Source: Octopus bimaculoides
Lineage: Eukaryota
Direction of reading: 5' to 3'
NCBI RefSeq assembly: GCF_001194135.2
Contig: NC_069009.1
Location: 10,240,530 to 10,301,954, forward strand
Length of the DNA stretch: 61,425 nt
The translations under genes were made by a program, and so were the position numbers. Positions 1 to 61,425 of this stretch are shown one piece after another (the first letter of the stretch is position 1; each line of letters opens with the position of its first letter). Under the pieces are notes generated by a model. It ran no database searches. It was not told the DNA's origin and saw nothing but the letters and a program-made list of their open reading frames with translations.

Positions 1-1419
1 ATGTGATAATCTTCCTTCGTTTTTAAATCTCACGATATTTTCTAGTTGCAAATACAAATGTAGTTTTCCGGCTGGTAAACTACATTTTTATTTTTATTGT
101 TGCCGTCAGTACTTCTGTTTTTTTTCTGTTTCTTGTTTTTCGGATACTTACCATTTCCAAATCTCCTTCGGACTTAAGCATTGAGCTGAATATCTGAAGA
201 ATGTCCAAACTTCAATGTTACTCAAAGAGAATCAACACGTAATATCGCTCGTCAAAGTTTTTCTCTGATTCACTCATACAACAACATAAGAGATAGTTAA
301 GTTCTTTTAGAGACTCTTGTTGTATAAATGTGTCCGAACATTGAGAAAGATAATAAGATATAATCAGGATGTCATCAATATGCACAAATGATAACAAAAA
401 CAGCAGGTCTGTTGTTGCTGCCTGATTGGACTCTTTCCTTCATCTCATCCTCCATTACCTCAGTGTTACAGGTTCAAATCCTCTCTCTTCCTTTCATCTC
501 ATGTACAACTGCCTTTTCTCTCTCTCTCCCTTGTAGTTTCCCCCTTTCCTTTGATCCTGGGCTAAATACAGAATCATCCAACTGACCACCACCACTGACA
601 ATAGTATCTTTAATGGTCAGATGAAANNNNNNNNNNNNNNNNNNNNNNNNNNNNNNNNNNNNNNNNNNNNNNNNNNNNNNNNNNNNNNNNNNNNNNNNNN
701 NNNNNNNNNNNNNNNNNNNNNNNNNNTGATGATGATGATGATGATGATATATATATATATATGTATGTATATATATGGGGGGTGTCTTTGTGTGTATGAG
801 TGAGACAGAGAAAGAAACAGACACATCGCTTATTTCTCAATTCACAACCACCAACCCCATTCTCTATTACCATTTCCTGATCCAATCTCCAATGATAATC
901 CTTGGTTATATTATTATGTAACAAACACTATTCCCTATTCCGTCTCCTTTCATCCTCAAAGGCATGACCTCTCCATTGTAGAGAAGGTAATCCATCTCGA
1001 ATGTTGGCCATTGGAACATGGCATCACAGTGTGAAGAAGTGACCTATTGAGGAGAGGAGATATTATTCTTTATTAACAATGATGCTGGGTAGAAGAGAGA
1101 TCCGTAGACGATAAAATTTATAGTGCTGGTGCCATGGTAAATACATTCAGTCCATTCGAGAAAGAGTTCTGACTCAAACAGCTCCTCTCTGTCACACTTC
1201 TTTTATACGATATATATGCTTTGACGTTCTGTGGAAATGTCATAATAATGTTGTATCTTAGAATACCAGAGAATGGATACAATGTTTCCTTGTACTTATG
1301 TTTTGTATGTACAATTATATATGCATATACAAAGGTAACAGCATGTATCCATTGGTAGATCTGTTGGTATTTATTGTTAAGTGTTGCAGAATTCTAGCAG
1401 CTCTTTGATTCTCATAGGA

Positions 1420-1672
1420 ATAAAGGTCACTACAGAGGTGTGACTATTATTCAGGCAGTTGATGGTCATCTGTGTAGTGTAGTAATGTCTACTTTGGTGA
1501 GAAGAGTCTACTCTGGCAGCCAGCTACCTCCACACCTACTGGAATTGTCTATCAGACAAACACTTTGAACAATTTATTAATAACTATAATGTGTTGGTGT
1601 GCTGCCTCAACTGTGACAGCAATTCTTACCTCCTTTACTTCACCTTCATCATCAAAAGATGTTTCCTTATTC
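1420..1672 (+). repeat. Dispersed repeat with an inverted copy at about 19355-19606
   Basis: Shared blocks such as gtaatgtctactttggtgagaaga and actataatgtgttggtgtgctgcctcaactgtga; roughly 80% similar by eye. ORFs 1565..1747 (+) and 19276..19509 (-) share TIMCWCAASTV...LTSFTSPS. Confidence 0.8.
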
Positions 1673-1689
1673 ATTCATCATCATCATCA

Positions 1690-2270
1690 TCATCATCATC
1701 ATAATGCGATGACTGTTTTTTATGCTGGCATGGGTTGGACGGTTTGACAGGAGCTGGCCAGCTAAAGATCTACTTGGGTTCCATATCTCTTTTCACATGG
1801 TTTCTATGGCTGGATGCCCTTCCTAATGACAACCACTTTATACAGTGTACAGGTTGCTTTTCTGCAGCAGCGAAATGGATATTTGCGTGGCACCAGCATG
1901 AGTCATTTTTACGTGGCACCGGCACCAACCATCCCACAAGATTAGGTTCTCTCAGGTGAAGAGAGATGCAGGGGGCATACTTGTATGCATGGACAACCAA
2001 GACTTAGCTGGACATATCTTCTCAAGTCCAGCAAACCACCAAACCCTCGGTCCCTTGTCATCCCCTCCCCAATACCTGAAGCTCCTTTCTCACCACTTTA
2101 TTGCACACCTTCCTTCGTCGACCCCTTCCACACATTCCTGCCACAATTAGAGATCAGCACATCTTGATGCAGTTATCTTCATCCATGTGCATTACATAAC
2201 CATACCAGTGCAGTCTTCTCTCTTGCGCACAACATCTGATGCCTCATAAACCCAGTTTTTCTCTCAAATC
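1690..2270 (-). mobile_element. RTE-clade LINE 3' fragment with (CAT)n tail
   Basis: Reverse complement of the RTE 3' end seen at 12900-13130 (taggaagggcatccagc...agaaacc), ending at the (CAT)n tract near 1675-1700. Confidence 0.65.
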
Positions 2271-2945
2271 CACTTAATTATGGAAGCCTTATTGATCTGT
2301 TTGGATATGTCTGTGTGGCGTTGATTTAGTTGTTATGTCTGAAAACATTACCAAGTTCTTCTGTGTTGGCACTGAACATTTAGAACGGCTGCTCTTCATC
2401 GAAATTGCAACAACAAAATATTTGGAACAGATTCTCTCAATGACATACTGAAATAGTGTCAAAGATTTGTAAACTAGACATATCAAACCCCTTTAAAATC
2501 AAAAGAATTTTTTTAAATATATAAGAAAAACAGGAAAACAACTTCTTTTTGATGAAGAATATTGTTTATTTACATTGAGATGAATCACACAACTCTATAA
2601 TGTATGATGTAATATATATTTTAGAATATGTTCTGCCACTGTAGCTTGTACAATGTAATATATATTTCAAGCATTGGATTATGAATATAATTTAGTAATA
2701 AATTCAATTAGGGTTAAATATACAAAATATATTCAAGTAAAGGAAATAAACATTTGAAAGATTTGTTGAATCCGAGACATACAAGGTGAGACAACATAAG
2801 AATTTTAAATGGAGATTTTGTGTTACTTTTATAAGATTGCTAACATGTAAGAGTAACAAGTTGAATCAGATAATGTCATCATTGTGTGTGTAGGAGGAGA
2901 TGCTATTCCAGTGGAAAACATACACTGTCTCTAGTTTACTAATAT

Positions 2946-2951
2946 TTTATT
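2946..2951 (-). promoter_or_regulatory. Candidate polyadenylation signal (AATAAA) of the ANK-RING-propeller gene
   Basis: tttatt on +, about 290 nt past the TAA stop; a second candidate lies at 2565-2570. The region is AT-rich, so this is weak. Confidence 0.25.
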
Positions 2952-3237
2952 AACAATTAACTAAACAGAAATCACTATGCTAACTAACTTTGTTCAAGAA
3001 CCTTAGATATAACCTGCCATTTGATGTGTGGCTATTCCAGAAACATCATATCAAAAAGATGGGATATAGTAATAAAGCCCCTAATGTCAATGCTATATGG
3101 GGCCACATTTCTCAGCACCGATTCACAATATTTTAAAGCTAAAGTAATAAAAAAGTGTGCCCTAAAGACGTTATGTAAGTTTAATTTCCAGTTCCGTCCA
3201 AGAGGGTCCTGTGATCTCCGACAACAAACTGAAATAA

Positions 3238-5210
3238 TTATCTCTCATAATAAAAGAATCCATCAAAACGGTTATCTAAACATCCGTAAATCATGATGAA
3301 ATAATCCGAAACATGTATGGCCTTGATGTGGCAGACTTCAATTTCTTGAGAGCTGAGAAAGATTTCGCATTTGCTGTCTACAGATATTTGATGGATATTG
3401 TTATTAAAATCTGATATGTAAATATTTTCGCCATGGATGGTCAAGGATTTGTTGAAAATGTTTGGAAATGGTTCATCACTTTGAATCATTAGTTGTTGAC
3501 TCCTAACCAAATTGTCTCTATACCAACATAAATCGTAATGATCTTCCTTGTATTTAAGAACGACGATGTCTTCATTCGATGTCACACCCAATGCTACAAC
3601 CTTCCCCTCCTTCCCTAAATTCACTCGACCCATATACTCATACATTTCACCATAAATGTGAAGTATGTCTGCATATGACACAAACGGAGTATTACTACAT
3701 TCATTTCGAGCGTCTTCGAACACACATACCAGATTATTGTCATTCTTTTTGTACATTAAATTGTATGGTTTTTCAGTTGTGATCTTTTTTAAAAGACACA
3801 GATCTGTATTGAAGAACATCAGTTGTTTATCATCACGAATGAGGACTACAAAGGATTCATCGGTCCATTGACATATATCTTGAGCTTCTTTTTCAAATGT
3901 TTGACTGTAAAGCAGATGACCGTCTCCCCTGGTGACCATGAGAGTACATTTATGGAGGAGCACGACAATACTATTGTCTTGTAGCATAATTAGCTTAAAA
4001 GCATTAAGAAAAGAAAACATCAAATTTGAATCTAGTAAACCAGATAGGGAAAATGAAAGCGGAAACATTGCTGTTCTGTGTGGCAGTCTTCTCACTGATA
4101 TTTCATCAATTACTGACATACTCTCCGCTATGTAATTACCACGTCTCACTTCTAATCTACCTTTAGCAACTATTTCGTTTGATGTACATCTTCTTTCTCC
4201 TCCATCGTCACTGTTTTTAAGTTTATTAAATAATTCATTACTGAACATTTCCTTGTTCTTCTGAGATGTAATAGAAGGGAAATGAAGCCCAGAATCAAGA
4301 TTTGATAATGACATAGATTCCAGAACCTTCAGATGGTCCCCATCAATTTTTATAGTATCACATTCAATCATGTTGATATGTACACACCAGTAAATATTTC
4401 CCATTTTTCTCCATATTCCACCATAAGGTACTCGACTTTCCCAAACTTTATATTTCTCCAAGTCTTGTGGCTTCAATTGAAATATTTCTCGTCTGTTAGG
4501 GACTGTGATCAATATATTTGTTTCTCCAGTAAAACATACACCACCAACCAAACTTCCAAAATCTCTGTAACATAGCAACTTCCCGTCTTCATCAAATAGT
4601 TTAACATTTCCACTATTGGCTTTTTCGCACACAACTGTCTTTCCTTCATCAGAGATATCGATATCTTTTACTTGAACAGGACAATTGTTTATTTGTAACC
4701 GTGAAACGGGGAATTTTTCCCGATTAATCTTGTACAAACCTTCAATATACAAGTACGAGTCATAGCTTGCAACAAATCTCGGACCTTTACAGTTAATACT
4801 GTTGAAATCCAACGCACGTTTATAATGCCTTTCATTTAAGAATATTCTCTTGTATTCACCGTTCTGCAACAATGAGACAATACGATACTTTTTCGTGTTT
4901 TCATAGATGTTCTTCCGTCCAGTAATGTACAAATAAGTATCATCGGTTGCCATAGAGGTGTGTCGGGAATAAATGCTGTGCTTAAATAAATATAAATATT
5001 GCCCGTTAGGGTTCAGAATAGTGATGAACCTGTCGGTATTGACGATGATGTTGTCATTAGCAATAACTGAGATATGGGTGATATTGTATCTGTAGCGCTT
5101 CCAAAATAAGTCTATTTCTCTCATAATACGGACAGCTGACTGTATTTCATCGATATATATATAAAACAGGCAGTTTTCAATTTCGGGTATGAAGGCACCA
5201 CCATCAACAT

Positions 5211-5288
<78 letters not shown>

Positions 5289-8081
5289 ACACCAATAGAT
5301 TGTCGGATCGACAAGCGATACAATTGTATCTATTTTCTGTGTGGTAAGTTGCCAAGAACAATGGAAATTCCACTTTTAATGTTAACAGTTGATAGTTATT
5401 GGTCGTTATAACCAATGTGTTTGATCGCCAGCAACACATATGTCTTGGGACAACATTATTTAACTTGATAGAGTCAACAAGTTGACCATCAAAAGTTAAT
5501 ATCTTAATGTTTTGATTTGTGCTGTCATATAGAGCAACCAGGTTATTTTCTGTAATAACCAAACAACCAATCTCCATTGGATGTTTATCTCCAAAACTTT
5601 GAGGGACAACAACTTCATGAGCTTTATCAGAAACTGTGAGATCTTGTAGATACAATCTGGAAGACAACATTTCACTGAGACTGATGTTTCTAGAAAATAC
5701 ATCTACCAGATCGATGAACATGTTAATTTGACTGCTTGTAACGTGATCTCTCACTAGCAAGTCATGTTCATTTACAGCAAACATGCGGCTGTTGTCGATC
5801 AAATGAACACACATGTTATCAATACATCCACCATAGAGATTGGAGGGTGTTTTCACTTGGGACAGCAAAACACTGGGGACTATCTTACTGCTGATGATGC
5901 TTCTCCTCCTTCGCCACCTGCTGCTCCTGATGGTCTTGTAGAGGAATACTGTTTTCTTACCAACAATTAATAGCTTTAGTGTTTCGTTTTCTAATGATAA
6001 TGATTTCATTATAAAAGGAATATTAATTCTACGAATTCTTTCAACTTGATTACAATTTCTAATGGCTGAAATATCTAAATAAGATGGTTTATCGCAATAA
6101 CAAATAATGCGACCTTCACCCAGCTTACACACACGTACATAAGGCTGGTTTAATGATACACTTCTGACTGTCTTTGATAAGTTTCCGATGATCCTTAGTT
6201 GCTTCTCTCGAGGTAATGTGACACCTATCTGATTAGAATTCCATCGACATATATCTGTAGCTGTAGACGGCAGCGGTAATCTGGACACAATGTCTCCTTC
6301 ATTGGAAATGTATAACAAACAGTCATTATATATGTTGGACACCACCAACTGTCCATTCGCCAGTTGACATATTTCGGCAATGAGAAGATTGTCATTCTCT
6401 TTTTCTTCGAGACGTATATTTAAATTTCTATTATAAGGATTTTTAAAGGTTACATGAGAGTCTGACCAGTCATGGTACTTGTAAAGAAGAATCCGACTGC
6501 GTAGATCGTCTAGGACATAAGCTGTTCCTTGGAAAACAGCAGAGTGATAGCAAAAGTTTGAAGGAAGTTTCAGCTGCCATTTCCTTTGTCCAGTTGTATT
6601 GTAACATGTCATCAAAGACTCTCTCCTGAAGATAACAAAGAAATATAATGTGTCTGTGAAGACATGATGAGGGTAGCCATTGAACTCAATGTGTTTCTTG
6701 GAAAGCTCTTCACCAAAGCTTGAATAAAATAACAAGTTATGTTTCCGTTTGTCAACAACTACAAAATTAATTGGAGTAGCAGCAATGGTGACATTATCAT
6801 GTTCCAATGAAATTCTGTTTACAATGTCAACATGATCCTTTTTAATCAATAAAATATGTACCTCCACTTTACCTTCACTGGTGGTCAGAGCCAAACACCT
6901 ATTTGATATCATGTGACACATTTGAGTGTAATTGTTTCCGACGTCTATTAAATCACCTTTAATTAATTGTGGACAGGTAATATACTGAAGTTTCCTGTCC
7001 TCACTAAAAAGGACAAGAAATCTGTTTGAATCCATTCTACAAAAGACAGAAGGCTGGAGTTTAAATGTTAAACATTTTCCACCAAACTGTTGCCCTTCGT
7101 CAGTAACTAATATAGCTTTTAGATCCCGATATATAATTACTATTGAAGAGGCTGACATAGGTAGAATCGTTGTAATGTTGGAGGGATCATCAATATGGAT
7201 TTGGTTTATTAAGCTCGGGATATGGTCTTGGTGATGGTAAGACAGCTTAGGCCAAAAATCTTCATTTGTCCTAATAATATGCACAAGACCAAAACGGTCA
7301 ATCAAGTAAATATTATCTGTGCCCACACAAATATATCGAGCTTTTATCCCAATTTCTCTTTGTGACACAGAACCGTTCGGTGAAATCCTGTAAATTACAT
7401 TTCCATGCACAGCGTAAGAATAATTTCGATATACATTGAGGTCTATTGGAATATCGATGGAATGGGTCTTCAACTGAAACAAGTGTCTGCCATCTATTGT
7501 GTAACAGCTAATTCTATTTATATTTGCCAAGGCTACTAAGATATGATACTGTGGACCAACTGCTATTTTTCCAACTATTTCTTTCATACTAAATTTTTCT
7601 TCAACTTTATTTGTATCCCAGTCTATGAGATATATTGTCTTACTAAACATTTCAGTACCTACAAATGTAGAATGTTTGAAATAAGAAATTGTAAAGAAAC
7701 TATAATCCAGAGATTTTATGTGGAAACTTGTTGGATTAATGAAAACTATTTTCTTACGGAATGGAATTGTGGCTAAAACAGTGTCTTCACCAATTGTTGT
7801 CATGTCTGTGACATTAGAAGAACAATGAAAATCAAAATCACCGCCTGTTGTGGCACAACTTATCCTCAAATCTGTTGAATAGGTTACGATTCCATTGCGG
7901 ATTTCAACGATTCTTAAAACTGTGTTCATGCTCTTGGAATCATTATCAGAGTCTTTGGGCTGCAATATTTTGGACACAGCTGAGCAACGGGGACGGAATT
8001 TAGATGAATGCGACTTCATAATACTTTTACCATCAAGACGTGGTATCTGCATGTAGTGATCGTCAATTGAACTTGGTTCAT
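3238..8081 (-). CDS. Exon F (terminal, 4,844 nt): about six tandem diverged NHL/TolB-like beta-propeller modules
   Basis: Uninterrupted 1,604-aa ORF extends upstream to a strong acceptor (ttttatttctgttgttattgttattcag|AT GAA CCA) in phase 1, matching the RING exon donor. Recurring motif [DE]G.L...L....DIC.W....V.....KQL at about 7090, 6297, 5487, 4583 and 3920, with a weaker copy near 7800. Confidence 0.85.
5212..5286 (-). repeat. Perfect (AGT)25 microsatellite inside the CDS, encoding Ser25
   Basis: (act)25 on +, translated as LLVC-S25-NVDGG. Confidence 0.97.
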
Positions 8082-9639
8082 CTGAATAACAATAACAACA
8101 GAAATAAAATTATATTAAATTTCCAAAAGACATGAATGGGTTATATTAATTTGTAACAACAACTTCCTACATAATTCAAGTCACAAAAAATCAAATCTTC
8201 CCAATTTAACTAAAACATTGCACAACATTCCTAAAACACCATTTTGAAGACACTTTCCATTTCATTTCTTGTAGATAAACAAGGAAATAGCGACATCAGT
8301 GGGGTTACAGGCTGAAAACACTGATATACACCAGTGGAGTTTAGAACTGAAGAGCGATATCTGTGATGTTCTGGCAATGTATACCTTGACTACTTTAATT
8401 GTGGTCTACAGATGTACAACCACATGCTGTACAATGAGGAGATATCATATTGTAACCTGACTGCTACTACACTCTACCCCAAAAAACAAAAGTTAACTGT
8501 GTGATGTTTAAAAAGATGGAAGAATTGAATATTTGACGGGTTAGATCTGTGTGTTTTTCACTGAGGCTGTGACCAGCTGTGTATTGTTATATATATATAT
8601 ATATATATATACATAAAAGACCTGAGTAGCAATTACACAACCAGTGGTAAGATTTCTGATCTCTCTCTCTCTCTCTCCCTGACCACATGATAAACATTAG
8701 AAATTAGATAAGCCCCAGCACCAACTCTATCAATGAATGAAGTAAATAAAAATCGAGTAAACAAAACAGAAATTGCCTTTTTCCGATTTAGAGAAAACAA
8801 TTAATTGTTGATAATTAATAGTCAATAACTTGCTGTACTCCATTTTCTTAATTGCTGAGATAATTCTAAATGCTCTGACTTTAAATACCAATTAGTGTTA
8901 TACAAATATACAGATATATAGGAAACTATCGACAGCAATATAAAACCTTGTAATTACCCATGTGATCTTTTAGCAATTACTAGTGTTTACAGCCACCCAG
9001 AAACCTGTAATTATCCATTATCTCAGATGAGAGTTTGTCAGTGGAACTCCTACTTCAACATGTATGACTTTGATGTTTTTGTAAGTAATGCTGTCTTTAA
9101 TTAGCAGCCATTGCTACCATCATCACTACATTGTCATCATTTAACGTCCATTTTCCATTCTGGCAGGGTTTGTACGTTTTGTCAGGGCCTGGCTAGGGAG
9201 AAGAATGCACCAGGCTTCACTGTCTGATTTGGCAGGATTTTACAGATGGATACTTTTCCTAACACCAACAAACTTACAGTGTGATCTGGATCCACAAGCA
9301 TTGGTGGGGGTCACCAAAGAACTTGATTGAAACATGTGTCTTGTAGAAGAGATACATGGTTACCCAGTGAGAGGGGGAGGGCAAGAGAAAGAGTGAGAGT
9401 GAGTAACCAAGAAATGTTAATAAATCATTAAGCACTCTGTGACCTCACAAACTATTCAGACTCAGTCTCCATCATTTACTGTTGTCATCCTCCACCTCTC
9501 CCTCCAATCACTTTTTTTTATCCTTTCAGTCTTTGCATTCTGATTCTCCTTCTGTAATCCCTTCTTCTCTCCTCCTAAACATGTCACTTTCAGTGAACCA
9601 ACACATCATAGAGTAGTGAGGACTTTCTAATATCATGGA

Positions 9640-10044
9640 ATGTGACGCAACCTAACTACTGCTGGTGCTATGATCAAATGCTTCCACTACACACTGGAGG
9701 TGGTCGTTGGATGAGAGTTGACACCGTAAGTTTGAGAGGGAGGTTGAATCTTGCCGAGGACATGGTAATCTCTTGTAGTTCTTGTGTCACAATGAAATGC
9801 ATCCAGGACCTTTATAAAGTGGTTGGTGATAAGAAGAGCATACCACCATAAAAAGGCTGGAATGTTTAAGTGAGATGTAATCCTTAAGCAATCAATATGG
9901 ATAGTTCACTGTTAATAAGAAATGGCTTGGACAGTGACCACCCATCCAGTACATGGGAGCATAGAGAGCAGATGATAAAGGATGAGGATGATTGTACTGA
10001 AACTTGCAGAGAGCATTCTTCTTGAAAGCAAGCGAGAAAGAGAG

Positions 10045-10101
<57 letters not shown>

Positions 10102-11100
10102 NNNNNNNNNNNNNNNNNNNNNGCATAGAGAGCAGATGATAAAGGATGAGGATGATTGTACTGAAACTTGCAGAAAGTATTCTTCTTGAAAGCGAGCGAG
10201 AAAGAGAGAGAGAGAGAGAGAGTTTGTCTGAGCAGCAAAGCAAAGTCTTCTACTTGAATAAAGGCAATATTCAATGGATGTAATGGTTGAAGAGTGGATG
10301 AAAGGACAGTGAAACAACCAGGGTGTTCACAATTGGAACAATTTTCACCATCACATCTGGTTAAACAAAAGAGCCAACAACAATAATCAATCAGTAATCT
10401 TACTAAAAATGCAAAACAAACACTTTGTCATTAAATCACCTGATTACCTTTTAACAACAAAATCCTTTTGGTTCCCTATTCCAAAGGACAATATTCTTTT
10501 CTACACAAGGCCTGAAATTTTGGGGGAGGGGGCCAGTCAACCCTAGTACACAACTGGTACTCAATTTACTGACCCCAAAAGGACGAAAGGCAAAATCAAC
10601 CTTGGTGGAATTTGAACTTAGAATGTAAAGACAGACGAAATACCGCTAAGCATTTCACCTGGCATTCTGATGTTTCTGCCACTTTGCCACCTTCCCAAAA
10701 GACAATATTAACTCTACAGTGAAATGTCTTATTTTTCATAAATAATTTGCATTTTATAATTGTGAGACATTCCTACCATCAATGGTCAACTGTTGACCAT
10801 TAGGGTTTCCGACAGAACATCTTTATACTTTCTACAGTGGTACAATAAGTTTGAGAGGAACGTTTAATCTCTTGGAGGAGATGACAATCTTTCTAGAACC
10901 TGTGCCACAATGATATTTATACAGGGCCATTTAGAAAGTGGTTGGTGTTGGGAAGGGCATACCACCATAGAAAAGCTAAAACGTTTAAGTGTTCCTCAAC
11001 CAATCATGGTGGACAGTAACTCTAAATAAGAACTGACTTGGACAGTGACCATCCACCCAATCCATGGGGGCATGGAAATCAGATAAACTATGAAGAGAAT
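9640..11100 (+). repeat. Two old copies (about 9640-9990 and 10770-11100) of one dispersed repeat
   Basis: Shared blocks taagtttgagagg, aaagtggttggtg...cataccaccata and cttggacagtgacca. Confidence 0.6.
10491..10691 (-). mobile_element. tRNA-derived SINE, same family as 61143-61374
   Basis: gaccccaaaaggacgaaaggcaaa...ggaatttgaact...ccgctaagcatttc matches the other copies. Confidence 0.8.
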
Positions 11101-11729
11101 ATCATTTGTTGTATTGTATCGTGCAGCCACTATCTATCTTAAACAAAGAGAGAAAGATAGCTACCATGTTTAGGTCCACAACCAAATAGACTAACCCTCT
11201 CTTTAGTAAGATATCCTACATAATCTAACAACGTTCCAATTATCTTATTTAATTATCATTTGATAACACCTTTTGTCCATTAATTTAAACTTTCCTTTCA
11301 AATATTTGTGTCAAATCTCTGACAAGTCATTCTTCTCTCATCTCTAGACTTCACGAACCAGCATCCATCTCCTCTTTTACTTAATTCCAAAACATACACC
11401 TGCTCTCTTTGTTAAACGTTGCTGCTGATAATCGTTAATTCTAACTCCCCCACATCACTGTTCAGCAGAATGTTATCTGATTCAGGAAATATTTGAAGAC
11501 CTTTCAATGTCATTCATCCTCCTTAATAAAGCAGCTTTCTTTCCAGATGAGCAATGATTAATCCCAAACAGACAATGATAACAGGTGTCCTAAAACACTG
11601 TACCATTGCACAAAACCTCAATCACTACATATAAATGTACATCTACATATTATTGTAAAAGTAAAATATCTGAAATGGTACAAAAAACTGGTTCTCAGGA
11701 ATTTAGCATATTGCTATCAAACGTCATCA

Positions 11730-13130
11730 ATGCATCCAACTAAAGTGTCCAACCCTTTCTGTGATGTCCCCTCTATCAATGTGGAGGCTCTCAATAGGGT
11801 GAAAACTTATTTAGCAGCAAGTGTGAGGACATAGCTGATAGAATAAAATCTGGCTTGGATCCATTACAGGTACAACAAAGTCTGAATGTGTTAAGAGAAA
11901 CATTGGGTACAAGAGGCATCAGATGTGCAAGAGAGAAGATTATGCTGGTAAGAACATGAGATGTATGTGAATGAGAGGACAGAGGTGCTAAATGTAGAGA
12001 GAACCTCAGAAAGACGGGGTTGAAATGGGTAGAAATGATCTCCAGATATTGAAACTAACAAACAGTTATACATATTCTGACTAAAGAATATGCAACCTGC
12101 TTGATATGTAAGAAGGGTGGTGGTAGAAACTCCATACGATGTACCCAGTGCAGGTTTTGTACACATAAGAGGTGTGTGCTATCGCAGGAAGGTTAACAGA
12201 GAAAATGATCTTTGTGTGAGGCAAATATGTGGGTAAAATGAGCAATAAAAATGCACAGACAATAGACTCCCTCAAATGTTTGGGGAGATCATTAGAAGTA
12301 GTAGATAGCTTCTGTTACTTAGCATACCCAAGTTTACATTGGTAGAGGAAGTTCTGAAAGTGTAGTTGCTACAATGAGAACTGGCTTGGCAAAGTTCAGA
12401 TAACTTCTGCCTTTGTTTGCAACTAAGGGCCTCTCCCTCAGAGTGAAAGGCAGATTGTATGATGGCTGTGTACGTACAACTATGATACATGGCAGTGAAA
12501 CATGGGCTTTTGCTACAGAGAACTTGTAAAGATTTGAAAGAAATGAAGCTAACATGGTCTGCTGAATGGGTAATTTCAGTGCACATGCACGACACTGCAA
12601 ATGGTTTAAGAGGAAAACTGGGTATAAGAAGCATCGAATGTTGTGTGCAAGAGAGAAGACTGTGCTGGCTGGGTCATGTGATGCGTATGAATGAGGACAG
12701 CTGCATAAAGAAGTGCCAGGCTTTAATTGTGAAGGGGACCTGTGGAAAGGATAGACCCTGTAAGACACAGGATGGTGAGAAAGGATCTTCAGATGCTGGG
12801 CCTTAGTGAGGAAATGACATGGATTCGAGAGATGTGGCAATTTGCTGTATTCGAAATAACACATCAAGCAAAGTAAAATCTCTGTGTTTAAACATACAGT
12901 CTTGTCTTTTGCAGGTACCAGTGCCACATAAAATTCACCCATTTCTGTGCTGCCTAAACACACCTGTACAGGTAAAAAGCACCCAGCACACTTTGTAAAG
13001 TGGTTGGTGTTAGGAAGGGCATCCAGCAGTAGAAACCATGCCACAACAGACAATTGAAATCTGGCCAGCTCCATGTTGAACCGTCCAACCCATACCAGCA
13101 TGGAATACGGATGTTAAATAGAGATGACAA
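11730..13130 (+). mobile_element. Degenerate RTE-clade LINE, 3' half of ORF2 plus tail
   Basis: Frames read LEVVDSFCYL, TKGLSLRVKGRLYD.CVRT.MIHGSETW and ERRLCWLGHVMRMNEDSCIKKC. Confidence 0.85.
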
Positions 13131-13778
13131 TGACGAAATGATGTATATATTGTAACTTGAGACAATCTGGGTACACAACCCAATGAGAGATGGGTTAGAT
13201 CAAGCGACTCCAGCTGAAAACTTTAAGATGATAAAATCTTAAAGAGGACAACTTTGCAGAATATGTTGTAATTTCTACATTTTACCAACATTCCAAAACA
13301 ACTGAATTAACAGTGAGACTGGCTAAGAGTCAGACCCTTAAACTCTCAGTTGAGATTTTGTCATTGAAATTCTTACATTACAAAGCTGACTCTGATGTTG
13401 TAGGAAGTACTGTTGTCCTTAATTATCAGTTTCCCAAGATACTTATAAATCATTAACCTCATATAAAAGCTGACAAATGTAAAAAGTTGATATTTACTGC
13501 TGGGACCATGGAGATGCATTGATATTTCGTTTATGATTCAGTAAAATGCATTAGTCTTATGTTGCAGACAGTACTCTTTTGATGTGTGACAAGTTTCCAA
13601 CTTGAATAAAGACAATATTCAGTGGGTGTAGTCATGGATATACTACCAAAGAGAAAAGACACCTGGGACATCTTTTATCATATGTCTGTCAGATTATGAC
13701 AGATTTGGGTTGACACAACATTATTCCATACCATAAAGTCATGTGACAAACAGACAAATCATCAGATAATACTCTTAC

Positions 13779-13918
13779 CAACTCTGCTTTTGCTCTCTAT
13801 ACATGTTTTACACTCGGGGCATCTTTGAAGTTGAATTTTGCCACAATCTTCGCATACCACAGTATGTCCACAGGGTTGTAACTCCACGTTGGCTTCATTC
13901 TCTTCACAAAGCATACAT
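13779..13918 (-). CDS. Exon E: MIB/IAP-type RING-HC zinc finger
   Basis: tttgtccacag|A TGT ATG...GTT G|gtaaga. CMLCEENEANVELQPCGHTVVCEDCGKIQLQRCPECK has spacing Cx2Cx11CxHx3Cx2Cx7Cx2C. Confidence 0.92.
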
Positions 13919-14339
13919 CTGTGGACAAATATAAAAACACATATCACCTATAACATTCATTTCTAACAAATATTATATGTTTGTTTTATGTTTACGATAT
14001 AGGATATTATGAGACACCAGAGTGAGGTGCATGGCTTAGAGGTTAGGCTGTTGGATTCTTAAAGTAAAACTGTGGTTTCGGTTCCTGGACAAGGCAATGT
14101 GTAAAGTTCTTTAGCAAAACACTTCAATCTAGGTTTGCCTTGCATACAAACCTACCCCTAGTTATAACTGAGTCCATGTTCATTGATCTACAAACATTTT
14201 CTGACACCTTGTCAACTTCAAATGTGTTCCTCCAAAACAATTTTCTTTGCCTCAGTTGATTGGATCAAAACCCAAACTCATTAGATTCACCTACTGAGCT
14301 ATGTGCATACTGTTTAGCCTCTTATAAGGACAGGTGTGA

Positions 14340-16780
14340 TAAATTGAGCTCTTTGTCATTTACCACCTGATACACACCTGAAATTACATATTGTGGGTCC
14401 TTTAAATCATGACTCAATACCAGATGAAAAAGGGATGCAAACTGGTCTGAGGATATCGAACTAACAATGGGTAACACTGGAAAAGACCCAGGAAACTAAA
14501 CAAGAACGATACATCCTCTTCCATGAACCATGACAGATATAAATCGAGATACAAATTATTGTTTAAAAAACCAACAGTTTATGCAATAAAATTCACTATT
14601 TTTGATTCTTAAGTTAAAAGTACTGATTCCAATCTCATTTGTTAAACCTGGACACATTCTTTACTGTGCAATGGTGTTTTTAGCATGGCTGGCTACATTT
14701 TGTTTCACAAAGACCTCTTTCATTACCATGGAGGTGGTGCGATGGTCTATGCTTGCTCAAGCTTCTCAGAAATTGCTTGTGAAGATTTAAACCAGTCACA
14801 TAAAAGCACAACATTTACCATCCTTGAAACTTTTTAGAGCTGAATCTATGAAAACAGTCACCTATGTTTTCATACTCGTGATTTCAATTACCCAATATTG
14901 ATTAGGAAATCTTTCACTGGCCACAAAATGCAACTGATTTCCTTCATTCAATGTTATATTCAAACTAATCCCAAGTAGTCATCTCTGCTATTTACCACTG
15001 CTCCTGAAATTATCAGCCTCAATACTGAGGAACACTTAGGTGACTCTGGTCATACTCCAATCCTGCAAAGATGTGTCTAATGGATAGAAAGAAAAGCCAC
15101 CATAACCTCCAGACTGCTTCGTTTTCCTGGAACAATGCTGACTGGAACTCCTATTGTACTGAGGTATAGTTCCCTGACTGGCTTCAACTTTATAATTCTG
15201 GAGATGTCAAGACTAACCTTCAGCACATCCATCCTTAATTCATGAATAAGTGTCGGTACCATACACATGTTTTAGAAGCCTTAATATGTGAGAGACTGCC
15301 AGGAAATATTGATGAGATGCTGGACGTGATAAAAGAACAGAGGATAAAAGAAGAAGGTGCAACATGGTACCCTGCCATATTAAAGGGGTGACAATTGTAC
15401 CATTTCCACTGCTACTGCGATCAAATTCCATAAAACCTGTGGAATTTACTTCTGCAAGATTGCAATGCTAATTGAAGCATATGTGCAATTATGCATCCTC
15501 TTGTCTTGGTGGTGTTATTCCTCTGCTTCTCAACGAGTGCATCCTTTTTCTACTGCACCAGCTTTTTGTCCTCTTCTAGTTCAGCTTAGCCCAGTTTAAG
15601 GGAAAGTTGCCAGTATTATTCCCCGTTCAAAAGGGGGTTCCCAGACATCACCTGTTGATTACCTTCCAGTCAGTCTCACAGAATTAATGGATCTACAGGA
15701 AGACATTCTGAAACATCTGGAACCCTCATAAGCTTATTCAACTCCAACCATTTGGATTTATCCCTAACTATAGCTGCATTGAATTTCTTCACATATGGTG
15801 GTTCATGGATGGATATTATCTATATCAACTTCACCAAAGTCTTTAATTCCATGCCACACCCATCAATTACACCACAACTGTCTGGAATGGGTGTGAGGAC
15901 TAAATTTTATAACTGCTTAAAATACTTACATTCTCAGTTGAAAAGGCAAAGTTACAATACTAAGCTAACATTCTGCACCCAATACAGAAAATCTACAAGG
16001 AACTGCTCTTGGTTTTCTGTTGCTCCTTGTATGTATCAGCTAAATACATGCCAACAATCTGCTATAGATCTTTCCTTCAATCTGACTGGAATACAATGCA
16101 GTAATGGACTGCTGATTGGAAACTCAAGCTGGCTATAGACAGGCGCACCACTATATACTTCGGAATGAAAATTCCAAAATTTACCAAGTCTCTCTACAAC
16201 ACCAAACCTCAAACGTCTGCAGGTGAACGTGACCTTAACATTAATGTCAACAATGATCTGTAATACGTGAACAATTTTTCTAAAAATCATCAGAAATGCC
16301 AAAGGTATCTTAGCATTGTTCAGTAAAACCTCTCTGCCTGTCAATTTGTCAAGTTATCAGTTTAAAGTTATACATGGCTGTCATACATCTACACTTACAG
16401 TTTACATTTCCAATCTGGAATCCCCATCTTGTCCAGAATATCTATTCAGAGAAGAACAAGAACGCAAATGCTATCAGTTAGTTACCATATCTTGAATAGA
16501 TTGCTTCTCTTTGTCTTGAAGCATGTTATTATATGCTATATACCTTTCCTTCAATCTGATCAACAACCAGGCAAATACTCTCTGTTAGTCGCCATATATT
16601 GAATGTATTATTTCGCTGGGTATCAGCACACTAAAGTTTTGATGTCTAGCAGCTAATCTGGTATAATCCCAAAAGTTTATCCACCATCTTGCCAACAACA
16701 ACCTTGGCAACATTTTTGAATTCAAAATCTCTGCCACCATCAGACATTCTTATAAAATTAAAATAAAAAACAGTGCAGCA
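14340..16780 (+). mobile_element. Highly degenerate CR1/L2-like LINE (RT region)
   Basis: Remnants KVASIIPVQKG, IIYINFTKVFNSMPH and a PQG..LG-like segment; many stops. Confidence 0.55.
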
Positions 16781-17899
16781 GCCATGATTTTTCAAAATAC
16801 TTTATCTCATTCAGAATTATTTAAGCACACAACAAACTACCTGAGTCAGCTGTTAGCTGTCAGGATACTGCATCGTTTCAAAATATTCTTTTCTTACCGA
16901 AATTCACCAACATTACTCCTGTGGTGCGAATATATAGTGAGTACAAGGTGTTGATGTGGTTGCGTGTATGTTATTTACAAGAGTTCATACGGAGATGAAG
17001 AATAAATTCAAGACCTATATATTTACTACATAAAAATATATTTTATTTACTGGTCGATGATGATACATAGAATTAATGTGCAGCATCTAGTTAAATGAAG
17101 TAATCTATGCAAGGAAGTGCAGAGATAGGAAATATAGAAATAATAGCTAAGCGGTGGTTTTCAGTCATGTGGCATAGAGAAACAGATGGACATAGCAATG
17201 ACATGAATGGCTTTAAGTCAAATTGACTAAGAAGCAAAGAGCAGGGTTAGCAAGCTGCTTTTATTAATGGAATGCTAGACATTCTAGAAACTTCCAAGAG
17301 AAACGCCAAGCTACTTGAATAATTAAGAATTGCATCTTATGACACAGATGCCGTGAGAAACTTAGTGAAGGGAGATTACTCTATATTTTTTCTTGAAAGG
17401 GAGATCATTCAACTATTTAGCTACATAGACGACTATACTCCTGATGTGCCTTTTTATGCCTCTTTTACTGCCCCTCTTTTATTCTATGTATCGTGCATGT
17501 ACTCCTAGCTTTCATAGCTGTCTTTCTTTACTTGACTAAACACTGCTTTCCATCCCCTCTTTTACCCTTTTCCAGTAAGTTGTAGTACACCTGAACTCTG
17601 TATACATTATGTTATTACAATACTTGCATAAAAGATTATTTGCTAATAAAGGAGTCCAACCAATGCTTGTCTATCGGATAAAACAGAGCTATATTTATAC
17701 AGTTCAGAAATCAACATCTAAAGACAATATCTGAATTTCAACAGACAAAGAAAGTTATGCATATTCTCATAGAGAATAATGTGTCTTGTTCATCAGCAGC
17801 TAACAAATGTATAGCAAAGTAACAGCTAAAACTAATAAAATACAGGAGTCTAATGTGACTAAGAGGCCTAAAAGACTAAGAATGGTATATGTGTTACCA

Positions 17900-18110
17900 G
17901 AATGATTTATGCTTCCTGGCAATTTTGTTCTGTGAAGTTGTGTGTCAGTGTTCTACCGAAACTGGCCTTGCCTGTGCTGGTGTCACTCAGCCCACTCTGC
18001 TAGGCATGCCAACACAGACAGACGTTTGGTGTAGACTTCTGGCAGGCTCCCTTCAAACCATCCAACTCGTGCCAGGATGGAAACGGACGTTAAGCAATGA
18101 TGATGATGAT
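17900..18110 (+). mobile_element. RTE/SINE 3' tail ending in (GAT)n
   Basis: aaaccatccaactcgtgccaggatggaaacggacgttaag followed by gatgatgat. Confidence 0.55.
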
Positions 18111-18547
18111 GATATATACACACACTGTTAGGGTGTGTAGTTTATTACAAAACCTTTCATAATAATGAATTGATTGGAACAGAGAAGAGAGAGAACATGT
18201 TGGTAGACAGATAAATTCCAGTTGTTTTTATGTAACAATTTCAAAATGTGTTCATTCATTTTATTGTTTAGTTCTACATTTTCCTATTGGTCACAAATCT
18301 TTAGAATAGGGAACTAAGAAAGGTAGATGGGTGGTAGACAGTGAGGTACAACTGCCAACCAAAATAGTGCTCTTCATGGGATCACTTAACAACTGCATTT
18401 TGTTTATTGTTCTTCATACTACTGTTGTGTGGCCTTTGATCAAGACACTGTAGCAGTATAATGTATTGGTAGAATTAAAATTAAACAAACATAAACATGA
18501 TTATATACAAAATAGAAAATATACTGTCACTGCCAATGAATATTTAC

Positions 18548-18723
18548 TGTGGTGGGAATAATACTTTTAATTTTCCTTCCAAATCTGCATTCCCAACGAG
18601 GTCCAATGGAGCTATATTCTTATTGTTTCTCCAGTAAAAGTTTGCTCCCTGGTGGGCTAGATAGCTAGCAACTCCTACACCAGAAAGTCTCTCTTCGATC
18701 GTCAACTCAAGCTTAGCACAGTA
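18548..18723 (-). CDS. Exon D: last degenerate ankyrin and linker, MIB-like
   Basis: tttgtcatttgtag|TAC TGT GCT...CCA CCA CA|gtaaat. YCAKLELTIEERLSGVGVASYLAHQGANFYWRNNKNIAPLDLVGNADLEGKLKVLFPP resembles the MIB segment [29 protein letters not shown]. Too short for the supplied ORF track. Confidence 0.88.
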
Positions 18724-20498
18724 CTACAAATGACAAAGTATAAAATGATGATTACAATATTACACCAATATACTTTGTAGAAACCCAAATTACACAACAG
18801 TTCAACTACATTTACAAAGAGTTTGCGTCTCCAGCGCTTCAACTGATTACACAATATTCATTTCCTACATCATCTCTAATTGAATCCATTTCCCATTTTC
18901 ACTTGTTTTTAGTCTGTTTTCAACATTATGACATGTTTTAAATATATGATATATGGTCATTATATTAAACAGAACAAACATTATTGATTAACATCAAGTT
19001 CATTGGTAATTAATGTGTAAATAATCATTTGCCAATCACAAATATGACAAGATATTCAATAAAAAACAATTCAAAAGCAAATCATAGCATCAAGTCAAAT
19101 ATATGGAATATAATGGAAGAAACATCCCAAATAATTTAACACAACAAACTAACAACAACCTGTCTATATAACTAGCTTGGTGAATCCATAACTGGCCATC
19201 ACACAAGAAATACGGAGGAGTATTGTATATATAAATATAACACAACAACATGACAACAAACAAGTTATATGAGAACTAAGAACACTTAGAACAGACACAA
19301 CAAAACCAACCACACCACACAGACATATCCAAAAATAACAACAATGTTTCCATAATTAATAAAGAAACATCTTTGGATAATGAAGGTGAAGTAAAGGAAG
19401 TAAGAATTGATATCACAGTTGAGGCAGCACACCAACACATTATAGTTAATAAACTGCTGAAACTGTTAGTCTGAAAGACAATTCCAGTTGGGTGGGTAGC
19501 TGACTGCAAGAGTGGCTTCTTCTCACCAAAGTAGACATTACTTACAATTTACATATGATCATCAAATGTCTGAAATATAGTCACACATCAGTGGTGACCT
19601 TTATTTATATGNNNNNNNNNNNNNNNNNNNNNNNNNNNNNNNNNNNNNNNNNNNNNNNNNNNNNNNNNNNNNNNNNNNNNNNNNNNNNNNNNNNNNNNNN
19701 NNNNNNNNNNNNNNNNNNNNNNNNNNNNNNNNNNNNNNNNNNNNNNNNNNNNNNNNNNNNNNNNNNNNNNNNNNNNNNNNNNNNNNNNNNNNNNNNNNNN
19801 NNNNNNNNNNNNNNNNNNNNNNNNNNNNNNNNNNNNNNNNNNNNNNNNNNNNNNNNNNNNNNNNNNNNNNNNNNNNNNNNNNNNNNNNNNNNNNNNNNNN
19901 NNNNNNNNNNNNNNNNNNNNNNNNNNNNNNNNNNNNNNNNNNNNNNNNNNNNNNNNNNNNNNNNNNNNNCTATCACGTCACACAGACTTCTCCTCCTCCC
20001 CGTTTCATTGTTATTTGGGAATATCTCCTCTTTGTCATTGGTCACCTTTCCTTCACACTGGATGGCTGTGTTATATAGCCAACAAGATGGGTTACCTTCT
20101 TTACAGTGGAGAGAGCGTACCTTTGAGGGTGAAAGGCGATGAAATAGAGTTAGTTACATAATATAACTACGGTTATCTGGAGAGACTGGATTACTTAGTA
20201 CTAATGGAAGAGAGGTGGATGGGAGTGAGTAGACATGGCAAGCAATGTCTGCCTGTTTCTCTATTTTTCTCTCTTTATCTAACACACATACAAGCTCACA
20301 CTTGTAGCACTCATCCTCCTCCTCATCATTTAATGTCCATTTTCCATGCTGGCGTGGGTTCAATCATTCAGCAAGAGCTGGCCAACTGCAGAGCTGCTCA
20401 GGCACCAACTGCCAGCTTTGATATGGTTTCTACGGTTGGATGCCTTTCCTAATGCCAACCACACACACACACATTCACAAACAATTTTAAAAACTTAC

Positions 20499-20708
20499 CT
20501 CATCTAAAATGTGAATGTGTTCCATCTCAGAATGAAACATCTCCTCCCTTACAGCAAGGTGCAAACAATTATTGCCATCATTGTCGACAGCATGTATGTT
20601 TGCTCCATGTGTAATCAATTTATGGATTATTCCGAAGTGGGCCTTGGAGACGGCTTCCAGTAATGGTGTCCTTTTCTTATGGTTCTCAATATCCAGTTTC
20701 ACTGAATC
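20499..20708 (-). CDS. Exon C: about two ankyrin repeats, MIB-like
   Basis: ttttacttccacaaag|GAT TCA GTG...GAT GAG|gtaagt; 210 nt. DSVKLDIENHKKRTPLLEAVSKAHFGIIHKLITHGANIHAVDNDGNNCLHLAV. Confidence 0.92.
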
Positions 20709-21152
20709 CTTTGTGGAAGTAAAAATAGAAATTGAAAATGTACATGAAAATTAGGGTGGATATCAATGTGTCATTGCTGTCTTGTACTGGGTACTCGACT
20801 AACCTGATCATGTACATTTGATGTTTGTTAGTGTAGTCAACCTTTTGTATGGTCCCTCCAAAACTTGCTACGGATATGTGTTAGGGACATGAGAAATCTA
20901 TTAAGATGTCATAAATAGACTGTTTCAGCCTAATCTATATTTATATCAAATTATAGTACGTTTCAGGGGAGTAGAACAAGAGTGAACATATAATTAGCAG
21001 ATCAAAACTAGTAAAGAAGAATCATATACTTAATGTAAGCCTTTGATGTTGCTATGTTAATAAGGGGTTCATAAAACAGGGGAGTTGGTTAGTGTCCACA
21101 TCCTTACATCACTGTACATATACATGCATACATATATTAACTTTATGGATGT

Positions 21153-21202
<50 letters not shown>

Positions 21203-21232
21203 TATTCATATAACAATCAAAACTGCTATTGT

Positions 21233-21307
<75 letters not shown>

Positions 21308-21533
21308 CATATGATACATTTTACATTGACTCTCTCATAGTTCTTAATGGCAATCACGTTTCCAAGGACCACAATAGACTGTCACCTGTTTGCCATGAAT
21401 ATTATTATGACAACAGTGTACATATACATATGTCTGCTACAAAGGGGGGGACATAAGAAAAGATACTTCGATCCCTGTCTCTCTCTTCATGTGTGTGTGT
21501 GTGTGTGTGCATGAGTGCATGCATGTGCGTATG

Positions 21534-22680
21534 TATGAGATTCAAACAAAAGTCTTGTCCTATTGTCTAGATGAAATTTTAGACGACATTCATTGAATTA
21601 TTGCCTTTTGTTATCCCTCATGGAATGAAACAACGAGTAGTTTATATTTTGTTCGAGTTAAAAAACTATTGTCCACAATCTTCTTTGATATTCACCCTCC
21701 AATATTCGTCCCAACTAAGGAATATGCTTTACTCTACGAGTTTCATAAAGGTGTCAATGGAAGTGTAACAGCAAAGTCAATTCAAAGCACTTCAGGAGAT
21801 GATGTAGTGAGTGAAAGAAGTAGCAGAAGGTGGTTTTTCCATATCTCAAGTGGGAAATTCAGCTTAGATGACGAGCCAAAGAAGGGCCGTCCAAAGCTCT
21901 CGATTCCCATGGGCTGGATGCTGTTATTACATCAAACCCTGTCACTAGTGCTAAAGAACTCGCCAAGAAATTTAAGGTTAGCCACATGACTATCCTACAT
22001 GAACTGAAAAGAATTGGAACGGTTTCATTAGCTGGAAAATGGGTCCCACATAAACTGTCTCCAGAGAATCAGCAACAATAAATTACACATGTTGTGAATC
22101 ACAGCTTACACAACAACAACAACAACAACAGATACCATTTTTGGGTGAGCTGATGAGCATTGGATCCTTTATGCCGTCAGCAATGGATCCTTCATGGAAG
22201 CAGACCTCCTCAGCAACAAAGAGGACAACTTTGGCCAAAGAACATGTTGAGTGTAACTTGGGATATTCAAGGCATTATCCATTGCAAACTGTTATACAAT
22301 AATCAAACAAACAATGCCAATCTCTATTGCAATCCACTTTGTTGATTGAAAGCGGTTTTGGACAAAATTCTCCTGTCCTTAGTCAATAGAAATGGGGTCG
22401 TTCTGCATCACAATAAAACACACCCACAACTGTACAATTGAGTAAAGATCTCTTAGAAGTGCTCCAATGGGAGAAATTGCTTCATCCTCCATATTCTCCT
22501 GACCTTGCACCTTCTGATTATCACATGTTTAGGGGATTACAGAATCATTTAAATGGGATTAGGCTGACATTGAGGGAAGGGGCTGCAAGTGAATCGGTAT
22601 TGAACTTTACATCAAAACCTAAAGAATCTTACTAGTGCAGCATCTATAAGCTTGTTGACAGATGGAATGAGGTCCTACCA
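21534..22680 (+). mobile_element. Degenerate mariner transposon
   Basis: LYEFHKG...RRWF...LDDEPKKGRP, WVPHKL and HPPYSPDLAPSDYHMFRGLQNHL motifs with frameshifts. Confidence 0.9.
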
Positions 22681-22739
22681 AGATTTTAAAATTGGGCATG
22701 TCTTTATGTGTGTGTGTGTGGTGAGTATGAAGTTCTTAG

Positions 22740-23320
22740 AATATGAATAGGATGAAGAAGGTTCAGGGAGCTACTACCTCTTTTGGCCACAAAAAGACTC
22801 TCTCTCAGAGTTAAAGGAAGATTGTATGAGGCTTGTGTAAAAAATGGCCAAACACCATCATAGTGAGACATGAGCTTTGAATGCTGAAGACATGTGAGGA
22901 CTAGAAAGGAATGAAGCTAGTATGTTCCATGGATATGCAACGTCAGTTTGCATGCACCACAAAGAACAAATGTGTTGAGAGAACATGTGAGCACAAGAGG
23001 AATCAGATACAACATGCTAGAGAGAAGACTATGGTGGTTTAGACATGTAATGCATATGAATGAAGATAGCTGTATAAGGAAGTGCTGACTTCTTAAAGTG
23101 GATGGCACCTGGGGAAGAGGAAGACCCCAAGAAAACAACGGATGAAGTAGTTAGGATCAATCTCAGGATGTTCGGCTTCAAAGAGGGGAGTTGACAATGG
23201 ATCAAGATGCCTGGCGACACAAGGTTCTTGAGACAACCTATCCACTTCAGCAAACCTGAGTTCTGGAAGTGCTGTGTGTTCCACTCTCATGTAACAATAC
23301 CAACGTTTGACACAGCTTAA
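22740..23320 (+). mobile_element. RTE LINE 3' fragment
   Basis: ERRLWWFRHVMHMNEDSC-like frame, similar to 12300-12850. Confidence 0.75.
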
Positions 23321-23589
23321 CCCAAACTGCAGTTCCTCTTCTCTTCTTCATATTCCTTCTTTTACCTGCAGCACTATGCTTATCTCTTCCTTCTCACTCC
23401 AGCAGCCCAATCCTGCCTTCACTACCCTGCCCACTGCATCATTGTTATCCTATCGTCTCCCCTCCCCTATATACCCAGGTTTCACCAATCACTGCATTCC
23501 TCACAAACTCTGCATTCATATCAACTCCCTACTCATGCACCCTTGGCAATACTCCATGATACCATTTGTATTCTGATCTCCACAACTTC

Positions 23590-24240
23590 AGGGTATTCCC
23601 TGGCACACACCTCTCTCTCTCGCTTTCTCTTTTGCACTCTCATATTCCTTCTCTCTCTCACTGGCATTGAGTTCTCTGTTGAAGCAGTTTGCAGTCTTTG
23701 TACACCATCTCATAAGAACTTATCGCTCCCTTGTTCTAAAGTGCAATGGCCTTTCTGTCTGGGACAAACTTCTAGCATATGGCTTGCATTACGGACATGG
23801 ATTCTTTGAATTTCATCTCAGTGTCAAGTGTAGAGAGACATTGGGGTCAATCCTGTTTGATGATTTCTTTCTCAACTGATTTCCAGTCTGCTTTTTGGAT
23901 AGATTTAAGGTGCTTTTCATAGACTGCATGTCTGTGGGTTCCTTTGGTCCATACATGATCAGCTCTATTATGTTGCGATCCGAGACTAGTGTCAGGTGGT
24001 TGGAATATTATTTCCTCCAAGTGTAACTTGTTCAAGTTGAGTAGGGATCCCACTTTTTCTAACATCACATCCTTTCTGAGAGGAAAAGGGCTTCAGGACT
24101 TTGGCCAGGTTGAAGTCTTCCACAAGAAGTGCACAAATGTGTTCTAGTCTGGTTAAAACTTCTTCTATTCTTGTAAGGTAGTCTTCGAATTAAGCCCCTG
24201 TAATTTGCAGTATTTGGTGGGTGATAAGTTTCTTTAACAC
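23590..24240 (-). mobile_element. CR1/L2-like LINE fragment (endonuclease C-terminus and linker)
   Basis: Minus frames ALLVEDFNL (GDFN-like) and KADWKSVEKEIIKQD. Confidence 0.45.
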
Positions 24241-24382
24241 TGGATGTGTGTATGTGTGTGTGAGTACACACCCACCCACACACACAAGTACCGCCAAGAT
24301 CAATCTGTGCCAAGTAGTTTAACTTAGTGTGCTTTAACTTCGTTACTATGGCAACAGCCCAGAAACTTATTGATCAGACTAT

Positions 24383-24409
<27 letters not shown>

Positions 24410-24415
<6 letters not shown>

Positions 24416-24750
24416 GGCACATGTGGTAACAAGCTTACTTCCCAAACACATGGTTACGGGTTCAGTCTTACTTGGGCAGCTGTTTTTTAAGTTTTGTGAA
24501 TGGATTTGTTAGATGGAAACTGAAAAAAGCTCCTGATGTATACGCATGTGACTGTGTGTTTTTGTGTCTGTCCCCTAACACCATGTGATAACTGGTGTTG
24601 GTGTGTTTACATCCTCATAACTTAGTGCTTTGGCAAAGAGACAGACAGAATAAGTTCCAGGCTTAAAAAGAGTTTTGGGGGTCAATTCATTTGACAAAAG
24701 GTTCTTCAAGGCGATGCCCCAGCACGACCTCAGTCAAATGTCTGTTACAT
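24410..24750 (+). mobile_element. SINE (octopus-type) with tail aaggcgatgccccagca...cagtcaaatg
   Basis: The same tail family recurs at about 46010-46270 (+) and 55860-56100 (-). Confidence 0.6.
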
Positions 24751-24803
24751 GTAATTTATACACACACACACACATATATATATATATTCAGTTGAATTAG
24801 GTA

Positions 24804-24845
24804 CTTAAGTTGAGGCACCAAGTCAGTCTGGTGCCTCAACTTAAG
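24804..24845. repeat. Perfect 17-bp inverted repeat with 8-nt loop
   Basis: cttaagttgaggcacca-agtcagtc-tggtgcctcaacttaag. Confidence 0.95.
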
Positions 24846-25609
24846 GCATTCTCACAGCTCGAAGTAAAGTGAATAAAACTTAAAGAAGTAACAAGTATGT
24901 CCAGGTATTAATGCCTTACGGCCATTTCAGGCAGCTCCATTCAATCGATCAAGCATTACATCAATTCTAAATACATTGCCAATCCTCAGAGCATCACATG
25001 AAATAGGTTTCCAACGTACAGGATACGCCATTATAATTTTTTAGCAAATTTTGCATCAAAACTAAAGAATAAAGAAATTATGTGCTTGCTGTTATTGTTG
25101 TAGCAGACTGAACTGAAGGAGAAAATACTCCTATTATAACTTGGAATGGCAGAAAAGAGTAACAAAGGGGCCAAGAACTGATAATATAGATACATTTATC
25201 TATCTCCTTACCACAATCAAAGATCCACTTAGAATTAAAGCCACTGGAAATTGACAGTTAAGTTCCTGTTGTTATTGATAAATTAATTATGCCATATATT
25301 CTTCCTTACACCAATTTTACTGGCACTATAAAATCGCTATGATGACATAAAGAAACTCAGATGCCAGTAAGACAATGGTATCTGATCAGATTGCGGAATG
25401 GTAGGGGTGACATAAACTATTTCATTATTATTAGTCAAAAGGGGTCTAAAAAGGAAAACAAAGGAGGTCACAATGAAGTCTAAGGGGGCAATAAGGGTAC
25501 AGTGGGGGAAAATTGTATATCCAAATTTAGCAAAATATATATATTACTATATTTTGTACATTAAATGATAAAATAATAAAATCTAGAAAGAGATTTAAGG
25601 ACCAAGTAA

Positions 25610-26760
25610 GAAAAAAAGGATATATAAAGCAATTTAAGCCCTAAAACGTGGAATACTATTATATAAAATAGAAACCAATAATGTTTCCTCCTAACAAACC
25701 GTTAAGGTGGTCATGATAAAACCATTCAACAATGAAGCCGTAGTTAAATTCAGATTTCATCCGAGAAAGTTGTACACATCTTCTTTTGACTGAAAAGAAG
25801 TGTAGAGGTGCCAGGATGAGGGTCAGGCTGAAGGTCAAGGAAGTGTATAAGGGCAAGAAGTCCTTCGTTGTGTGAGATCACTGTATACAACCTTTTAATG
25901 TCAAGAATGAGCAGAATTTGAAAGGGGCCAGAAAGGAAGGAGAAAGAAACGGAGAGCATGATTGGTGTCATGGATGTATGAGGGGCGGACACGGTTGAGG
26001 TATCTGAAGATCATTTCCGTGGGGCAGTTGCAGGCAGAGACGATGGGGTGGCCAGGATTCATTGGCCTTGTGAATTTAAGGAAGGAAGTAAATAGTGGGG
26101 GAGGGGAGTAGGGACAATGAGGCTGGAGGTAGTGGAAGGGAGACGGGAGGAGGTAATGAGGTCATGAACAGTGGAGGACACAGGCTGTTGATAGTTAAGT
26201 GTGGAGGTTGAAGGGCAGACGACAATAGAAGGAGGTGTCTTGAGGTTGATGGAGAGCTTCAGCCTTGTAAAGGACTGTGCTCCACCCTTGCCAGCTGGTT
26301 TGATGATGATATCTGTGTGGCGTTGGAGGCATCGAAGGGTCAAGAGTTTGGCCGGGAAGATGTTAATATGTTGGGTATGTCTGCAAAAGTTGAACTGGTC
26401 CACAACGCAGTGGCAGATGCTTACATATTGATCAACTGCTTGGAACTGGCCAGGAGCTGGCATCCAGTGGAATGGTTGGCAGTCCAAGTCAGTGAAGCGT
26501 TCTTCTTCATTAGATGAAGGTGGAGTGTTGTGGAATAGTGCATGTGTCCTGACACGGCACACAAAGTGTTCGATATCAGCACTGGTCTGAAACTCTTTAG
26601 TGGACACAGTGAGAGAGAGAGGAAGCGCAGACCCTTACTGAGAGGAGAGCACTCCCCTTCAGAGAGAGGGGGATCAGGAGGAATAGCAACAACAGACACC
26701 TTCCACACACAAAAACTATTTTCCCAGTTAACTTTCCACTGATATTGTTGCACCTCGTAT
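25610..26760 (-). mobile_element. Penelope-like element RT fragment (degenerate)
   Basis: LSKGLRF, DIIIKPAGKGG (KPADKGG-like) and LDIKRLYTVISHNEGLLAL. Confidence 0.75.
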
Positions 26761-26879
26761 GTGTCTATAGCTTTTCAAGTTTCTACATATGCCTTTTCTA
26801 CATATCAAGCAGCGCCATCTATCTGAGGGAATCTGTGATTTGTCTGCTTTCCTACTAAGAATTTAGTTATGGCTAGATT

Positions 26880-28480
26880 AACTCTAAGGCCTTTTGATAT
26901 TTAGGCTGCGAGAATGAGGTCATCAGTATAGAGGAGCTACCAGGGGCAGCCCATCTTAAATTCCTCTATTATTGCCTGGAGGTCTATGATGAACAAGAGA
27001 GGGCTGAAGACTGATCCTTGACGAACCCCTACTTGTACCCTGAATTCATCGCTATACTTGTTGTCAAGCTTCACCTTACTGACAGCATATCTGTACATGG
27101 CTTGCATAGCTCTCACCAACCACTCGTCTGTCCCTAATTTCTGCACTGAACAACAGATAAGGGATTGGGGGACCCTGTCAAAGGCTTTCTCCATGTCAAC
27201 AAAAACCAAGTACAAAGGTTTATTTTTGGCTTCCTACTTCAGCAGCTGCCTTGCCAGAAATATAGCATCAGTGGTGCTTCTCCCAGGTACAAAACCAACC
27301 TACATCTCATCTAGACTAACTCACGTCCTAATTAGTTGGGTTATGACCCTCTTTGTAACTTTAATTACCTGATCTAACAGTTTGATACCTCTGTAATTAT
27401 TTCAGCCCAACGCATCACGTTTACCTTTGTAGCAGTTGACTATGATGCTGCTACACCAGTCACTGGGTATGGTTCCCTCGTGTAAAACCTGATTTACTAT
27501 ATGGGTACCTAGACCATACCCAACACTGCCAGATTTTTTAAGCATCTCAGCAGTGATTCTTAATGGCCAGTTGCAAGTGAGCCATCATCCATGTGAACAC
27601 ATTTCTCTCCAACAGCATCACAATTTTCCCTGTCACCCTGTCTTACAAACCAAAACACATTAAGTCTCTGGTCCTCACATTGCAAGACATTGGCAAACTT
27701 CTTCCTTTCTGCTTCACTCATGGCTAAGTATACCTGCTTCATAGCTTCCTTTCTAACTGCCTGATATAACTCCTTCCTGTCCTTCCAAGCCCTTTTGTTT
27801 ACTCTCATGTCCCTATCAATTACGCTTTTCCACCACCACATCACCCTAGGTCTTGCTGGGACATTGCACCAGCCACAAATTTGGCCCAAGGCTCTCACCA
27901 AGTTGTCCCATTGGAACTTCCATTTATCATCTATGCTGCAAGTCTTTAAATCCTCCTTCTCATTATATACTTCATTTAGGACATCACTAAATCTCTGATT
28001 AATTGAAGGATCCTTCAGCTTCCATACGCTTCTTTTCCAAATTGGTTTACTTCTTGGAATGCTTCAAGCCAGTAGCTTAAACTCCCCAATGAGTAATCTA
28101 TGTTGTGGGATACATTCTTCTCCACTGAAGGCCTTTGCATTTATGAGCAACCACGAATCCTGCTTTCTGGTGAGAATGTAGTCAGTCTGGCTAGCATGTT
28201 CCCCAGATTTATAGGTTATCAAGTGATTGGCTAGCTTCCTGAATCAAGTGTTGCGGTCATTAGGTCATTTCCATCTCAGAACTCCAGTAGTCCTGCACCC
28301 TCCTCATTTCAGGAACCAATTCTGTGTCCCACCATGTACCCCATGGAAGATACCTGGGTGCTGCCCAATATATCCATTGAAATCACCAGCCATGAAGGTC
28401 ATGGTCAGTTATCTTTGAAGTGGACAGCAGAAGAGTGTCATAGAAGTAGCCCTTCAGTTCATTTGGCATTCCTTGTGTGT
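26880..28480 (-). mobile_element. RTE LINE, APE-to-RT region (degenerate)
   Basis: MAGDFNGYIG (APE), and VFVDMEKAFDRVP...GVRQGSVFSPLLF followed by ELLY (RT). Confidence 0.9.
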
Positions 28481-29084
28481 GTGTGTGTGGGGGGGGGTAG
28501 GTAGGGAGAGAGGACAAGGGAAGTTAATTCATTATGTATTGATGGTAATGGATTAACGAAGCAATAGGGACTGAGTACAGCATGCCCTCATTTAGCTTTG
28601 TTTCNNNNNNNNNNNNNNNNNNNNNNNNNNNNNNNNNNNNNNNNNNNNNNNNNNNNNNNNNNNNNNNNNNNNNNNNNNNNNNNNNNNNNNNNNNNNNNNN
28701 NNNNNNNNNNNNNNNNNNNNNNNNNNNNNNNNNNNNNNNNNNNNNNNNNNNNNNNNNNNNNNNNNNNNNNNNNNNNNNNNNNNNNNNNNNNNNNNNNNNN
28801 NNNNNNNNNNNNNNNNNNNNNNNNNNNNNNNNNNNNNNNNNNNNNNNNNNNNNNNNNNNNNNNNNNNNNNNNNNNNNNNNNNNNNNNNNNNNNNNNNNNN
28901 NNNNNNNNNNNNNNNNNNNNNNNNNNNNNNNNNNNNNNNNNNNNNNNNNNNNNNNNNNNNNNNNNNNNNNNNNNNNNNNNNNNNNNNNNNNNNNNNNNNN
29001 NNNNNNNNNNNNNNNNNNNNNNNNNNNNNNNNNNNNNNNNNNNNNNNGACAGACAGACCTTAAAAGGTGATGATGATCATTATT

Positions 29085-29358
29085 AACATTTGACGGATAT
29101 TTGTCCTCATTTTATTTGTTGTTAACACAATATTTCAGCTGATTTACCCTCCAGCCTTCATCAGGTGTCTTGGGGAAATTTCGAATAGGGTTCTCATTCC
29201 TAACATATTTTTCGAAGTTATCATCATCATTATTATTATTATAGTTATTATTATTATTATTCAGGTCACTGCCTGGAATCGAACTCGGAATCTTGGTGTT
29301 AGTAGCCCGCGCTCTTAACCACTACATCATATACCTGTGGGCATATGGAGTAGTGGTT
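29085..29358 (-). mobile_element. Composite SINE-like element: tRNA-like Pol III head, (AAT/GAT)n, hammerhead-bearing Penelope-type tail
   Basis: Head at 29340-29262 with a degenerate A-box-like segment and B box GTTCGATTCC; microsatellite 29260-29221; tail containing CTGATGA...GAAA. Confidence 0.65.
29124..29169 (-). ncRNA. Minimal type I hammerhead ribozyme-like motif
   Basis: Minus strand GACAC-CUGAUGA-A-GGCUG(GAGGGUAAAU)CAGCU-GAAA-UA-UU-GUGUU. Stem I GACAC/GUGUU, stem II GGCUG/CAGCU, loop-less palindromic stem III AUAU. Confidence 0.7.
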
Positions 29359-29644
29359 GATGATATATATAATCTGATATATATGGGTTGAATTCATAAT
29401 GACCTTGTTTTGTCTGACCATTAAAGATAGTACTGTCAGCAGTGGTGGTCAGTTGGACTGTCACCACTACTACTACTATCAACATCGTCATCACCACCAT
29501 AATTATTCTTTACGGACCCAAGACCTGCCATTTAAAGGTTGCTGCAGTACAGTTGATTAAACCTATCCCCAGAATTTCACTGGTATTTTGATGATATTAA
29601 TATTGAATATTAGAGAGAGACGATATAATATGTATTTAACTAAC

Positions 29645-29681
29645 CTGGGACAGCATCAAAGTCACCACATCATAGCATTGC
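29645..29681 (-). CDS. Exon B (37-nt micro-exon) completing an ankyrin repeat
   Basis: tttttttgtctttcctctttgtataactttcag|G CAA TGC TAT GAT GTG GTG ACT TTG ATG CTG TCC CAG|gttagt. Phase 2 to 0 bridges exons A and C exactly (E-QCYDVVTLMLSQ). Confidence 0.85.
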
Positions 29682-29811
29682 CTGAAAGTTATACAAAGAG
29701 GAAAGACAAAAAAATTATTATTATTAGATTAATGAAAACAAATGTAATTAGGTCATTATAATCTAATTACATCAATAATTACATATACACAAATACACAT
29801 TGTACATGTGT

Positions 29812-29858
<47 letters not shown>

Positions 29859-29888
29859 GCTAAACTGGCAATATGACCATCCCCAAGT

Positions 29889-29920
<32 letters not shown>

Positions 29921-30254
29921 GAGTGAAGGAATGGAGTAGATAAAATCTGGGCTACATATGTTTCATAGCAAGTGGAACATCGGAACTGGTAAATATCCAA
30001 ACAAGGTGTATATCACAAGTTACTCTTCAGACCAAGGGTGTCTTAATTAAATGAAGTTAACACTGTCAATACGAGGCTCATTTTAACACAGAGAAGATGC
30101 GATAAGGAAAGAATCAACAACCTTGCACCCTAATAAACCCCTTATGTTCCTGAAAATTGTTTCTTACACTTTCTATGGATTGGTTGAAGCTCACCTTCCT
30201 ACACCTCAATCCCTGGATCCTACATTTATACATAAACGATGATGATGATGATGA

Positions 30255-31146
30255 TGAAGGTGGGGACCCAAAACAACCCAGAATTTTGCAATATATTTTC
30301 TTTGCTTACTTTTACATATTAACACTATTATCACCGTCAAAGTATTCTCCATTTGAAGCAATGCATCGACCCAGACATGTTTTCCACTATTTGTAGCAGT
30401 GCTGCTTTTTGAAGCCTCCATCATATTTTTCCTTGCCTCTGCCACATCTGCAAATTCTGTAGCACCAGCTTTTGTCACTATTGATGACCTTTGATAAAAG
30501 ATACGGATTGACTTCCAGCTTGTTCTTTCAGTTCACCAAATGCATTCAACCATGACTGCTTTTGATCTTCTGTGAGCAAGTGAGGCATAAATTTTGCTGC
30601 AACACTTTTCATTTGCTATTCCTTGCTCAAAATTCCTTGACAGGAGTTCCAGGACTCACCAATCATATCAACAAGTTCGTCAATTGTTCGGTGACAGTCT
30701 TCCAAAATCAGTTCATGAATTTTCATGATGTTTTCATTTATTTGGGAGCTCGATGGCTGCCCTGAATGAGGTTCGTCCTCAATCGACAAGTGACCATTCG
30801 AAAAGCATGGAAACCACTCGTGAACTTGTGTTTTGCTCATGGCAGTGTCCTTCCAAGTTGTTTGAAGCACGACAACTGTTTCGGCTGCTGTTTTCTCCAG
30901 CAGAAAACAGAATTTCATGGAAGCATGCTGTTCCTTCATTTCAGCCATTGCAAAAATCGATGAACAGGGGAGGAGCCCTGCAAAACAAAGATGCACCACA
31001 TGGTAATAGGACCACACCCAAAGTTGCCGGTTGGCAGACTGATGCCTGAGTATCACATCAAGTGGCTTCTAGCAGCAGAAGCCTAAACTTCAATGGCTTT
31101 GCCCCACAGAGAACGTTTCCGGTTACTTTTGGGTACCCCCGCGTAT
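30255..31146 (-). mobile_element. Internally deleted mariner with degenerate TIRs
   Basis: MKFCFLLEKTAAET...EDEPHSGQPS, VINSDKSWCY (ITGDESW-like) close to RCIASNGEYFDGD. TIR-like ends GGGGACCCAAAACAACCCAGAA and GGGGTACCCAAAAGTAACCGGAA. Confidence 0.85.
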
Positions 31147-31269
31147 ATTCGACATGCTCTCTACATTATAGACCAACGATATATATACACACCTGAGTAA
31201 ACACAGCAATCTATATATGGTACGATGAACAACTATAGCCATGACATTTAGGATGGAGAGAAGCGTTAA

Positions 31270-31570
31270 TGTGGATTATAAAGACCCCAGTACATGACTG
31301 GTATTGTATTTAATCAGCCTTGCAAAGATGGAAGGACAAGGTGACCTTGGCAGGATTTGAACTCAGAACATAAAGAGTGGTAAATAAATACCACAAGGTA
31401 TTTTGCCAAACAGTAATCAGATACAACAACAGGAGAAAAGAGGGGGGCGCAATTTATTAAATAAACCCCTGGATATTACTGGTACAGATTTTGACCCCAG
31501 ATTGTTAATAGATACTCTGGGAGGATTTGAACTTGGAACATAAACAGATCAAACTAAACACTGTAAGGGA
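31270..31570 (-). mobile_element. Two adjacent degenerate tRNA-derived SINE copies
   Basis: ggatttgaactcagaacataaa and ggatttgaacttggaacataaa, each with gacccc/actggta upstream, as in the 61143 family. Confidence 0.6.
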
Positions 31571-31916
31571 ATGATTCTGCATTTAGCCCAGGGTCAGAGG
31601 AAAGAGGAAAATTAAAAGAGAGGGAGGTGAGGTGTTTTACATGGAAAGAAAGAAAGAAAAGAGAGGATTTGAACTTGAAACGTTGACGTAACGAAGGATG
31701 AGATGAAATAAAGAATCTAGTCAGGTAACAACAACAACAATTATAATTATGATGATTAATTAATGAAGTTAGATTACAGTGTCATTAGAGTGTGAGAGAG
31801 AGAGAGAGAGTTAAAGCATGACGACCCATGGTGGGATTATGACATGAACGACTCAAAACAAGAAAACAAACATTACTGAAACAGATTTGGATAATCCATA
31901 TCCATTGGGGACTTAC

Positions 31917-34783
31917 TCTTGAACTGCCAGGTGTAAAGGTGTGTTACCGCGTTCGTCCATTTTATTGGCATCGATGCCATTCTGTTGTAGGAGAGGTTTT
32001 ATAGTGTCTGTTTGTCCATTAAAAGAGGCATGATGTAGAGGTGTCCAACCACGGATGCTCACAGCACTGACATCAGTGCCATGTTGTTGTAGGAGAAGTT
32101 GAATACTGCCTGTGTGTCCGTTCTGACAGGCAAGATGTAGTGGTGTCCAACTATGGATGGTCACAGCCCTGACATCAGTGCCATTCTGTTGTAGTAGAAG
32201 TTTTATAGTGTCTGTGTGTCCCTTATAAGAGGCAAGATGTAGAGGTGTCCAACCATCGATGGTCACAGCCCTGACATCAGTGCCATTTTGTTGTAGGAGA
32301 AGTTGAATAGTGTCTGTGTGTCCATTCTGAGAGGCAAGATGTAGAGGTGTCCAACCATCGTTGGTCACAGCCCTGACATCAGTGCCATTTTGTTGTAGGA
32401 GAAGTTGAATACTGTCTGTGTGTCCATGCTGAGAGGCAAGATGTAGAGGTGTCCAACTATGGATGCTCACAGCACTGACATCAGTGCCATTCTGTTGTAG
32501 TAGAAGTTTTATAGTGTCTGTGTGTCCGTTATAAGAGGCAAGATGTAGAGGTGTCCAACCATCGATGGTCACAGCCCTGACATCAGTGCCATTTTGTTGT
32601 AGGAGAAGTTGAATAGTGTCTGTGTGTCCATAATAAGAGGCAAGATGTAGAGGTGTCCAACCACAGTTGTTCACAGCCCTGACATCAGTGCCATTTTGTT
32701 GTAGGAGAAGTTGAATAGTGTCTGTGTGTCCATTCTGAGAGGCAAGATGTAGAGGTGTCCAACCATCGTTGGTCACAGCCCTGACATCAGTGCCATTTTG
32801 TTGTACGAGAAGTTGAATAGTGTCTGTTTGTCCATTCTGAGAGGCAAGATGTAGAGGTGTCCAACCATCGTTGGTCACAGTCCTGACATCAGTGACATTT
32901 TGTTGTAGGAAAAGTTGAATAGTGCCTGTGTGTCCATTCCGAGAGGCAAGATGTAGAGGTGTCAAACCTGTGTTGGTCACAGCCCTGACATCAGTCCCAT
33001 TTTGTTGTAGGAGAAGTTGAATAGTGTCTGTGTGTCCATTCTGAGAGGCAAGATGTAGAGGTGTCCAACCACCGTTGGTCACAGTCCTGACATCAGTGCC
33101 ATTTTGTTGTAGGAGAAGTTGAATAGTGTCTATGTGTCCATTCTGAGAGGCAAGATGTAGAGGTGTCGAACCACGGTTGTTCACAGCCCTGACGTCAGTG
33201 CCATTTTGTAGTAGGAGAAGTTTAATTGTGTCTCTGTGTCCATTATAAGAGGCAAGATGTAGAGGTGTCCAACCATCGTTGTTCACAGCACTGACATCAG
33301 TGCCATTTTGTTGTAGGAGAAGTTGAATAGTGTCTGTGTGTCCATTCTGAGAGGCAAAATCTAGAGGTGTCGAACCACGGTTGTTCACAGCCCTGACATC
33401 AGTGCCATTTTGTTGTAGGAGAAGTTCAATTGTATCTGTGTGTCCATTCTGAGTGGCAAGATGTAGAGGTGTCCAACCATCGTTGGTCACAGCCCTGACA
33501 TCAGTGCCATTTTGTTGTAGGAGAAGTTTTATAGTGTCTGTGTGTCCATTCCGAGAGGAAAGATGTAGCGGTGTCAAACCTGTGTTGGTCACAGCCCTGA
33601 CATCAGTGCCATTTTGTTGTAGGAGAAGTTGAATAGTGTCTCTGTGTCCATTCTGAGAGGCAAGATGTAGAGGTGTCCAACCATCGTTGGTCACAGCCCT
33701 GATATCAGTGCCATTTTGTTGTAGTAGAAGTTGAATAGTGTCTGTGTGTCAATTCTGAGAGGCAAGATGTAGAGGTGTCCAACCACCGTTGGTCACAGCC
33801 CTGACATCAGTGCCATTTTGTTGTAGGAGAAGTTGAATAGTGTCTGTGTGTCCATGAAAAGAGGCAACATGTAGAGGTGTCCAACCATCGTTGGTCACAG
33901 CACTGACATCAGTGCCATTTTGTTGTAGGAGAAGTTGAATAGTGTCTGTGTGTCCATTCTGAGAGGCAAGATGTAGAGGTGTCGAACCACGGTTGTTCAC
34001 AGCCCTGACACCAGTGCCATTTTGTTGTAGGAGAAGTTGAATAGTGTCTGTGTGTCCATTCCGAGAGGCAAGATGTAGAGGTGTCGAACCACGGTTGTTC
34101 ACAGCCCTGACATCAGTGCCATTTTGCTGTAGGAGAAGTTCAATTGTGTCTGTGTGTCCATTCTGAGAGGCAAGATGTAGAGGTGTCCAACCATCGTTGG
34201 TCACAGCCCTGACATCAGTGCCATTTTGTTGTACGAGAAGTTGAATAGTGTCTGTGTGTCCATTATAAGAGGCAAGATGTAGAGGTGTCCAACCATCGTT
34301 GGTCACAGCACTGACATCAGTGCCATGTTGTTGTAGGAGAAGTTGAATAGTGTCTCTGTGTCCATTATAAGAGGCAAGATGTAGAGGTGTCGAACCACGG
34401 TTGTTCACAGCCCTGACATCAGTGCCATTTTGTTGTAGGAGAAGTTTTATAGTGTCTGTGTGTCCATTCTGAGAGGNNNNNNNNNNATTTTGTTGTAGGA
34501 GAAGTTTTATAGTGTCTGTGTGTCCATTCTGAGAGGCAGGATGTAGAGGTGTCCAACCATCGTTGGTCACAGCCCTGACATCAGTGCCATTTTGTTGTAG
34601 GAGAAGATGAATAGTGTCTGTGTGTCCATTATAAGAGGCAAGATGTAGAGGTGTCGAACCACGGTTGTTCACAGCCCTGACATCAGTGCCATTTTGTTGT
34701 AGGAGAAGTTTTATAGTGTCTGTGCGTCCATGGATAGAGGCAACATGTAGAGGTGTGCAACCTTGGTTATTTTTCTGAGTGAC
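31917..34783 (-). CDS. Exon A: ankyrin tandem-array exon, containing one in-frame TGA and a 10-N gap
   Basis: Acceptor tttatcttttttag|GTC ACT CAG (VTQKNNQGCTPLHVAS), donor CAA GA|gtaagt. The two supplied ORFs (33749..34672 and 31913..33694) are in the same frame and separated only by a TGA. Confidence 0.85.
31958..34771 (-). repeat. Coding tandem repeat: 27 x 102 bp (34-aa ankyrin units)
   Basis: Period 102 (ggcaag at 32231 and 32333). Consensus TNDGWTPLHLASQNGHTDTIQLLLQQNGTDVRAV. Length 2,814 = 27x102 + 60 nt of gap overlap. Confidence 0.95.
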
Positions 34784-34971
34784 CTAAAAAAGATAAACAA
34801 TAAAGACATTTAAGATGGCGTCTAGTGAATGGGAGGGGGAGGGCGGCAACGCAAAAATGAAAAATGTCTGAAAAAGAGAAAGAATCAGATTAATAAACAG
34901 GTGGAATGAAGGTGGAGTGGAGTAATTAAATGAGGTTTATATCGTATCTATACCTGCAGACGCATTATATA

Positions 34972-35012
<41 letters not shown>

Positions 35013-35401
35013 TTTCACACAAATATATATACATACGTGCTTTATATTTTAACTGATCACTTGTTTATGTATTTTTGTGTATATATACGTTTATGTGTGT
35101 GTATATTTGTGTATGTATGTATAGGTCTCATTATCATNNNNNNNNNNNNNNNNNNNNNNNNNNNNNNNNNNNNNNNNNNNNNNNNNNNNNNNNNNNNNNN
35201 NNNNNNNNNNNNNNNNNNNNNNNNNNNNNNNNNNNNNAGTAAGTGCAATTTGATCTTTCTTATTCCTGCCACCACCACAACCAGGGTCAATATGTCATAA
35301 TGGGGCTAATCACAAACACCACTTCTACCAACACAACCGTTGTCAAAACGTCGCTTTTAGGACAAGATAAACATCATAATAAAGAGCAACTCCTTTATCA
35401 T

Positions 35402-35446
<45 letters not shown>

Positions 35447-35584
35447 TATCTGTATGTAACTATGTATGTATGTATGTACGTATGTGAGCATGTATATACG
35501 TTTATATGTATGTATATATGTTTATATGTATGTATGTATACACAAACATACAGGTATATAGATACATACATAAAGAGACAGAGG

Positions 35585-35900
35585 AAGCCTGGCTTGGTAG
35601 ATAAGGCATTAGACTACGACCGTAGGATGGTGTGTTCGATTCCCAGCGGTGCATTTTGCTCTTGAGCAAGACATTCTATTTCATGTTGCCCCAGTCCAGC
35701 CAGCTGGCAAAGTCAGTTGTGTCTGTATTTCCAAGGGTCCAGCCTTGCCACATTCTGTGTCATGCTGGATCGCCCTGATAACTATGTTCAGGTTACGCGT
35801 GCCTGCGCAGTGCTCACCCATGTGGTGTGCGTTAGTTTCACGAGCAGTCTCTTCCGTTGATCGAATCAACTGGAACTCTCTTCATCGTGACCGATCAGAC
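35585..35900 (+). mobile_element. tRNA-derived SINE
   Basis: tggcttggtag...gttcgattccc head followed by cttgagcaagacatt core; same core at 54640-54802. Confidence 0.75.
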
Positions 35901-35924
35901 AGAAAGACAGACAGAGGGAAGAGA

Positions 35925-35969
<45 letters not shown>

Positions 35970-36740
35970 NNNNNNNNNNNNNNNNNNNNNNNNNNNNNNN
36001 NNNNNNNNNNNNNNNNNNNNNNNNNNNNNNNNNNNNNNNNNNNNNNNNNNNNNNNNNNNNNNNNNNNNNNNNNNNNNNNNNNNNNNNNNNNNNNNNNNNN
36101 NNNNNNNNNNNNNNNNNNNNNNNNNNNNNNNNNNNNNNNNNNNNNNNNNNNNNNNNNNNNNNNNNNNNNNNNNNNNNNNNNNNNNNNNNNNNNNNNNNNN
36201 NNNNNNNNNNNNNNNNNNNNNNNNNNNNNNNNNNNNNNNNNNNNNNNNNNNNNNNNNTTTTACCTTGAAAATTAATATTTTATATAATTTTTCTCATTGT
36301 GTTTCCAGGTTCAAGTTCTGGTAATGGAACAGCAGAAACGAACTCATAAATAAAAATGTAAAAAGAAATGTATGTGAATTGAAAGAAAAACATTGATTAG
36401 AATAATGACGAGGATCATCCACAACATATATCACCTATTTTGGATTATATGAATTGACATATTAAGGTTATATAAAGACTTGGAAATTAACATTCCCCTT
36501 AACCGTCAAAGCATGAATGTATCAACTGAAAGTCATCACACAAATTTATATAAAGTAGCCAAAGCCTAAAGGAAATTCCGCAGATTTCGCTACTGAACAT
36601 AATTAAATATATTACAATGCATCTCAACGCTTCTAAAAAAGAACAAACTTTGTTTACTTTCTTCGTAAAGTTGAATTTAACGTTAGCGTCTTATGAAGTT
36701 AAATTTATAAGTTCTAAAATTGCAGAAGAATTCGTTGCTG

Positions 36741-36812
36741 ATCAGTTTAGTTTAATGGTAAAACACTTGACGCGTAATCAAAAAGATGTGATTTCGAGTC
36801 TCATGGCTGGCC
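36741..36812 (+). pseudogene. Degenerate tRNA-Thr(CGT)-like sequence
   Basis: Cloverleaf ATCAGTT-TA-GTTT(AATGGTA)AAAC-A-CTTGA(CGCGTAA)TCAAA-AAGAT-GTGAT(TTCGAGT)CTCAT-GGCTGGC-C. Several stem mismatches, G33 and T53; T5 run at 36822-36826. Confidence 0.6.
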
Positions 36813-38190
36813 AGTAACGTATTTTTCTGTAATAAATAGATAATTTATCCTACTCACGCTATATATAGCATTATCACGCGTTTGAGAAATAAATTTGTTT
36901 CTGTGTCTTATAAACAACTTATCAAATTCATACGGTTCCTTGCAAAGAAACATTCTTTTTTAACAGAAGAGGCCCAGTTGTTAAAGAGGCCCAATATATA
37001 TTTTCTTTTATTAATAACTATTGTTTAAATTAAAACACTCATATTCAGACTTTACCGGGTTAAAATATCCTTTATTTTACTTCCTATCACTCACTACCGT
37101 ATCTATGATACCATATTGCATTTGGGAGTAAAATTATATTAAAATAATACTGTTTATTTAATATAAATAGAAAACATTATTGTCAGTAAAATGCTTCTCC
37201 ATTCAAATAAAGTTTTTGGAGTATAACACGAAAATTATTTAGGAAGGAAGTTATAATTATATAAAGACATAGATTTGATCAACAACACGATTACCATTAT
37301 GATGGCATACATGCAGTAAGATCACAAAAGAATATACTTAGATACATGAAAGAATGTGTATAACATTCAGGATACATATACTCGTGTAATCTATGATGGT
37401 GTGAGGAGACATTTTCTTTTATAGTTTGTGTATATACGTATTTCTAGTATAATAACTATCATGTTATTACTGACACATGAAAATACATGTGAAATATCTT
37501 AGATGGAACAAATATCATACTATAATTCGCCTTATGTCTATTCGTCCCTCTGTCCGTGACATTTTCACGGCCGAACAGCTGGCCACACTTGCACGAAACT
37601 TAGCAGACTTACTAAGGACGATTCAAGAATGGTTTATATCATGTTTTAAAAAAATTATTTGAAACACTTGCTACACTTCTTCGATTCGTACGAAACTAAG
37701 GAAGAAGCCATTTCCGTATATATAAATAAAAATACACAAATAAAAATAAATTATACGAAAATTGGCCACAGTAAGAAAACAGAAACAAAAACCTAAATGG
37801 CATTTATGAAAGTTCAAACAGTACTTTCTATTCTTCTTTCATTATTATCTCTACAACGGTTCTTGGTGTTGATGGGGTGTGCGACACAAAAAGTATGTGA
37901 GATACACACAGAGATACATAGACAGAGAGAGAAAGACACAGACACATAGAGAGAGAAAGACACAGACACACAGAAACAATAAGTGTGTGAGACACACAGA
38001 CAGACAAAGACAAAGACAGAGAAAAAACATAGACACACAGAAAAAGAGAGAAAGGCAGAGAATGTTTGTGTCTGTGTGTGTTTACTTTTACTCCATCAAC
38101 ACATTGATGGGGGATGTAAAGCAGAAAGTGTGTGTGTGTGTGTGAAAGAGAGAGAGAAAGATTGACACAGATGGGATAAGGAAATGAAAA

Positions 38191-38423
38191 CAGTAATCTC
38201 TAAATTCAGTTTCAAATTCTGGAACAAGGACAGTATTTGGTGTATGGGAGGAGCAGTTGAATACAATGAACCTAATGTTTGATTGGTGCTTTATTTATCT
38301 GCCCTAAAAAGGATAAAAGGACAAGCTGACATCAGTAGAATTTGAACTCAAGATGTAAAGAACTTAAATAAATAGATTTAAGTATTTTGCATATCACCGA
38401 AACGATTCCGCCAGCTTGCTTCC
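38191..38423 (-). mobile_element. tRNA-derived SINE inside a block duplicated at about 49230-49950
   Basis: aggataaaaggacaag...gaatttgaactcaag...aacgattccgccagcttgc. Confidence 0.7.
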
Positions 38424-39367
38424 TTCTGTAAATTATACCTTTGCATACCTTTTACCTTTTTATCTTTTGCTTGGAGTATGGTCATGCTGGAGCAACGCCC
38501 TCAGCTATGGCATACTCTACTTGTTCAGACCAGTCAGGTGATATTTCTACATTTCCTCATTATTGTTGATTAAATTTTAATAAACCCTGCTCTGTCAAAC
38601 TCTTCTAATTAACTACGCTGATTTTCTCTTACTTTAAATGAATTTACTTTATTTCACGTACAACAGTTGTTCCTTCTGAAGTACATTTTACGGAGATTTA
38701 AGATTCTCAAATTTATCCATGACATAAGTGGCCAGATCACACGGAAGAATGTCCCAACATATATAAGCTTACTGCAAAGAGAATCAACCCCATAATGCCT
38801 GTTATCAAATGTCAGTTACAGTTGATTTACGTTACTGCAACAACAAAAATTGCCAACATTTTATAAAGAATATTGTTATAATTGTGTGTCTGGTCGTTGG
38901 CAAAGACAAATACGAAAATATATCAAGATGTCATTACGGCAAAAACCGGAAAGAAGACAACAGCTCCCACCACAGGCATATATATANNNNNNNNNNNNNN
39001 NNNNNNNNNNNNNNNNNNNNNNNNNNNNNNNNNNNNNNNNNNNNNNNNNNNNNNNNNNNNNNNNNNNNNNNNNNNNNNNNNNNNNNNNNNNNNNNNNNNN
39101 NNNNNNNNNNNNNNNNNNNNNNNNNNNNNNNNNNNNNNNNNNNNNNNNNNNNNNNNNNNNNNNNNNNNNNNNNNNNNNNNNNNNNNNNNNNNNNNNNNNN
39201 NNNNNNNNNNNNNNNNNNNNNNNNNNNNNNNATATAAGGCATTCAAATTTTATAAATTTAGACCAAAGAAGGTAACTCGCATAACATCCATTTTTCCTTT
39301 ATACATATGGCTTTTCAGAACTGTACATCATCATCATCAGCATCATCATCATCATCACCATCATCAC

Positions 39368-39400
<33 letters not shown>

Positions 39401-39419
39401 GTCGTGATTTGATTGTTGC

Positions 39420-40140
39420 GCAGATTGCCGTGACTCATTCTCCCCAGTCCGTTCGATCCACCGTTGCACGTGGTAGGTCCTTTTAGGTGCACAGTTGCTT
39501 TATGTGGGTTCCATGAGGACTATCAGCATTTGCGTACCAATGCTTCGGTTTCCAGACAAGAACATCGCTGATCATCTCATTCTTTTCTCTCCAGCATTGT
39601 CTTGTGAATCGTAACAGAGAATTTCTTTCGTATGATATTATCTGCAGAAGATGTCCAGAGCAGCTCGGAGAATTCTTGTTTAAATTCCGTTAATTGTTTT
39701 TTCAAGACGCTTTGTTAGAGTCCATGTTGTACATCCATATAACGCATTTGACTGCACAACCGCCGGAAAGAAATTGCCTTTCAAATTAAATGGAAAACTA
39801 GGTTTCCTGACCATTGATAATTTATTTAACACTGCCCGGGATTTGAAGATTCGGACATGAGCTTCACATGCGGATAGATCTTCCTTTGCGATTTTACTTC
39901 CACGGTATGTGAATAATTCAACATTTTTCAATGATTTTCCATATGCGGAGTTAATGTTAGCGTAGAGTTAACGTAGAGACCAACACCTGTAACAGCATTT
40001 TCAAGGATGTACAAGAGAGACTCTGCATTACAAACTTCATCTGCTGCTTGAGTGAAGTTAGCATAGTCAGTATCTGAGATGGTCACAGTTGGATAACGTC
40101 TGTTTTTCGCTGTTTGAAGTGTGAATACTTTGTCCGTCAC
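39420..40140 (-). mobile_element. RTE-like LINE RT C-terminal fragment
   Basis: ISDTDYA (DYAD-like), VELFTYRGSKI and LYGCTTWTLTKRLEKTING. Confidence 0.75.
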
Positions 40141-40149
40141 CTCATCTAC

Positions 40150-41240
40150 AGACCATCTGCAAAGACCCAGTAGGAAAGTCTAAGTTAACAATGACTACGT
40201 TGAAGGTTGGTGTTCATCAAGACTCAGTGCTCAGTTCCCTCCTATTTATCATAATCATACAGACCGTCACAGAGTTGTTCAATACTGGCAATACATAGAA
40301 GCTCCTATAGGCTGATTATCCCGTTCTTATAGCACTGTGGATAGGAGAGTTGGAGAGGAAATTCTTGCATGTTAGCTACACCTAGAATCAAGATGTCTTA
40401 GGTAAACTTAGCTGACGACGAAGGTTTTAGTAAGATGGAAGGAGACAAGATCATGGTACCTTCAAGGAAATAACCTTGCTCAATATGCAGCAAAAGAAAT
40501 TGGTAGAAACTCCATACTCTCTACTCAATGTAAGGTATGGATTCAAATGCAGACTTGCAAAGAAATTATGCTTTATATGTGATAAATGCACTGGATTGGA
40601 AAAGGCTACGAACAGAGAAGAAACAGAATCCTTGAGAGACTGGGTAGCTCACGAGAAGTTGACAGTTTTTGCTACTAGTATACATCATCAGTAATAAAGG
40701 TGATTGCTCCGAAATTAGTGTAGCCAGAGATAGGAAAAGTTGATAAAAGTTCAGGGAAGTACTAGAGCTATTGGTTGGAGAGGGCTTTTGCCACGGAGTG
40801 AAAGGGAAATTGCTTGATGTTTGTATTAGAACTGTAACAGTGCATGGTGGTGAGACATGAGCTTTGCACACAGAGGACTTGTGAAGAATGGAAAGAAATG
40901 AAGTGAATATGCTCCGTTGGATGTGCAATGGAAATGTACACGAACGATATAGAATAAATGTGATGAAAGAAAGACAAGGCATAAGACGAATCAGATGTAG
41001 CGTGCAAGATAGAAGACTGCGCTGTTGTGGAAATATGTGTAAGGACGAAGATCGTTGGATAATGAGGTGCCCTACGACTACATGTGGCTGGAGCTTATAG
41101 AGGAGAGAAAGCCAGGAAGACATGGAACAAAGTTGTGAAGGATAATCTCAGGAGCTAGGACTCAGAGGAAATGAGCTGGGACTCAAGGACAACTGGAAAT
41201 ATATGATCCTCGAGAAATCCTACCCACCTCAGCCAAACAG
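40150..41240 (+). mobile_element. RTE LINE 3' fragment
   Basis: MERNEVNMLRWMCN...RRIRCSVQDRRLRCCG; homologous to 11730-13130. Confidence 0.8.
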
Positions 41241-42998
41241 ACTTCTGGAAGTACTGTGTCCGTGTATATCATATATATATATATANNNNNNNNNNNNNNN
41301 NNNNNNNNNNNNNNNNNNNNNNNNNNNNNNNNNNNNNNNNNNNNNNNNNNNNNNNNNNNNNNNNNNNNNNNNNNNNNNNNNNNNNNNNNNNNNNNNNNNN
41401 NNNNNNNNNNNNNNNNNNNNNNNNNNNNNNNNNNNNNNNNNNNNNNNNNNNNNNNNNNNNNNNNNNNNNNNNNNNNNNNNNNNNNNNNNNNNNNNNNNNN
41501 NNNNNNNNNNNNNNNNNNNNNNNNNNNNNNNNNNNNNNNNNNNNNNNNNNNNNNNNNNNNNNNNNNNNNNNNNNNNNNNNNNNNNNNNNNNNNNNNNNNN
41601 NNNNNNNNNNNNNNNNNNNNNNNNNNNNNNNNNNNNNNNNNNNNNNNNNNNNNNNNNNNNNNNNNNNNNNNNNNNNNNNNNNNNNNNNNNNNNNNNNNNN
41701 CCAACGAATCCTTTAATTGATTAATGAAAACATTACATCATTGTAAAGAAAACGCTTTCGTCATATGAATTCGTGAACTTCAAAATAAAAGGACATTGAA
41801 AATGATTGAATATAGTTTAAAATCCACGGAGCAAAAACATTTACATTGATCCTGTTACAATTTCAGTTTGCTGAATGAATTTACCAGAATAGTGTATATT
41901 TGGTCAGAACAGAGAAATTTAGGGGTTCACTAGAGGTTTTAGGAGGGTGAAGGAATAATTGTCTCCAGTGACCCAGTTATCCTATACTCCTAACAATAGA
42001 GGATAGTACGGTTTCAATAGTCTAGATTGATCTATTAAAGAGTTGTTTAGCGTCTACTGGTCAGTGGTAACACAATGAATTATGGTACGGTCAAGCTACT
42101 AAATTATGAAGGTCGTATGTGATGGAGGCTTTATCTTCGCAAACGGGCAAGGCAGAGGGTAGTAATGAAGTAGAGAGGGATGGGGAAGGGATGATAAGAA
42201 GAAAGAAGAGTGAAAAGAAGCTGACACCACCGTTATTAATTACCGTATTAGGTGAGGAAGTCTTTGAAAGAGAATGAAATACAGGTTACTGGGGCAGGCC
42301 CCAGACCAGGAGTGAGAATTATTGCTTGGAAATAAAAGGAACTACTGCAATTTAGCACAATTACAATATTATAGTAATAAGATAATTTCAAATATTAAAT
42401 ATGGGTGGAAAATTAAAGAACATATTAAAATTGCATGAAAAAGAGATGCATTGAGATATAAAAGTAATAACAAAATCGAAATTTTAACAAATGTAGAGCA
42501 TATGATATTAGTGTAAATATGAAGATATTTAAAATTTTTTAAAGAGATGTCAATAAAATAAAGCTAAAAATGTATTAGAACAAACGCCTCCATAGCGAGA
42601 GGATAACGATAAGATATGTTAAAACTTCAGTATTAAATATAAGGCAAATAATAAAAAAATATATAAAATATATAAAGGAATATAAAGTGCATGAAAAATA
42701 AAGTATACAACGAGATATATAAAAATATATAAATTAGGTAGTATATAAACATATATAAATTAGGTAGTATATAAAAATAATAAAAAGGTAAAATTATATG
42801 AAAAATATATAAGGTTTATTAATAAAAATGAAATATAAAAAATAAACATAGCAAAATAATAATAAAATGAAAACTAAAAACGAATATAAATGTTTATATA
42901 TTACACAAATTTAAAAAATAAATAAGGACCTGAGATTATATATGTTGTACTTGGGGGAGATTGACATTTGATTTTGTTATTACAAACCAACGTAAGAC

Positions 42999-43207
42999 GG
43001 AGAGCTGGCAGTTTCGTTAGCACGGCGGGCGAACCGCTTAACGGTATTTCTTCTGCGCTACATTCTGTGTTCAAATTCCACTGAGTTCGAGTTTGCCTTT
43101 CATCCTTTCGATAAAACAATTATCAAATGAATACTAGGTTCGATGTAATCGATTAGTCCCCTCCCCTAAAATGTCAGGCCTTGTGCCTATAGTAAAAAGG
43201 ATCATTA
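42999..43207 (+). mobile_element. tRNA-derived SINE
   Basis: gagctggcag...ttagcacggcgggcgaa...gttcaaattcc...gcctttcatcctttcg. Confidence 0.8.
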
Positions 43208-44349
43208 CTAATCAACATAAATAAAAAAATATAGTAAAAAAAACATAGACATAAATTTTTGTGTGANNNNNNNNNNATTTCTTCTGCGCTACATTCTGTG
43301 TTCAAATTCCACTGAGTTCGAGTTTGCCTTTCATCCTTTCGATAAAACAATTATCAAATGAATACTAGGTTCGATGTAATCGATTAGTCCCCTCCCCTAA
43401 AATGTCAGGCCTTGTGCCTATAGTAAAAAGGATCATTACTAATCAACATAAATAAAAAAATATAGTAAAAAAAACATAGACATAAATTTTTGTGTGAAAA
43501 GGATGAATCCATTATTCTTTTATTCCTTTACTTGTTTCAGCCATGCAGCTGTTGTCATTCTGGAGCACCATCACTAGTAATAAAAATAAAAATATGCTTT
43601 ATATTAACCATATAGGAAAGACATTTACCTTGGAAAAAGGTAGATACATATTATAATAATCTACATGGTGGAAGCCGGGCTGGTTTATTTAAGTTTAAAT
43701 AACAAAAACTAGTCTCATAATGGCCGCAATCCAGTGAATGATATAAATGAAAGATGAAGAGCAAATGCCACAACCTTGCGAGCAAAGTCCTCATTACTGT
43801 ATAACTGCGCCTCACATGCTCTCTCTCTCTCTCTCTCTCTCTCCATCTCTCTCTCTCTCTCCATCTCTCAATTTCTCACTCCTTCTCTCTTTCATACACA
43901 CACTCACAAATGCAAACAGAGACGCAAACCCGCAAGCGCAGAGCACGTCCAACACAATGTTCTACTCTTAATGGAGGCTACTCTGAAATATAAGCCCTAT
44001 ATTTCAGTTATCTCCTATAATTATTGCTATGTACTGTTTCTTATTAGTATGAATTATTTTTCCCCCTCGACGTCTTTTTTCTTCAGTCATTGGAACGCAG
44101 TCATNNNNNNNNNNNNNNNNNNNNNNNNNNNNNNNNNNNNNNNNNNNNNNNNNNNNNNNNNNNNNNNNNNNNNNNNNNNNNNNNNNNNNNNNNNNNNNNN
44201 NNNNNNNNNNNNNNNNNNNNNNNNNNNNNNNNNNNNNNNNNNNNATCAGGCACGTGTCGTCAGTAATTATTTAGGGTAGGCAGTTGGTAAAGTTTATGTA
44301 GTAAAACACACACACACAAATACACAAACATAAGCGAAACACATTTCTT

Positions 44350-45382
44350 TTCGTATGTTTTGGGTGGCAGGAGGAGAGTACAAGATATTGTTTTGAATCC
44401 GTTTGTGTGAAGATGTCAGTTTCAATTTCAGTATTTTTTTTTATGATTAAGATGTCCAGGAGGGGTAGTTGTGTGTGGCTGTATTCCATTCTGAACTGGA
44501 TACTGTGATTAATGCTGTTCATTAATGCTGTTGATTAAGCTTTTAAATTTTGAGAGTTGTTCAATGTTATGTGGCCACAGAATGAAAGAGCCAACCAGGT
44601 AGCGCTTCTAGTTGGTGAGTAAGTATTTCTGTAAGTTGTCTCCAAATTTCAGTCAAGCGTACTGGTATATTCGGAATTCCACGAATACCAAGACAATGTT
44701 GAAAAAGTAGGGGCTACCCTCATCCCTATCACCGTGTCCGATTATTGTATATAACTGTTCTCGTTAAAGTTGAAGAAGTTGTTTTGTATGATGGCGTTTG
44801 TTCCTTCAACGATGAATTCTTTTCCTATTCGGTCAGGAATGTCATTTGGTAAATTTTCCAGCCAGTATTGTATGGATATTATTCCGTATTCTTGAGGAAT
44901 CGAGGTGTTGAAGTTTATTACATCGAATGAAACCAGAATGGAGTATATGCTGGTTTTGTTTGGGAGATGGTTTAAAAAGTCAAGATCATCCCTTATAAAG
45001 CTCGGTATATGTTGCAGATTACGTTTAAGGAGGACGTCAATAAAGTTACTGAATCTGTGGGTTTCATACGAGGGACCGGCCACGATTGGTCTCATTTTGA
45101 GATCTCTCAGGTGTGAAATATTTATGACTACAGAAGGCTTCGTTTATGGCTTCATTGTTGTGCATTTGGGGGAGCCCATAAAAGTGGCTGGTTTTGTAGT
45201 CAAATCTAGTCCAGTAATCCCTCTCCTGTTCCGTTAAACCTTGTTGGAACTGGTGGATAAGGGGAGAAAGTTTAGTCATTGCCATGGATTGAGTGGAGTA
45301 GGTAGTTCAAAGTAGGTATTTCATGTTATTTCCTTTCTTTTCCAGGATGAAGAATTAACACATATGCGAAAATGTCTTTCAC
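44350..45382 (-). mobile_element. Penelope-like RT fragment, copy 1
   Basis: HFYGLPQMH, RPIVAGP, LVSFDVINFNTSIP and LPLLDILI...SCHPKHTK. Confidence 0.85.
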
Positions 45383-45803
45383 ATTCCACAAAGAGTGTCC
45401 TTCAACTTTGTACCAAAATAACACAAATTTCTGTGCAATGAACTCTTATTCCTAGTACGATATAAGATCACATACAAAAAGTGAGTCACTGCACGGAAAC
45501 CTGTCCGATATATANNNNNNNNNNNNNNNNNNNNNNNNNNNNNNNNNNNNNNNNNNNNNNNNNNNNNNNNNNNNNNNNNNNNNNNNNNNNNNNNNNNNNN
45601 NNNNNNNNNNNNNNNNNNNNNNNNNNNNNNNNNNNNNNNNNNNNNNNNNNNNNNNNNNNNNNNNNNNNNNNNNNNNNNNNNNNNNNNNNNNNNNNNNNNN
45701 NNNNNNNNNNNNNNNNNNNNNNNNNNNNNNNNNNNNNNNNNNNNNNNNNNNNNNNNNNNNNNNNNNNNNNNNNNNNNNNNNNNNNNNNNNNNNNNNNNNN
45801 NNN

Positions 45804-45850
<47 letters not shown>

Positions 45851-46346
45851 GGAGTATATATATTTATATACATATAGTGGACGAATTTTCATGCAGTTTC
45901 CGTGCATATGTATGTATGTATGTATGTGTGTATGTATGTATGCATATATGAACATACGTATACACGGATGAATATCTGTATGTACATGCATGTCTAACTG
46001 CATATATGCATTAAGTGTGTGTATGTGTGTGTGCGTGCGCGTGAGAAATTTTGTGTTTGTGCTTGTCCTCCGATCGCAGCCTGACACGAAGTTGCTTTGT
46101 TTATCGCACTATAAAGCAACGTTTAGCGATACAGGTCGGAAGCATACGAACAGATTACGAATAAATGAATAAATAAATAAATAAATAAAGACGTACAGTT
46201 AAAGCAGCGAAAATTCTTCCAGGCGGTGCCACAGCATGGCCACAATCCAATGAATGAAACAAATCCAAAATAAAGAGCAAATTGCTAGAATTTTGGATGG
46301 AAGGGTGCACTATAGAGCGTTTCTCTGTATTACTCTATCGCCCATG

Positions 46347-46384
<38 letters not shown>

Positions 46385-47049
46385 TCTTTCACGCAGACAC
46401 ACACAAACAGGCACATTGGAACGCACAGAAAGAAGCACGCACACACACACATAAACACACGGAAACAAGCACACACACAAACTAACATACAGAAACAAGC
46501 ACGCACAAGCGCACACACAAGCAATAATATGCATTTTTAACCTCAAGGGCATCCAACGGTAAAACCCAATTGGATTAAGTATACACATATATGCCAATAA
46601 AAGGTGATAAAACCTAAAAGAGTAATACGAGTGAAGTCAAATGGATTAAATTAATGCGACTAAAAATTTAAGGCAACGAAACTAAAATAATATAAAAATA
46701 CAAATAAAAATAACGAGCAAAGCGTGACTAGAAAAGTGTTCATTCAAATCCATCTCTACGAACGTTTCAAAAGACGTTACCACACTTTATTGATGTCAAA
46801 TCCATTGAGGAAATCCAAAAGCAATGACCTTTTAAAAGTCTCACAGTTCTCGTTGTCAGTCAACTTCTTTATTGCTTACAACAGGCCAACATAGAACGGA
46901 CAACACAAATAGCGGCGGGTGGGGGTGGGGTCAGAACGTCGAATGATACAACATAAAAGATAACAGTTAAATTGAAAATTTATGACAATATACTCGAATG
47001 ATTACACAATACAAACGACAACACAACGGAGTGGGGGACGGTTTCGAAT

Positions 47050-47555
47050 ACGATCCACAAGCCCCGTGCCACCACTGAAACATTTATTTACCTCTATGAT
47101 ATACACCCATGCAGATTCATTCATTCTCAACATGCGCGTTACATCCTTCCATCTTTTGACATATATATCTGGCGACAGGCATCACCATCAACCTTATTCT
47201 CCATTTAAGATGGAAAACAGAGAATTTCACCAATCCAAGGCTGGAGATGAAGATCCGTGTCGCTACTCCTTTCATTCGAGTCTTCCACAATGCCTCTTTC
47301 GCTATAGCGATTACAGCGAGAACACGAAACTTTCCTTTTTGTTCAAGAATAAAGGTGGAACAATCTTTATATTTGGCTCGGAAGACAGTTAGACTCTTCC
47401 CAGAGGTGACAGTGCCTGTTCAATGTAAACCCATATTTCCAAAATTTTCGGACACTGCACAATCACTTGCAGAAATGTTTCACTGTCCTGCTTGCATTTT
47501 GGACAAGTGTGCGTACACGAGAATACCATGCCTTGCGAGTTTATCGTGAGCTGAT
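47050..47555 (-). mobile_element. Tx1/L1-clade LINE 3' end (zinc-binding region)
   Basis: Minus frame TCPKCKQDSETFLQVIVQCPKILEIW; homologous to 59340-59715 (+). Confidence 0.6.
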
Positions 47556-47655
47556 NNNNNNNNNNNNNNNNNNNNNNNNNNNNNNNNNNNNNNNNNNNNN
47601 NNNNNNNNNNNNNNNNNNNNNNNNNNNNNNNNNNNNNNNNNNNNNNNNNNNNNNN

Positions 47656-48478
47656 GGAGGGGTAGTTGTTTGCGGTTGTATTCCATTGTGAACTGGATAC
47701 TGTGAATAATGCTGTTGATTAAGTTTTTAAATTTTGAGAGTGTTTCAAGTTTATGTAGCCACAGAATGAAACAGTCAACCAGGTGGCGTTTCTAGTTGGT
47801 GAGTAAGTAGTTCTGGAAGTTGTCTCCTTTTATTCGGACTTCAAAGTATATTTCGACAATGTTCGCAAAAGTAGGGACCCGATTTTTGTCTATAAATGTT
47901 CTCGTTAAAGTTGAAGAAGTTGTTTTGTATGATGGCGTTTGTTACTTCAACGATGAATTCTTTTCTTTGTCGGTCAGGAATGTAATTTGGGAATTTTTTC
48001 AGTCAGTATTTTATGGCTATTCGTGAAGAATCGAGGTGTAGAGGTGGTTTATTACATCGAATGTCCTTACTAGATTTGAAGTCCAGATCATCCCTTATAA
48101 AGATCGGTATATGTTGCAGAATACGTTTAAGGAAGACGTCAATAAAGTTACTGAATCTGTGGGTCTCACACCAGGGTCCACCCACAATTGGTGTCATTTT
48201 GCGTGTGGGATATTTATGACTACAGAAGGCTTCGTTTATGGCTTCACTGTTGTGCATTTGGGGGAGCCCATAAAAGTGGCTGGTTTTGTAGTCAAATCTA
48301 GTCCAGTAATCCCTCTCCTGTTCCGTTAAACCTTGTTGGAACTGGTGGATAAGGGGAGAAAGTTTAGTCATTGCCATGGATTGAGTGGAGTAGGTAGTTC
48401 AAAGTAGGTATTTCATGTTATTTCCTTTCTTTTCCAGGATGAAGAATTAACACATATGCGAAAATGTCTTTCACATTC
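47656..48478 (-). mobile_element. Penelope-like RT fragment, copy 2
   Basis: MAMTKLSPL...HFYGLPQMH...PIVGGPWCETHRFSNFID, paralleling copy 1. Confidence 0.85.
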
Positions 48479-48602
48479 NNNNNNNNNNNNNNNNNNNNNN
48501 NNNNNNNNNNNNNNNNNNNNNNNNNNNNNNNNNNNNNNNNNNNNNNNNNNNNNNNNNNNNNNNNNNNNNNNNNNNNNNNNNNNNNNNNNNNNNNNNNNNN
48601 NN

Positions 48603-48635
<33 letters not shown>

Positions 48636-48644
48636 GGGGGGGGT

Positions 48645-48860
48645 ATCGTATTTGAGGATGTGGTCTCTGTAGCCAACTTCCTAGATGTAACCTTAGACTT
48701 ACATACCAACACACTTTCCATTCCATAAGCCATCAACGAATCTTAGGTAGATAAACCCTTTTAGTAACCATCCAAGGTATATCACCAGTAATTTAGTTAA
48801 GAGTATTCTTACTTTCTGAGAATTATTATTTTCTGTTTGAAAGTCAACTGAAAAGAGAAG
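48645..48860 (+). mobile_element. Short Penelope-like RT fragment (different family)
   Basis: VANFLDVTLDL followed by an SNHP-like segment. Confidence 0.5.
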
Positions 48861-50159
48861 GAAGATCAGGAAAGCTATTCGTTCATGTGTGGTTGATTAA
48901 AACCCTACTTCTCTGTCCTTTTAAATAAGGAGCAACCAATTAACGACGTTGCTTGTGGATTAAATAAAATACTTGATCACGACAGGGATGGAACACTGAA
49001 AGATGTAGCTGACACTAACTTACCAACCGTTTTAAATGTCTACTTCATATTTGAATTAAATTAGTTGACAAGTTTCCAACCGGTTCAATGACATCGGTGT
49101 CATAAGTTGAAAGTCCCTAATATAATTTAATACATTCAGACACACCATTGAAATATATCATTTTGTCCCTTCGCTTAAACCCTACCGATGGTAGATCAAA
49201 AGAACATCGCACAGTAGAATAACAGCGTTGCCTTAATGATGAAATTAAGAAATATAAACAGTAATCTCTAAAATTTGCTTCAAAATCTGGCACAAGGAGA
49301 CAATTTGGTGGAGAGAAGGAGAAATCGATATATTTGATTGGTACTTTATTTTATCTGCCCTAAAATGGATAAAAAGACAAGGTGACGTCAGAAGAATTTG
49401 AACTTAGGATGTAAAGATCTGAAAGAAATAGATTTAAGTATTTTGCATATCACTGGAACGATTGCGCCAGCTTGCTTCCTTCTATACATTATACCTTTGC
49501 ATACCCTTTACCTTTTTATCTTTTGCTTGAAGTATGGCCATACTGGAGCAACGCTCTCAGCTATGACAAACTCTACTTGTTCAGAACAGTCAGGTCATTT
49601 TTCTACATTTCCTAATTGTTGTTGATTATATTTTAATTAATCCTGCTCAGCGAAACTCTTCTAATATATTACGCTGCTTTTCTCTTACTTTACATGAATT
49701 TACATTATTTCACATATGACAGTCAATCCTTGTGAAGTATGTTTTACGAAGATTTAAGATTTCCAATTTTTTCCCCCACAAAACCGCCCGGATGATCGCA
49801 GGGAAGAATGTCCCAACTCATATAACTTTACTGCAAAGAGAATCAACACCGAAATGTTTGTTGTCAAATGTCATTTTCTGTTAATTTACATAAAAATTCC
49901 AAACATTTAATAAAGAATATTGTTTTAATTGTGTGTTTGGTCGTTGGGANNNNNNNNNNNNNNNNNNNNNNNNNNNNNNNNNNNNNNNNNNNNNNNNNNN
50001 NNNNNNNNNNNNNNNNNNNNNNNNNNNNNNNNNNNNNNNNNNNNNNNNNTATATATATATATATATATATATCATTTTACTTGTTTCAGTCATTTGACTC
50101 TGGCCATGATGGAGCACCACTTTTAGTCGAACAAATTGAACCTAGGACTTATGATTCTG

Positions 50160-50780
50160 TATTTGGTTGTTTCCTTTCCTATTTTAGAACATGATCATCA
50201 TCTTCTTTTGTCCCTCTGTTTAAATCTATGAGTAGGGGAGATTCAATAGCTGCTGAATCACGGTCTGACAGACCATAGCTATCATATTCTCGGGCAACTG
50301 TTGGTAAATCGCTTTTCCTTCGCAGTATCTCTTCGTGTTGCACGCCAGTGTTCTCCACCAATAAACATATTCCTATGAGTTTTTTTATCAGTTAAAAATT
50401 CTCTTTCTTCTACTGGAAATTTCTCTGCCACAAACACACTCACTAAATACTTTGCATTTGCTCCAGGAAGTTTCCACAAAGTAGTCTAAATTCTTTTATC
50501 GTAACAATCACTGCCAATTCGACTAAGTGTTTTCTTTGGATTGCAATATTTCTCATACCATGACTTAATTATTGACTTTATGCTTTGAAAAGATAGGTTA
50601 GGAATGGGTGCTCTATTTCATATCTCAATAAGGGAGATTACTAGTGGTAGTTTCTCATAAGACTTTAGGTACGTGAAATTACTTAAAACATTGCTCACTT
50701 TTGGAAGAAGGTTATCTTCAAAAGGCCTGGTGGTCTCTAAAACAGGACACTCGTATGAAGATCTTGCCATTATGTTAGTA
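50160..50780 (-). mobile_element. hATm-like DNA transposase fragment
   Basis: PVEEREFLTDKKTHRNMFIGG and DLPTVAREYDSYGLSDRDSAAI recall hATm motifs (FL.DQR..R.M.IG; CDR.G.SDRAAA.I). Confidence 0.55.
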
Positions 50781-50799
50781 GCCATTACATGCAAGTATA

Positions 50800-51960
50800 T
50801 AACAACTTAATGGAAAAATGGTTCCCAGGAACATGATATCACTTTTCCGTAAAACTAAGAAAAGAAAACTGATTGAGCACTGACAAAATGTTATGAAACG
50901 AAACCAGCGGCAACAAGTTTCAACAAGAATTGATCTCGCCCACGATTTAAAAGCATGAGAGGCGTTCTGTCAAAACAAACTAAAACTCGTTTGTGCGAAC
51001 AGGTCTCAATATTCTGCATATACCAACCTCATTATCCGATGTGAATGATTTCAGATATTTGTTAAATATCGAGACTAAGTGTTGAAAACTATCTACATCC
51101 TACACCAACTTGGCTACATCAGCAAGCTCGATGACTGGGCCCTACATTAATTGAATTCAGCCAGTTAACCTCGCTCATGATGGATTTCCATCTACGATTC
51201 ATTACGGAAACGTGAAGAAAATTATACTTGTTTGAAGAGATGCCAAAGAAGGGATCATGTATAACAATGTAAGGTAAAAACGATCACGAGGAGTCGTGGC
51301 AAACCACCACAAAAACCTCCAAAGCGTGATTCACACAAAGAAGATTATGTTTTTAATTTAGTAGCACTGAAAAACGGTGATGTCTTTTATGTGCTTCTTC
51401 CCACAGACAGGATAATTAAATTAGATGTGTGTGTTGTGACTAGCTCGACAAATGCAGCGCAGCGCGTCACCAGAAGTGTCCAGTACTTGCNNNNNNNNNN
51501 NNNNNNNNNNNNNNNNNNNNNNNNNNNNNNNNNNNNNNNNNNNNNNNNNNNNNNNNNNNNNNNNNNNNNNNNNNNNNNNNNNNNNNNNNNNNNNNNNNNN
51601 NNNNNNNNNNNNNNNNNNNNNNNNNGATGTGGCACGAGTTACTGGGACTTGACCAGGAAGTTTCGCCGAAACTCCCATATTCATCCTGCCTTGCGTAGTC
51701 AGATTTCCACTTGTTTCGGACTCTTCAAATGAATGGACAGTCCTTCAGCACCGTAGAGCATGTAAGAATTCACCTGGAAGAGCTTCTGGCTAGTAAAGAG
51801 AGGAAATTCTTCGAGCAGAGAATAATGGTTCTGCCCACAAGATAAAAGAATATGCTGGAAAGTAACTAATTATATCATAGATTGAATAAATCATTTCGTG
51901 TTTGAAACATGTGACTTATTTTCATAAAAAAACCCAATAGACATTTTAGCCAATATAATG
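50800..51960 (+). mobile_element. Degenerate mariner interrupted by a gap, with 3' TIR
   Basis: LGYISKLDDW, HTKKIM and SDFHLFR remnants; TIR-like aaaaaacccaatagacattttagccaatataat at about 51926-51959. Confidence 0.75.
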
Positions 51961-52061
51961 TGTACAGAGTTTATATATAGTAAATCATATACGCATAGTA
52001 CCTGTTTTCTACGTTATACCCAGTATGTAGATGCATGAACGTATATCATTTGTATGTGAGT

Positions 52062-52121
<60 letters not shown>

Positions 52122-52304
52122 TCGGATTAATGTGTGTTGGAGTGTTGAGTAGAGCACTGGCACAGTTGGAGCTGCTTGGTGTCATCCGGAGACGAAGTAT
52201 ATTTCCATTGGATCTACTTCACGAACTCTGCAGTGTTAGTTGAGATAATAATAATAATAGATTTTTAAATAAGGAGAAGATGGATTTGGTGTTAATCTTT
52301 ATTT

Positions 52305-52410
52305 TGTACACCGGTCATTTCGACCCATCCTGTTACTGTCCCTTATGGGTGGGACTCCGTTCAACATGTTGTGTTGCATTAATTTTGAAGTCTGGGTTTC
52401 ATCAGGTACA
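52305..52410 (-). ncRNA. Degenerate hammerhead-like motif with long loop II
   Basis: UGUAC-CUGAUGA-AACCCA-(about 65 nt)-UGGGUC-GAAA-UGACCGGU-GUACA. Stem I is perfect; stem III and the cleavage triplet are disrupted. Confidence 0.45.
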
Positions 52411-52968
52411 GCCATACTTAAAGGTCTGACTCGCTAAAGATCCTGAGTTTGGGCTGTCATGTTGTTATATGTCCGTCTGGTTCGGGAAGGAAACATCGAT
52501 GCAATTTTCAATTAGTATTCTCTCTCTTCAATAAGAGTTGCAACCTCTTGTAATTATTGTCAAATTGATAATAGAAAACAAAAGAAGAAAATTGTAGTGC
52601 AAGGAAGTGAATGACGGAACTGAGTAGATTGAGTTAGAAACAAATGGTACTAGAAGGAAGAAAGGGTGATATAAATATACAGACTATAATGTCCAGGGGG
52701 CGAAATGTGGTTTAACTAAGTTGCTTAGATCAGAATGTGTATAAACACACACGCACGCACACTCTCATTCCTACATACACTCACACAAGTGACGTTCTCC
52801 TACCTGCGAATACGGTCAATCTTGGTCGTAGTTCGTATATGGTTGGAAGTCAACTTCATGAAGAGTGTGTCATCATGGCCGCCACGAGACTAGGGCAGCT
52901 CGCGGACAGTCTGAATCGCTCCACCCTTGTATCACCGAGGGTGGATCACACCCACCCACGCCCAAATG

Positions 52969-53004
<36 letters not shown>

Positions 53005-54639
53005 NNNNNNNNNNNNNNNNNNNNNNNNNNNNNNNNNNNNNNNNNNNNNNNNNNNNNNNNNNNNNNNNNNNNNNNNNNNNNNNNNNNNNNNNNNNNNNNN
53101 NNNNNNNNNNNNNNNNNNNNNNNNNNNNNNNNNNNNNNNNNNNNNNNNNNNNNNNNNNNNNNNNNNNNNNNNNNNNNNNNNNNNNNNNNNNNNNNNNNNN
53201 NNNNNNNNNNNNNNNNNNNNNNNNNNNNNNNNNNNNNNNNNNNNNNNNNNNNNNNNNNNNNNNNNNNNNNNNNNNNNNNNNNNNNNNNNNNNNNNNNNNN
53301 NNNNNNNNNNNNNNNNNNNNNNNNNNNNNNNNNNNNNNNNNNNNNNNNNNNNNNNNNNNNNNNNNNNNNNNNNNNNNNNNNNNNNNNNNNNNNNNNNNNN
53401 NNNNNNNNNNNNNNNNNNNNNNNNNNNNNNNNNNNNNNNNNNNNNNNNNNNNNNNNNNNNNNNNNNNNNNNNNNNNNNNNNNNNNNNNNNNNNNNNNNNN
53501 NNNNNNNNNNNNNNNNNNNNNNNNNNNNNNNNNNNNNNNNNNNNNNNNNNNNNNNNNNNNNNNNNNNNNNNNNNNNNNNNNNNNNNNNNNNNNNNNNNNN
53601 NNNNNNNNNNNNNNNNNNNNNNNNNNNNNNNNNNNNNNNNNNNNNNNNNNNNNNNNNNNNNNNNNNNNNNNNNNNNNNNNNNNNNNNNNNNNNNNNNNNN
53701 NNNNNNNNNNNNNNNNNNNNNNNNNNNNNNNNNNNNNNNNNNNNNNNNNNNNNNNNNNNNNNNNNNNNNNNNNNNNNNNNNNNNNNNNNNNNNNNNNNNN
53801 NNNNNNNNNNNNNNNNNNNNNNNNNNNNNNNNNNNNNNNNNNNNNNNNNNNNNNNNNNNNNNNNNNNNNNNNNNNNNNNNNNNNNNNNNNNNNNNNNNNN
53901 NNNNNNNNNNNNNNNNNNNNNNNNNNNNNNNNNNNNNNNNNNNNNNNNNNNNNNNNNNNNNNNNNNNNNNNNNTATAAACGTATATATAGATATATAAAC
54001 GCATATATAAACATATACGAAACAATCCAAAATTGCTTATACTCATGTCCATCATTTCCTTGATTGTCATCATCAACAGAGTAATTAAATTCATCATCCG
54101 TTTTATCATCATTATCGTCATCATTTTCTCTGCAGCGGTTATTTTTGTGTTGTTATATTCAGGAACATTTTCACAAACAATATATAAATCATCATTGTCA
54201 TCATCATCTAACATCCATGTTCCTTGCAGGCATGGGCTGGACAGGATCCAAGGACGGCACTGCGCCCCAATGTCTGTTTTGGTCTACTATTTCTTGTTAG
54301 ATTCTCTTCCTAACATCAACCATTTTACACCATGGCCTCGGTGCTCTTCATCATAATACCTGACTATTGAGGCTGCCCTGCAGGTCGCAGAACTTCAGAT
54401 CCTGATGTGTGGGGTCAGCTGCATGCCAGTGGACACGGAAATGATCTATGAGGAGGAGGTAGGGTAGTGCAGGTTTTTGTAGATCCTCTTTCGTAATGAA
54501 TGACCAGTGGATTGCACCTAAAAAGGTCCACACCAAGGTACATATCCGGGCAAATTGTTTATGGATGACCGGCAGTCACCCATGCATACCAGCATACCCG
54601 TTCCATGCCACCAATGTTATCCAAGGGCAAGACAAAAAC

Positions 54640-54802
54640 TGATACAGCTTCGCACCAGTGATGTCACAACTCATTTCCACAGCTGAGTGAACTGGAGTAA
54701 CGTGAAGTAAAGTGTCTTGCTCAAGAACTTCAACTCTGCCCGTTCCATGAATCGAACTCACTATCTCGTGATTGTGAGCCTGACGATCTCACCACTGAGC
54801 CA
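54640..54802 (-). mobile_element. tRNA-derived SINE
   Basis: Minus strand tggctcagtgg (A box) ... gagttcgattc (B box) ... cttgagcaagacact. Confidence 0.8.
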
Positions 54803-56109
54803 TGTACCTTCACACAGCGGAAGGAGAAAGAAAGAGAACATGNNNNNNNNNNNNNNNNNNNNNNNNNNNNNNNNNNNNNNNNNNNNNNNNNNNNNNNNNN
54901 NNNNNNNNNNNNNNNNNNNNNNNNNNNNNNNNNNNNNNNNNNNNNNNNNNNNNNNNNNNNNNNNNNNNNNNNNNNNNNNNNNNNNNNNNNNNNNNNNNNN
55001 NNNNNNNNNNNNNNNNNNNNNNNNNNNNNNNNNNNNNNNNNNNNNNNNNNNNNNNNNNNNNNNNNNNNNNNNNNNNNNNNNNNNNNNNNNNNNNNNNNNN
55101 NNNNNNNNNNNNNNNNNNNNNNNNNNNNNNNNNNNNNNNNNNNNNNNNNNNNNNNNNNNNNNNNNNNNNNNNNNNNNNNNNNNNNNNNNNNNNNNNNNNN
55201 NNNNNNNNNNNNNNNNNNNNNNNNNNNNNNNNNNNNNNNNNNNNNNNNNNNNNNNNNNNNNNNNNNNNNNNNNNNNNNNNNNNNNNNNNNNNNNNNNNNN
55301 NNNNNNNNNNNNNNNNNNNNNNNNNNNNNNNNNNNNNNNNNNNNNNNNNNNNNNNNNNNNNNNNNNNNNNNNNNNNNNNNNNNNNNNNNNNNNNNNNNNN
55401 NNNNNNNNNNNNNNNNNNNNNNNNNNNNNNNNNNNNNNNNNNNNNNNNNNNNNNNNNNNNNNNNNNNNNNNNNNNNNNNNNNNNNNNNNNNNNNNNNNNN
55501 NNNNNNNNNNNNNNNNNNNNNNNNNNNNNNNNNNNNNNNNNNNNNNNNNNNNNNNNNNNNNNNNNNNNNNNNNNNNNNNNNNNNNNNNNNNNNNNNNNNN
55601 NNNNNNNNNNNNNNNNNNNNNNNNNNNNNNNNNNNNNNNNNNNNNNNNNNNNNNNNNNNNNNNNNNNNNNNNNNNNNNNNNNNNNNNNNNNNNNNNNNNN
55701 NNNNNNNNNNNNNNNNNNNNNNNNNNNNNNNNNAATGTATGTGTGTGTGTGTGTATGTGTGTGCGTGTGTGAATAGAAAGAGTGAGAGGAAAGCATGGGA
55801 GGTGGAGTAATGCAGTAACAAGCTCTACAGTACATCCTTCCATCGAAGGTTTTGGCAGTTTGCTCTTTACCTTGGATTTCTGTCATTCACTGGATTGTGG
55901 CCATGCTGGGGCACCGCCTTAAATACTTTCCATCGGGTTAACTGGACCTGTTTATTTGTTTATTTGTAATCTGTTCTTATACTTCCGTCCTGTATCGCTG
56001 AACGTTGCTTTATAGAGACGTAAACAAAGCAACACCGTGTCAGGATGCCATCGCAGGATAACGACACATATGAACATGAACATGAACACACACACACAGA
56101 CACACATGG

Positions 56110-56718
56110 AGACCTCATAATCTCCGAAATAAATGCAACGAGATGGGTTAAAGCCCGGGGTCGTTGACTTCAGGTCGCATAATTTGGATGTGGTAGTTGT
56201 TACAGAAACCTGGCTGAGTGGACAGAGAAGCATTTCTCCCCTCCTAAACTGCTACGAGAAATTTATTTCTCCTGGCCAGCCTGGAGGTGAGGAGAGGCAG
56301 TCGCAGTTCTGCTCAAGAAAAACCTGGGTTTAGAGACAAGAGTAATCTTTATTGATCCGGGGTCGGGTAGCCTGGTCTTCCTTGACCAAACCCACATCAG
56401 CGATAAGACTTCAGGCTGTTTGTGAATTCTATGGGCCGGACAGTTAGATAATTTTTGAGGCTAGAGAATTTTCTTGGCACGTCACACTCTTCAGTGTTAT
56501 CAGGGGACATTAACACAATCTGCGATGCATTTGTGGATTGTGTTGGCTCGAATACGGATAGGTATGAAAACACGTGCCTCCTCGAACTGCTTAAGCGTTT
56601 TCTGCTGGCAAATCTGTATAGACTAGGAAACAGAGACGCTCCTCTGTGGACATGGATTAATAGCGACGAGTCATCTAGATCTTATATAAACAGGCTATTT
56701 GTTAGATGTATAGATTAA
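56110..56718 (+). mobile_element. Tx1/L1-clade APE endonuclease fragment
   Basis: DVVVVTETW, VLSGDIN and WTWINSDESSRSYINRLFV. Confidence 0.75.
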
Positions 56719-56818
56719 NNNNNNNNNNNNNNNNNNNNNNNNNNNNNNNNNNNNNNNNNNNNNNNNNNNNNNNNNNNNNNNNNNNNNNNNNNNNNNNNNN
56801 NNNNNNNNNNNNNNNNNN

Positions 56819-56858
<40 letters not shown>

Positions 56859-57910
56859 AACACATACATAAACAAAACCGTAGCAGTCTATGAGTGGTTT
56901 GTAAACCTAGCAGAGATAACAGTCAAATCGCTTTCCTGTTCCATTGTATTCGAACGGACACACAGAATAGACGTAACCCACAACATCCCACCGCGCCTTT
57001 TTTTTTTCTAANNNNNNNNNNNNNNNNNNNNNNNNNNNNNNNNNNNNNNNNNNNNNNNNNNNNNNNNNNNNNNNNNNNNNNNNNNNNNNNNNNNNNNNNN
57101 NNNNNNNNNNNNNNNNNNNNNNNNNNNNNNNNNNNNNNNNNNNNNNNNNNNNNNNNNNNNNNNNNNNNNNNNNNNNNNNNNNNNNNNNNNNNNNNNNNNN
57201 NNNNNNNNNNNNNNNNNNNNNNNNNNNNNNNNNNNNNNNNNNNNNNNNNNNNNNNNNNNNNNNNNNNNNNNNNNNNNNNNNNNNNNNNNNNNNNNNNNNN
57301 NNNNNNNNNNNNNNNNNNNNNNNNNNNNNNNNNNNNNNNNNNNNNNNNNNNNNNNNNNNNNNNNNNNNNNNNNNNNNNNNNNNNNNNNNNNNNNNNNNNN
57401 NNNNNNNNNNNNNNNNNNNNNNNNNNNNNNNNNNNNNNNNNNNNNNNNNNNNNNNNNNNNNNNNNNNNNNNNNNNNNNNNNNNNNNNNNNNNNNNNNNNN
57501 NNNNNNNNNNNNNNNNNNNNNNNNNNNNNNNNNNNNNNNNNNNNNNNNNNNNNNNNNNNNNNNNNNNNNNNNNNNNNNNNNNNNNNNNNNNNNNNNNNNN
57601 NNNNNNNNNNNNNNNNNNNNNNNNNNNNNNNNNNNNNNNNNNNNNNNNNNNNNNNNNNNNNNNNNNNNNNNNNNNNNNNNNNNNNNNNNNNNNNNNNNNN
57701 NNNNNNNNNNNNNNNNNNNNNNNNNNNNNNNNNNNNNNNNNNNNNNNNNNNNNNNNNNNNNNNNNNNNNNNNNNNNNNNNNNNNNNNNNNNNNNNNNNNN
57801 NNNNNNNNNNNNNNNNNNNNNNNTCCTGTACTTCTCATCAGCCAAAAGGGACTTGTTGAGTTTTTAGTAGCCGGGATCTTGCCTATGTAACCTATAGAGG
57901 TCAAACTTAC

Positions 57911-58467
57911 GTGATGACATTTTAGGACAGCCGCTAATTACATGCGTGATGTCCGCCACAGAAATATTACATAGACTACACATGCTGTCGCACCTTGGGA
58001 TTACGAGAGAGTCACTGTCTCTCTTGTTCACCAGGTACTTTGTGGCAATATCCTGTTCCTGGATTACAAGAGAATAGCCTTCAGACTGTGATGTGATGTA
58101 GCGGTCTTGTATCCAAGAGCGGTTGCGCTTCGTGTCAATTATACTGTCTTCCTCAAGCTTCCATGCAACATAACTATGCATTTTTTTCTTTGTATGCTTT
58201 TTTTCCTAGAGTGAAATCCATCCAGGTCTAGGAAGACATGAGGTAAGTGATTCCAGTTGTATAGGAGATCATCAGAAAGAGCGTGCTTCTGGAGGAGGTC
58301 ATTTCCAACTCGAACAATGTTGCTCACTTCACTTTTCAGCACTACAATTATATATTTATTTTTGCTACTGTTGTTTAGCAGGTGCTACCTGAGTGATACC
58401 ATATGGCATTCGAAGGTCATCTGCACTGATCTCAGGCCTCTACCACTTTCATTTCTTCTTATGTAGA
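57911..58467 (-). mobile_element. R4/Dong-like (RLE) non-LTR fragment, copy 1
   Basis: SEGYSLVIQEQDIATKY...CSLCNISVADITHVISGCPKMSSR (CCHC knuckle). Confidence 0.75.
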
Positions 58468-58568
58468 NNNNNNNNNNNNNNNNNNNNNNNNNNNNNNNNN
58501 NNNNNNNNNNNNNNNNNNNNNNNNNNNNNNNNNNNNNNNNNNNNNNNNNNNNNNNNNNNNNNNNNNNC

Positions 58569-59715
58569 AGGCGATTTGTTAGATGTATAGATAAAGATGT
58601 ATTTGGGTGTGCACAATTTCACTACATCAGCTACAGTGATCAAATGCCTATGGCCTGTAAGTTTGATCTCTATAGGTTACATAGCTAAGGTTCCGGCTAC
58701 TAAAAACTCAACAAGTCCCTTTTGGCTGATGAGGAGTACAGGTGCCGGATCAGGTTGTTAGTAATGAGGGCATTGACCGGTTCCATAATCAATAATAAAT
58801 AGTGGTATGCCTTTAAAAGAGCCATAAAGATTGAGACTATTAGATATTGTAAAGAGTTAGATGCTACGAAAAGTAAGATAGAAAGTGATTTAGAAGAGGT
58901 ACTGAGGTCTGGCTTTACATCCCAAGTTTTAGTGGTGAGGTTGGCTCTCAACCAACACCTCCAAGCAAAACACGAGGAGAGCATAGTCAAGGCAAAGCAG
59001 GTTGCAAGGGATCAAGTCCGCAATGATGCCAGAATAAGGTATTTGACAGACCAACAGGAGAACTTTGGTAAACGATCCCCAGGAGATGTATTAGGTCTTC
59101 CAGCAGTACTTCGCTCAGGTTTTCGGGAAGAGCGGTGGCGCGGAGGGCAGGAGGTGACCTCACGGATCTCCTCGCTGGTTTGCGGCGTCTCTCGGAGTGG
59201 GAAGCAGAAAGCTGTGAAACGCTGATCACAGCTGCGGAGGTGGAGGAGGCTTTGTCGGACTGCGGCGGTGACAAGACACCGGGTCTTGATGGTCTTTCTT
59301 ATGAGTTATATTATAGTATGACGGACTTGTTTAGGCACCTACTGGTGGTCGAGGTTCCACCTCATCATTTTATTGAGGGTTGGGAGAAGCAGAGTGTTAC
59401 GATACACTGTGAGACACCCTTGTCAACTTGGTGATAGTCAACTTGCTAGTTCCAAAAACATTCGGGCCAGGGTCCTTCGATAATTTCTGAAAAGTCCTTG
59501 ACCCGGCAGTGTTACAGAGGCGCCTTACCAGACACACTCGCAAGGCGTCAATGTTAGTCCACGCCTACTTTCCCCAAGATGCAAGCAGGACACAGAAATT
59601 TTGCACGCCAAAAATTTCGGTTTATGTCGAACTGCTCTTGTCCCGTCTAGGAACAGTACAGCTGTCGCCCGACTCAATCATAAAGATTGTTCCGCAGAAT
59701 CGGGAGGTCGTACCG
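58569..59715 (+). mobile_element. Tx1/L1-clade LINE, internally deleted (RT N-terminus fused to 3' zinc region)
   Basis: ITAAEVEEALSDCGGDKTPGLDGLSYELY, then YVELLLSRLGTVQLSPDSIIKIVP. Confidence 0.75.
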
Positions 59716-60700
59716 TGATGACATTTTAGGACAGCCCCATACCACATGCGTGATGTCCACAGAAATATTACATAGACTACACATGCTGTATTACAGGAGT
59801 GTCACTGTCTCTCTTGTTCACCAGGTACTTTGTGGCAATATCCTGTTCCTGGATTACAAGAGAATATCCTTCAGACTGTGATGTGATGTAGCGGTCTTGT
59901 ATCCAAGAGCGGTTGCGCTTCGTGTCAATTATACTGTCTTCCTCAAGCTTCCAAGCCACATAACCATGCATAGTCATTTTTTTCTTTTTATGCCTTTTTT
60001 TCCTAGAGTGCATTCTATCCAGGTCTTCTCTGAGGTAAGAGGTCCTAGTTGTATAAGAGATCATCAGGAAGAGAGTGCTTCTTGAGGAGGTCATTTCCAA
60101 CTCGAACAATGTTGCTCACTTCACTTTTCAGCACTGCATTTATATTTTCATTTTTGCTACTGCTGTTTAGCAGGGGCTACATCAGTGATACCATATGGCA
60201 TTCGAAGGCCATCTGCACTGATCTCAGGCCTCTACCACTTTCATTTCTTCTTATGTAGAGCCTTTCAATGTCACTGTTTCTGTGGAAGTTCCCAGTTGTC
60301 AGGATTTTGCAGGTTTTGATATCTATGGAGTGGATTTCCTCTACAGACCAATAAAGTATCCCAAATGTTGGGATCAGCACTGCTACTGTAAATGCATTGT
60401 GAGATATTGTTTTGTTGTCAGAGGAGAGTTCCCACTGCCATATTTTCCTAAATCTGGTGTAATATTGTCGGGTCACTCTATCATTATTCACAGGGCATTC
60501 ATATGATACACTTTCGTCTATGCCTAGGTACTTGTAACATTCGTTGTGTGGAACGGGACGGGGATAGAGAGACCGTTGATGCACAGGATTTGGGTTTGGG
60601 GGACTGGCTTTCCTCGTTCTATAACTAAATATGAACGTTTCTTTTGACCAAATACCATGCCTATATCAGATGAAAATGTTGTTATTAATTTCAGCTTTCT
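59716..60700 (-). mobile_element. R4/Dong-like non-LTR fragment, copy 2
   Basis: YKYLGIDE...IERLYIRRNESGRGL...QEQDIATKY. Confidence 0.8.
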
Positions 60701-61142
60701 ATTTTTTCTTCTGTTTGCATTTTTAACAATTTTAGCCTAAATCGTGAATTCGTCTAGAAAGAAATTCTTAGTTAGATTGATATTTCTAGCAGTTGAAGAT
60801 CGTAGCATGTAAACATTTGTTTTCTGCGATATGTATGCATGTATGTATGTGTGTATGTATGTATGTATGTATGTATGTATGTATGTGCGTTTGCATTCCA
60901 TTACATTTCTCTGACGTTTGTATTCTATGTAAGTTAGATCGATCAATATAAATATCTTTATTATATTTATACTTAAAAATTCTTCAACTAAAATCTACCC
61001 CTTTTCCTTTCTCTCGTTTTACATGTGTACATATAAAAATATTTTGTATTTCACACCTAAGCTATTATATTTCATATATGTGCGCATTTATGTCTGTATG
61101 TATATATGTTTGTGTGCGTGTATGTGTGAGCGTGTGTGCATG

Positions 61143-61374
61143 TTATTTCTTTACTACCCACAAGGGGCTACACACACAGGGGACCAACAAGGACAGACAA
61201 ACGGATTAAGTCGATTATATCGATCCCAGTGCGTAACTGGTACTTATTTAATCGACCCCCGAAAGGATGAAAGGCAAGTGGACCTCGGCGGAATTTGAAC
61301 TCTGAACGTAGCGGCAGACGAAATACCACTAAGCATTTCGCCCGGCGTGCTAACGTTTCTGCCAACTCGCCGCC
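61143..61374 (-). mobile_element. tRNA-derived SINE, best-preserved copy in the window
   Basis: ggcggcgagttggcagaaacgttagcacgccgggcgaaatgcttag...gagttcaaattccgccgagg...cctttcatcctttcggg. Confidence 0.85.
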
Positions 61375-61425
61375 TTGTGTGTGTGTTTGTGTATGTGTGT
61401 GTGTGAACATGTGTGTGCATGTGTG

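Follow-up and report, generated by a model that had tools for sequence, protein, structure and literature searches.

MIB1 and MIB2 carry ankyrin repeats followed by zf-C3HC4_3 RING domains, of which they have two or three, and databases name after MIB2 an octopus-expanded family of 250–440-aa Ank-RING proteins that normally end in a Death domain. A second, octopod-only family comprises proteins of ~1,700 aa (O. bimaculoides LOC106868082, many O. vulgaris CAI97... entries, Argonauta hians Ahia01_000013500), which are normally encoded by intronless, stand-alone genes; these paralogues have their own N-terminal region of ~120–170 aa. A RING combined with a six-bladed propeller recognition module is the design principle of the TRIM-NHL ligases (TRIM2, TRIM3, TRIM71/LIN-41; Brat NHL domain).

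Analysis of a 61,425-nt window of the Octopus bimaculoides genome (contig NC_069009.1, positions 10,240,530–10,301,954; all positions below are those of the window) revealed a locus that, on balance and with slightly better than even confidence, we read as a lineage-specific composite octopus gene, in which an Ank-RING part with an expanded array is spliced to a captured six-propeller exon. For the window copy, we demonstrate the evidence for this reading at the level of exons, domains, orthology, array expansion, donor and acceptor conservation and propeller fold prediction. The exons and assembly gaps are as follows.

35138–35237, no strand: assembly gap at the expected position of the next upstream coding exon, by orthology to O. 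vulgaris L005 35110–35271
34783–31917, minus strand: exon A, the ankyrin-array exon, with AG before and GT after
34477–34486, minus strand: 10-N assembly gap inside exon A, with exact 50-nt identity of both flanks
29681–29645, minus strand: exon B, 37 nt, second helix of an ankyrin repeat (..QCYDVVTLMLSQ)
28605–29047: intronic assembly gap
20708–20499, minus strand: exon C, 210 nt, ankyrin repeats
19612–19969: intronic assembly gap
18723–18548, minus strand: exon D, 176 nt, last atypical ankyrin repeat and linker to the RING
13918–13779, minus strand: exon E, 140 nt, complete C3HC4 RING, with a phase-1 donor (GTAAGA after GTTG)
8082–13778, minus strand: proposed 5.7-kb intron E/F, from the RING exon to exon F
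10102–10122: intronic assembly gap (21 N)
8081–3238, minus strand: exon F, 1,613 codons and TAA, with a phase-1 acceptor

All six exons are bounded by AG at the 5′ side and GT at the 3′ side, with canonical sites, pyrimidine-rich acceptors and agreeing phases, as a preliminary description of the locus had proposed, and the joined coding sequence measures 8,274 nt in a single frame (2,757 codons and TAA). The joined A–E protein aligns with O. bimaculoides “MIB2 isoform X1” (P0041) over 229 aa with zero gaps (62% identity, E 2e-98), which indicates that junctions A/B to D/E are real and confirms the 37-nt and 176-nt exons that are missing from the list of open reading frames. Exon B is also covered by a gapless alignment to paralogue P0040, and comparison with the paralogues found no residues missing across the exon junctions. 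All B–E splice sites are retained in the O. vulgaris orthologue (locus L005, OX597842.1). The claim of a single reading frame holds for the joined phases, but the frame is not fully open, with an in-frame TGA at 33751–33749 (minus strand; array unit 10, codon 345 of the model), and it has no start codon. Exon A opens at an AG acceptor immediately after a TAG and is hence an internal exon. Tblastn found no 5′ exon upstream of exon A and there is no start codon within the window; the gap at 35138–35237 covers the expected upstream exon, so the gene's 5′ end is missing from the window. The 5′ exons are located in or beyond assembly gaps.

Window positions 13316–32257 are orthologous to O. vulgaris OX597842.1 (84–89% nucleotide identity, introns included), where the positional orthologue of exons A–E encodes a 438-aa Ank-RING-Death-domain protein, “MIB2-like” (P0042). 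Members of this family (P0042 and O. bimaculoides P0041) align without gaps to exons A (3′ end)–E at 54–63% identity and share both the exon boundaries and the post-RING phase-1 donor. By sequence, exons A–E are thus assigned to the octopus-expanded “MIB2-like” Ank-RING-Death family and not to true Mind bomb. Likeness to MIB1/MIB2 is confined to the Ank-RING tail (MIB1 ankyrin domain, PDB 8v0e, E 2.5e-20 over 143 residues); unlike in MIB1/MIB2, the MIB/HERC2, ZZ and REP domains are absent from the complete O. vulgaris orthologue and from any paralogue. The Mind bomb scaffold of the preliminary description is therefore abandoned, and so is its loss of distal RINGs, as the parent family normally ends in a Death domain instead. 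The single RING that it had counted is confirmed as one complete Pfam zf-C3HC4_3 domain (35.5 bits; cut-off 27) with the IAP/MIB-type spacing C-x2-C-x11-C-x-H-x3-C-x2-C-x7-C-x2-C. Its nearest solved counterparts are cIAP1/2, MYLIP and XIAP, and its sequence resembles active IAP-type RINGs. Whereas IAP-type RINGs generally function from the very end of the protein, at its C-terminus, the RING of the proposed fusion is internal.

The phase-1 donor of exon E is common to the whole Ank-RING family and is also present in O. vulgaris L005. Paralogue proteins always go on after “..RV” or “..EF”, and every parent-family member examined that extends beyond the RING exon does so into additional exons, thus indicating that the donor at 13779 is ancestral. 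The last exon of the O. vulgaris gene, 7.4 kb beyond its RING exon, encodes the Death domain; the window contains neither a Death-domain exon nor a second-RING or linker mini-exon, and exon F lies where the linker and Death-domain exons would be expected.

The array of exon A comprises 27.5 units of 102 nt (34 aa) with ~91% identity once the gap overlap is collapsed (TRF: period 102, 24.5+2.7 copies, 90% matches), and it matches Pfam Ank with E 5e-43 (34-aa unit consensus “LLLQQNG.DV.AV..DGWTPLHLAS..GH”). The identical flanks of the gap at 34477–34486 mark an unmerged contig-end overlap, and owing to this gap the count of repeats is a minimum; the frame is kept whether the sequence is read as written, with the overlap collapsed, or on the assumption that the gap hides further complete units, however many. 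In O. vulgaris the orthologous exon measures 357 nt (3.5 units; L005 35723–36079), against at least 2,807 nt and at least 27.5 units in the window, and this comparison supports a young and lineage-specific array, as had been supposed. Differences between units comprise 91 nonsynonymous and 20 synonymous substitutions, counts that do not represent independent events, since the units were copied from one another; they cluster at positions 5, 7, 9, 17 and 25, which are canonical ankyrin binding-face positions.

Exon F is open over all 1,613 codons to its TAA, and its first ATG (8052) lies 29 nt past the acceptor. It aligns over its full length with more than 20 paralogues of the octopod ~1,700-aa family at 45–57% identity, with the same six-domain layout, and with orthologues at 83–87%. 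In exon F of the window and in a “DDHYMQIPR” subfamily, a splice acceptor replaces the N-terminal region of the paralogues, which are single-exon genes. The propeller part, described previously as a gain of this copy, is on these alignments not newly grown but was captured from an octopod family that already existed. The following domains were delimited in it.

7252–7929, minus strand: domain 1, aa ~52–277 of exon F, all-beta and propeller-like with approximate boundaries (AlphaFold2 pLDDT ~80–93, DSSP strands, Foldseek tandem-propeller matches)
6475–7227, minus strand: domain 2, aa ~286–536, with 24 strands, which fits six four-stranded blades
5548–6390, minus strand: domain 3, aa ~565–845, the family's most conserved part, with an Arg-rich loop (aa 717–730); split between two structure jobs, so that the confident model covers its first half only
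4738–5547, minus strand: domain 4, aa ~846–1115, broken by a 25-Ser tract (5212–5286)
4003–4671, minus strand: domain 5, aa ~1138–1360, the least certain domain, with a low-confidence loop (aa ~1260–1310)
3241–3999, minus strand: domain 6, aa ~1362–1614, all-beta (pLDDT ~80–93)

The AlphaFold2 models of exon F are all-beta (pLDDT 77 and 67 in the two jobs), and Foldseek matched both exclusively to tandem propellers (E 1e-21 to 1e-15, probability 1.0). Together with internal repeats detected by hhalign (576–869 with 846–1170), this agrees with the earlier proposal and predicts ~1,600 aa of about six tandem beta-propeller-like domains, which are probably six-bladed and NHL-like. The best Foldseek matches are DDB1, the YWTD propellers of LRP4/LRP2 and the WD40 tandems of IFT-A and UTP proteins, which serve as binding platforms. 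Sequence identity to these scaffolds is 7–11%, that is, no detectable sequence homology, and TM-scores are low (0.17–0.3) because the domain orientations differ and AlphaFold2 inter-domain packing is unreliable. The sole sequence-level hints are sub-threshold NHL matches to Brat (E 0.04), TRIM71 and TRIM2/3, none of them significant, and a sub-threshold Pfam NHL match in the family protein P0110 (18.5 bits). The predicted protein would share the design principle of the TRIM-NHL ligases; these have a B-box, a coiled coil and one propeller, whereas the window gene has neither B-box nor coiled coil, six predicted propellers and an IAP/MIB-type RING.

We infer that exon E is spliced to exon F (13779 to 8081) in O. 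bimaculoides from the family-conserved phase-1 RING donor, the conserved phase-1 acceptor of exon F and gene models of sister species. In O. sinensis and O. vulgaris, four different RING exons are linked to one and the same exon F acceptor in gene models whose prediction may in part have been ab initio; P0027 (XP_036356076.1), P0130, P0045/P0133 and P0106/P0131/P0121/P0132 enter it in phase 1 from RING or post-RING linker exons. Use of this junction in sister species supports the one plausible transcription unit of the preliminary description. The same models correct its view that no described family with such an architecture is known: predicted fusions of O. sinensis (XP_036356076.1/LOC118761994) and O. 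vulgaris (CAI9742791.1, CAJ1099277.1, CAJ1099278.1) share junction, acceptor and phase, although they have other, paralogous RING partners and none has a long ankyrin array. They skip pieces because of frameshifts or stops in their exon F copies.

The locus might instead hold two separate genes, an Ank-RING gene ending in a Death or other exon outside the window or in a gap, and an independent exon F that starts at ATG 8052 or has non-RING 5′ exons. Such an arrangement would suit the stand-alone habit of the exon F family, the Death exon of the O. vulgaris orthologue and two other sister models, P0002 (RefSeq), with its own start MQIPR..., and P0003, with unrelated 5′ exons; the 93–94% conservation of the 250 nt preceding the acceptor would also suit a promoter. 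However, ATG 8052 is not an ancestral start, since the paralogues have Leu there and homology to them runs upstream to the AG. O. vulgaris has the identical acceptor and polypyrimidine tract, and its acceptor-to-ATG stretch differs only by an in-frame 18-nt indel. At least eight models from two annotations enter exon F at this acceptor from RING or linker exons, and the window shows no sign of another 3′ exon to follow the RING exon or of another 5′ exon to precede exon F. We regard two separate genes as unlikely.

A decaying relic, whether a unitary or a processed-by-rearrangement pseudogene, would imply that the TGA is real, that any fusion transcript is an NMD target and that the architecture is functionless. 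The TGA at 33751–33749, where every other array unit has GGA (Gly), is either a true nonsense mutation or a wrong base in a short-read-assembled repeat, and it may leave the window copy crippled. All three sister-species exon F copies examined are broken (L001 by two stops and a +1 frameshift, L003 by one stop and a 7-nt deletion, L004 by a frameshift at its poly-Ser tract). The cassette may thus be in decay and no longer functional, and no annotated protein with this array or with exactly this exon F was found anywhere. Against decay, the 1,613 codons of exon F stay open in AT-rich DNA, its indels are multiples of 3 (all but one per copy), and dN/dS is 0.35 for exon F relative to O. vulgaris and 0.46 for exons B–E. 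Moreover, 26 of the 27 array units are intact and indel-free, and a single G-to-T change in a gapped, 90%-identical array could well reflect a mistake in assembly or consensus calling, or else an allele that segregates. Decay of the whole gene seems improbable to us.

Orthology switches at ~10716–11390 from the O. vulgaris Ank-RING-Death locus to O. vulgaris exon F loci. The switch sits in repeated “linker-unit” sequence. An assembly chimera of two paralogous loci sharing these repeats, with the RING exon and exon F lying apart in the genome, might be suspected because the halves map to different O. vulgaris chromosomes or contigs, the switch sequence is repeated at both kinds of locus and the assembly is gap-rich with unmerged overlaps, but it is highly improbable: switch and E/F junction fall in gap-free sequence (10123–19611), the flanks of the gaps at 10102–10122 and 19612–19969 run collinearly and contiguously at O. 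vulgaris loci, those of a LINE-like insertion in the E/F intron (~11706–13315) are adjacent in L005, making the contig collinear across it, the repeats are only 70–82% similar between loci, and exon F in O. vulgaris likewise follows Ank-RING genes, with three or more different partners, which demonstrates that the block does move between such loci.

A composite gene is plausible as a lineage-specific exon-capture fusion. Its 5′ part, exons A–E, is the orthologue of the O. vulgaris “MIB2-like” Ank-RING-Death gene, with the ankyrin-unit exon amplified in tandem from ~3.5 to at least 27.5 units. Some 5.7 kb past the RING exon, at the site of the orthologue's linker and Death-domain exons, lies a ~9-kb block found at other loci in O. 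vulgaris. In the captured exon F that it carries, a 3′ splice site has taken the place of ~120 N-terminal codons of the octopod family member, and the conserved phase-1 donor of the RING exon would be joined to this acceptor, also in phase 1. The resulting protein of at least 2,737 aa would comprise a solenoid of ~31 ankyrin repeats, one IAP/MIB-type RING, a ~60-aa disordered linker and six tandem beta-propellers. It could act as a single-chain RING E3 ubiquitin ligase, in which the RING recruits E2~ubiquitin while a substrate or ligand is bound by the ankyrin array, the propeller stack or both, so that the parent family's signalling output through the Death domain would give way to a large platform for binding; both the ligase activity and the binding role are read from the domains, and an immune role is speculation. 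The RING-to-exon F architecture is already found among unnamed predicted proteins of O. sinensis and O. vulgaris and is not unique to the window locus.

Joining the six minus-strand exons of the proposed gene gave one reading frame of 8,274 nt, which is divisible by three and ends in TAA. Each exon is preceded by AG and followed by GT, and 17–23 of 28 nucleotides upstream of the acceptors are pyrimidines; the canonical splice sites and single shared frame of the preliminary description are thus borne out.

Exons of the gene model, in window coordinates:
34783–31917, minus strand, exon A, ankyrin array
29681–29645, minus strand, exon B
20708–20499, minus strand, exon C
18723–18548, minus strand, exon D
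13918–13779, minus strand, exon E, RING
8081–3238, minus strand, exon F, 1,613-codon propeller exon

The frame is interrupted once, at codon 345, which reads TGA (33751–33749) where every other ankyrin unit has GGA. The TAG of the exon A acceptor sits directly before exon A, so the model has no start codon, and a search of the window with paralogue N-termini as queries found no 5′ exon or start codon upstream of 34783. Orthology to an O. vulgaris locus (L005, on OX597842.1) places the next upstream exon at the gap at 35138–35237. Two upstream coding exons, start codon included, are expected from L005 at or near the gaps at 35138–35237 and 38987–39231, and neither could be detected within the window. 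Of the four gaps within the model, three (10102–10122, 19612–19969, and 28605–29047) are intronic; at two O. vulgaris loci the sequences on either side of the first run on without a break, the second corresponds to about 600 nt of intron without exons in O. vulgaris, and alignment of the joined protein to its paralogues showed zero residues missing at any junction. The fourth gap (34477–34486) falls within exon A and has 50 identical nucleotides on each side, thus indicating that two contig ends were abutted rather than merged. Once this overlap is collapsed, 60 nt drop out, the 102-nt register of the array is again perfect and the frame is preserved.

Pfam analysis of the translated exons A–E revealed only ankyrin repeats and one zf-C3HC4_3 RING (PF13920; 35.5 bits against a cut-off of 27). 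The exon E RING retains all eight zinc ligands in C3HC4 spacing (C-x2-C-x11-C-x-H-x3-C-x2-C-x7-C-x2-C), and the nearest solved RINGs are those of cIAP1/2, MYLIP, and XIAP. A homology search returned about 60 octopus proteins of 210–440 aa, named "MIB2-like", "MIB1-like" and similar, whose Pfam content is Ank, RING, and usually a Death domain. Exons A–E align to P0041, an O. bimaculoides paralogue annotated as "MIB2 isoform X1", over 229 aa without a gap (62% identity, E 2e-98), which validates the 37-nt and 176-nt exons that had been proposed despite their absence from the ORF track. Exon boundaries also agree with those of the sister-species gene model P0027 (XP_036356076.1). On the basis of collinear homology and shared exon structure, exons A–E belong to an octopus MIB2-like Ank-RING-Death family. 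The paralogues always run on past the RING exon ("..RV", "..EF"), into short linker exons followed by a Death domain or, for a single Ank-RING paralogue (P0040), into a second RING; the phase-1 donor at 13779 is therefore an ancestral family feature and not a chance GT. A tblastn search of the window with 25 family tails (E≤5) matched only exon F and the RING itself, with no Death domain (PF00531), second-RING or linker mini-exons; a Death exon may lie outside the window.

The region 13316–32257, exons and introns alike, is collinear with L005 at 84–89% nucleotide identity, every splice site of exons B–E is kept there, and these exons have a dN/dS of 0.46. The Ank-RING gene of a second O. vulgaris locus (L001, on CATOCA020000001.1) was rejected as the orthologue because its nucleotide identity is 67–74% versus 84–89% for L005. 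The L005 gene encodes P0042, a protein of 438 aa with a Met start, about nine ankyrins and a RING, and its Death exon lies 7.4 kb past the RING exon. The L005 equivalent of exon A spans only 357 nt, or 3.5 units, whereas exon A itself holds 27.5 units of 102 nt (a lower bound, given the gap at 34477–34486) with a mean pairwise identity of 91% and no indels. The array is thus young and lineage-specific, as first suggested from the sequence. Unit differences from the consensus comprise 91 nonsynonymous and 20 synonymous changes, and they cluster at positions 5, 7, 9, 17, and 25 of the 34-aa unit, which are ankyrin binding-face positions. This clustering suggests selection on binding, with the qualification that copied units are not independent. 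No annotated protein carrying the array was found in a search that was swamped by generic ankyrin proteins, the best match having 51% identity.

No significant Pfam family was found for exon F or five paralogues; the only signals were a poly-Ser artefact and hints of NHL and WD40 below threshold (NHL reached 18.5 bits against 20 in one paralogue). Exact-sequence look-ups of the exon-F ORF of the window and of the models P0045 and P0130 gave no matching record. Over its full length, exon F is 45–57% identical to more than 20 "uncharacterized" proteins of about 1,650–1,900 aa from O. vulgaris, O. sinensis, O. bimaculoides, and Argonauta hians, and orthologous copies are 83–87% identical. All 39 matches with E≤5.7e-262 (96–100% coverage) are from Octopus or Argonauta, and searching 1.84 billion representative proteins exhaustively with HMMER returned only 28 matches, all source-checked ones being octopod. 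Judged by this full-length similarity, exon F belongs to an octopod family of proteins of about 1,700 aa. Family members are typically single-exon genes that supply their own start and about 120–170 aa of N-terminal sequence, a region absent from the exon F of the window; P0008, for example, is encoded by one uninterrupted 5,352-nt ORF with an N-terminal region of about 120 aa. A transposable-element origin of exon F was rejected, given the absence of enzymatic domains, purifying selection, and the clustering of paralogues on few chromosomes or contigs.

Profile self-comparison (hhalign) revealed internal repeats of about 270 aa in exon F. AlphaFold2 models of its two halves (pLDDT 76.9 and 67.3) are almost purely beta with low-confidence linkers between domains, and domain 2 has 24 strands. 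The top-50 Foldseek matches in the PDB are exclusively tandem beta-propellers (IFT-A, LRP4/LRP2, Utp21, DDB1, and EML1; E 1e-21 to 1e-15), and the family profile gave nothing significant against PDB sequences (Brat, E 0.04). Exon F is thus predicted to contain about six propeller-like domains, which are probably six-bladed; the count of six is an estimate, as domain 3 is split between the two models and domain 5 is poorly modelled. At 5212–5286, propeller domain 4 is interrupted by 25 consecutive serine codons, a tract that varies in length between species.

Splicing of exon E (13779) to exon F (8081) is inferred from several features of the junction. Both the exon E donor and the exon F acceptor are phase 1, and the acceptor with its pyrimidine tract is identical in O. 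vulgaris. Homology to paralogues continues beyond the first ATG of exon F, a codon that is Leu in the paralogues, and ends at the AG acceptor 10 codons upstream. Between acceptor and ATG (8053–8081), the sole difference from O. vulgaris is an in-frame 18-nt insertion here (EPSSID), and the 250 nt upstream of exon F are 93–94% conserved versus 85–89% in other flanks. Exactly this acceptor is the point of entry into exon F in at least eight gene models, drawn from two independent annotations; some reach it straight from a RING exon (P0027, "..GRGRV|DDHYMQ"; P0130, "..SKSEF|DDHYMQ") and others through post-RING linker exons (P0045/P0133 and P0106/P0131/P0121/P0132), and nearly identical exon-F copies are paired with four different RING exons. 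An alternative is that exon F is an independent gene, as its orthologue is in two models, one with its own start (P0002, MQIPR...) and one with unrelated 5′ exons (P0003). Within the window, neither an alternative 5′ exon for exon F nor an alternative tail exon for the RING exon was found.

A second alternative concerns the state of the gene, since the three sister-species copies of exon F, which are 97–98% identical to each other in O. vulgaris and lie on different sequences, carry private frameshifts and/or stops.

Sister-species copies of exon F:
L001 58697–63548, two stops and a +1 insertion
L003 18568–23429, one stop and a 7-nt deletion
L004 9989–14813, frameshift at the poly-Ser tract

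These lesions explain why public gene models skip parts of exon F. Together with the TGA in the exon A array, they could mean that the exon-F cassette is in decay, or the lesions may be assembly errors. Against decay, exon F is intact in the window with a dN/dS of 0.35, and its indels relative to O. vulgaris are multiples of three except for one private frameshift per copy. The O. sinensis copy goes out of frame at the poly-Ser tract (23-nt difference).

Comparison with O. vulgaris shows the window to be a mosaic, the exon-F block (about 1900–10716) and the Ank-RING part having their orthologues at different loci. The block is orthologous to L001, L003, and L004 (80–93% identity, dS 0.15), which lie on other sequences and where exon F sits 44 kb behind a different Ank-RING paralogue, whereas the Ank-RING part is orthologous to L005. 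Orthology switches at 10716–11390, within "linker-unit" repeats common to both kinds of locus. An assembly chimera of two paralogous loci could produce such a mosaic, but the switch lies inside uninterrupted sequence (10123–19611), and a true exchange or duplication between paralogous loci is therefore favored.

The intron between RING and exon F also holds a LINE-like fragment (..RRLCWLGHVMRM.. motif) at 11706–13315, with ORFs at 12334–13101 (minus strand) and 12489–12806 (plus strand). Its flanks are adjacent in L005 (48445|48448), thus indicating a clean lineage-specific insertion; dispersed copies of about 70% identity occur in all loci retrieved. In L001, about 40 kb of tandem 4–9-kb units (15000–58000) separate RING exon and exon F, each with a mini-exon of the type "..PKFEDK.VQT..EP.GEYK..", and the window retains remnants of only one or two such units (about 10700–11700). 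Introns A–B (30619–31056, minus strand) and B–C (21669–21986, plus strand) each contain a fragment of a mariner/Mos1-type transposase (Pfam HTH_48, E 5e-7 and 2e-9). Downstream of exon F and in opposite orientation, 789–1675 (plus strand) resembles the C–D intron of Ank-RING paralogues (81% to L005 42033–42378; 70–74% to L005/L001) with no exon detected, and may be the remnant of a neighboring or inverted paralogue. Annotations often place six-propeller and Ank-RING family members together on one chromosome or contig, for example on the 11.99-Mb sequence of O. bimaculoides, the 21.3-Mb sequence of O. sinensis, and the 12.0-Mb and 29.2-Mb sequences of O. vulgaris, which hints that the two families are physically co-clustered.

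The preliminary description placed the gene on a Mind bomb scaffold, a view that the domain content does not uphold. The N-terminal features of MIB1/MIB2, namely MIB/HERC2 domains flanking a ZZ and REP/SH3-like repeats, are absent from the translated exons of the window, to which this statement is confined as its own 5′ exons are missing; the complete P0042 and all 50+ paralogues contain only Ank, zf-C3HC4_3, and Death in Pfam, with MIB/HERC2 and ZZ in none. In Mind bomb, ankyrins are followed by C-terminal zf-C3HC4_3 RINGs, two in MIB2 and three in MIB1. Here, ankyrins that match the MIB1 ankyrin domain (E 2.5e-20) are followed by one RING, which is not C-terminal. The C-terminal Death domain that follows the RING and linker exons in the Ank-RING-Death family was likewise not found in the window. 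TRIM-NHL proteins combine RING, B-box, coiled coil, and NHL; the window has no B-box or coiled-coil match in Pfam, and the NHL similarity of the exon F family is sub-threshold only. Because the MIB/HERC2-ZZ and B-box/coiled-coil modules are absent, the locus is, by predicted domain content, a member of neither family. The predicted ligase would share with them the design of a RING plus a repeat domain, as in the Ank-RING of MIB and the RING-NHL of TRIM-NHL. The suggestion that no described family has this architecture holds for the searchable literature, where we found none, but the architecture does occur as unnamed predictions in public annotation. The same literature yielded no paper on either the Ank-RING-Death "MIB2-like" genes or the six-propeller orphans.

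Most likely, exon capture at this locus created a lineage-specific gene for a predicted RING E3 ligase, and its product would run from an ankyrin solenoid through an IAP/MIB-type RING to a six-propeller stack. The possible immune role raised in the preliminary description is speculative. A more speculative proposal, which we consider improbable, is that exon F is a duplicating 3′ "receptor cassette" copied time and again behind different octopod Ank-RING genes, so that giant E3 ligases recognizing non-self or selfish elements would form a combinatorial family with fast turnover. Counting the window, O. vulgaris, and O. sinensis together, the cassette would then have at least four distinct RING partners; the hypervariable ankyrin array and the six-propeller stack would be the recognition parts, and the Death-domain signaling output of the parent family would be traded for direct ubiquitination of bound targets. 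Such a family would be the octopod-specific counterpart of TRIM or NLR expansions in other animals.

Should the fused transcript prove not to be real, the locus would still serve as a warning about gene models in repeat-rich cephalopod assemblies. If it is real, exon capture here would be clean and datable: an intronless orphan gene would have been turned into the last exon of a RING ligase gene, a propeller platform of 1,600 aa would have taken the place of a Death-domain output, and the 27-unit ankyrin array would have arisen in the same gene. The analysis also draws attention to two families that have expanded specifically in octopods, the Ank-RING-Death "MIB2-like" genes and the six-propeller orphans, and provides a concrete candidate, open to testing, for machinery of lineage-specific recognition or ubiquitination in cephalopod genomics.

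What the first reader, a model, noticed from the sequence alone, without database searches (positions are those of the whole stretch)
31958..34771. Young ankyrin array varying mainly at DARPin-like binding positions, with shuffled half-units
Seen: 27 units share an almost invariant framework (TPLHLAS..GHTDTI.LLLQQNGTDV). Recurrent variation falls at positions 1-3 and 5 (TNDGW, NNRGS, TNTGL, TNGGW, TIDGW, SIHSW, NNCGW) and 13-14 (QN, YN, RN, YY, QH, YK, FH, FN, IH). Hairpin and helix variants recombine: NNRGS occurs with YN, RN and QN; TNDGW with QN, YN and FH. Higher-order duplications are visible (TIDGW-Y, then xIHSW-Q, twice; TNTGL-RN twice). Known: positions 2, 3, 5, 13 and 14 are those randomised in designed ankyrin libraries because they contact ligand. 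Inference: unequal crossover or conversion in one exon generates a variable binding surface, like a natural DARPin library.
Basis: partly seen in the sequence, partly recalled or inferred. Interest (0 to 1): 0.75.

Follow-up and report, generated by a model that had tools for sequence, protein, structure and literature searches.

The report
Young ankyrin-repeat array in octopus gene
One exon of an octopus ankyrin-RING gene has recently grown from about 2 to about 27 near-identical ankyrin repeats that differ mostly at the target-binding positions. This pattern is already known from fungal immune receptors, and here it rests on a gapped short-read assembly with an in-frame stop codon.

Summary
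On the minus strand, one 2.87-kb exon (31917-34783) holds 27 tandem 102-bp (34-aa) ankyrin units plus a half unit. Core units are 91% identical in DNA and 82% in protein.

The 10-N gap is in frame. Its flanks are the same 50 nt, so unit number there is unknown.

Variants shared by two or more units cluster in codons 2/3/5/13/14 (13 of 28, p=6e-5). They exceed synonymous variation per site by 3-5 fold (p=0.002-0.006). The 27 one-off changes are evenly spread and look neutral, and framework N/S is 1.0. Hairpin and helix variants are truly mosaic (Rm=9).

The gene belongs to an octopus-specific ankyrin-RING-Death family annotated 'MIB2-like'. The collinear O. sinensis locus has 2 units in this exon. 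Relatives have 1, 3 and 7, and the 7-unit relative varies at the same positions.

Best reading: a germline unequal-crossover and conversion expansion of a recognition module, with diversity kept at binding positions. This matches the highly internally conserved repeats of fungal NOD-like receptors. Nothing suggests somatic diversification. I rate it a new member of a known kind, of moderate interest. Unit count and order need long reads.

The parts
31917..34783 (-). Single coding exon holding the ankyrin array: VTQK lead-in, 27 units of 102 bp (34771-31958) and a terminal half unit. Acceptor AG at 34785-34784, donor GT at 31916-31915.
   Evidence: translation and unit table. (TRF). (Pfam Ank_2, E=2.9e-222). 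(the same acceptor and donor align with the O. sinensis exon).
34477..34486 (.). Assembly gap (10 N) inside unit 3. The 50 nt on each side are identical, so this is overlapping contig ends or a collapsed repeat. The frame is kept.
33749..33751 (-). In-frame TGA replacing the conserved Gly15 codon (GGA) of unit 10.
   Evidence: Expected stops among 27 neutral single changes = 0.62.
32060..32569 (-). Higher-order duplication at the 3' end of the array. Units 22-23 (TIDGW-YN, SIHSW-QH) are repeated as units 25-26 (TIDGW-YK, TIHSW-QN). Units 20 and 24 are identical.
   Evidence: distance matrix: u22/u25 2 differences, u20/u24 0 differences. (135-nt exact repeat at an offset of 4 units).
29645..29681 (-). 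Next exon, 37 nt, (E)QCYDVVTLMLSQ, with AG acceptor and GTTAGT donor. It completes the last ankyrin unit.
   Evidence: The same peptide occurs in the O. vulgaris 'MIB2-like' protein P0140.
20499..20708 (-). Exon coding DSVKLDIENHKK...HILDE, a C-terminal degenerate ankyrin unit of the family.
18548..18723 (-). Exon coding YCAKLELTIEERLSGVGVASYLAHQGANFY...KVLFPP.
13779..13918 (-). RING-finger exon, CMLCEENEANVELQPCGHTVVCEDCGKIQLQRCPECKTCI.
   Evidence: Pfam zf-C3HC4_3, E=8.4e-10.

Best explanation
The array is the target-recognition module of a member of an octopus-specific ankyrin-RING-Death family, which is presumably a family of E3 ubiquitin ligases.

In this lineage, one internal 102-bp ankyrin unit of a single exon was amplified in the germline from about 2 to about 27 copies. 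The likely mechanism is unequal crossover or slippage between units. Repeated conversion between units kept the framework nearly identical and shuffled half-units.

Differences were retained, and probably favoured, at the hairpin (positions 1-5) and at the end of helix 1 (positions 13-14). These form the concave binding face. The product is therefore a long solenoid with a patchwork binding surface. This is the same evolutionary regime as the highly internally conserved repeats of fungal NOD-like receptors.

Shown: the array, its youth, its mosaicism, and the excess of amino-acid variation at the binding positions.

Inferred: the selection, the E3 and recognition role, and any immune function.

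The copy in this assembly may be decaying or non-functional, given the stop codon and the neutral-looking recent changes.
For: **Array and fold.**

**Recent expansion.** O. sinensis contig L001 is collinear with window 35128-16468, and the aligned intron blocks are 81-93% identical. Its homologous exon has 2 units plus a half. Relatives have 1 unit (L002), 3 (P0285) and 7 (P0027).

**Unequal-crossover signature.** The end units are the most diverged, at 14-24 differences against about 8.7.

**Conversion and mosaicism.** 116 of 374 site pairs are incompatible and Rm=9. Identical multi-nucleotide hairpin haplotypes are joined to three different helix haplotypes within 42 nt.

**Concentration at binding positions.**
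- pN is 0.273 at codons 2/3/5/13/14 against 0.058 elsewhere.
- 13 of 28 shared variants fall in these 5 codons (p=6e-5).
- Non-synonymous states per site there are 1.24 against 0.43 synonymous (p=0.006). For shared states only, the ratio is 4.7 (p=0.002).

**Independent replicate.** The 7-unit array of P0027 varies only at 1, 2, 3, 5, 10, 12, 13, 14 and 32-33 among its six internal units. It differs from the window consensus mainly at the same positions.

**Gene looks real.** Five exons have consensus splice sites. There is a RING exon. dN/dS is 0.38 against L001 in the non-repeat exons.

**Family architecture.** ANK-RING-Death.
Against: - Framework N/S is 1.01. The 27 singleton changes have N:S = 21:6, against a neutral expectation of 3.08, and are evenly spread. 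Recent purifying or diversifying selection is therefore not detectable.
- There is an in-frame TGA.
- No N-terminal exons and no Death exon of the family are found in the window.
- The selection tests count states among recombining paralogous units. Multi-nucleotide codon changes may not be independent events.
- Unit order and number rest on a short-read scaffold with a gap inside the array. There are 33 exact repeat pairs of 60 nt or more, up to 135 nt.
- No expression, population or binding data exist.
Confidence: 0.6

Rival explanations
1. This is a neutral young duplication or a pseudogene. A few founder units that already differed at weakly constrained surface positions were amplified by unequal crossover. 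The array has since drifted without selection and is not a functional recognition surface.
For: - Framework N/S is 1.01 and singleton N:S is 21:6, equal to the mutational expectation.
- One stop codon is observed against 0.62 expected under neutrality.
- Core-residue hits occur: H9D/L10F, L10P, G28V.
- N-terminal and Death exons are not found.
- The same positions are the most variable in unrelated ankyrin arrays.
Against: - If founders were old units under ordinary constraint, shared framework changes should be mostly synonymous. Instead shared synonymous states are rare, at 5 against 12 non-synonymous states in just 5 codons (ratio 4.7, p=0.002).
- Codons 3 and 13 carry 2-3-nucleotide changes while synonymous sites barely differ.
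- The paralogue P0027 repeats the pattern.
- The remaining 950 codons are open, splice sites are intact, and flanking exons show dN/dS 0.38.
Confidence: 0.25
2. This is an assembly artefact. The unit number, unit order, the stop codon and part of the apparent shuffling were created by short-read assembly of a highly similar tandem repeat, possibly also mixing two haplotypes.
For: - The window has 21 N gaps, one of them inside the array with 50-nt identical flanks.
- Exact intra-array repeats of 135, 110, 104 and 103 nt are present.
- Illumina assemblies of such repeats were shown to omit or create repeats (PMC12222747).
Against: - Hairpin and helix variants lie within 42 nt of each other, which is shorter than a read. 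Their combinations therefore cannot easily be chimeric.
- An artefact would not place variation at the binding positions.
- A paralogue from another species' assembly shows the same kind of array.
- This rival can change the count and order, but not the existence or nature of the array.
Confidence: 0.1
3. This is programmed or somatic diversification, a true 'natural DARPin library' in the manner of lamprey variable lymphocyte receptors, with unit content rearranged in somatic cells.
For: Only the mosaic structure of the units.
Against: - No unit-like donor cassettes lie anywhere else in the 61-kb window.
- The germline exon is already a complete spliced ORF, not an incomplete receptor gene.
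- The encoded protein is cytoplasmic in type (RING, Death).
- Germline copy-number differences between relatives explain the data.
Confidence: 0.02

Closest known systems
Highly internally conserved (HIC) ANK, TPR and WD repeats of fungal NOD-like receptors (Paoletti 2007; Dyrka et al. 2014, PMC4986451; PMC12222747)
   Same: - Tandem repeats that are near-identical in DNA within one gene.
- Concerted evolution by recombination between units.
- Repeat-number differences between relatives.
- A handful of hypervariable positions on the concave hairpin and inner-helix face, with an excess of non-synonymous change.
- Occasional alleles with stop codons.
- Short-read assemblies are unreliable for them.
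   Different: - The host is an animal (octopus), not a fungus.
- The array is attached to RING and Death domains rather than a NACHT or NB-ARC domain.
- The unit is 34 aa.
- Mean pairwise protein identity is 82%, just under the 85% cut-off those authors used.
- Allelic polymorphism and function are untested here.
Designed ankyrin repeat proteins (DARPin libraries; Binz et al. 2003, cited from my own knowledge)
   Same: - A consensus-like invariant framework with diversity at positions 2, 3, 5, 13 and 14. The register is confirmed by alignment to DARPin D12.
- The model superposes on DARPins at TM 0.83-0.91 and rmsd 1.0-1.6 A.
   Different: - This array is natural and far longer, with 27 units against 2-3 internal units.
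- It has an extra residue after helix 2.
- DARPin position 33 corresponds to the invariant V34 here.
- Positions 1, 17, 21 and 32 also vary.
- There is no evidence that the diversity is generated on demand.
Mind bomb E3 ligases (MIB1/MIB2), the name given by automatic annotation to the octopus relatives
   Same: An ankyrin block followed by a C-terminal C3HC4 RING. MIB1 ankyrin repeats are among the PDB sequence matches.
   Different: No MIB/HERC2, ZZ or REP domains in any relative scanned. A Death domain is present instead. The name reflects ANK+RING similarity only.
Lamprey and hagfish variable lymphocyte receptors
   Same: A repeat-protein solenoid whose binding face is a mosaic of unit variants.
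   Different: VLRs are leucine-rich repeats assembled somatically from flanking cassettes into an incomplete germline gene. Here there are no cassettes, and the germline exon is complete.

Membership tests
Ankyrin repeat (Pfam PF00023/PF12796) | Sequence match to the ankyrin profiles, including the TPLH motif | tested here: met
   Ank_2 E=2.9e-222 and Ank E=1.7e-167, 17 stretches. PDB matches to ankyrin-1 and DARPins, E=1e-211 to 1e-122.
Ankyrin repeat (Pfam PF00023/PF12796) | Helix-turn-helix plus hairpin solenoid fold, 33-residue period | tested here: met
   The alignment-based AlphaFold2 model has pLDDT 97.8, with helices at unit positions 7-14 and 17-25. It matches Foldseek hits 4qfv, 4gpm and DARPins at TM 0.83-0.91. 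The period is 34, not 33, with one extra residue after helix 2.
Highly internally conserved (HIC) repeat domains, sensu Dyrka et al. 2014 | At least 85% identity between repeats over at least 100 aa | tested here: inconclusive
   Core units are 91.4% identical in DNA but 82.1% in protein. That is just below the published protein cut-off (PMC4986451).
Highly internally conserved (HIC) repeat domains, sensu Dyrka et al. 2014 | Hypervariable positions on the binding face with an excess of non-synonymous change | tested here: met
   (p=6e-5, 0.006 and 0.002). Positions are mapped. These are counting tests only, with no recombination-aware codon model.
Highly internally conserved (HIC) repeat domains, sensu Dyrka et al. 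2014 | Repeat-number polymorphism between alleles | not testable with these tools
   Only one assembly of this locus is available. Between relatives, the homologous exon holds 1, 2, 3, 7 and 27 units.
Highly internally conserved (HIC) repeat domains, sensu Dyrka et al. 2014 | Attached to a NACHT or NB-ARC nucleotide-binding domain (NLR architecture) | tested here: not met
   Window exons and family proteins show ANK, zf-C3HC4_3 and Death only. N-terminal exons of the window gene were not found.
Mind bomb (MIB1/MIB2) E3 ligases | N-terminal MIB/HERC2 and ZZ domains before the ankyrin block | tested here: not met
   Pfam scan of P0027, P0285, P0289, P0122 and P0143 found none.
Mind bomb (MIB1/MIB2) E3 ligases | C-terminal C3HC4 RING finger | tested here: met
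   Window 13779-13918, zf-C3HC4_3 E=8.4e-10.
Somatically assembled repeat receptors (VLR type) | Flanking donor cassettes and an incomplete germline gene | tested here: not met
   No unit-like sequence outside the array in the 61-kb window. The germline exon is complete.

The most novel reading that the evidence does not exclude
Octopuses possess a lineage-specific family of ankyrin-RING-Death proteins that act as germline-encoded, rapidly diversifying intracellular recognition and ubiquitin-ligase sensors. These would be functionally comparable to TRIM5-type restriction factors or fungal NLRs. Their specificity would be renewed by expansion, contraction and shuffling of a near-identical ankyrin array, with strong repeat-number and sequence polymorphism between individuals.
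Probability: 0.2. Interest if true: 0.7.

Novelty: new member of a known kind. Interest (0 to 1): 0.4.

Why it matters
If the array is expressed and polymorphic, it would be an animal counterpart of the fungal highly-conserved-repeat receptors. It would show that concerted evolution plus diversifying selection on an ankyrin binding face also operates in a cephalopod, in an ankyrin-RING-Death architecture that suggests ubiquitin and cell-death signalling.

It would also point to a candidate innate-immune gene family in a group whose immune recognition repertoire is poorly known. In my searches of the held literature I found no description of this family.

If it is only a decaying recent duplication, it is an ordinary example of tandem repeat turnover.

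Tried and rejected
- **Single-sequence AlphaFold2.** A model of 7 units gave a beta-solenoid with no PDB match. I discarded it as a hallucination. The alignment-based model replaced it.
- **Third protein search.** A 5-unit query returned only generic short ankyrin proteins at no more than 49% identity. No near-identical protein is in the database. The window's own gene model and its species could not be identified.
- **Locus look-ups.** P0027, P0140 and the 1604-aa ORF product were not on record. No DNA-level comparison with the 7-unit paralogue was possible.
- **Missing exons.** Searches for the family's N-terminal exons and Death-domain exon in the window found nothing, even at E up to 5.
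- **Higher-order repeat periodicity.** No general period was found. Only the local 3-4-unit duplication at the 3' end is present.
- **VLR-like donor cassettes.** None.
- **True Mind bomb membership.** Rejected.
- **A-to-I RNA editing of the TGA to TGG.** I considered this but did not pursue it. It would give Trp at a conserved Gly and cannot be tested here.
Full report
**What is there.** Tandem Repeats Finder reports a 102-bp array at 31975-34476 (24.5 copies, 90% matches, score 4045). It continues after a 10-N gap at 34487-34762. The array codes on the minus strand.

In register, the array consists of 26 complete 34-aa units, one unit interrupted by the gap, and a terminal half unit. The consensus unit is TNDGWTPLHLASQNGHTDTIQLLLQQNGTDVRAV. 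The finding's limits, 34771 and 31958, are exactly the first base of unit 1 and the last base of unit 27.

The whole array lies in one exon, 31917-34783. It is bounded by a tttttag acceptor and a GTAAGT donor. Core units (2-26) are on average 91.4% identical in DNA and 82.1% in protein. Two units are identical.

Pfam scores the translation as ankyrin repeats (Ank_2, E=2.9e-222). PDB sequence matches are ankyrin-1 and DARPins. An alignment-based AlphaFold2 model of five units has pLDDT 97.8. It places helices at unit positions 7-14 and 17-25 and superposes on consensus ankyrins and DARPins at TM 0.83-0.91.

The alignment to DARPin D12 fixes the register. Positions 2, 3, 5, 13 and 14 here correspond to the DARPin randomised positions. 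The 34th residue is an insertion after helix 2, and DARPin position 33 corresponds to the invariant V34. The list of randomised DARPin positions is from my own knowledge of Binz et al. 2003.

**The gap, tested first.** The 50 nt before the Ns (34427-34476) are identical to the 50 nt after them (34487-34536). On the coding strand, the unit runs through codon 27 (...LLLQQN). After the Ns it restarts at codon 12 (SQNGH...).

- As written, the stretch is 81 + 10 + 71 = 162 nt and stays in frame.
- Merging the overlap gives one intact unit, TNDGWTPLHPASQNGHTDTIKLLLQQNGTDVRAV.
- Any number of whole units could also be missing without changing the frame.

So the frame is safe, but continuity and unit count are not. 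The window has 21 N gaps in all. The array contains 33 exact internal repeat pairs of 60 nt or more, up to 135 nt. A study that compared Illumina and long-read assemblies of similar repeats found that short-read assemblies omit or create repeats (PMC12222747). Unit number and order are therefore provisional.

Unit 10 has an in-frame TGA at 33749-33751 where all other units have the Gly15 codon. Several single units carry changes in core residues: TPLDF, TPLHP, G28V and L23F. Positions 17 (T/R/I), 21 (Q/K/E/H) and 32 (R/S) also vary recurrently. Position 21 lies in the outer helix, not on the binding face.

**Distribution of variation.** I split the variant states among the 25 core units into two classes: singletons (seen in one unit, hence recent) and shared (seen in 2 or more units). 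The five DARPin-equivalent codons are 2/3/5/13/14.

| Measure | Value | Comparison | p |
|---|---|---|---|
| Pairwise non-synonymous diversity (pN), five codons, units 2-25 | 0.273 | 0.058 elsewhere | – |
| Singletons falling in the five codons | 4 of 27 | 4.0 expected | 0.58 |
| Singleton N:S | 21:6 | mutational expectation 3.08 | – |
| Shared states falling in the five codons | 13 of 28 | – | 6e-5 |
| Non-synonymous states per site, five codons | 1.24 | 0.43 synonymous array-wide | 0.006 |
| Same ratio, shared states only | 4.7 | – | 0.002 |
| Framework non-synonymous / synonymous, per site | 1.01 | – | – |

Codons 3 and 13 show two- and three-nucleotide changes (GAT to CGT or ACA, CAG to TAT), while synonymous sites barely differ.

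My reading is this. Differences at the binding positions are older than, or have been protected from, the homogenisation that erased differences elsewhere. Their excess over synonymous change argues for selection favouring diversity there. Since the last round of amplification, point mutations have accumulated as if neutral. One stop codon is observed where 0.62 would be expected among 27 neutral changes. These are counting tests on recombining units, not a proper codon model.

**Shuffling.** 116 of 374 pairs of shared sites show all four gametes. The minimum number of recombination (or recurrent-mutation) events within the 102-nt unit is 9. The NNRGS hairpin is one identical 15-nt haplotype that differs from the consensus at four bases. 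It is joined to QN, RN and YN. The TAT (Tyr13) codon is joined to five different hairpins. Hairpin and helix sites are no more than 42 nt apart, so these combinations are unlikely to be assembly chimeras. The end units are the most diverged, which is the usual signature of unequal crossover. A local duplication (units 22-23 repeated as 25-26, and units 20 and 24 identical) is present, but there is no general higher-order period.

**The gene.** Homology to octopus proteins and consensus splice sites define further minus-strand exons:

- 29645-29681
- 20499-20708
- 18548-18723
- 13779-13918, a C3HC4 RING (Pfam E=8.4e-10)

All relatives found are octopus proteins annotated 'E3 ubiquitin-protein ligase MIB2-like' or similar. 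Their real architecture is N-terminal ankyrins, a variable ankyrin block, a RING and a Death domain. They have no Mind-bomb-specific domains. A full-library HMMER search with one relative found 70 representatives at E<=1e-30. No N-terminal exon and no Death exon of the family were found in the window. Similarity to the O. sinensis locus stops at 35128, next to a 100-N gap.

**How young is the array?** O. sinensis contig VCDQ01005252.1 (L001) is collinear with window 35128-16468, and the aligned intron blocks are 81-93% identical. The homologous exon there has the same acceptor and donor but only two diverged units plus the half unit. An O. bimaculoides paralogue has one unit (L002). P0285 has three and P0027 has seven.

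P0027's six internal units are identical from position 15 to 31. They vary only at 1, 2, 3, 5, 10, 12, 13, 14 and 32-33. Its consensus differs from the window consensus at nine positions, six of them hypervariable. This is an independent replicate of the pattern from another assembly.

Non-repeat exons give dN/dS = 0.38 between the window and L001, so the lineage has been under some constraint. Oddly, dS in these exons (0.40) exceeds the intron divergence. The window's units also resemble P0027's units (25/34) more than those of the collinear L001 exon (16-18/34). That hints at conversion between paralogues.

**Interpretation.** The best-supported account is a recent germline expansion and continuing conversion of one ankyrin unit within a single exon of an ankyrin-RING(-Death) gene. 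Amino-acid diversity was kept at the concave binding face (confidence 0.6).

- The main rival is a neutral young duplication, or a pseudogene, whose pattern merely reflects weak constraint at surface positions (0.25). It fits the neutral singletons, the stop and the missing exons. It does not fit the excess of non-synonymous over synonymous shared states or the replicate in P0027.
- Assembly artefact can alter count, order and perhaps the stop, but not the nature of the array (0.1).
- Somatic diversification has no support. There are no donor cassettes in 61 kb, and the germline exon is complete (0.02).

**Comparison with the known.** The same regime is described for fungal NLR ankyrin, TPR and WD repeats: near-identical repeats, repeat-number change, and a few hypervariable positions on the binding face under positive selection (PMC4986451). 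That paper found such repeats to be rare in metazoans, at 0.8% of ANK/TPR/WD repeats. A sea-urchin LRR case is mentioned in PMC12222747.

Eight other internally conserved ankyrin arrays among the proteins retrieved here are most variable at positions 13, 3, 5, 1, 2, 10, 14 and 21. The positional pattern is therefore generic to this kind of array.

What is new is the host (an octopus) and the partner domains (RING and Death instead of a NOD domain). I found no paper on this octopus family in the held library. I therefore class it as a new member of a known kind, with moderate interest. That interest is tempered by the assembly quality and by signs that this particular copy may be decaying.

Noticed in passing
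window 3241-8109 (minus strand): An uninterrupted 1623-codon ORF lies downstream of the RING exon on the same strand. It has no Pfam hit at E<=0.01 and no meaningful PDB sequence match. It contains a poly-Ser run encoded by the 5211-5288 trinucleotide repeat. It could be a giant exon of an unknown gene or an unclassified mobile element.
   Followed up: partly
window 30619-31068 (-) and 21597-21986 (+): Two fragments carrying the Mos1/mariner transposase HTH_48 domain (E=5.9e-7 and 2.3e-9) sit inside introns of the ankyrin-RING gene.
   Followed up: partly
window 20499-20708 and 18548-18723 vs L001 21584-21793 and 23602-23775: Coding exons are more diverged from the collinear O. sinensis locus (dS 0.40; exon C dS 0.60) than the surrounding introns (10-19% divergence). 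The window's repeat units are also closer to the paralogue P0027 than to the collinear exon. This suggests exon-level conversion between paralogues.
   Followed up: partly
window 35128-35237 and upstream to 61425: Similarity to the O. sinensis locus ends at 35128, next to a 100-N gap. The two upstream family exons seen in L001 (10001-10126 and 12840-12968) have no counterpart anywhere in the window. This could be a scaffold misjoin, a missing sequence, or a 5'-truncated gene.
   Followed up: partly
window 43046-43498: A 231-bp unit is present twice (95% matches) around another 10-N gap at 43267-43276. This may be the same overlapping-contig-end signature as in the ankyrin array.
   Followed up: no
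L002 12193-12470 vs window 2073-2351: A 279-bp segment is 96% identical between the window and an O. bimaculoides chromosome record that is similarly rich in N gaps. This is probably a young interspersed repeat. It is weak evidence that the window comes from O. bimaculoides or a close relative.
   Followed up: no
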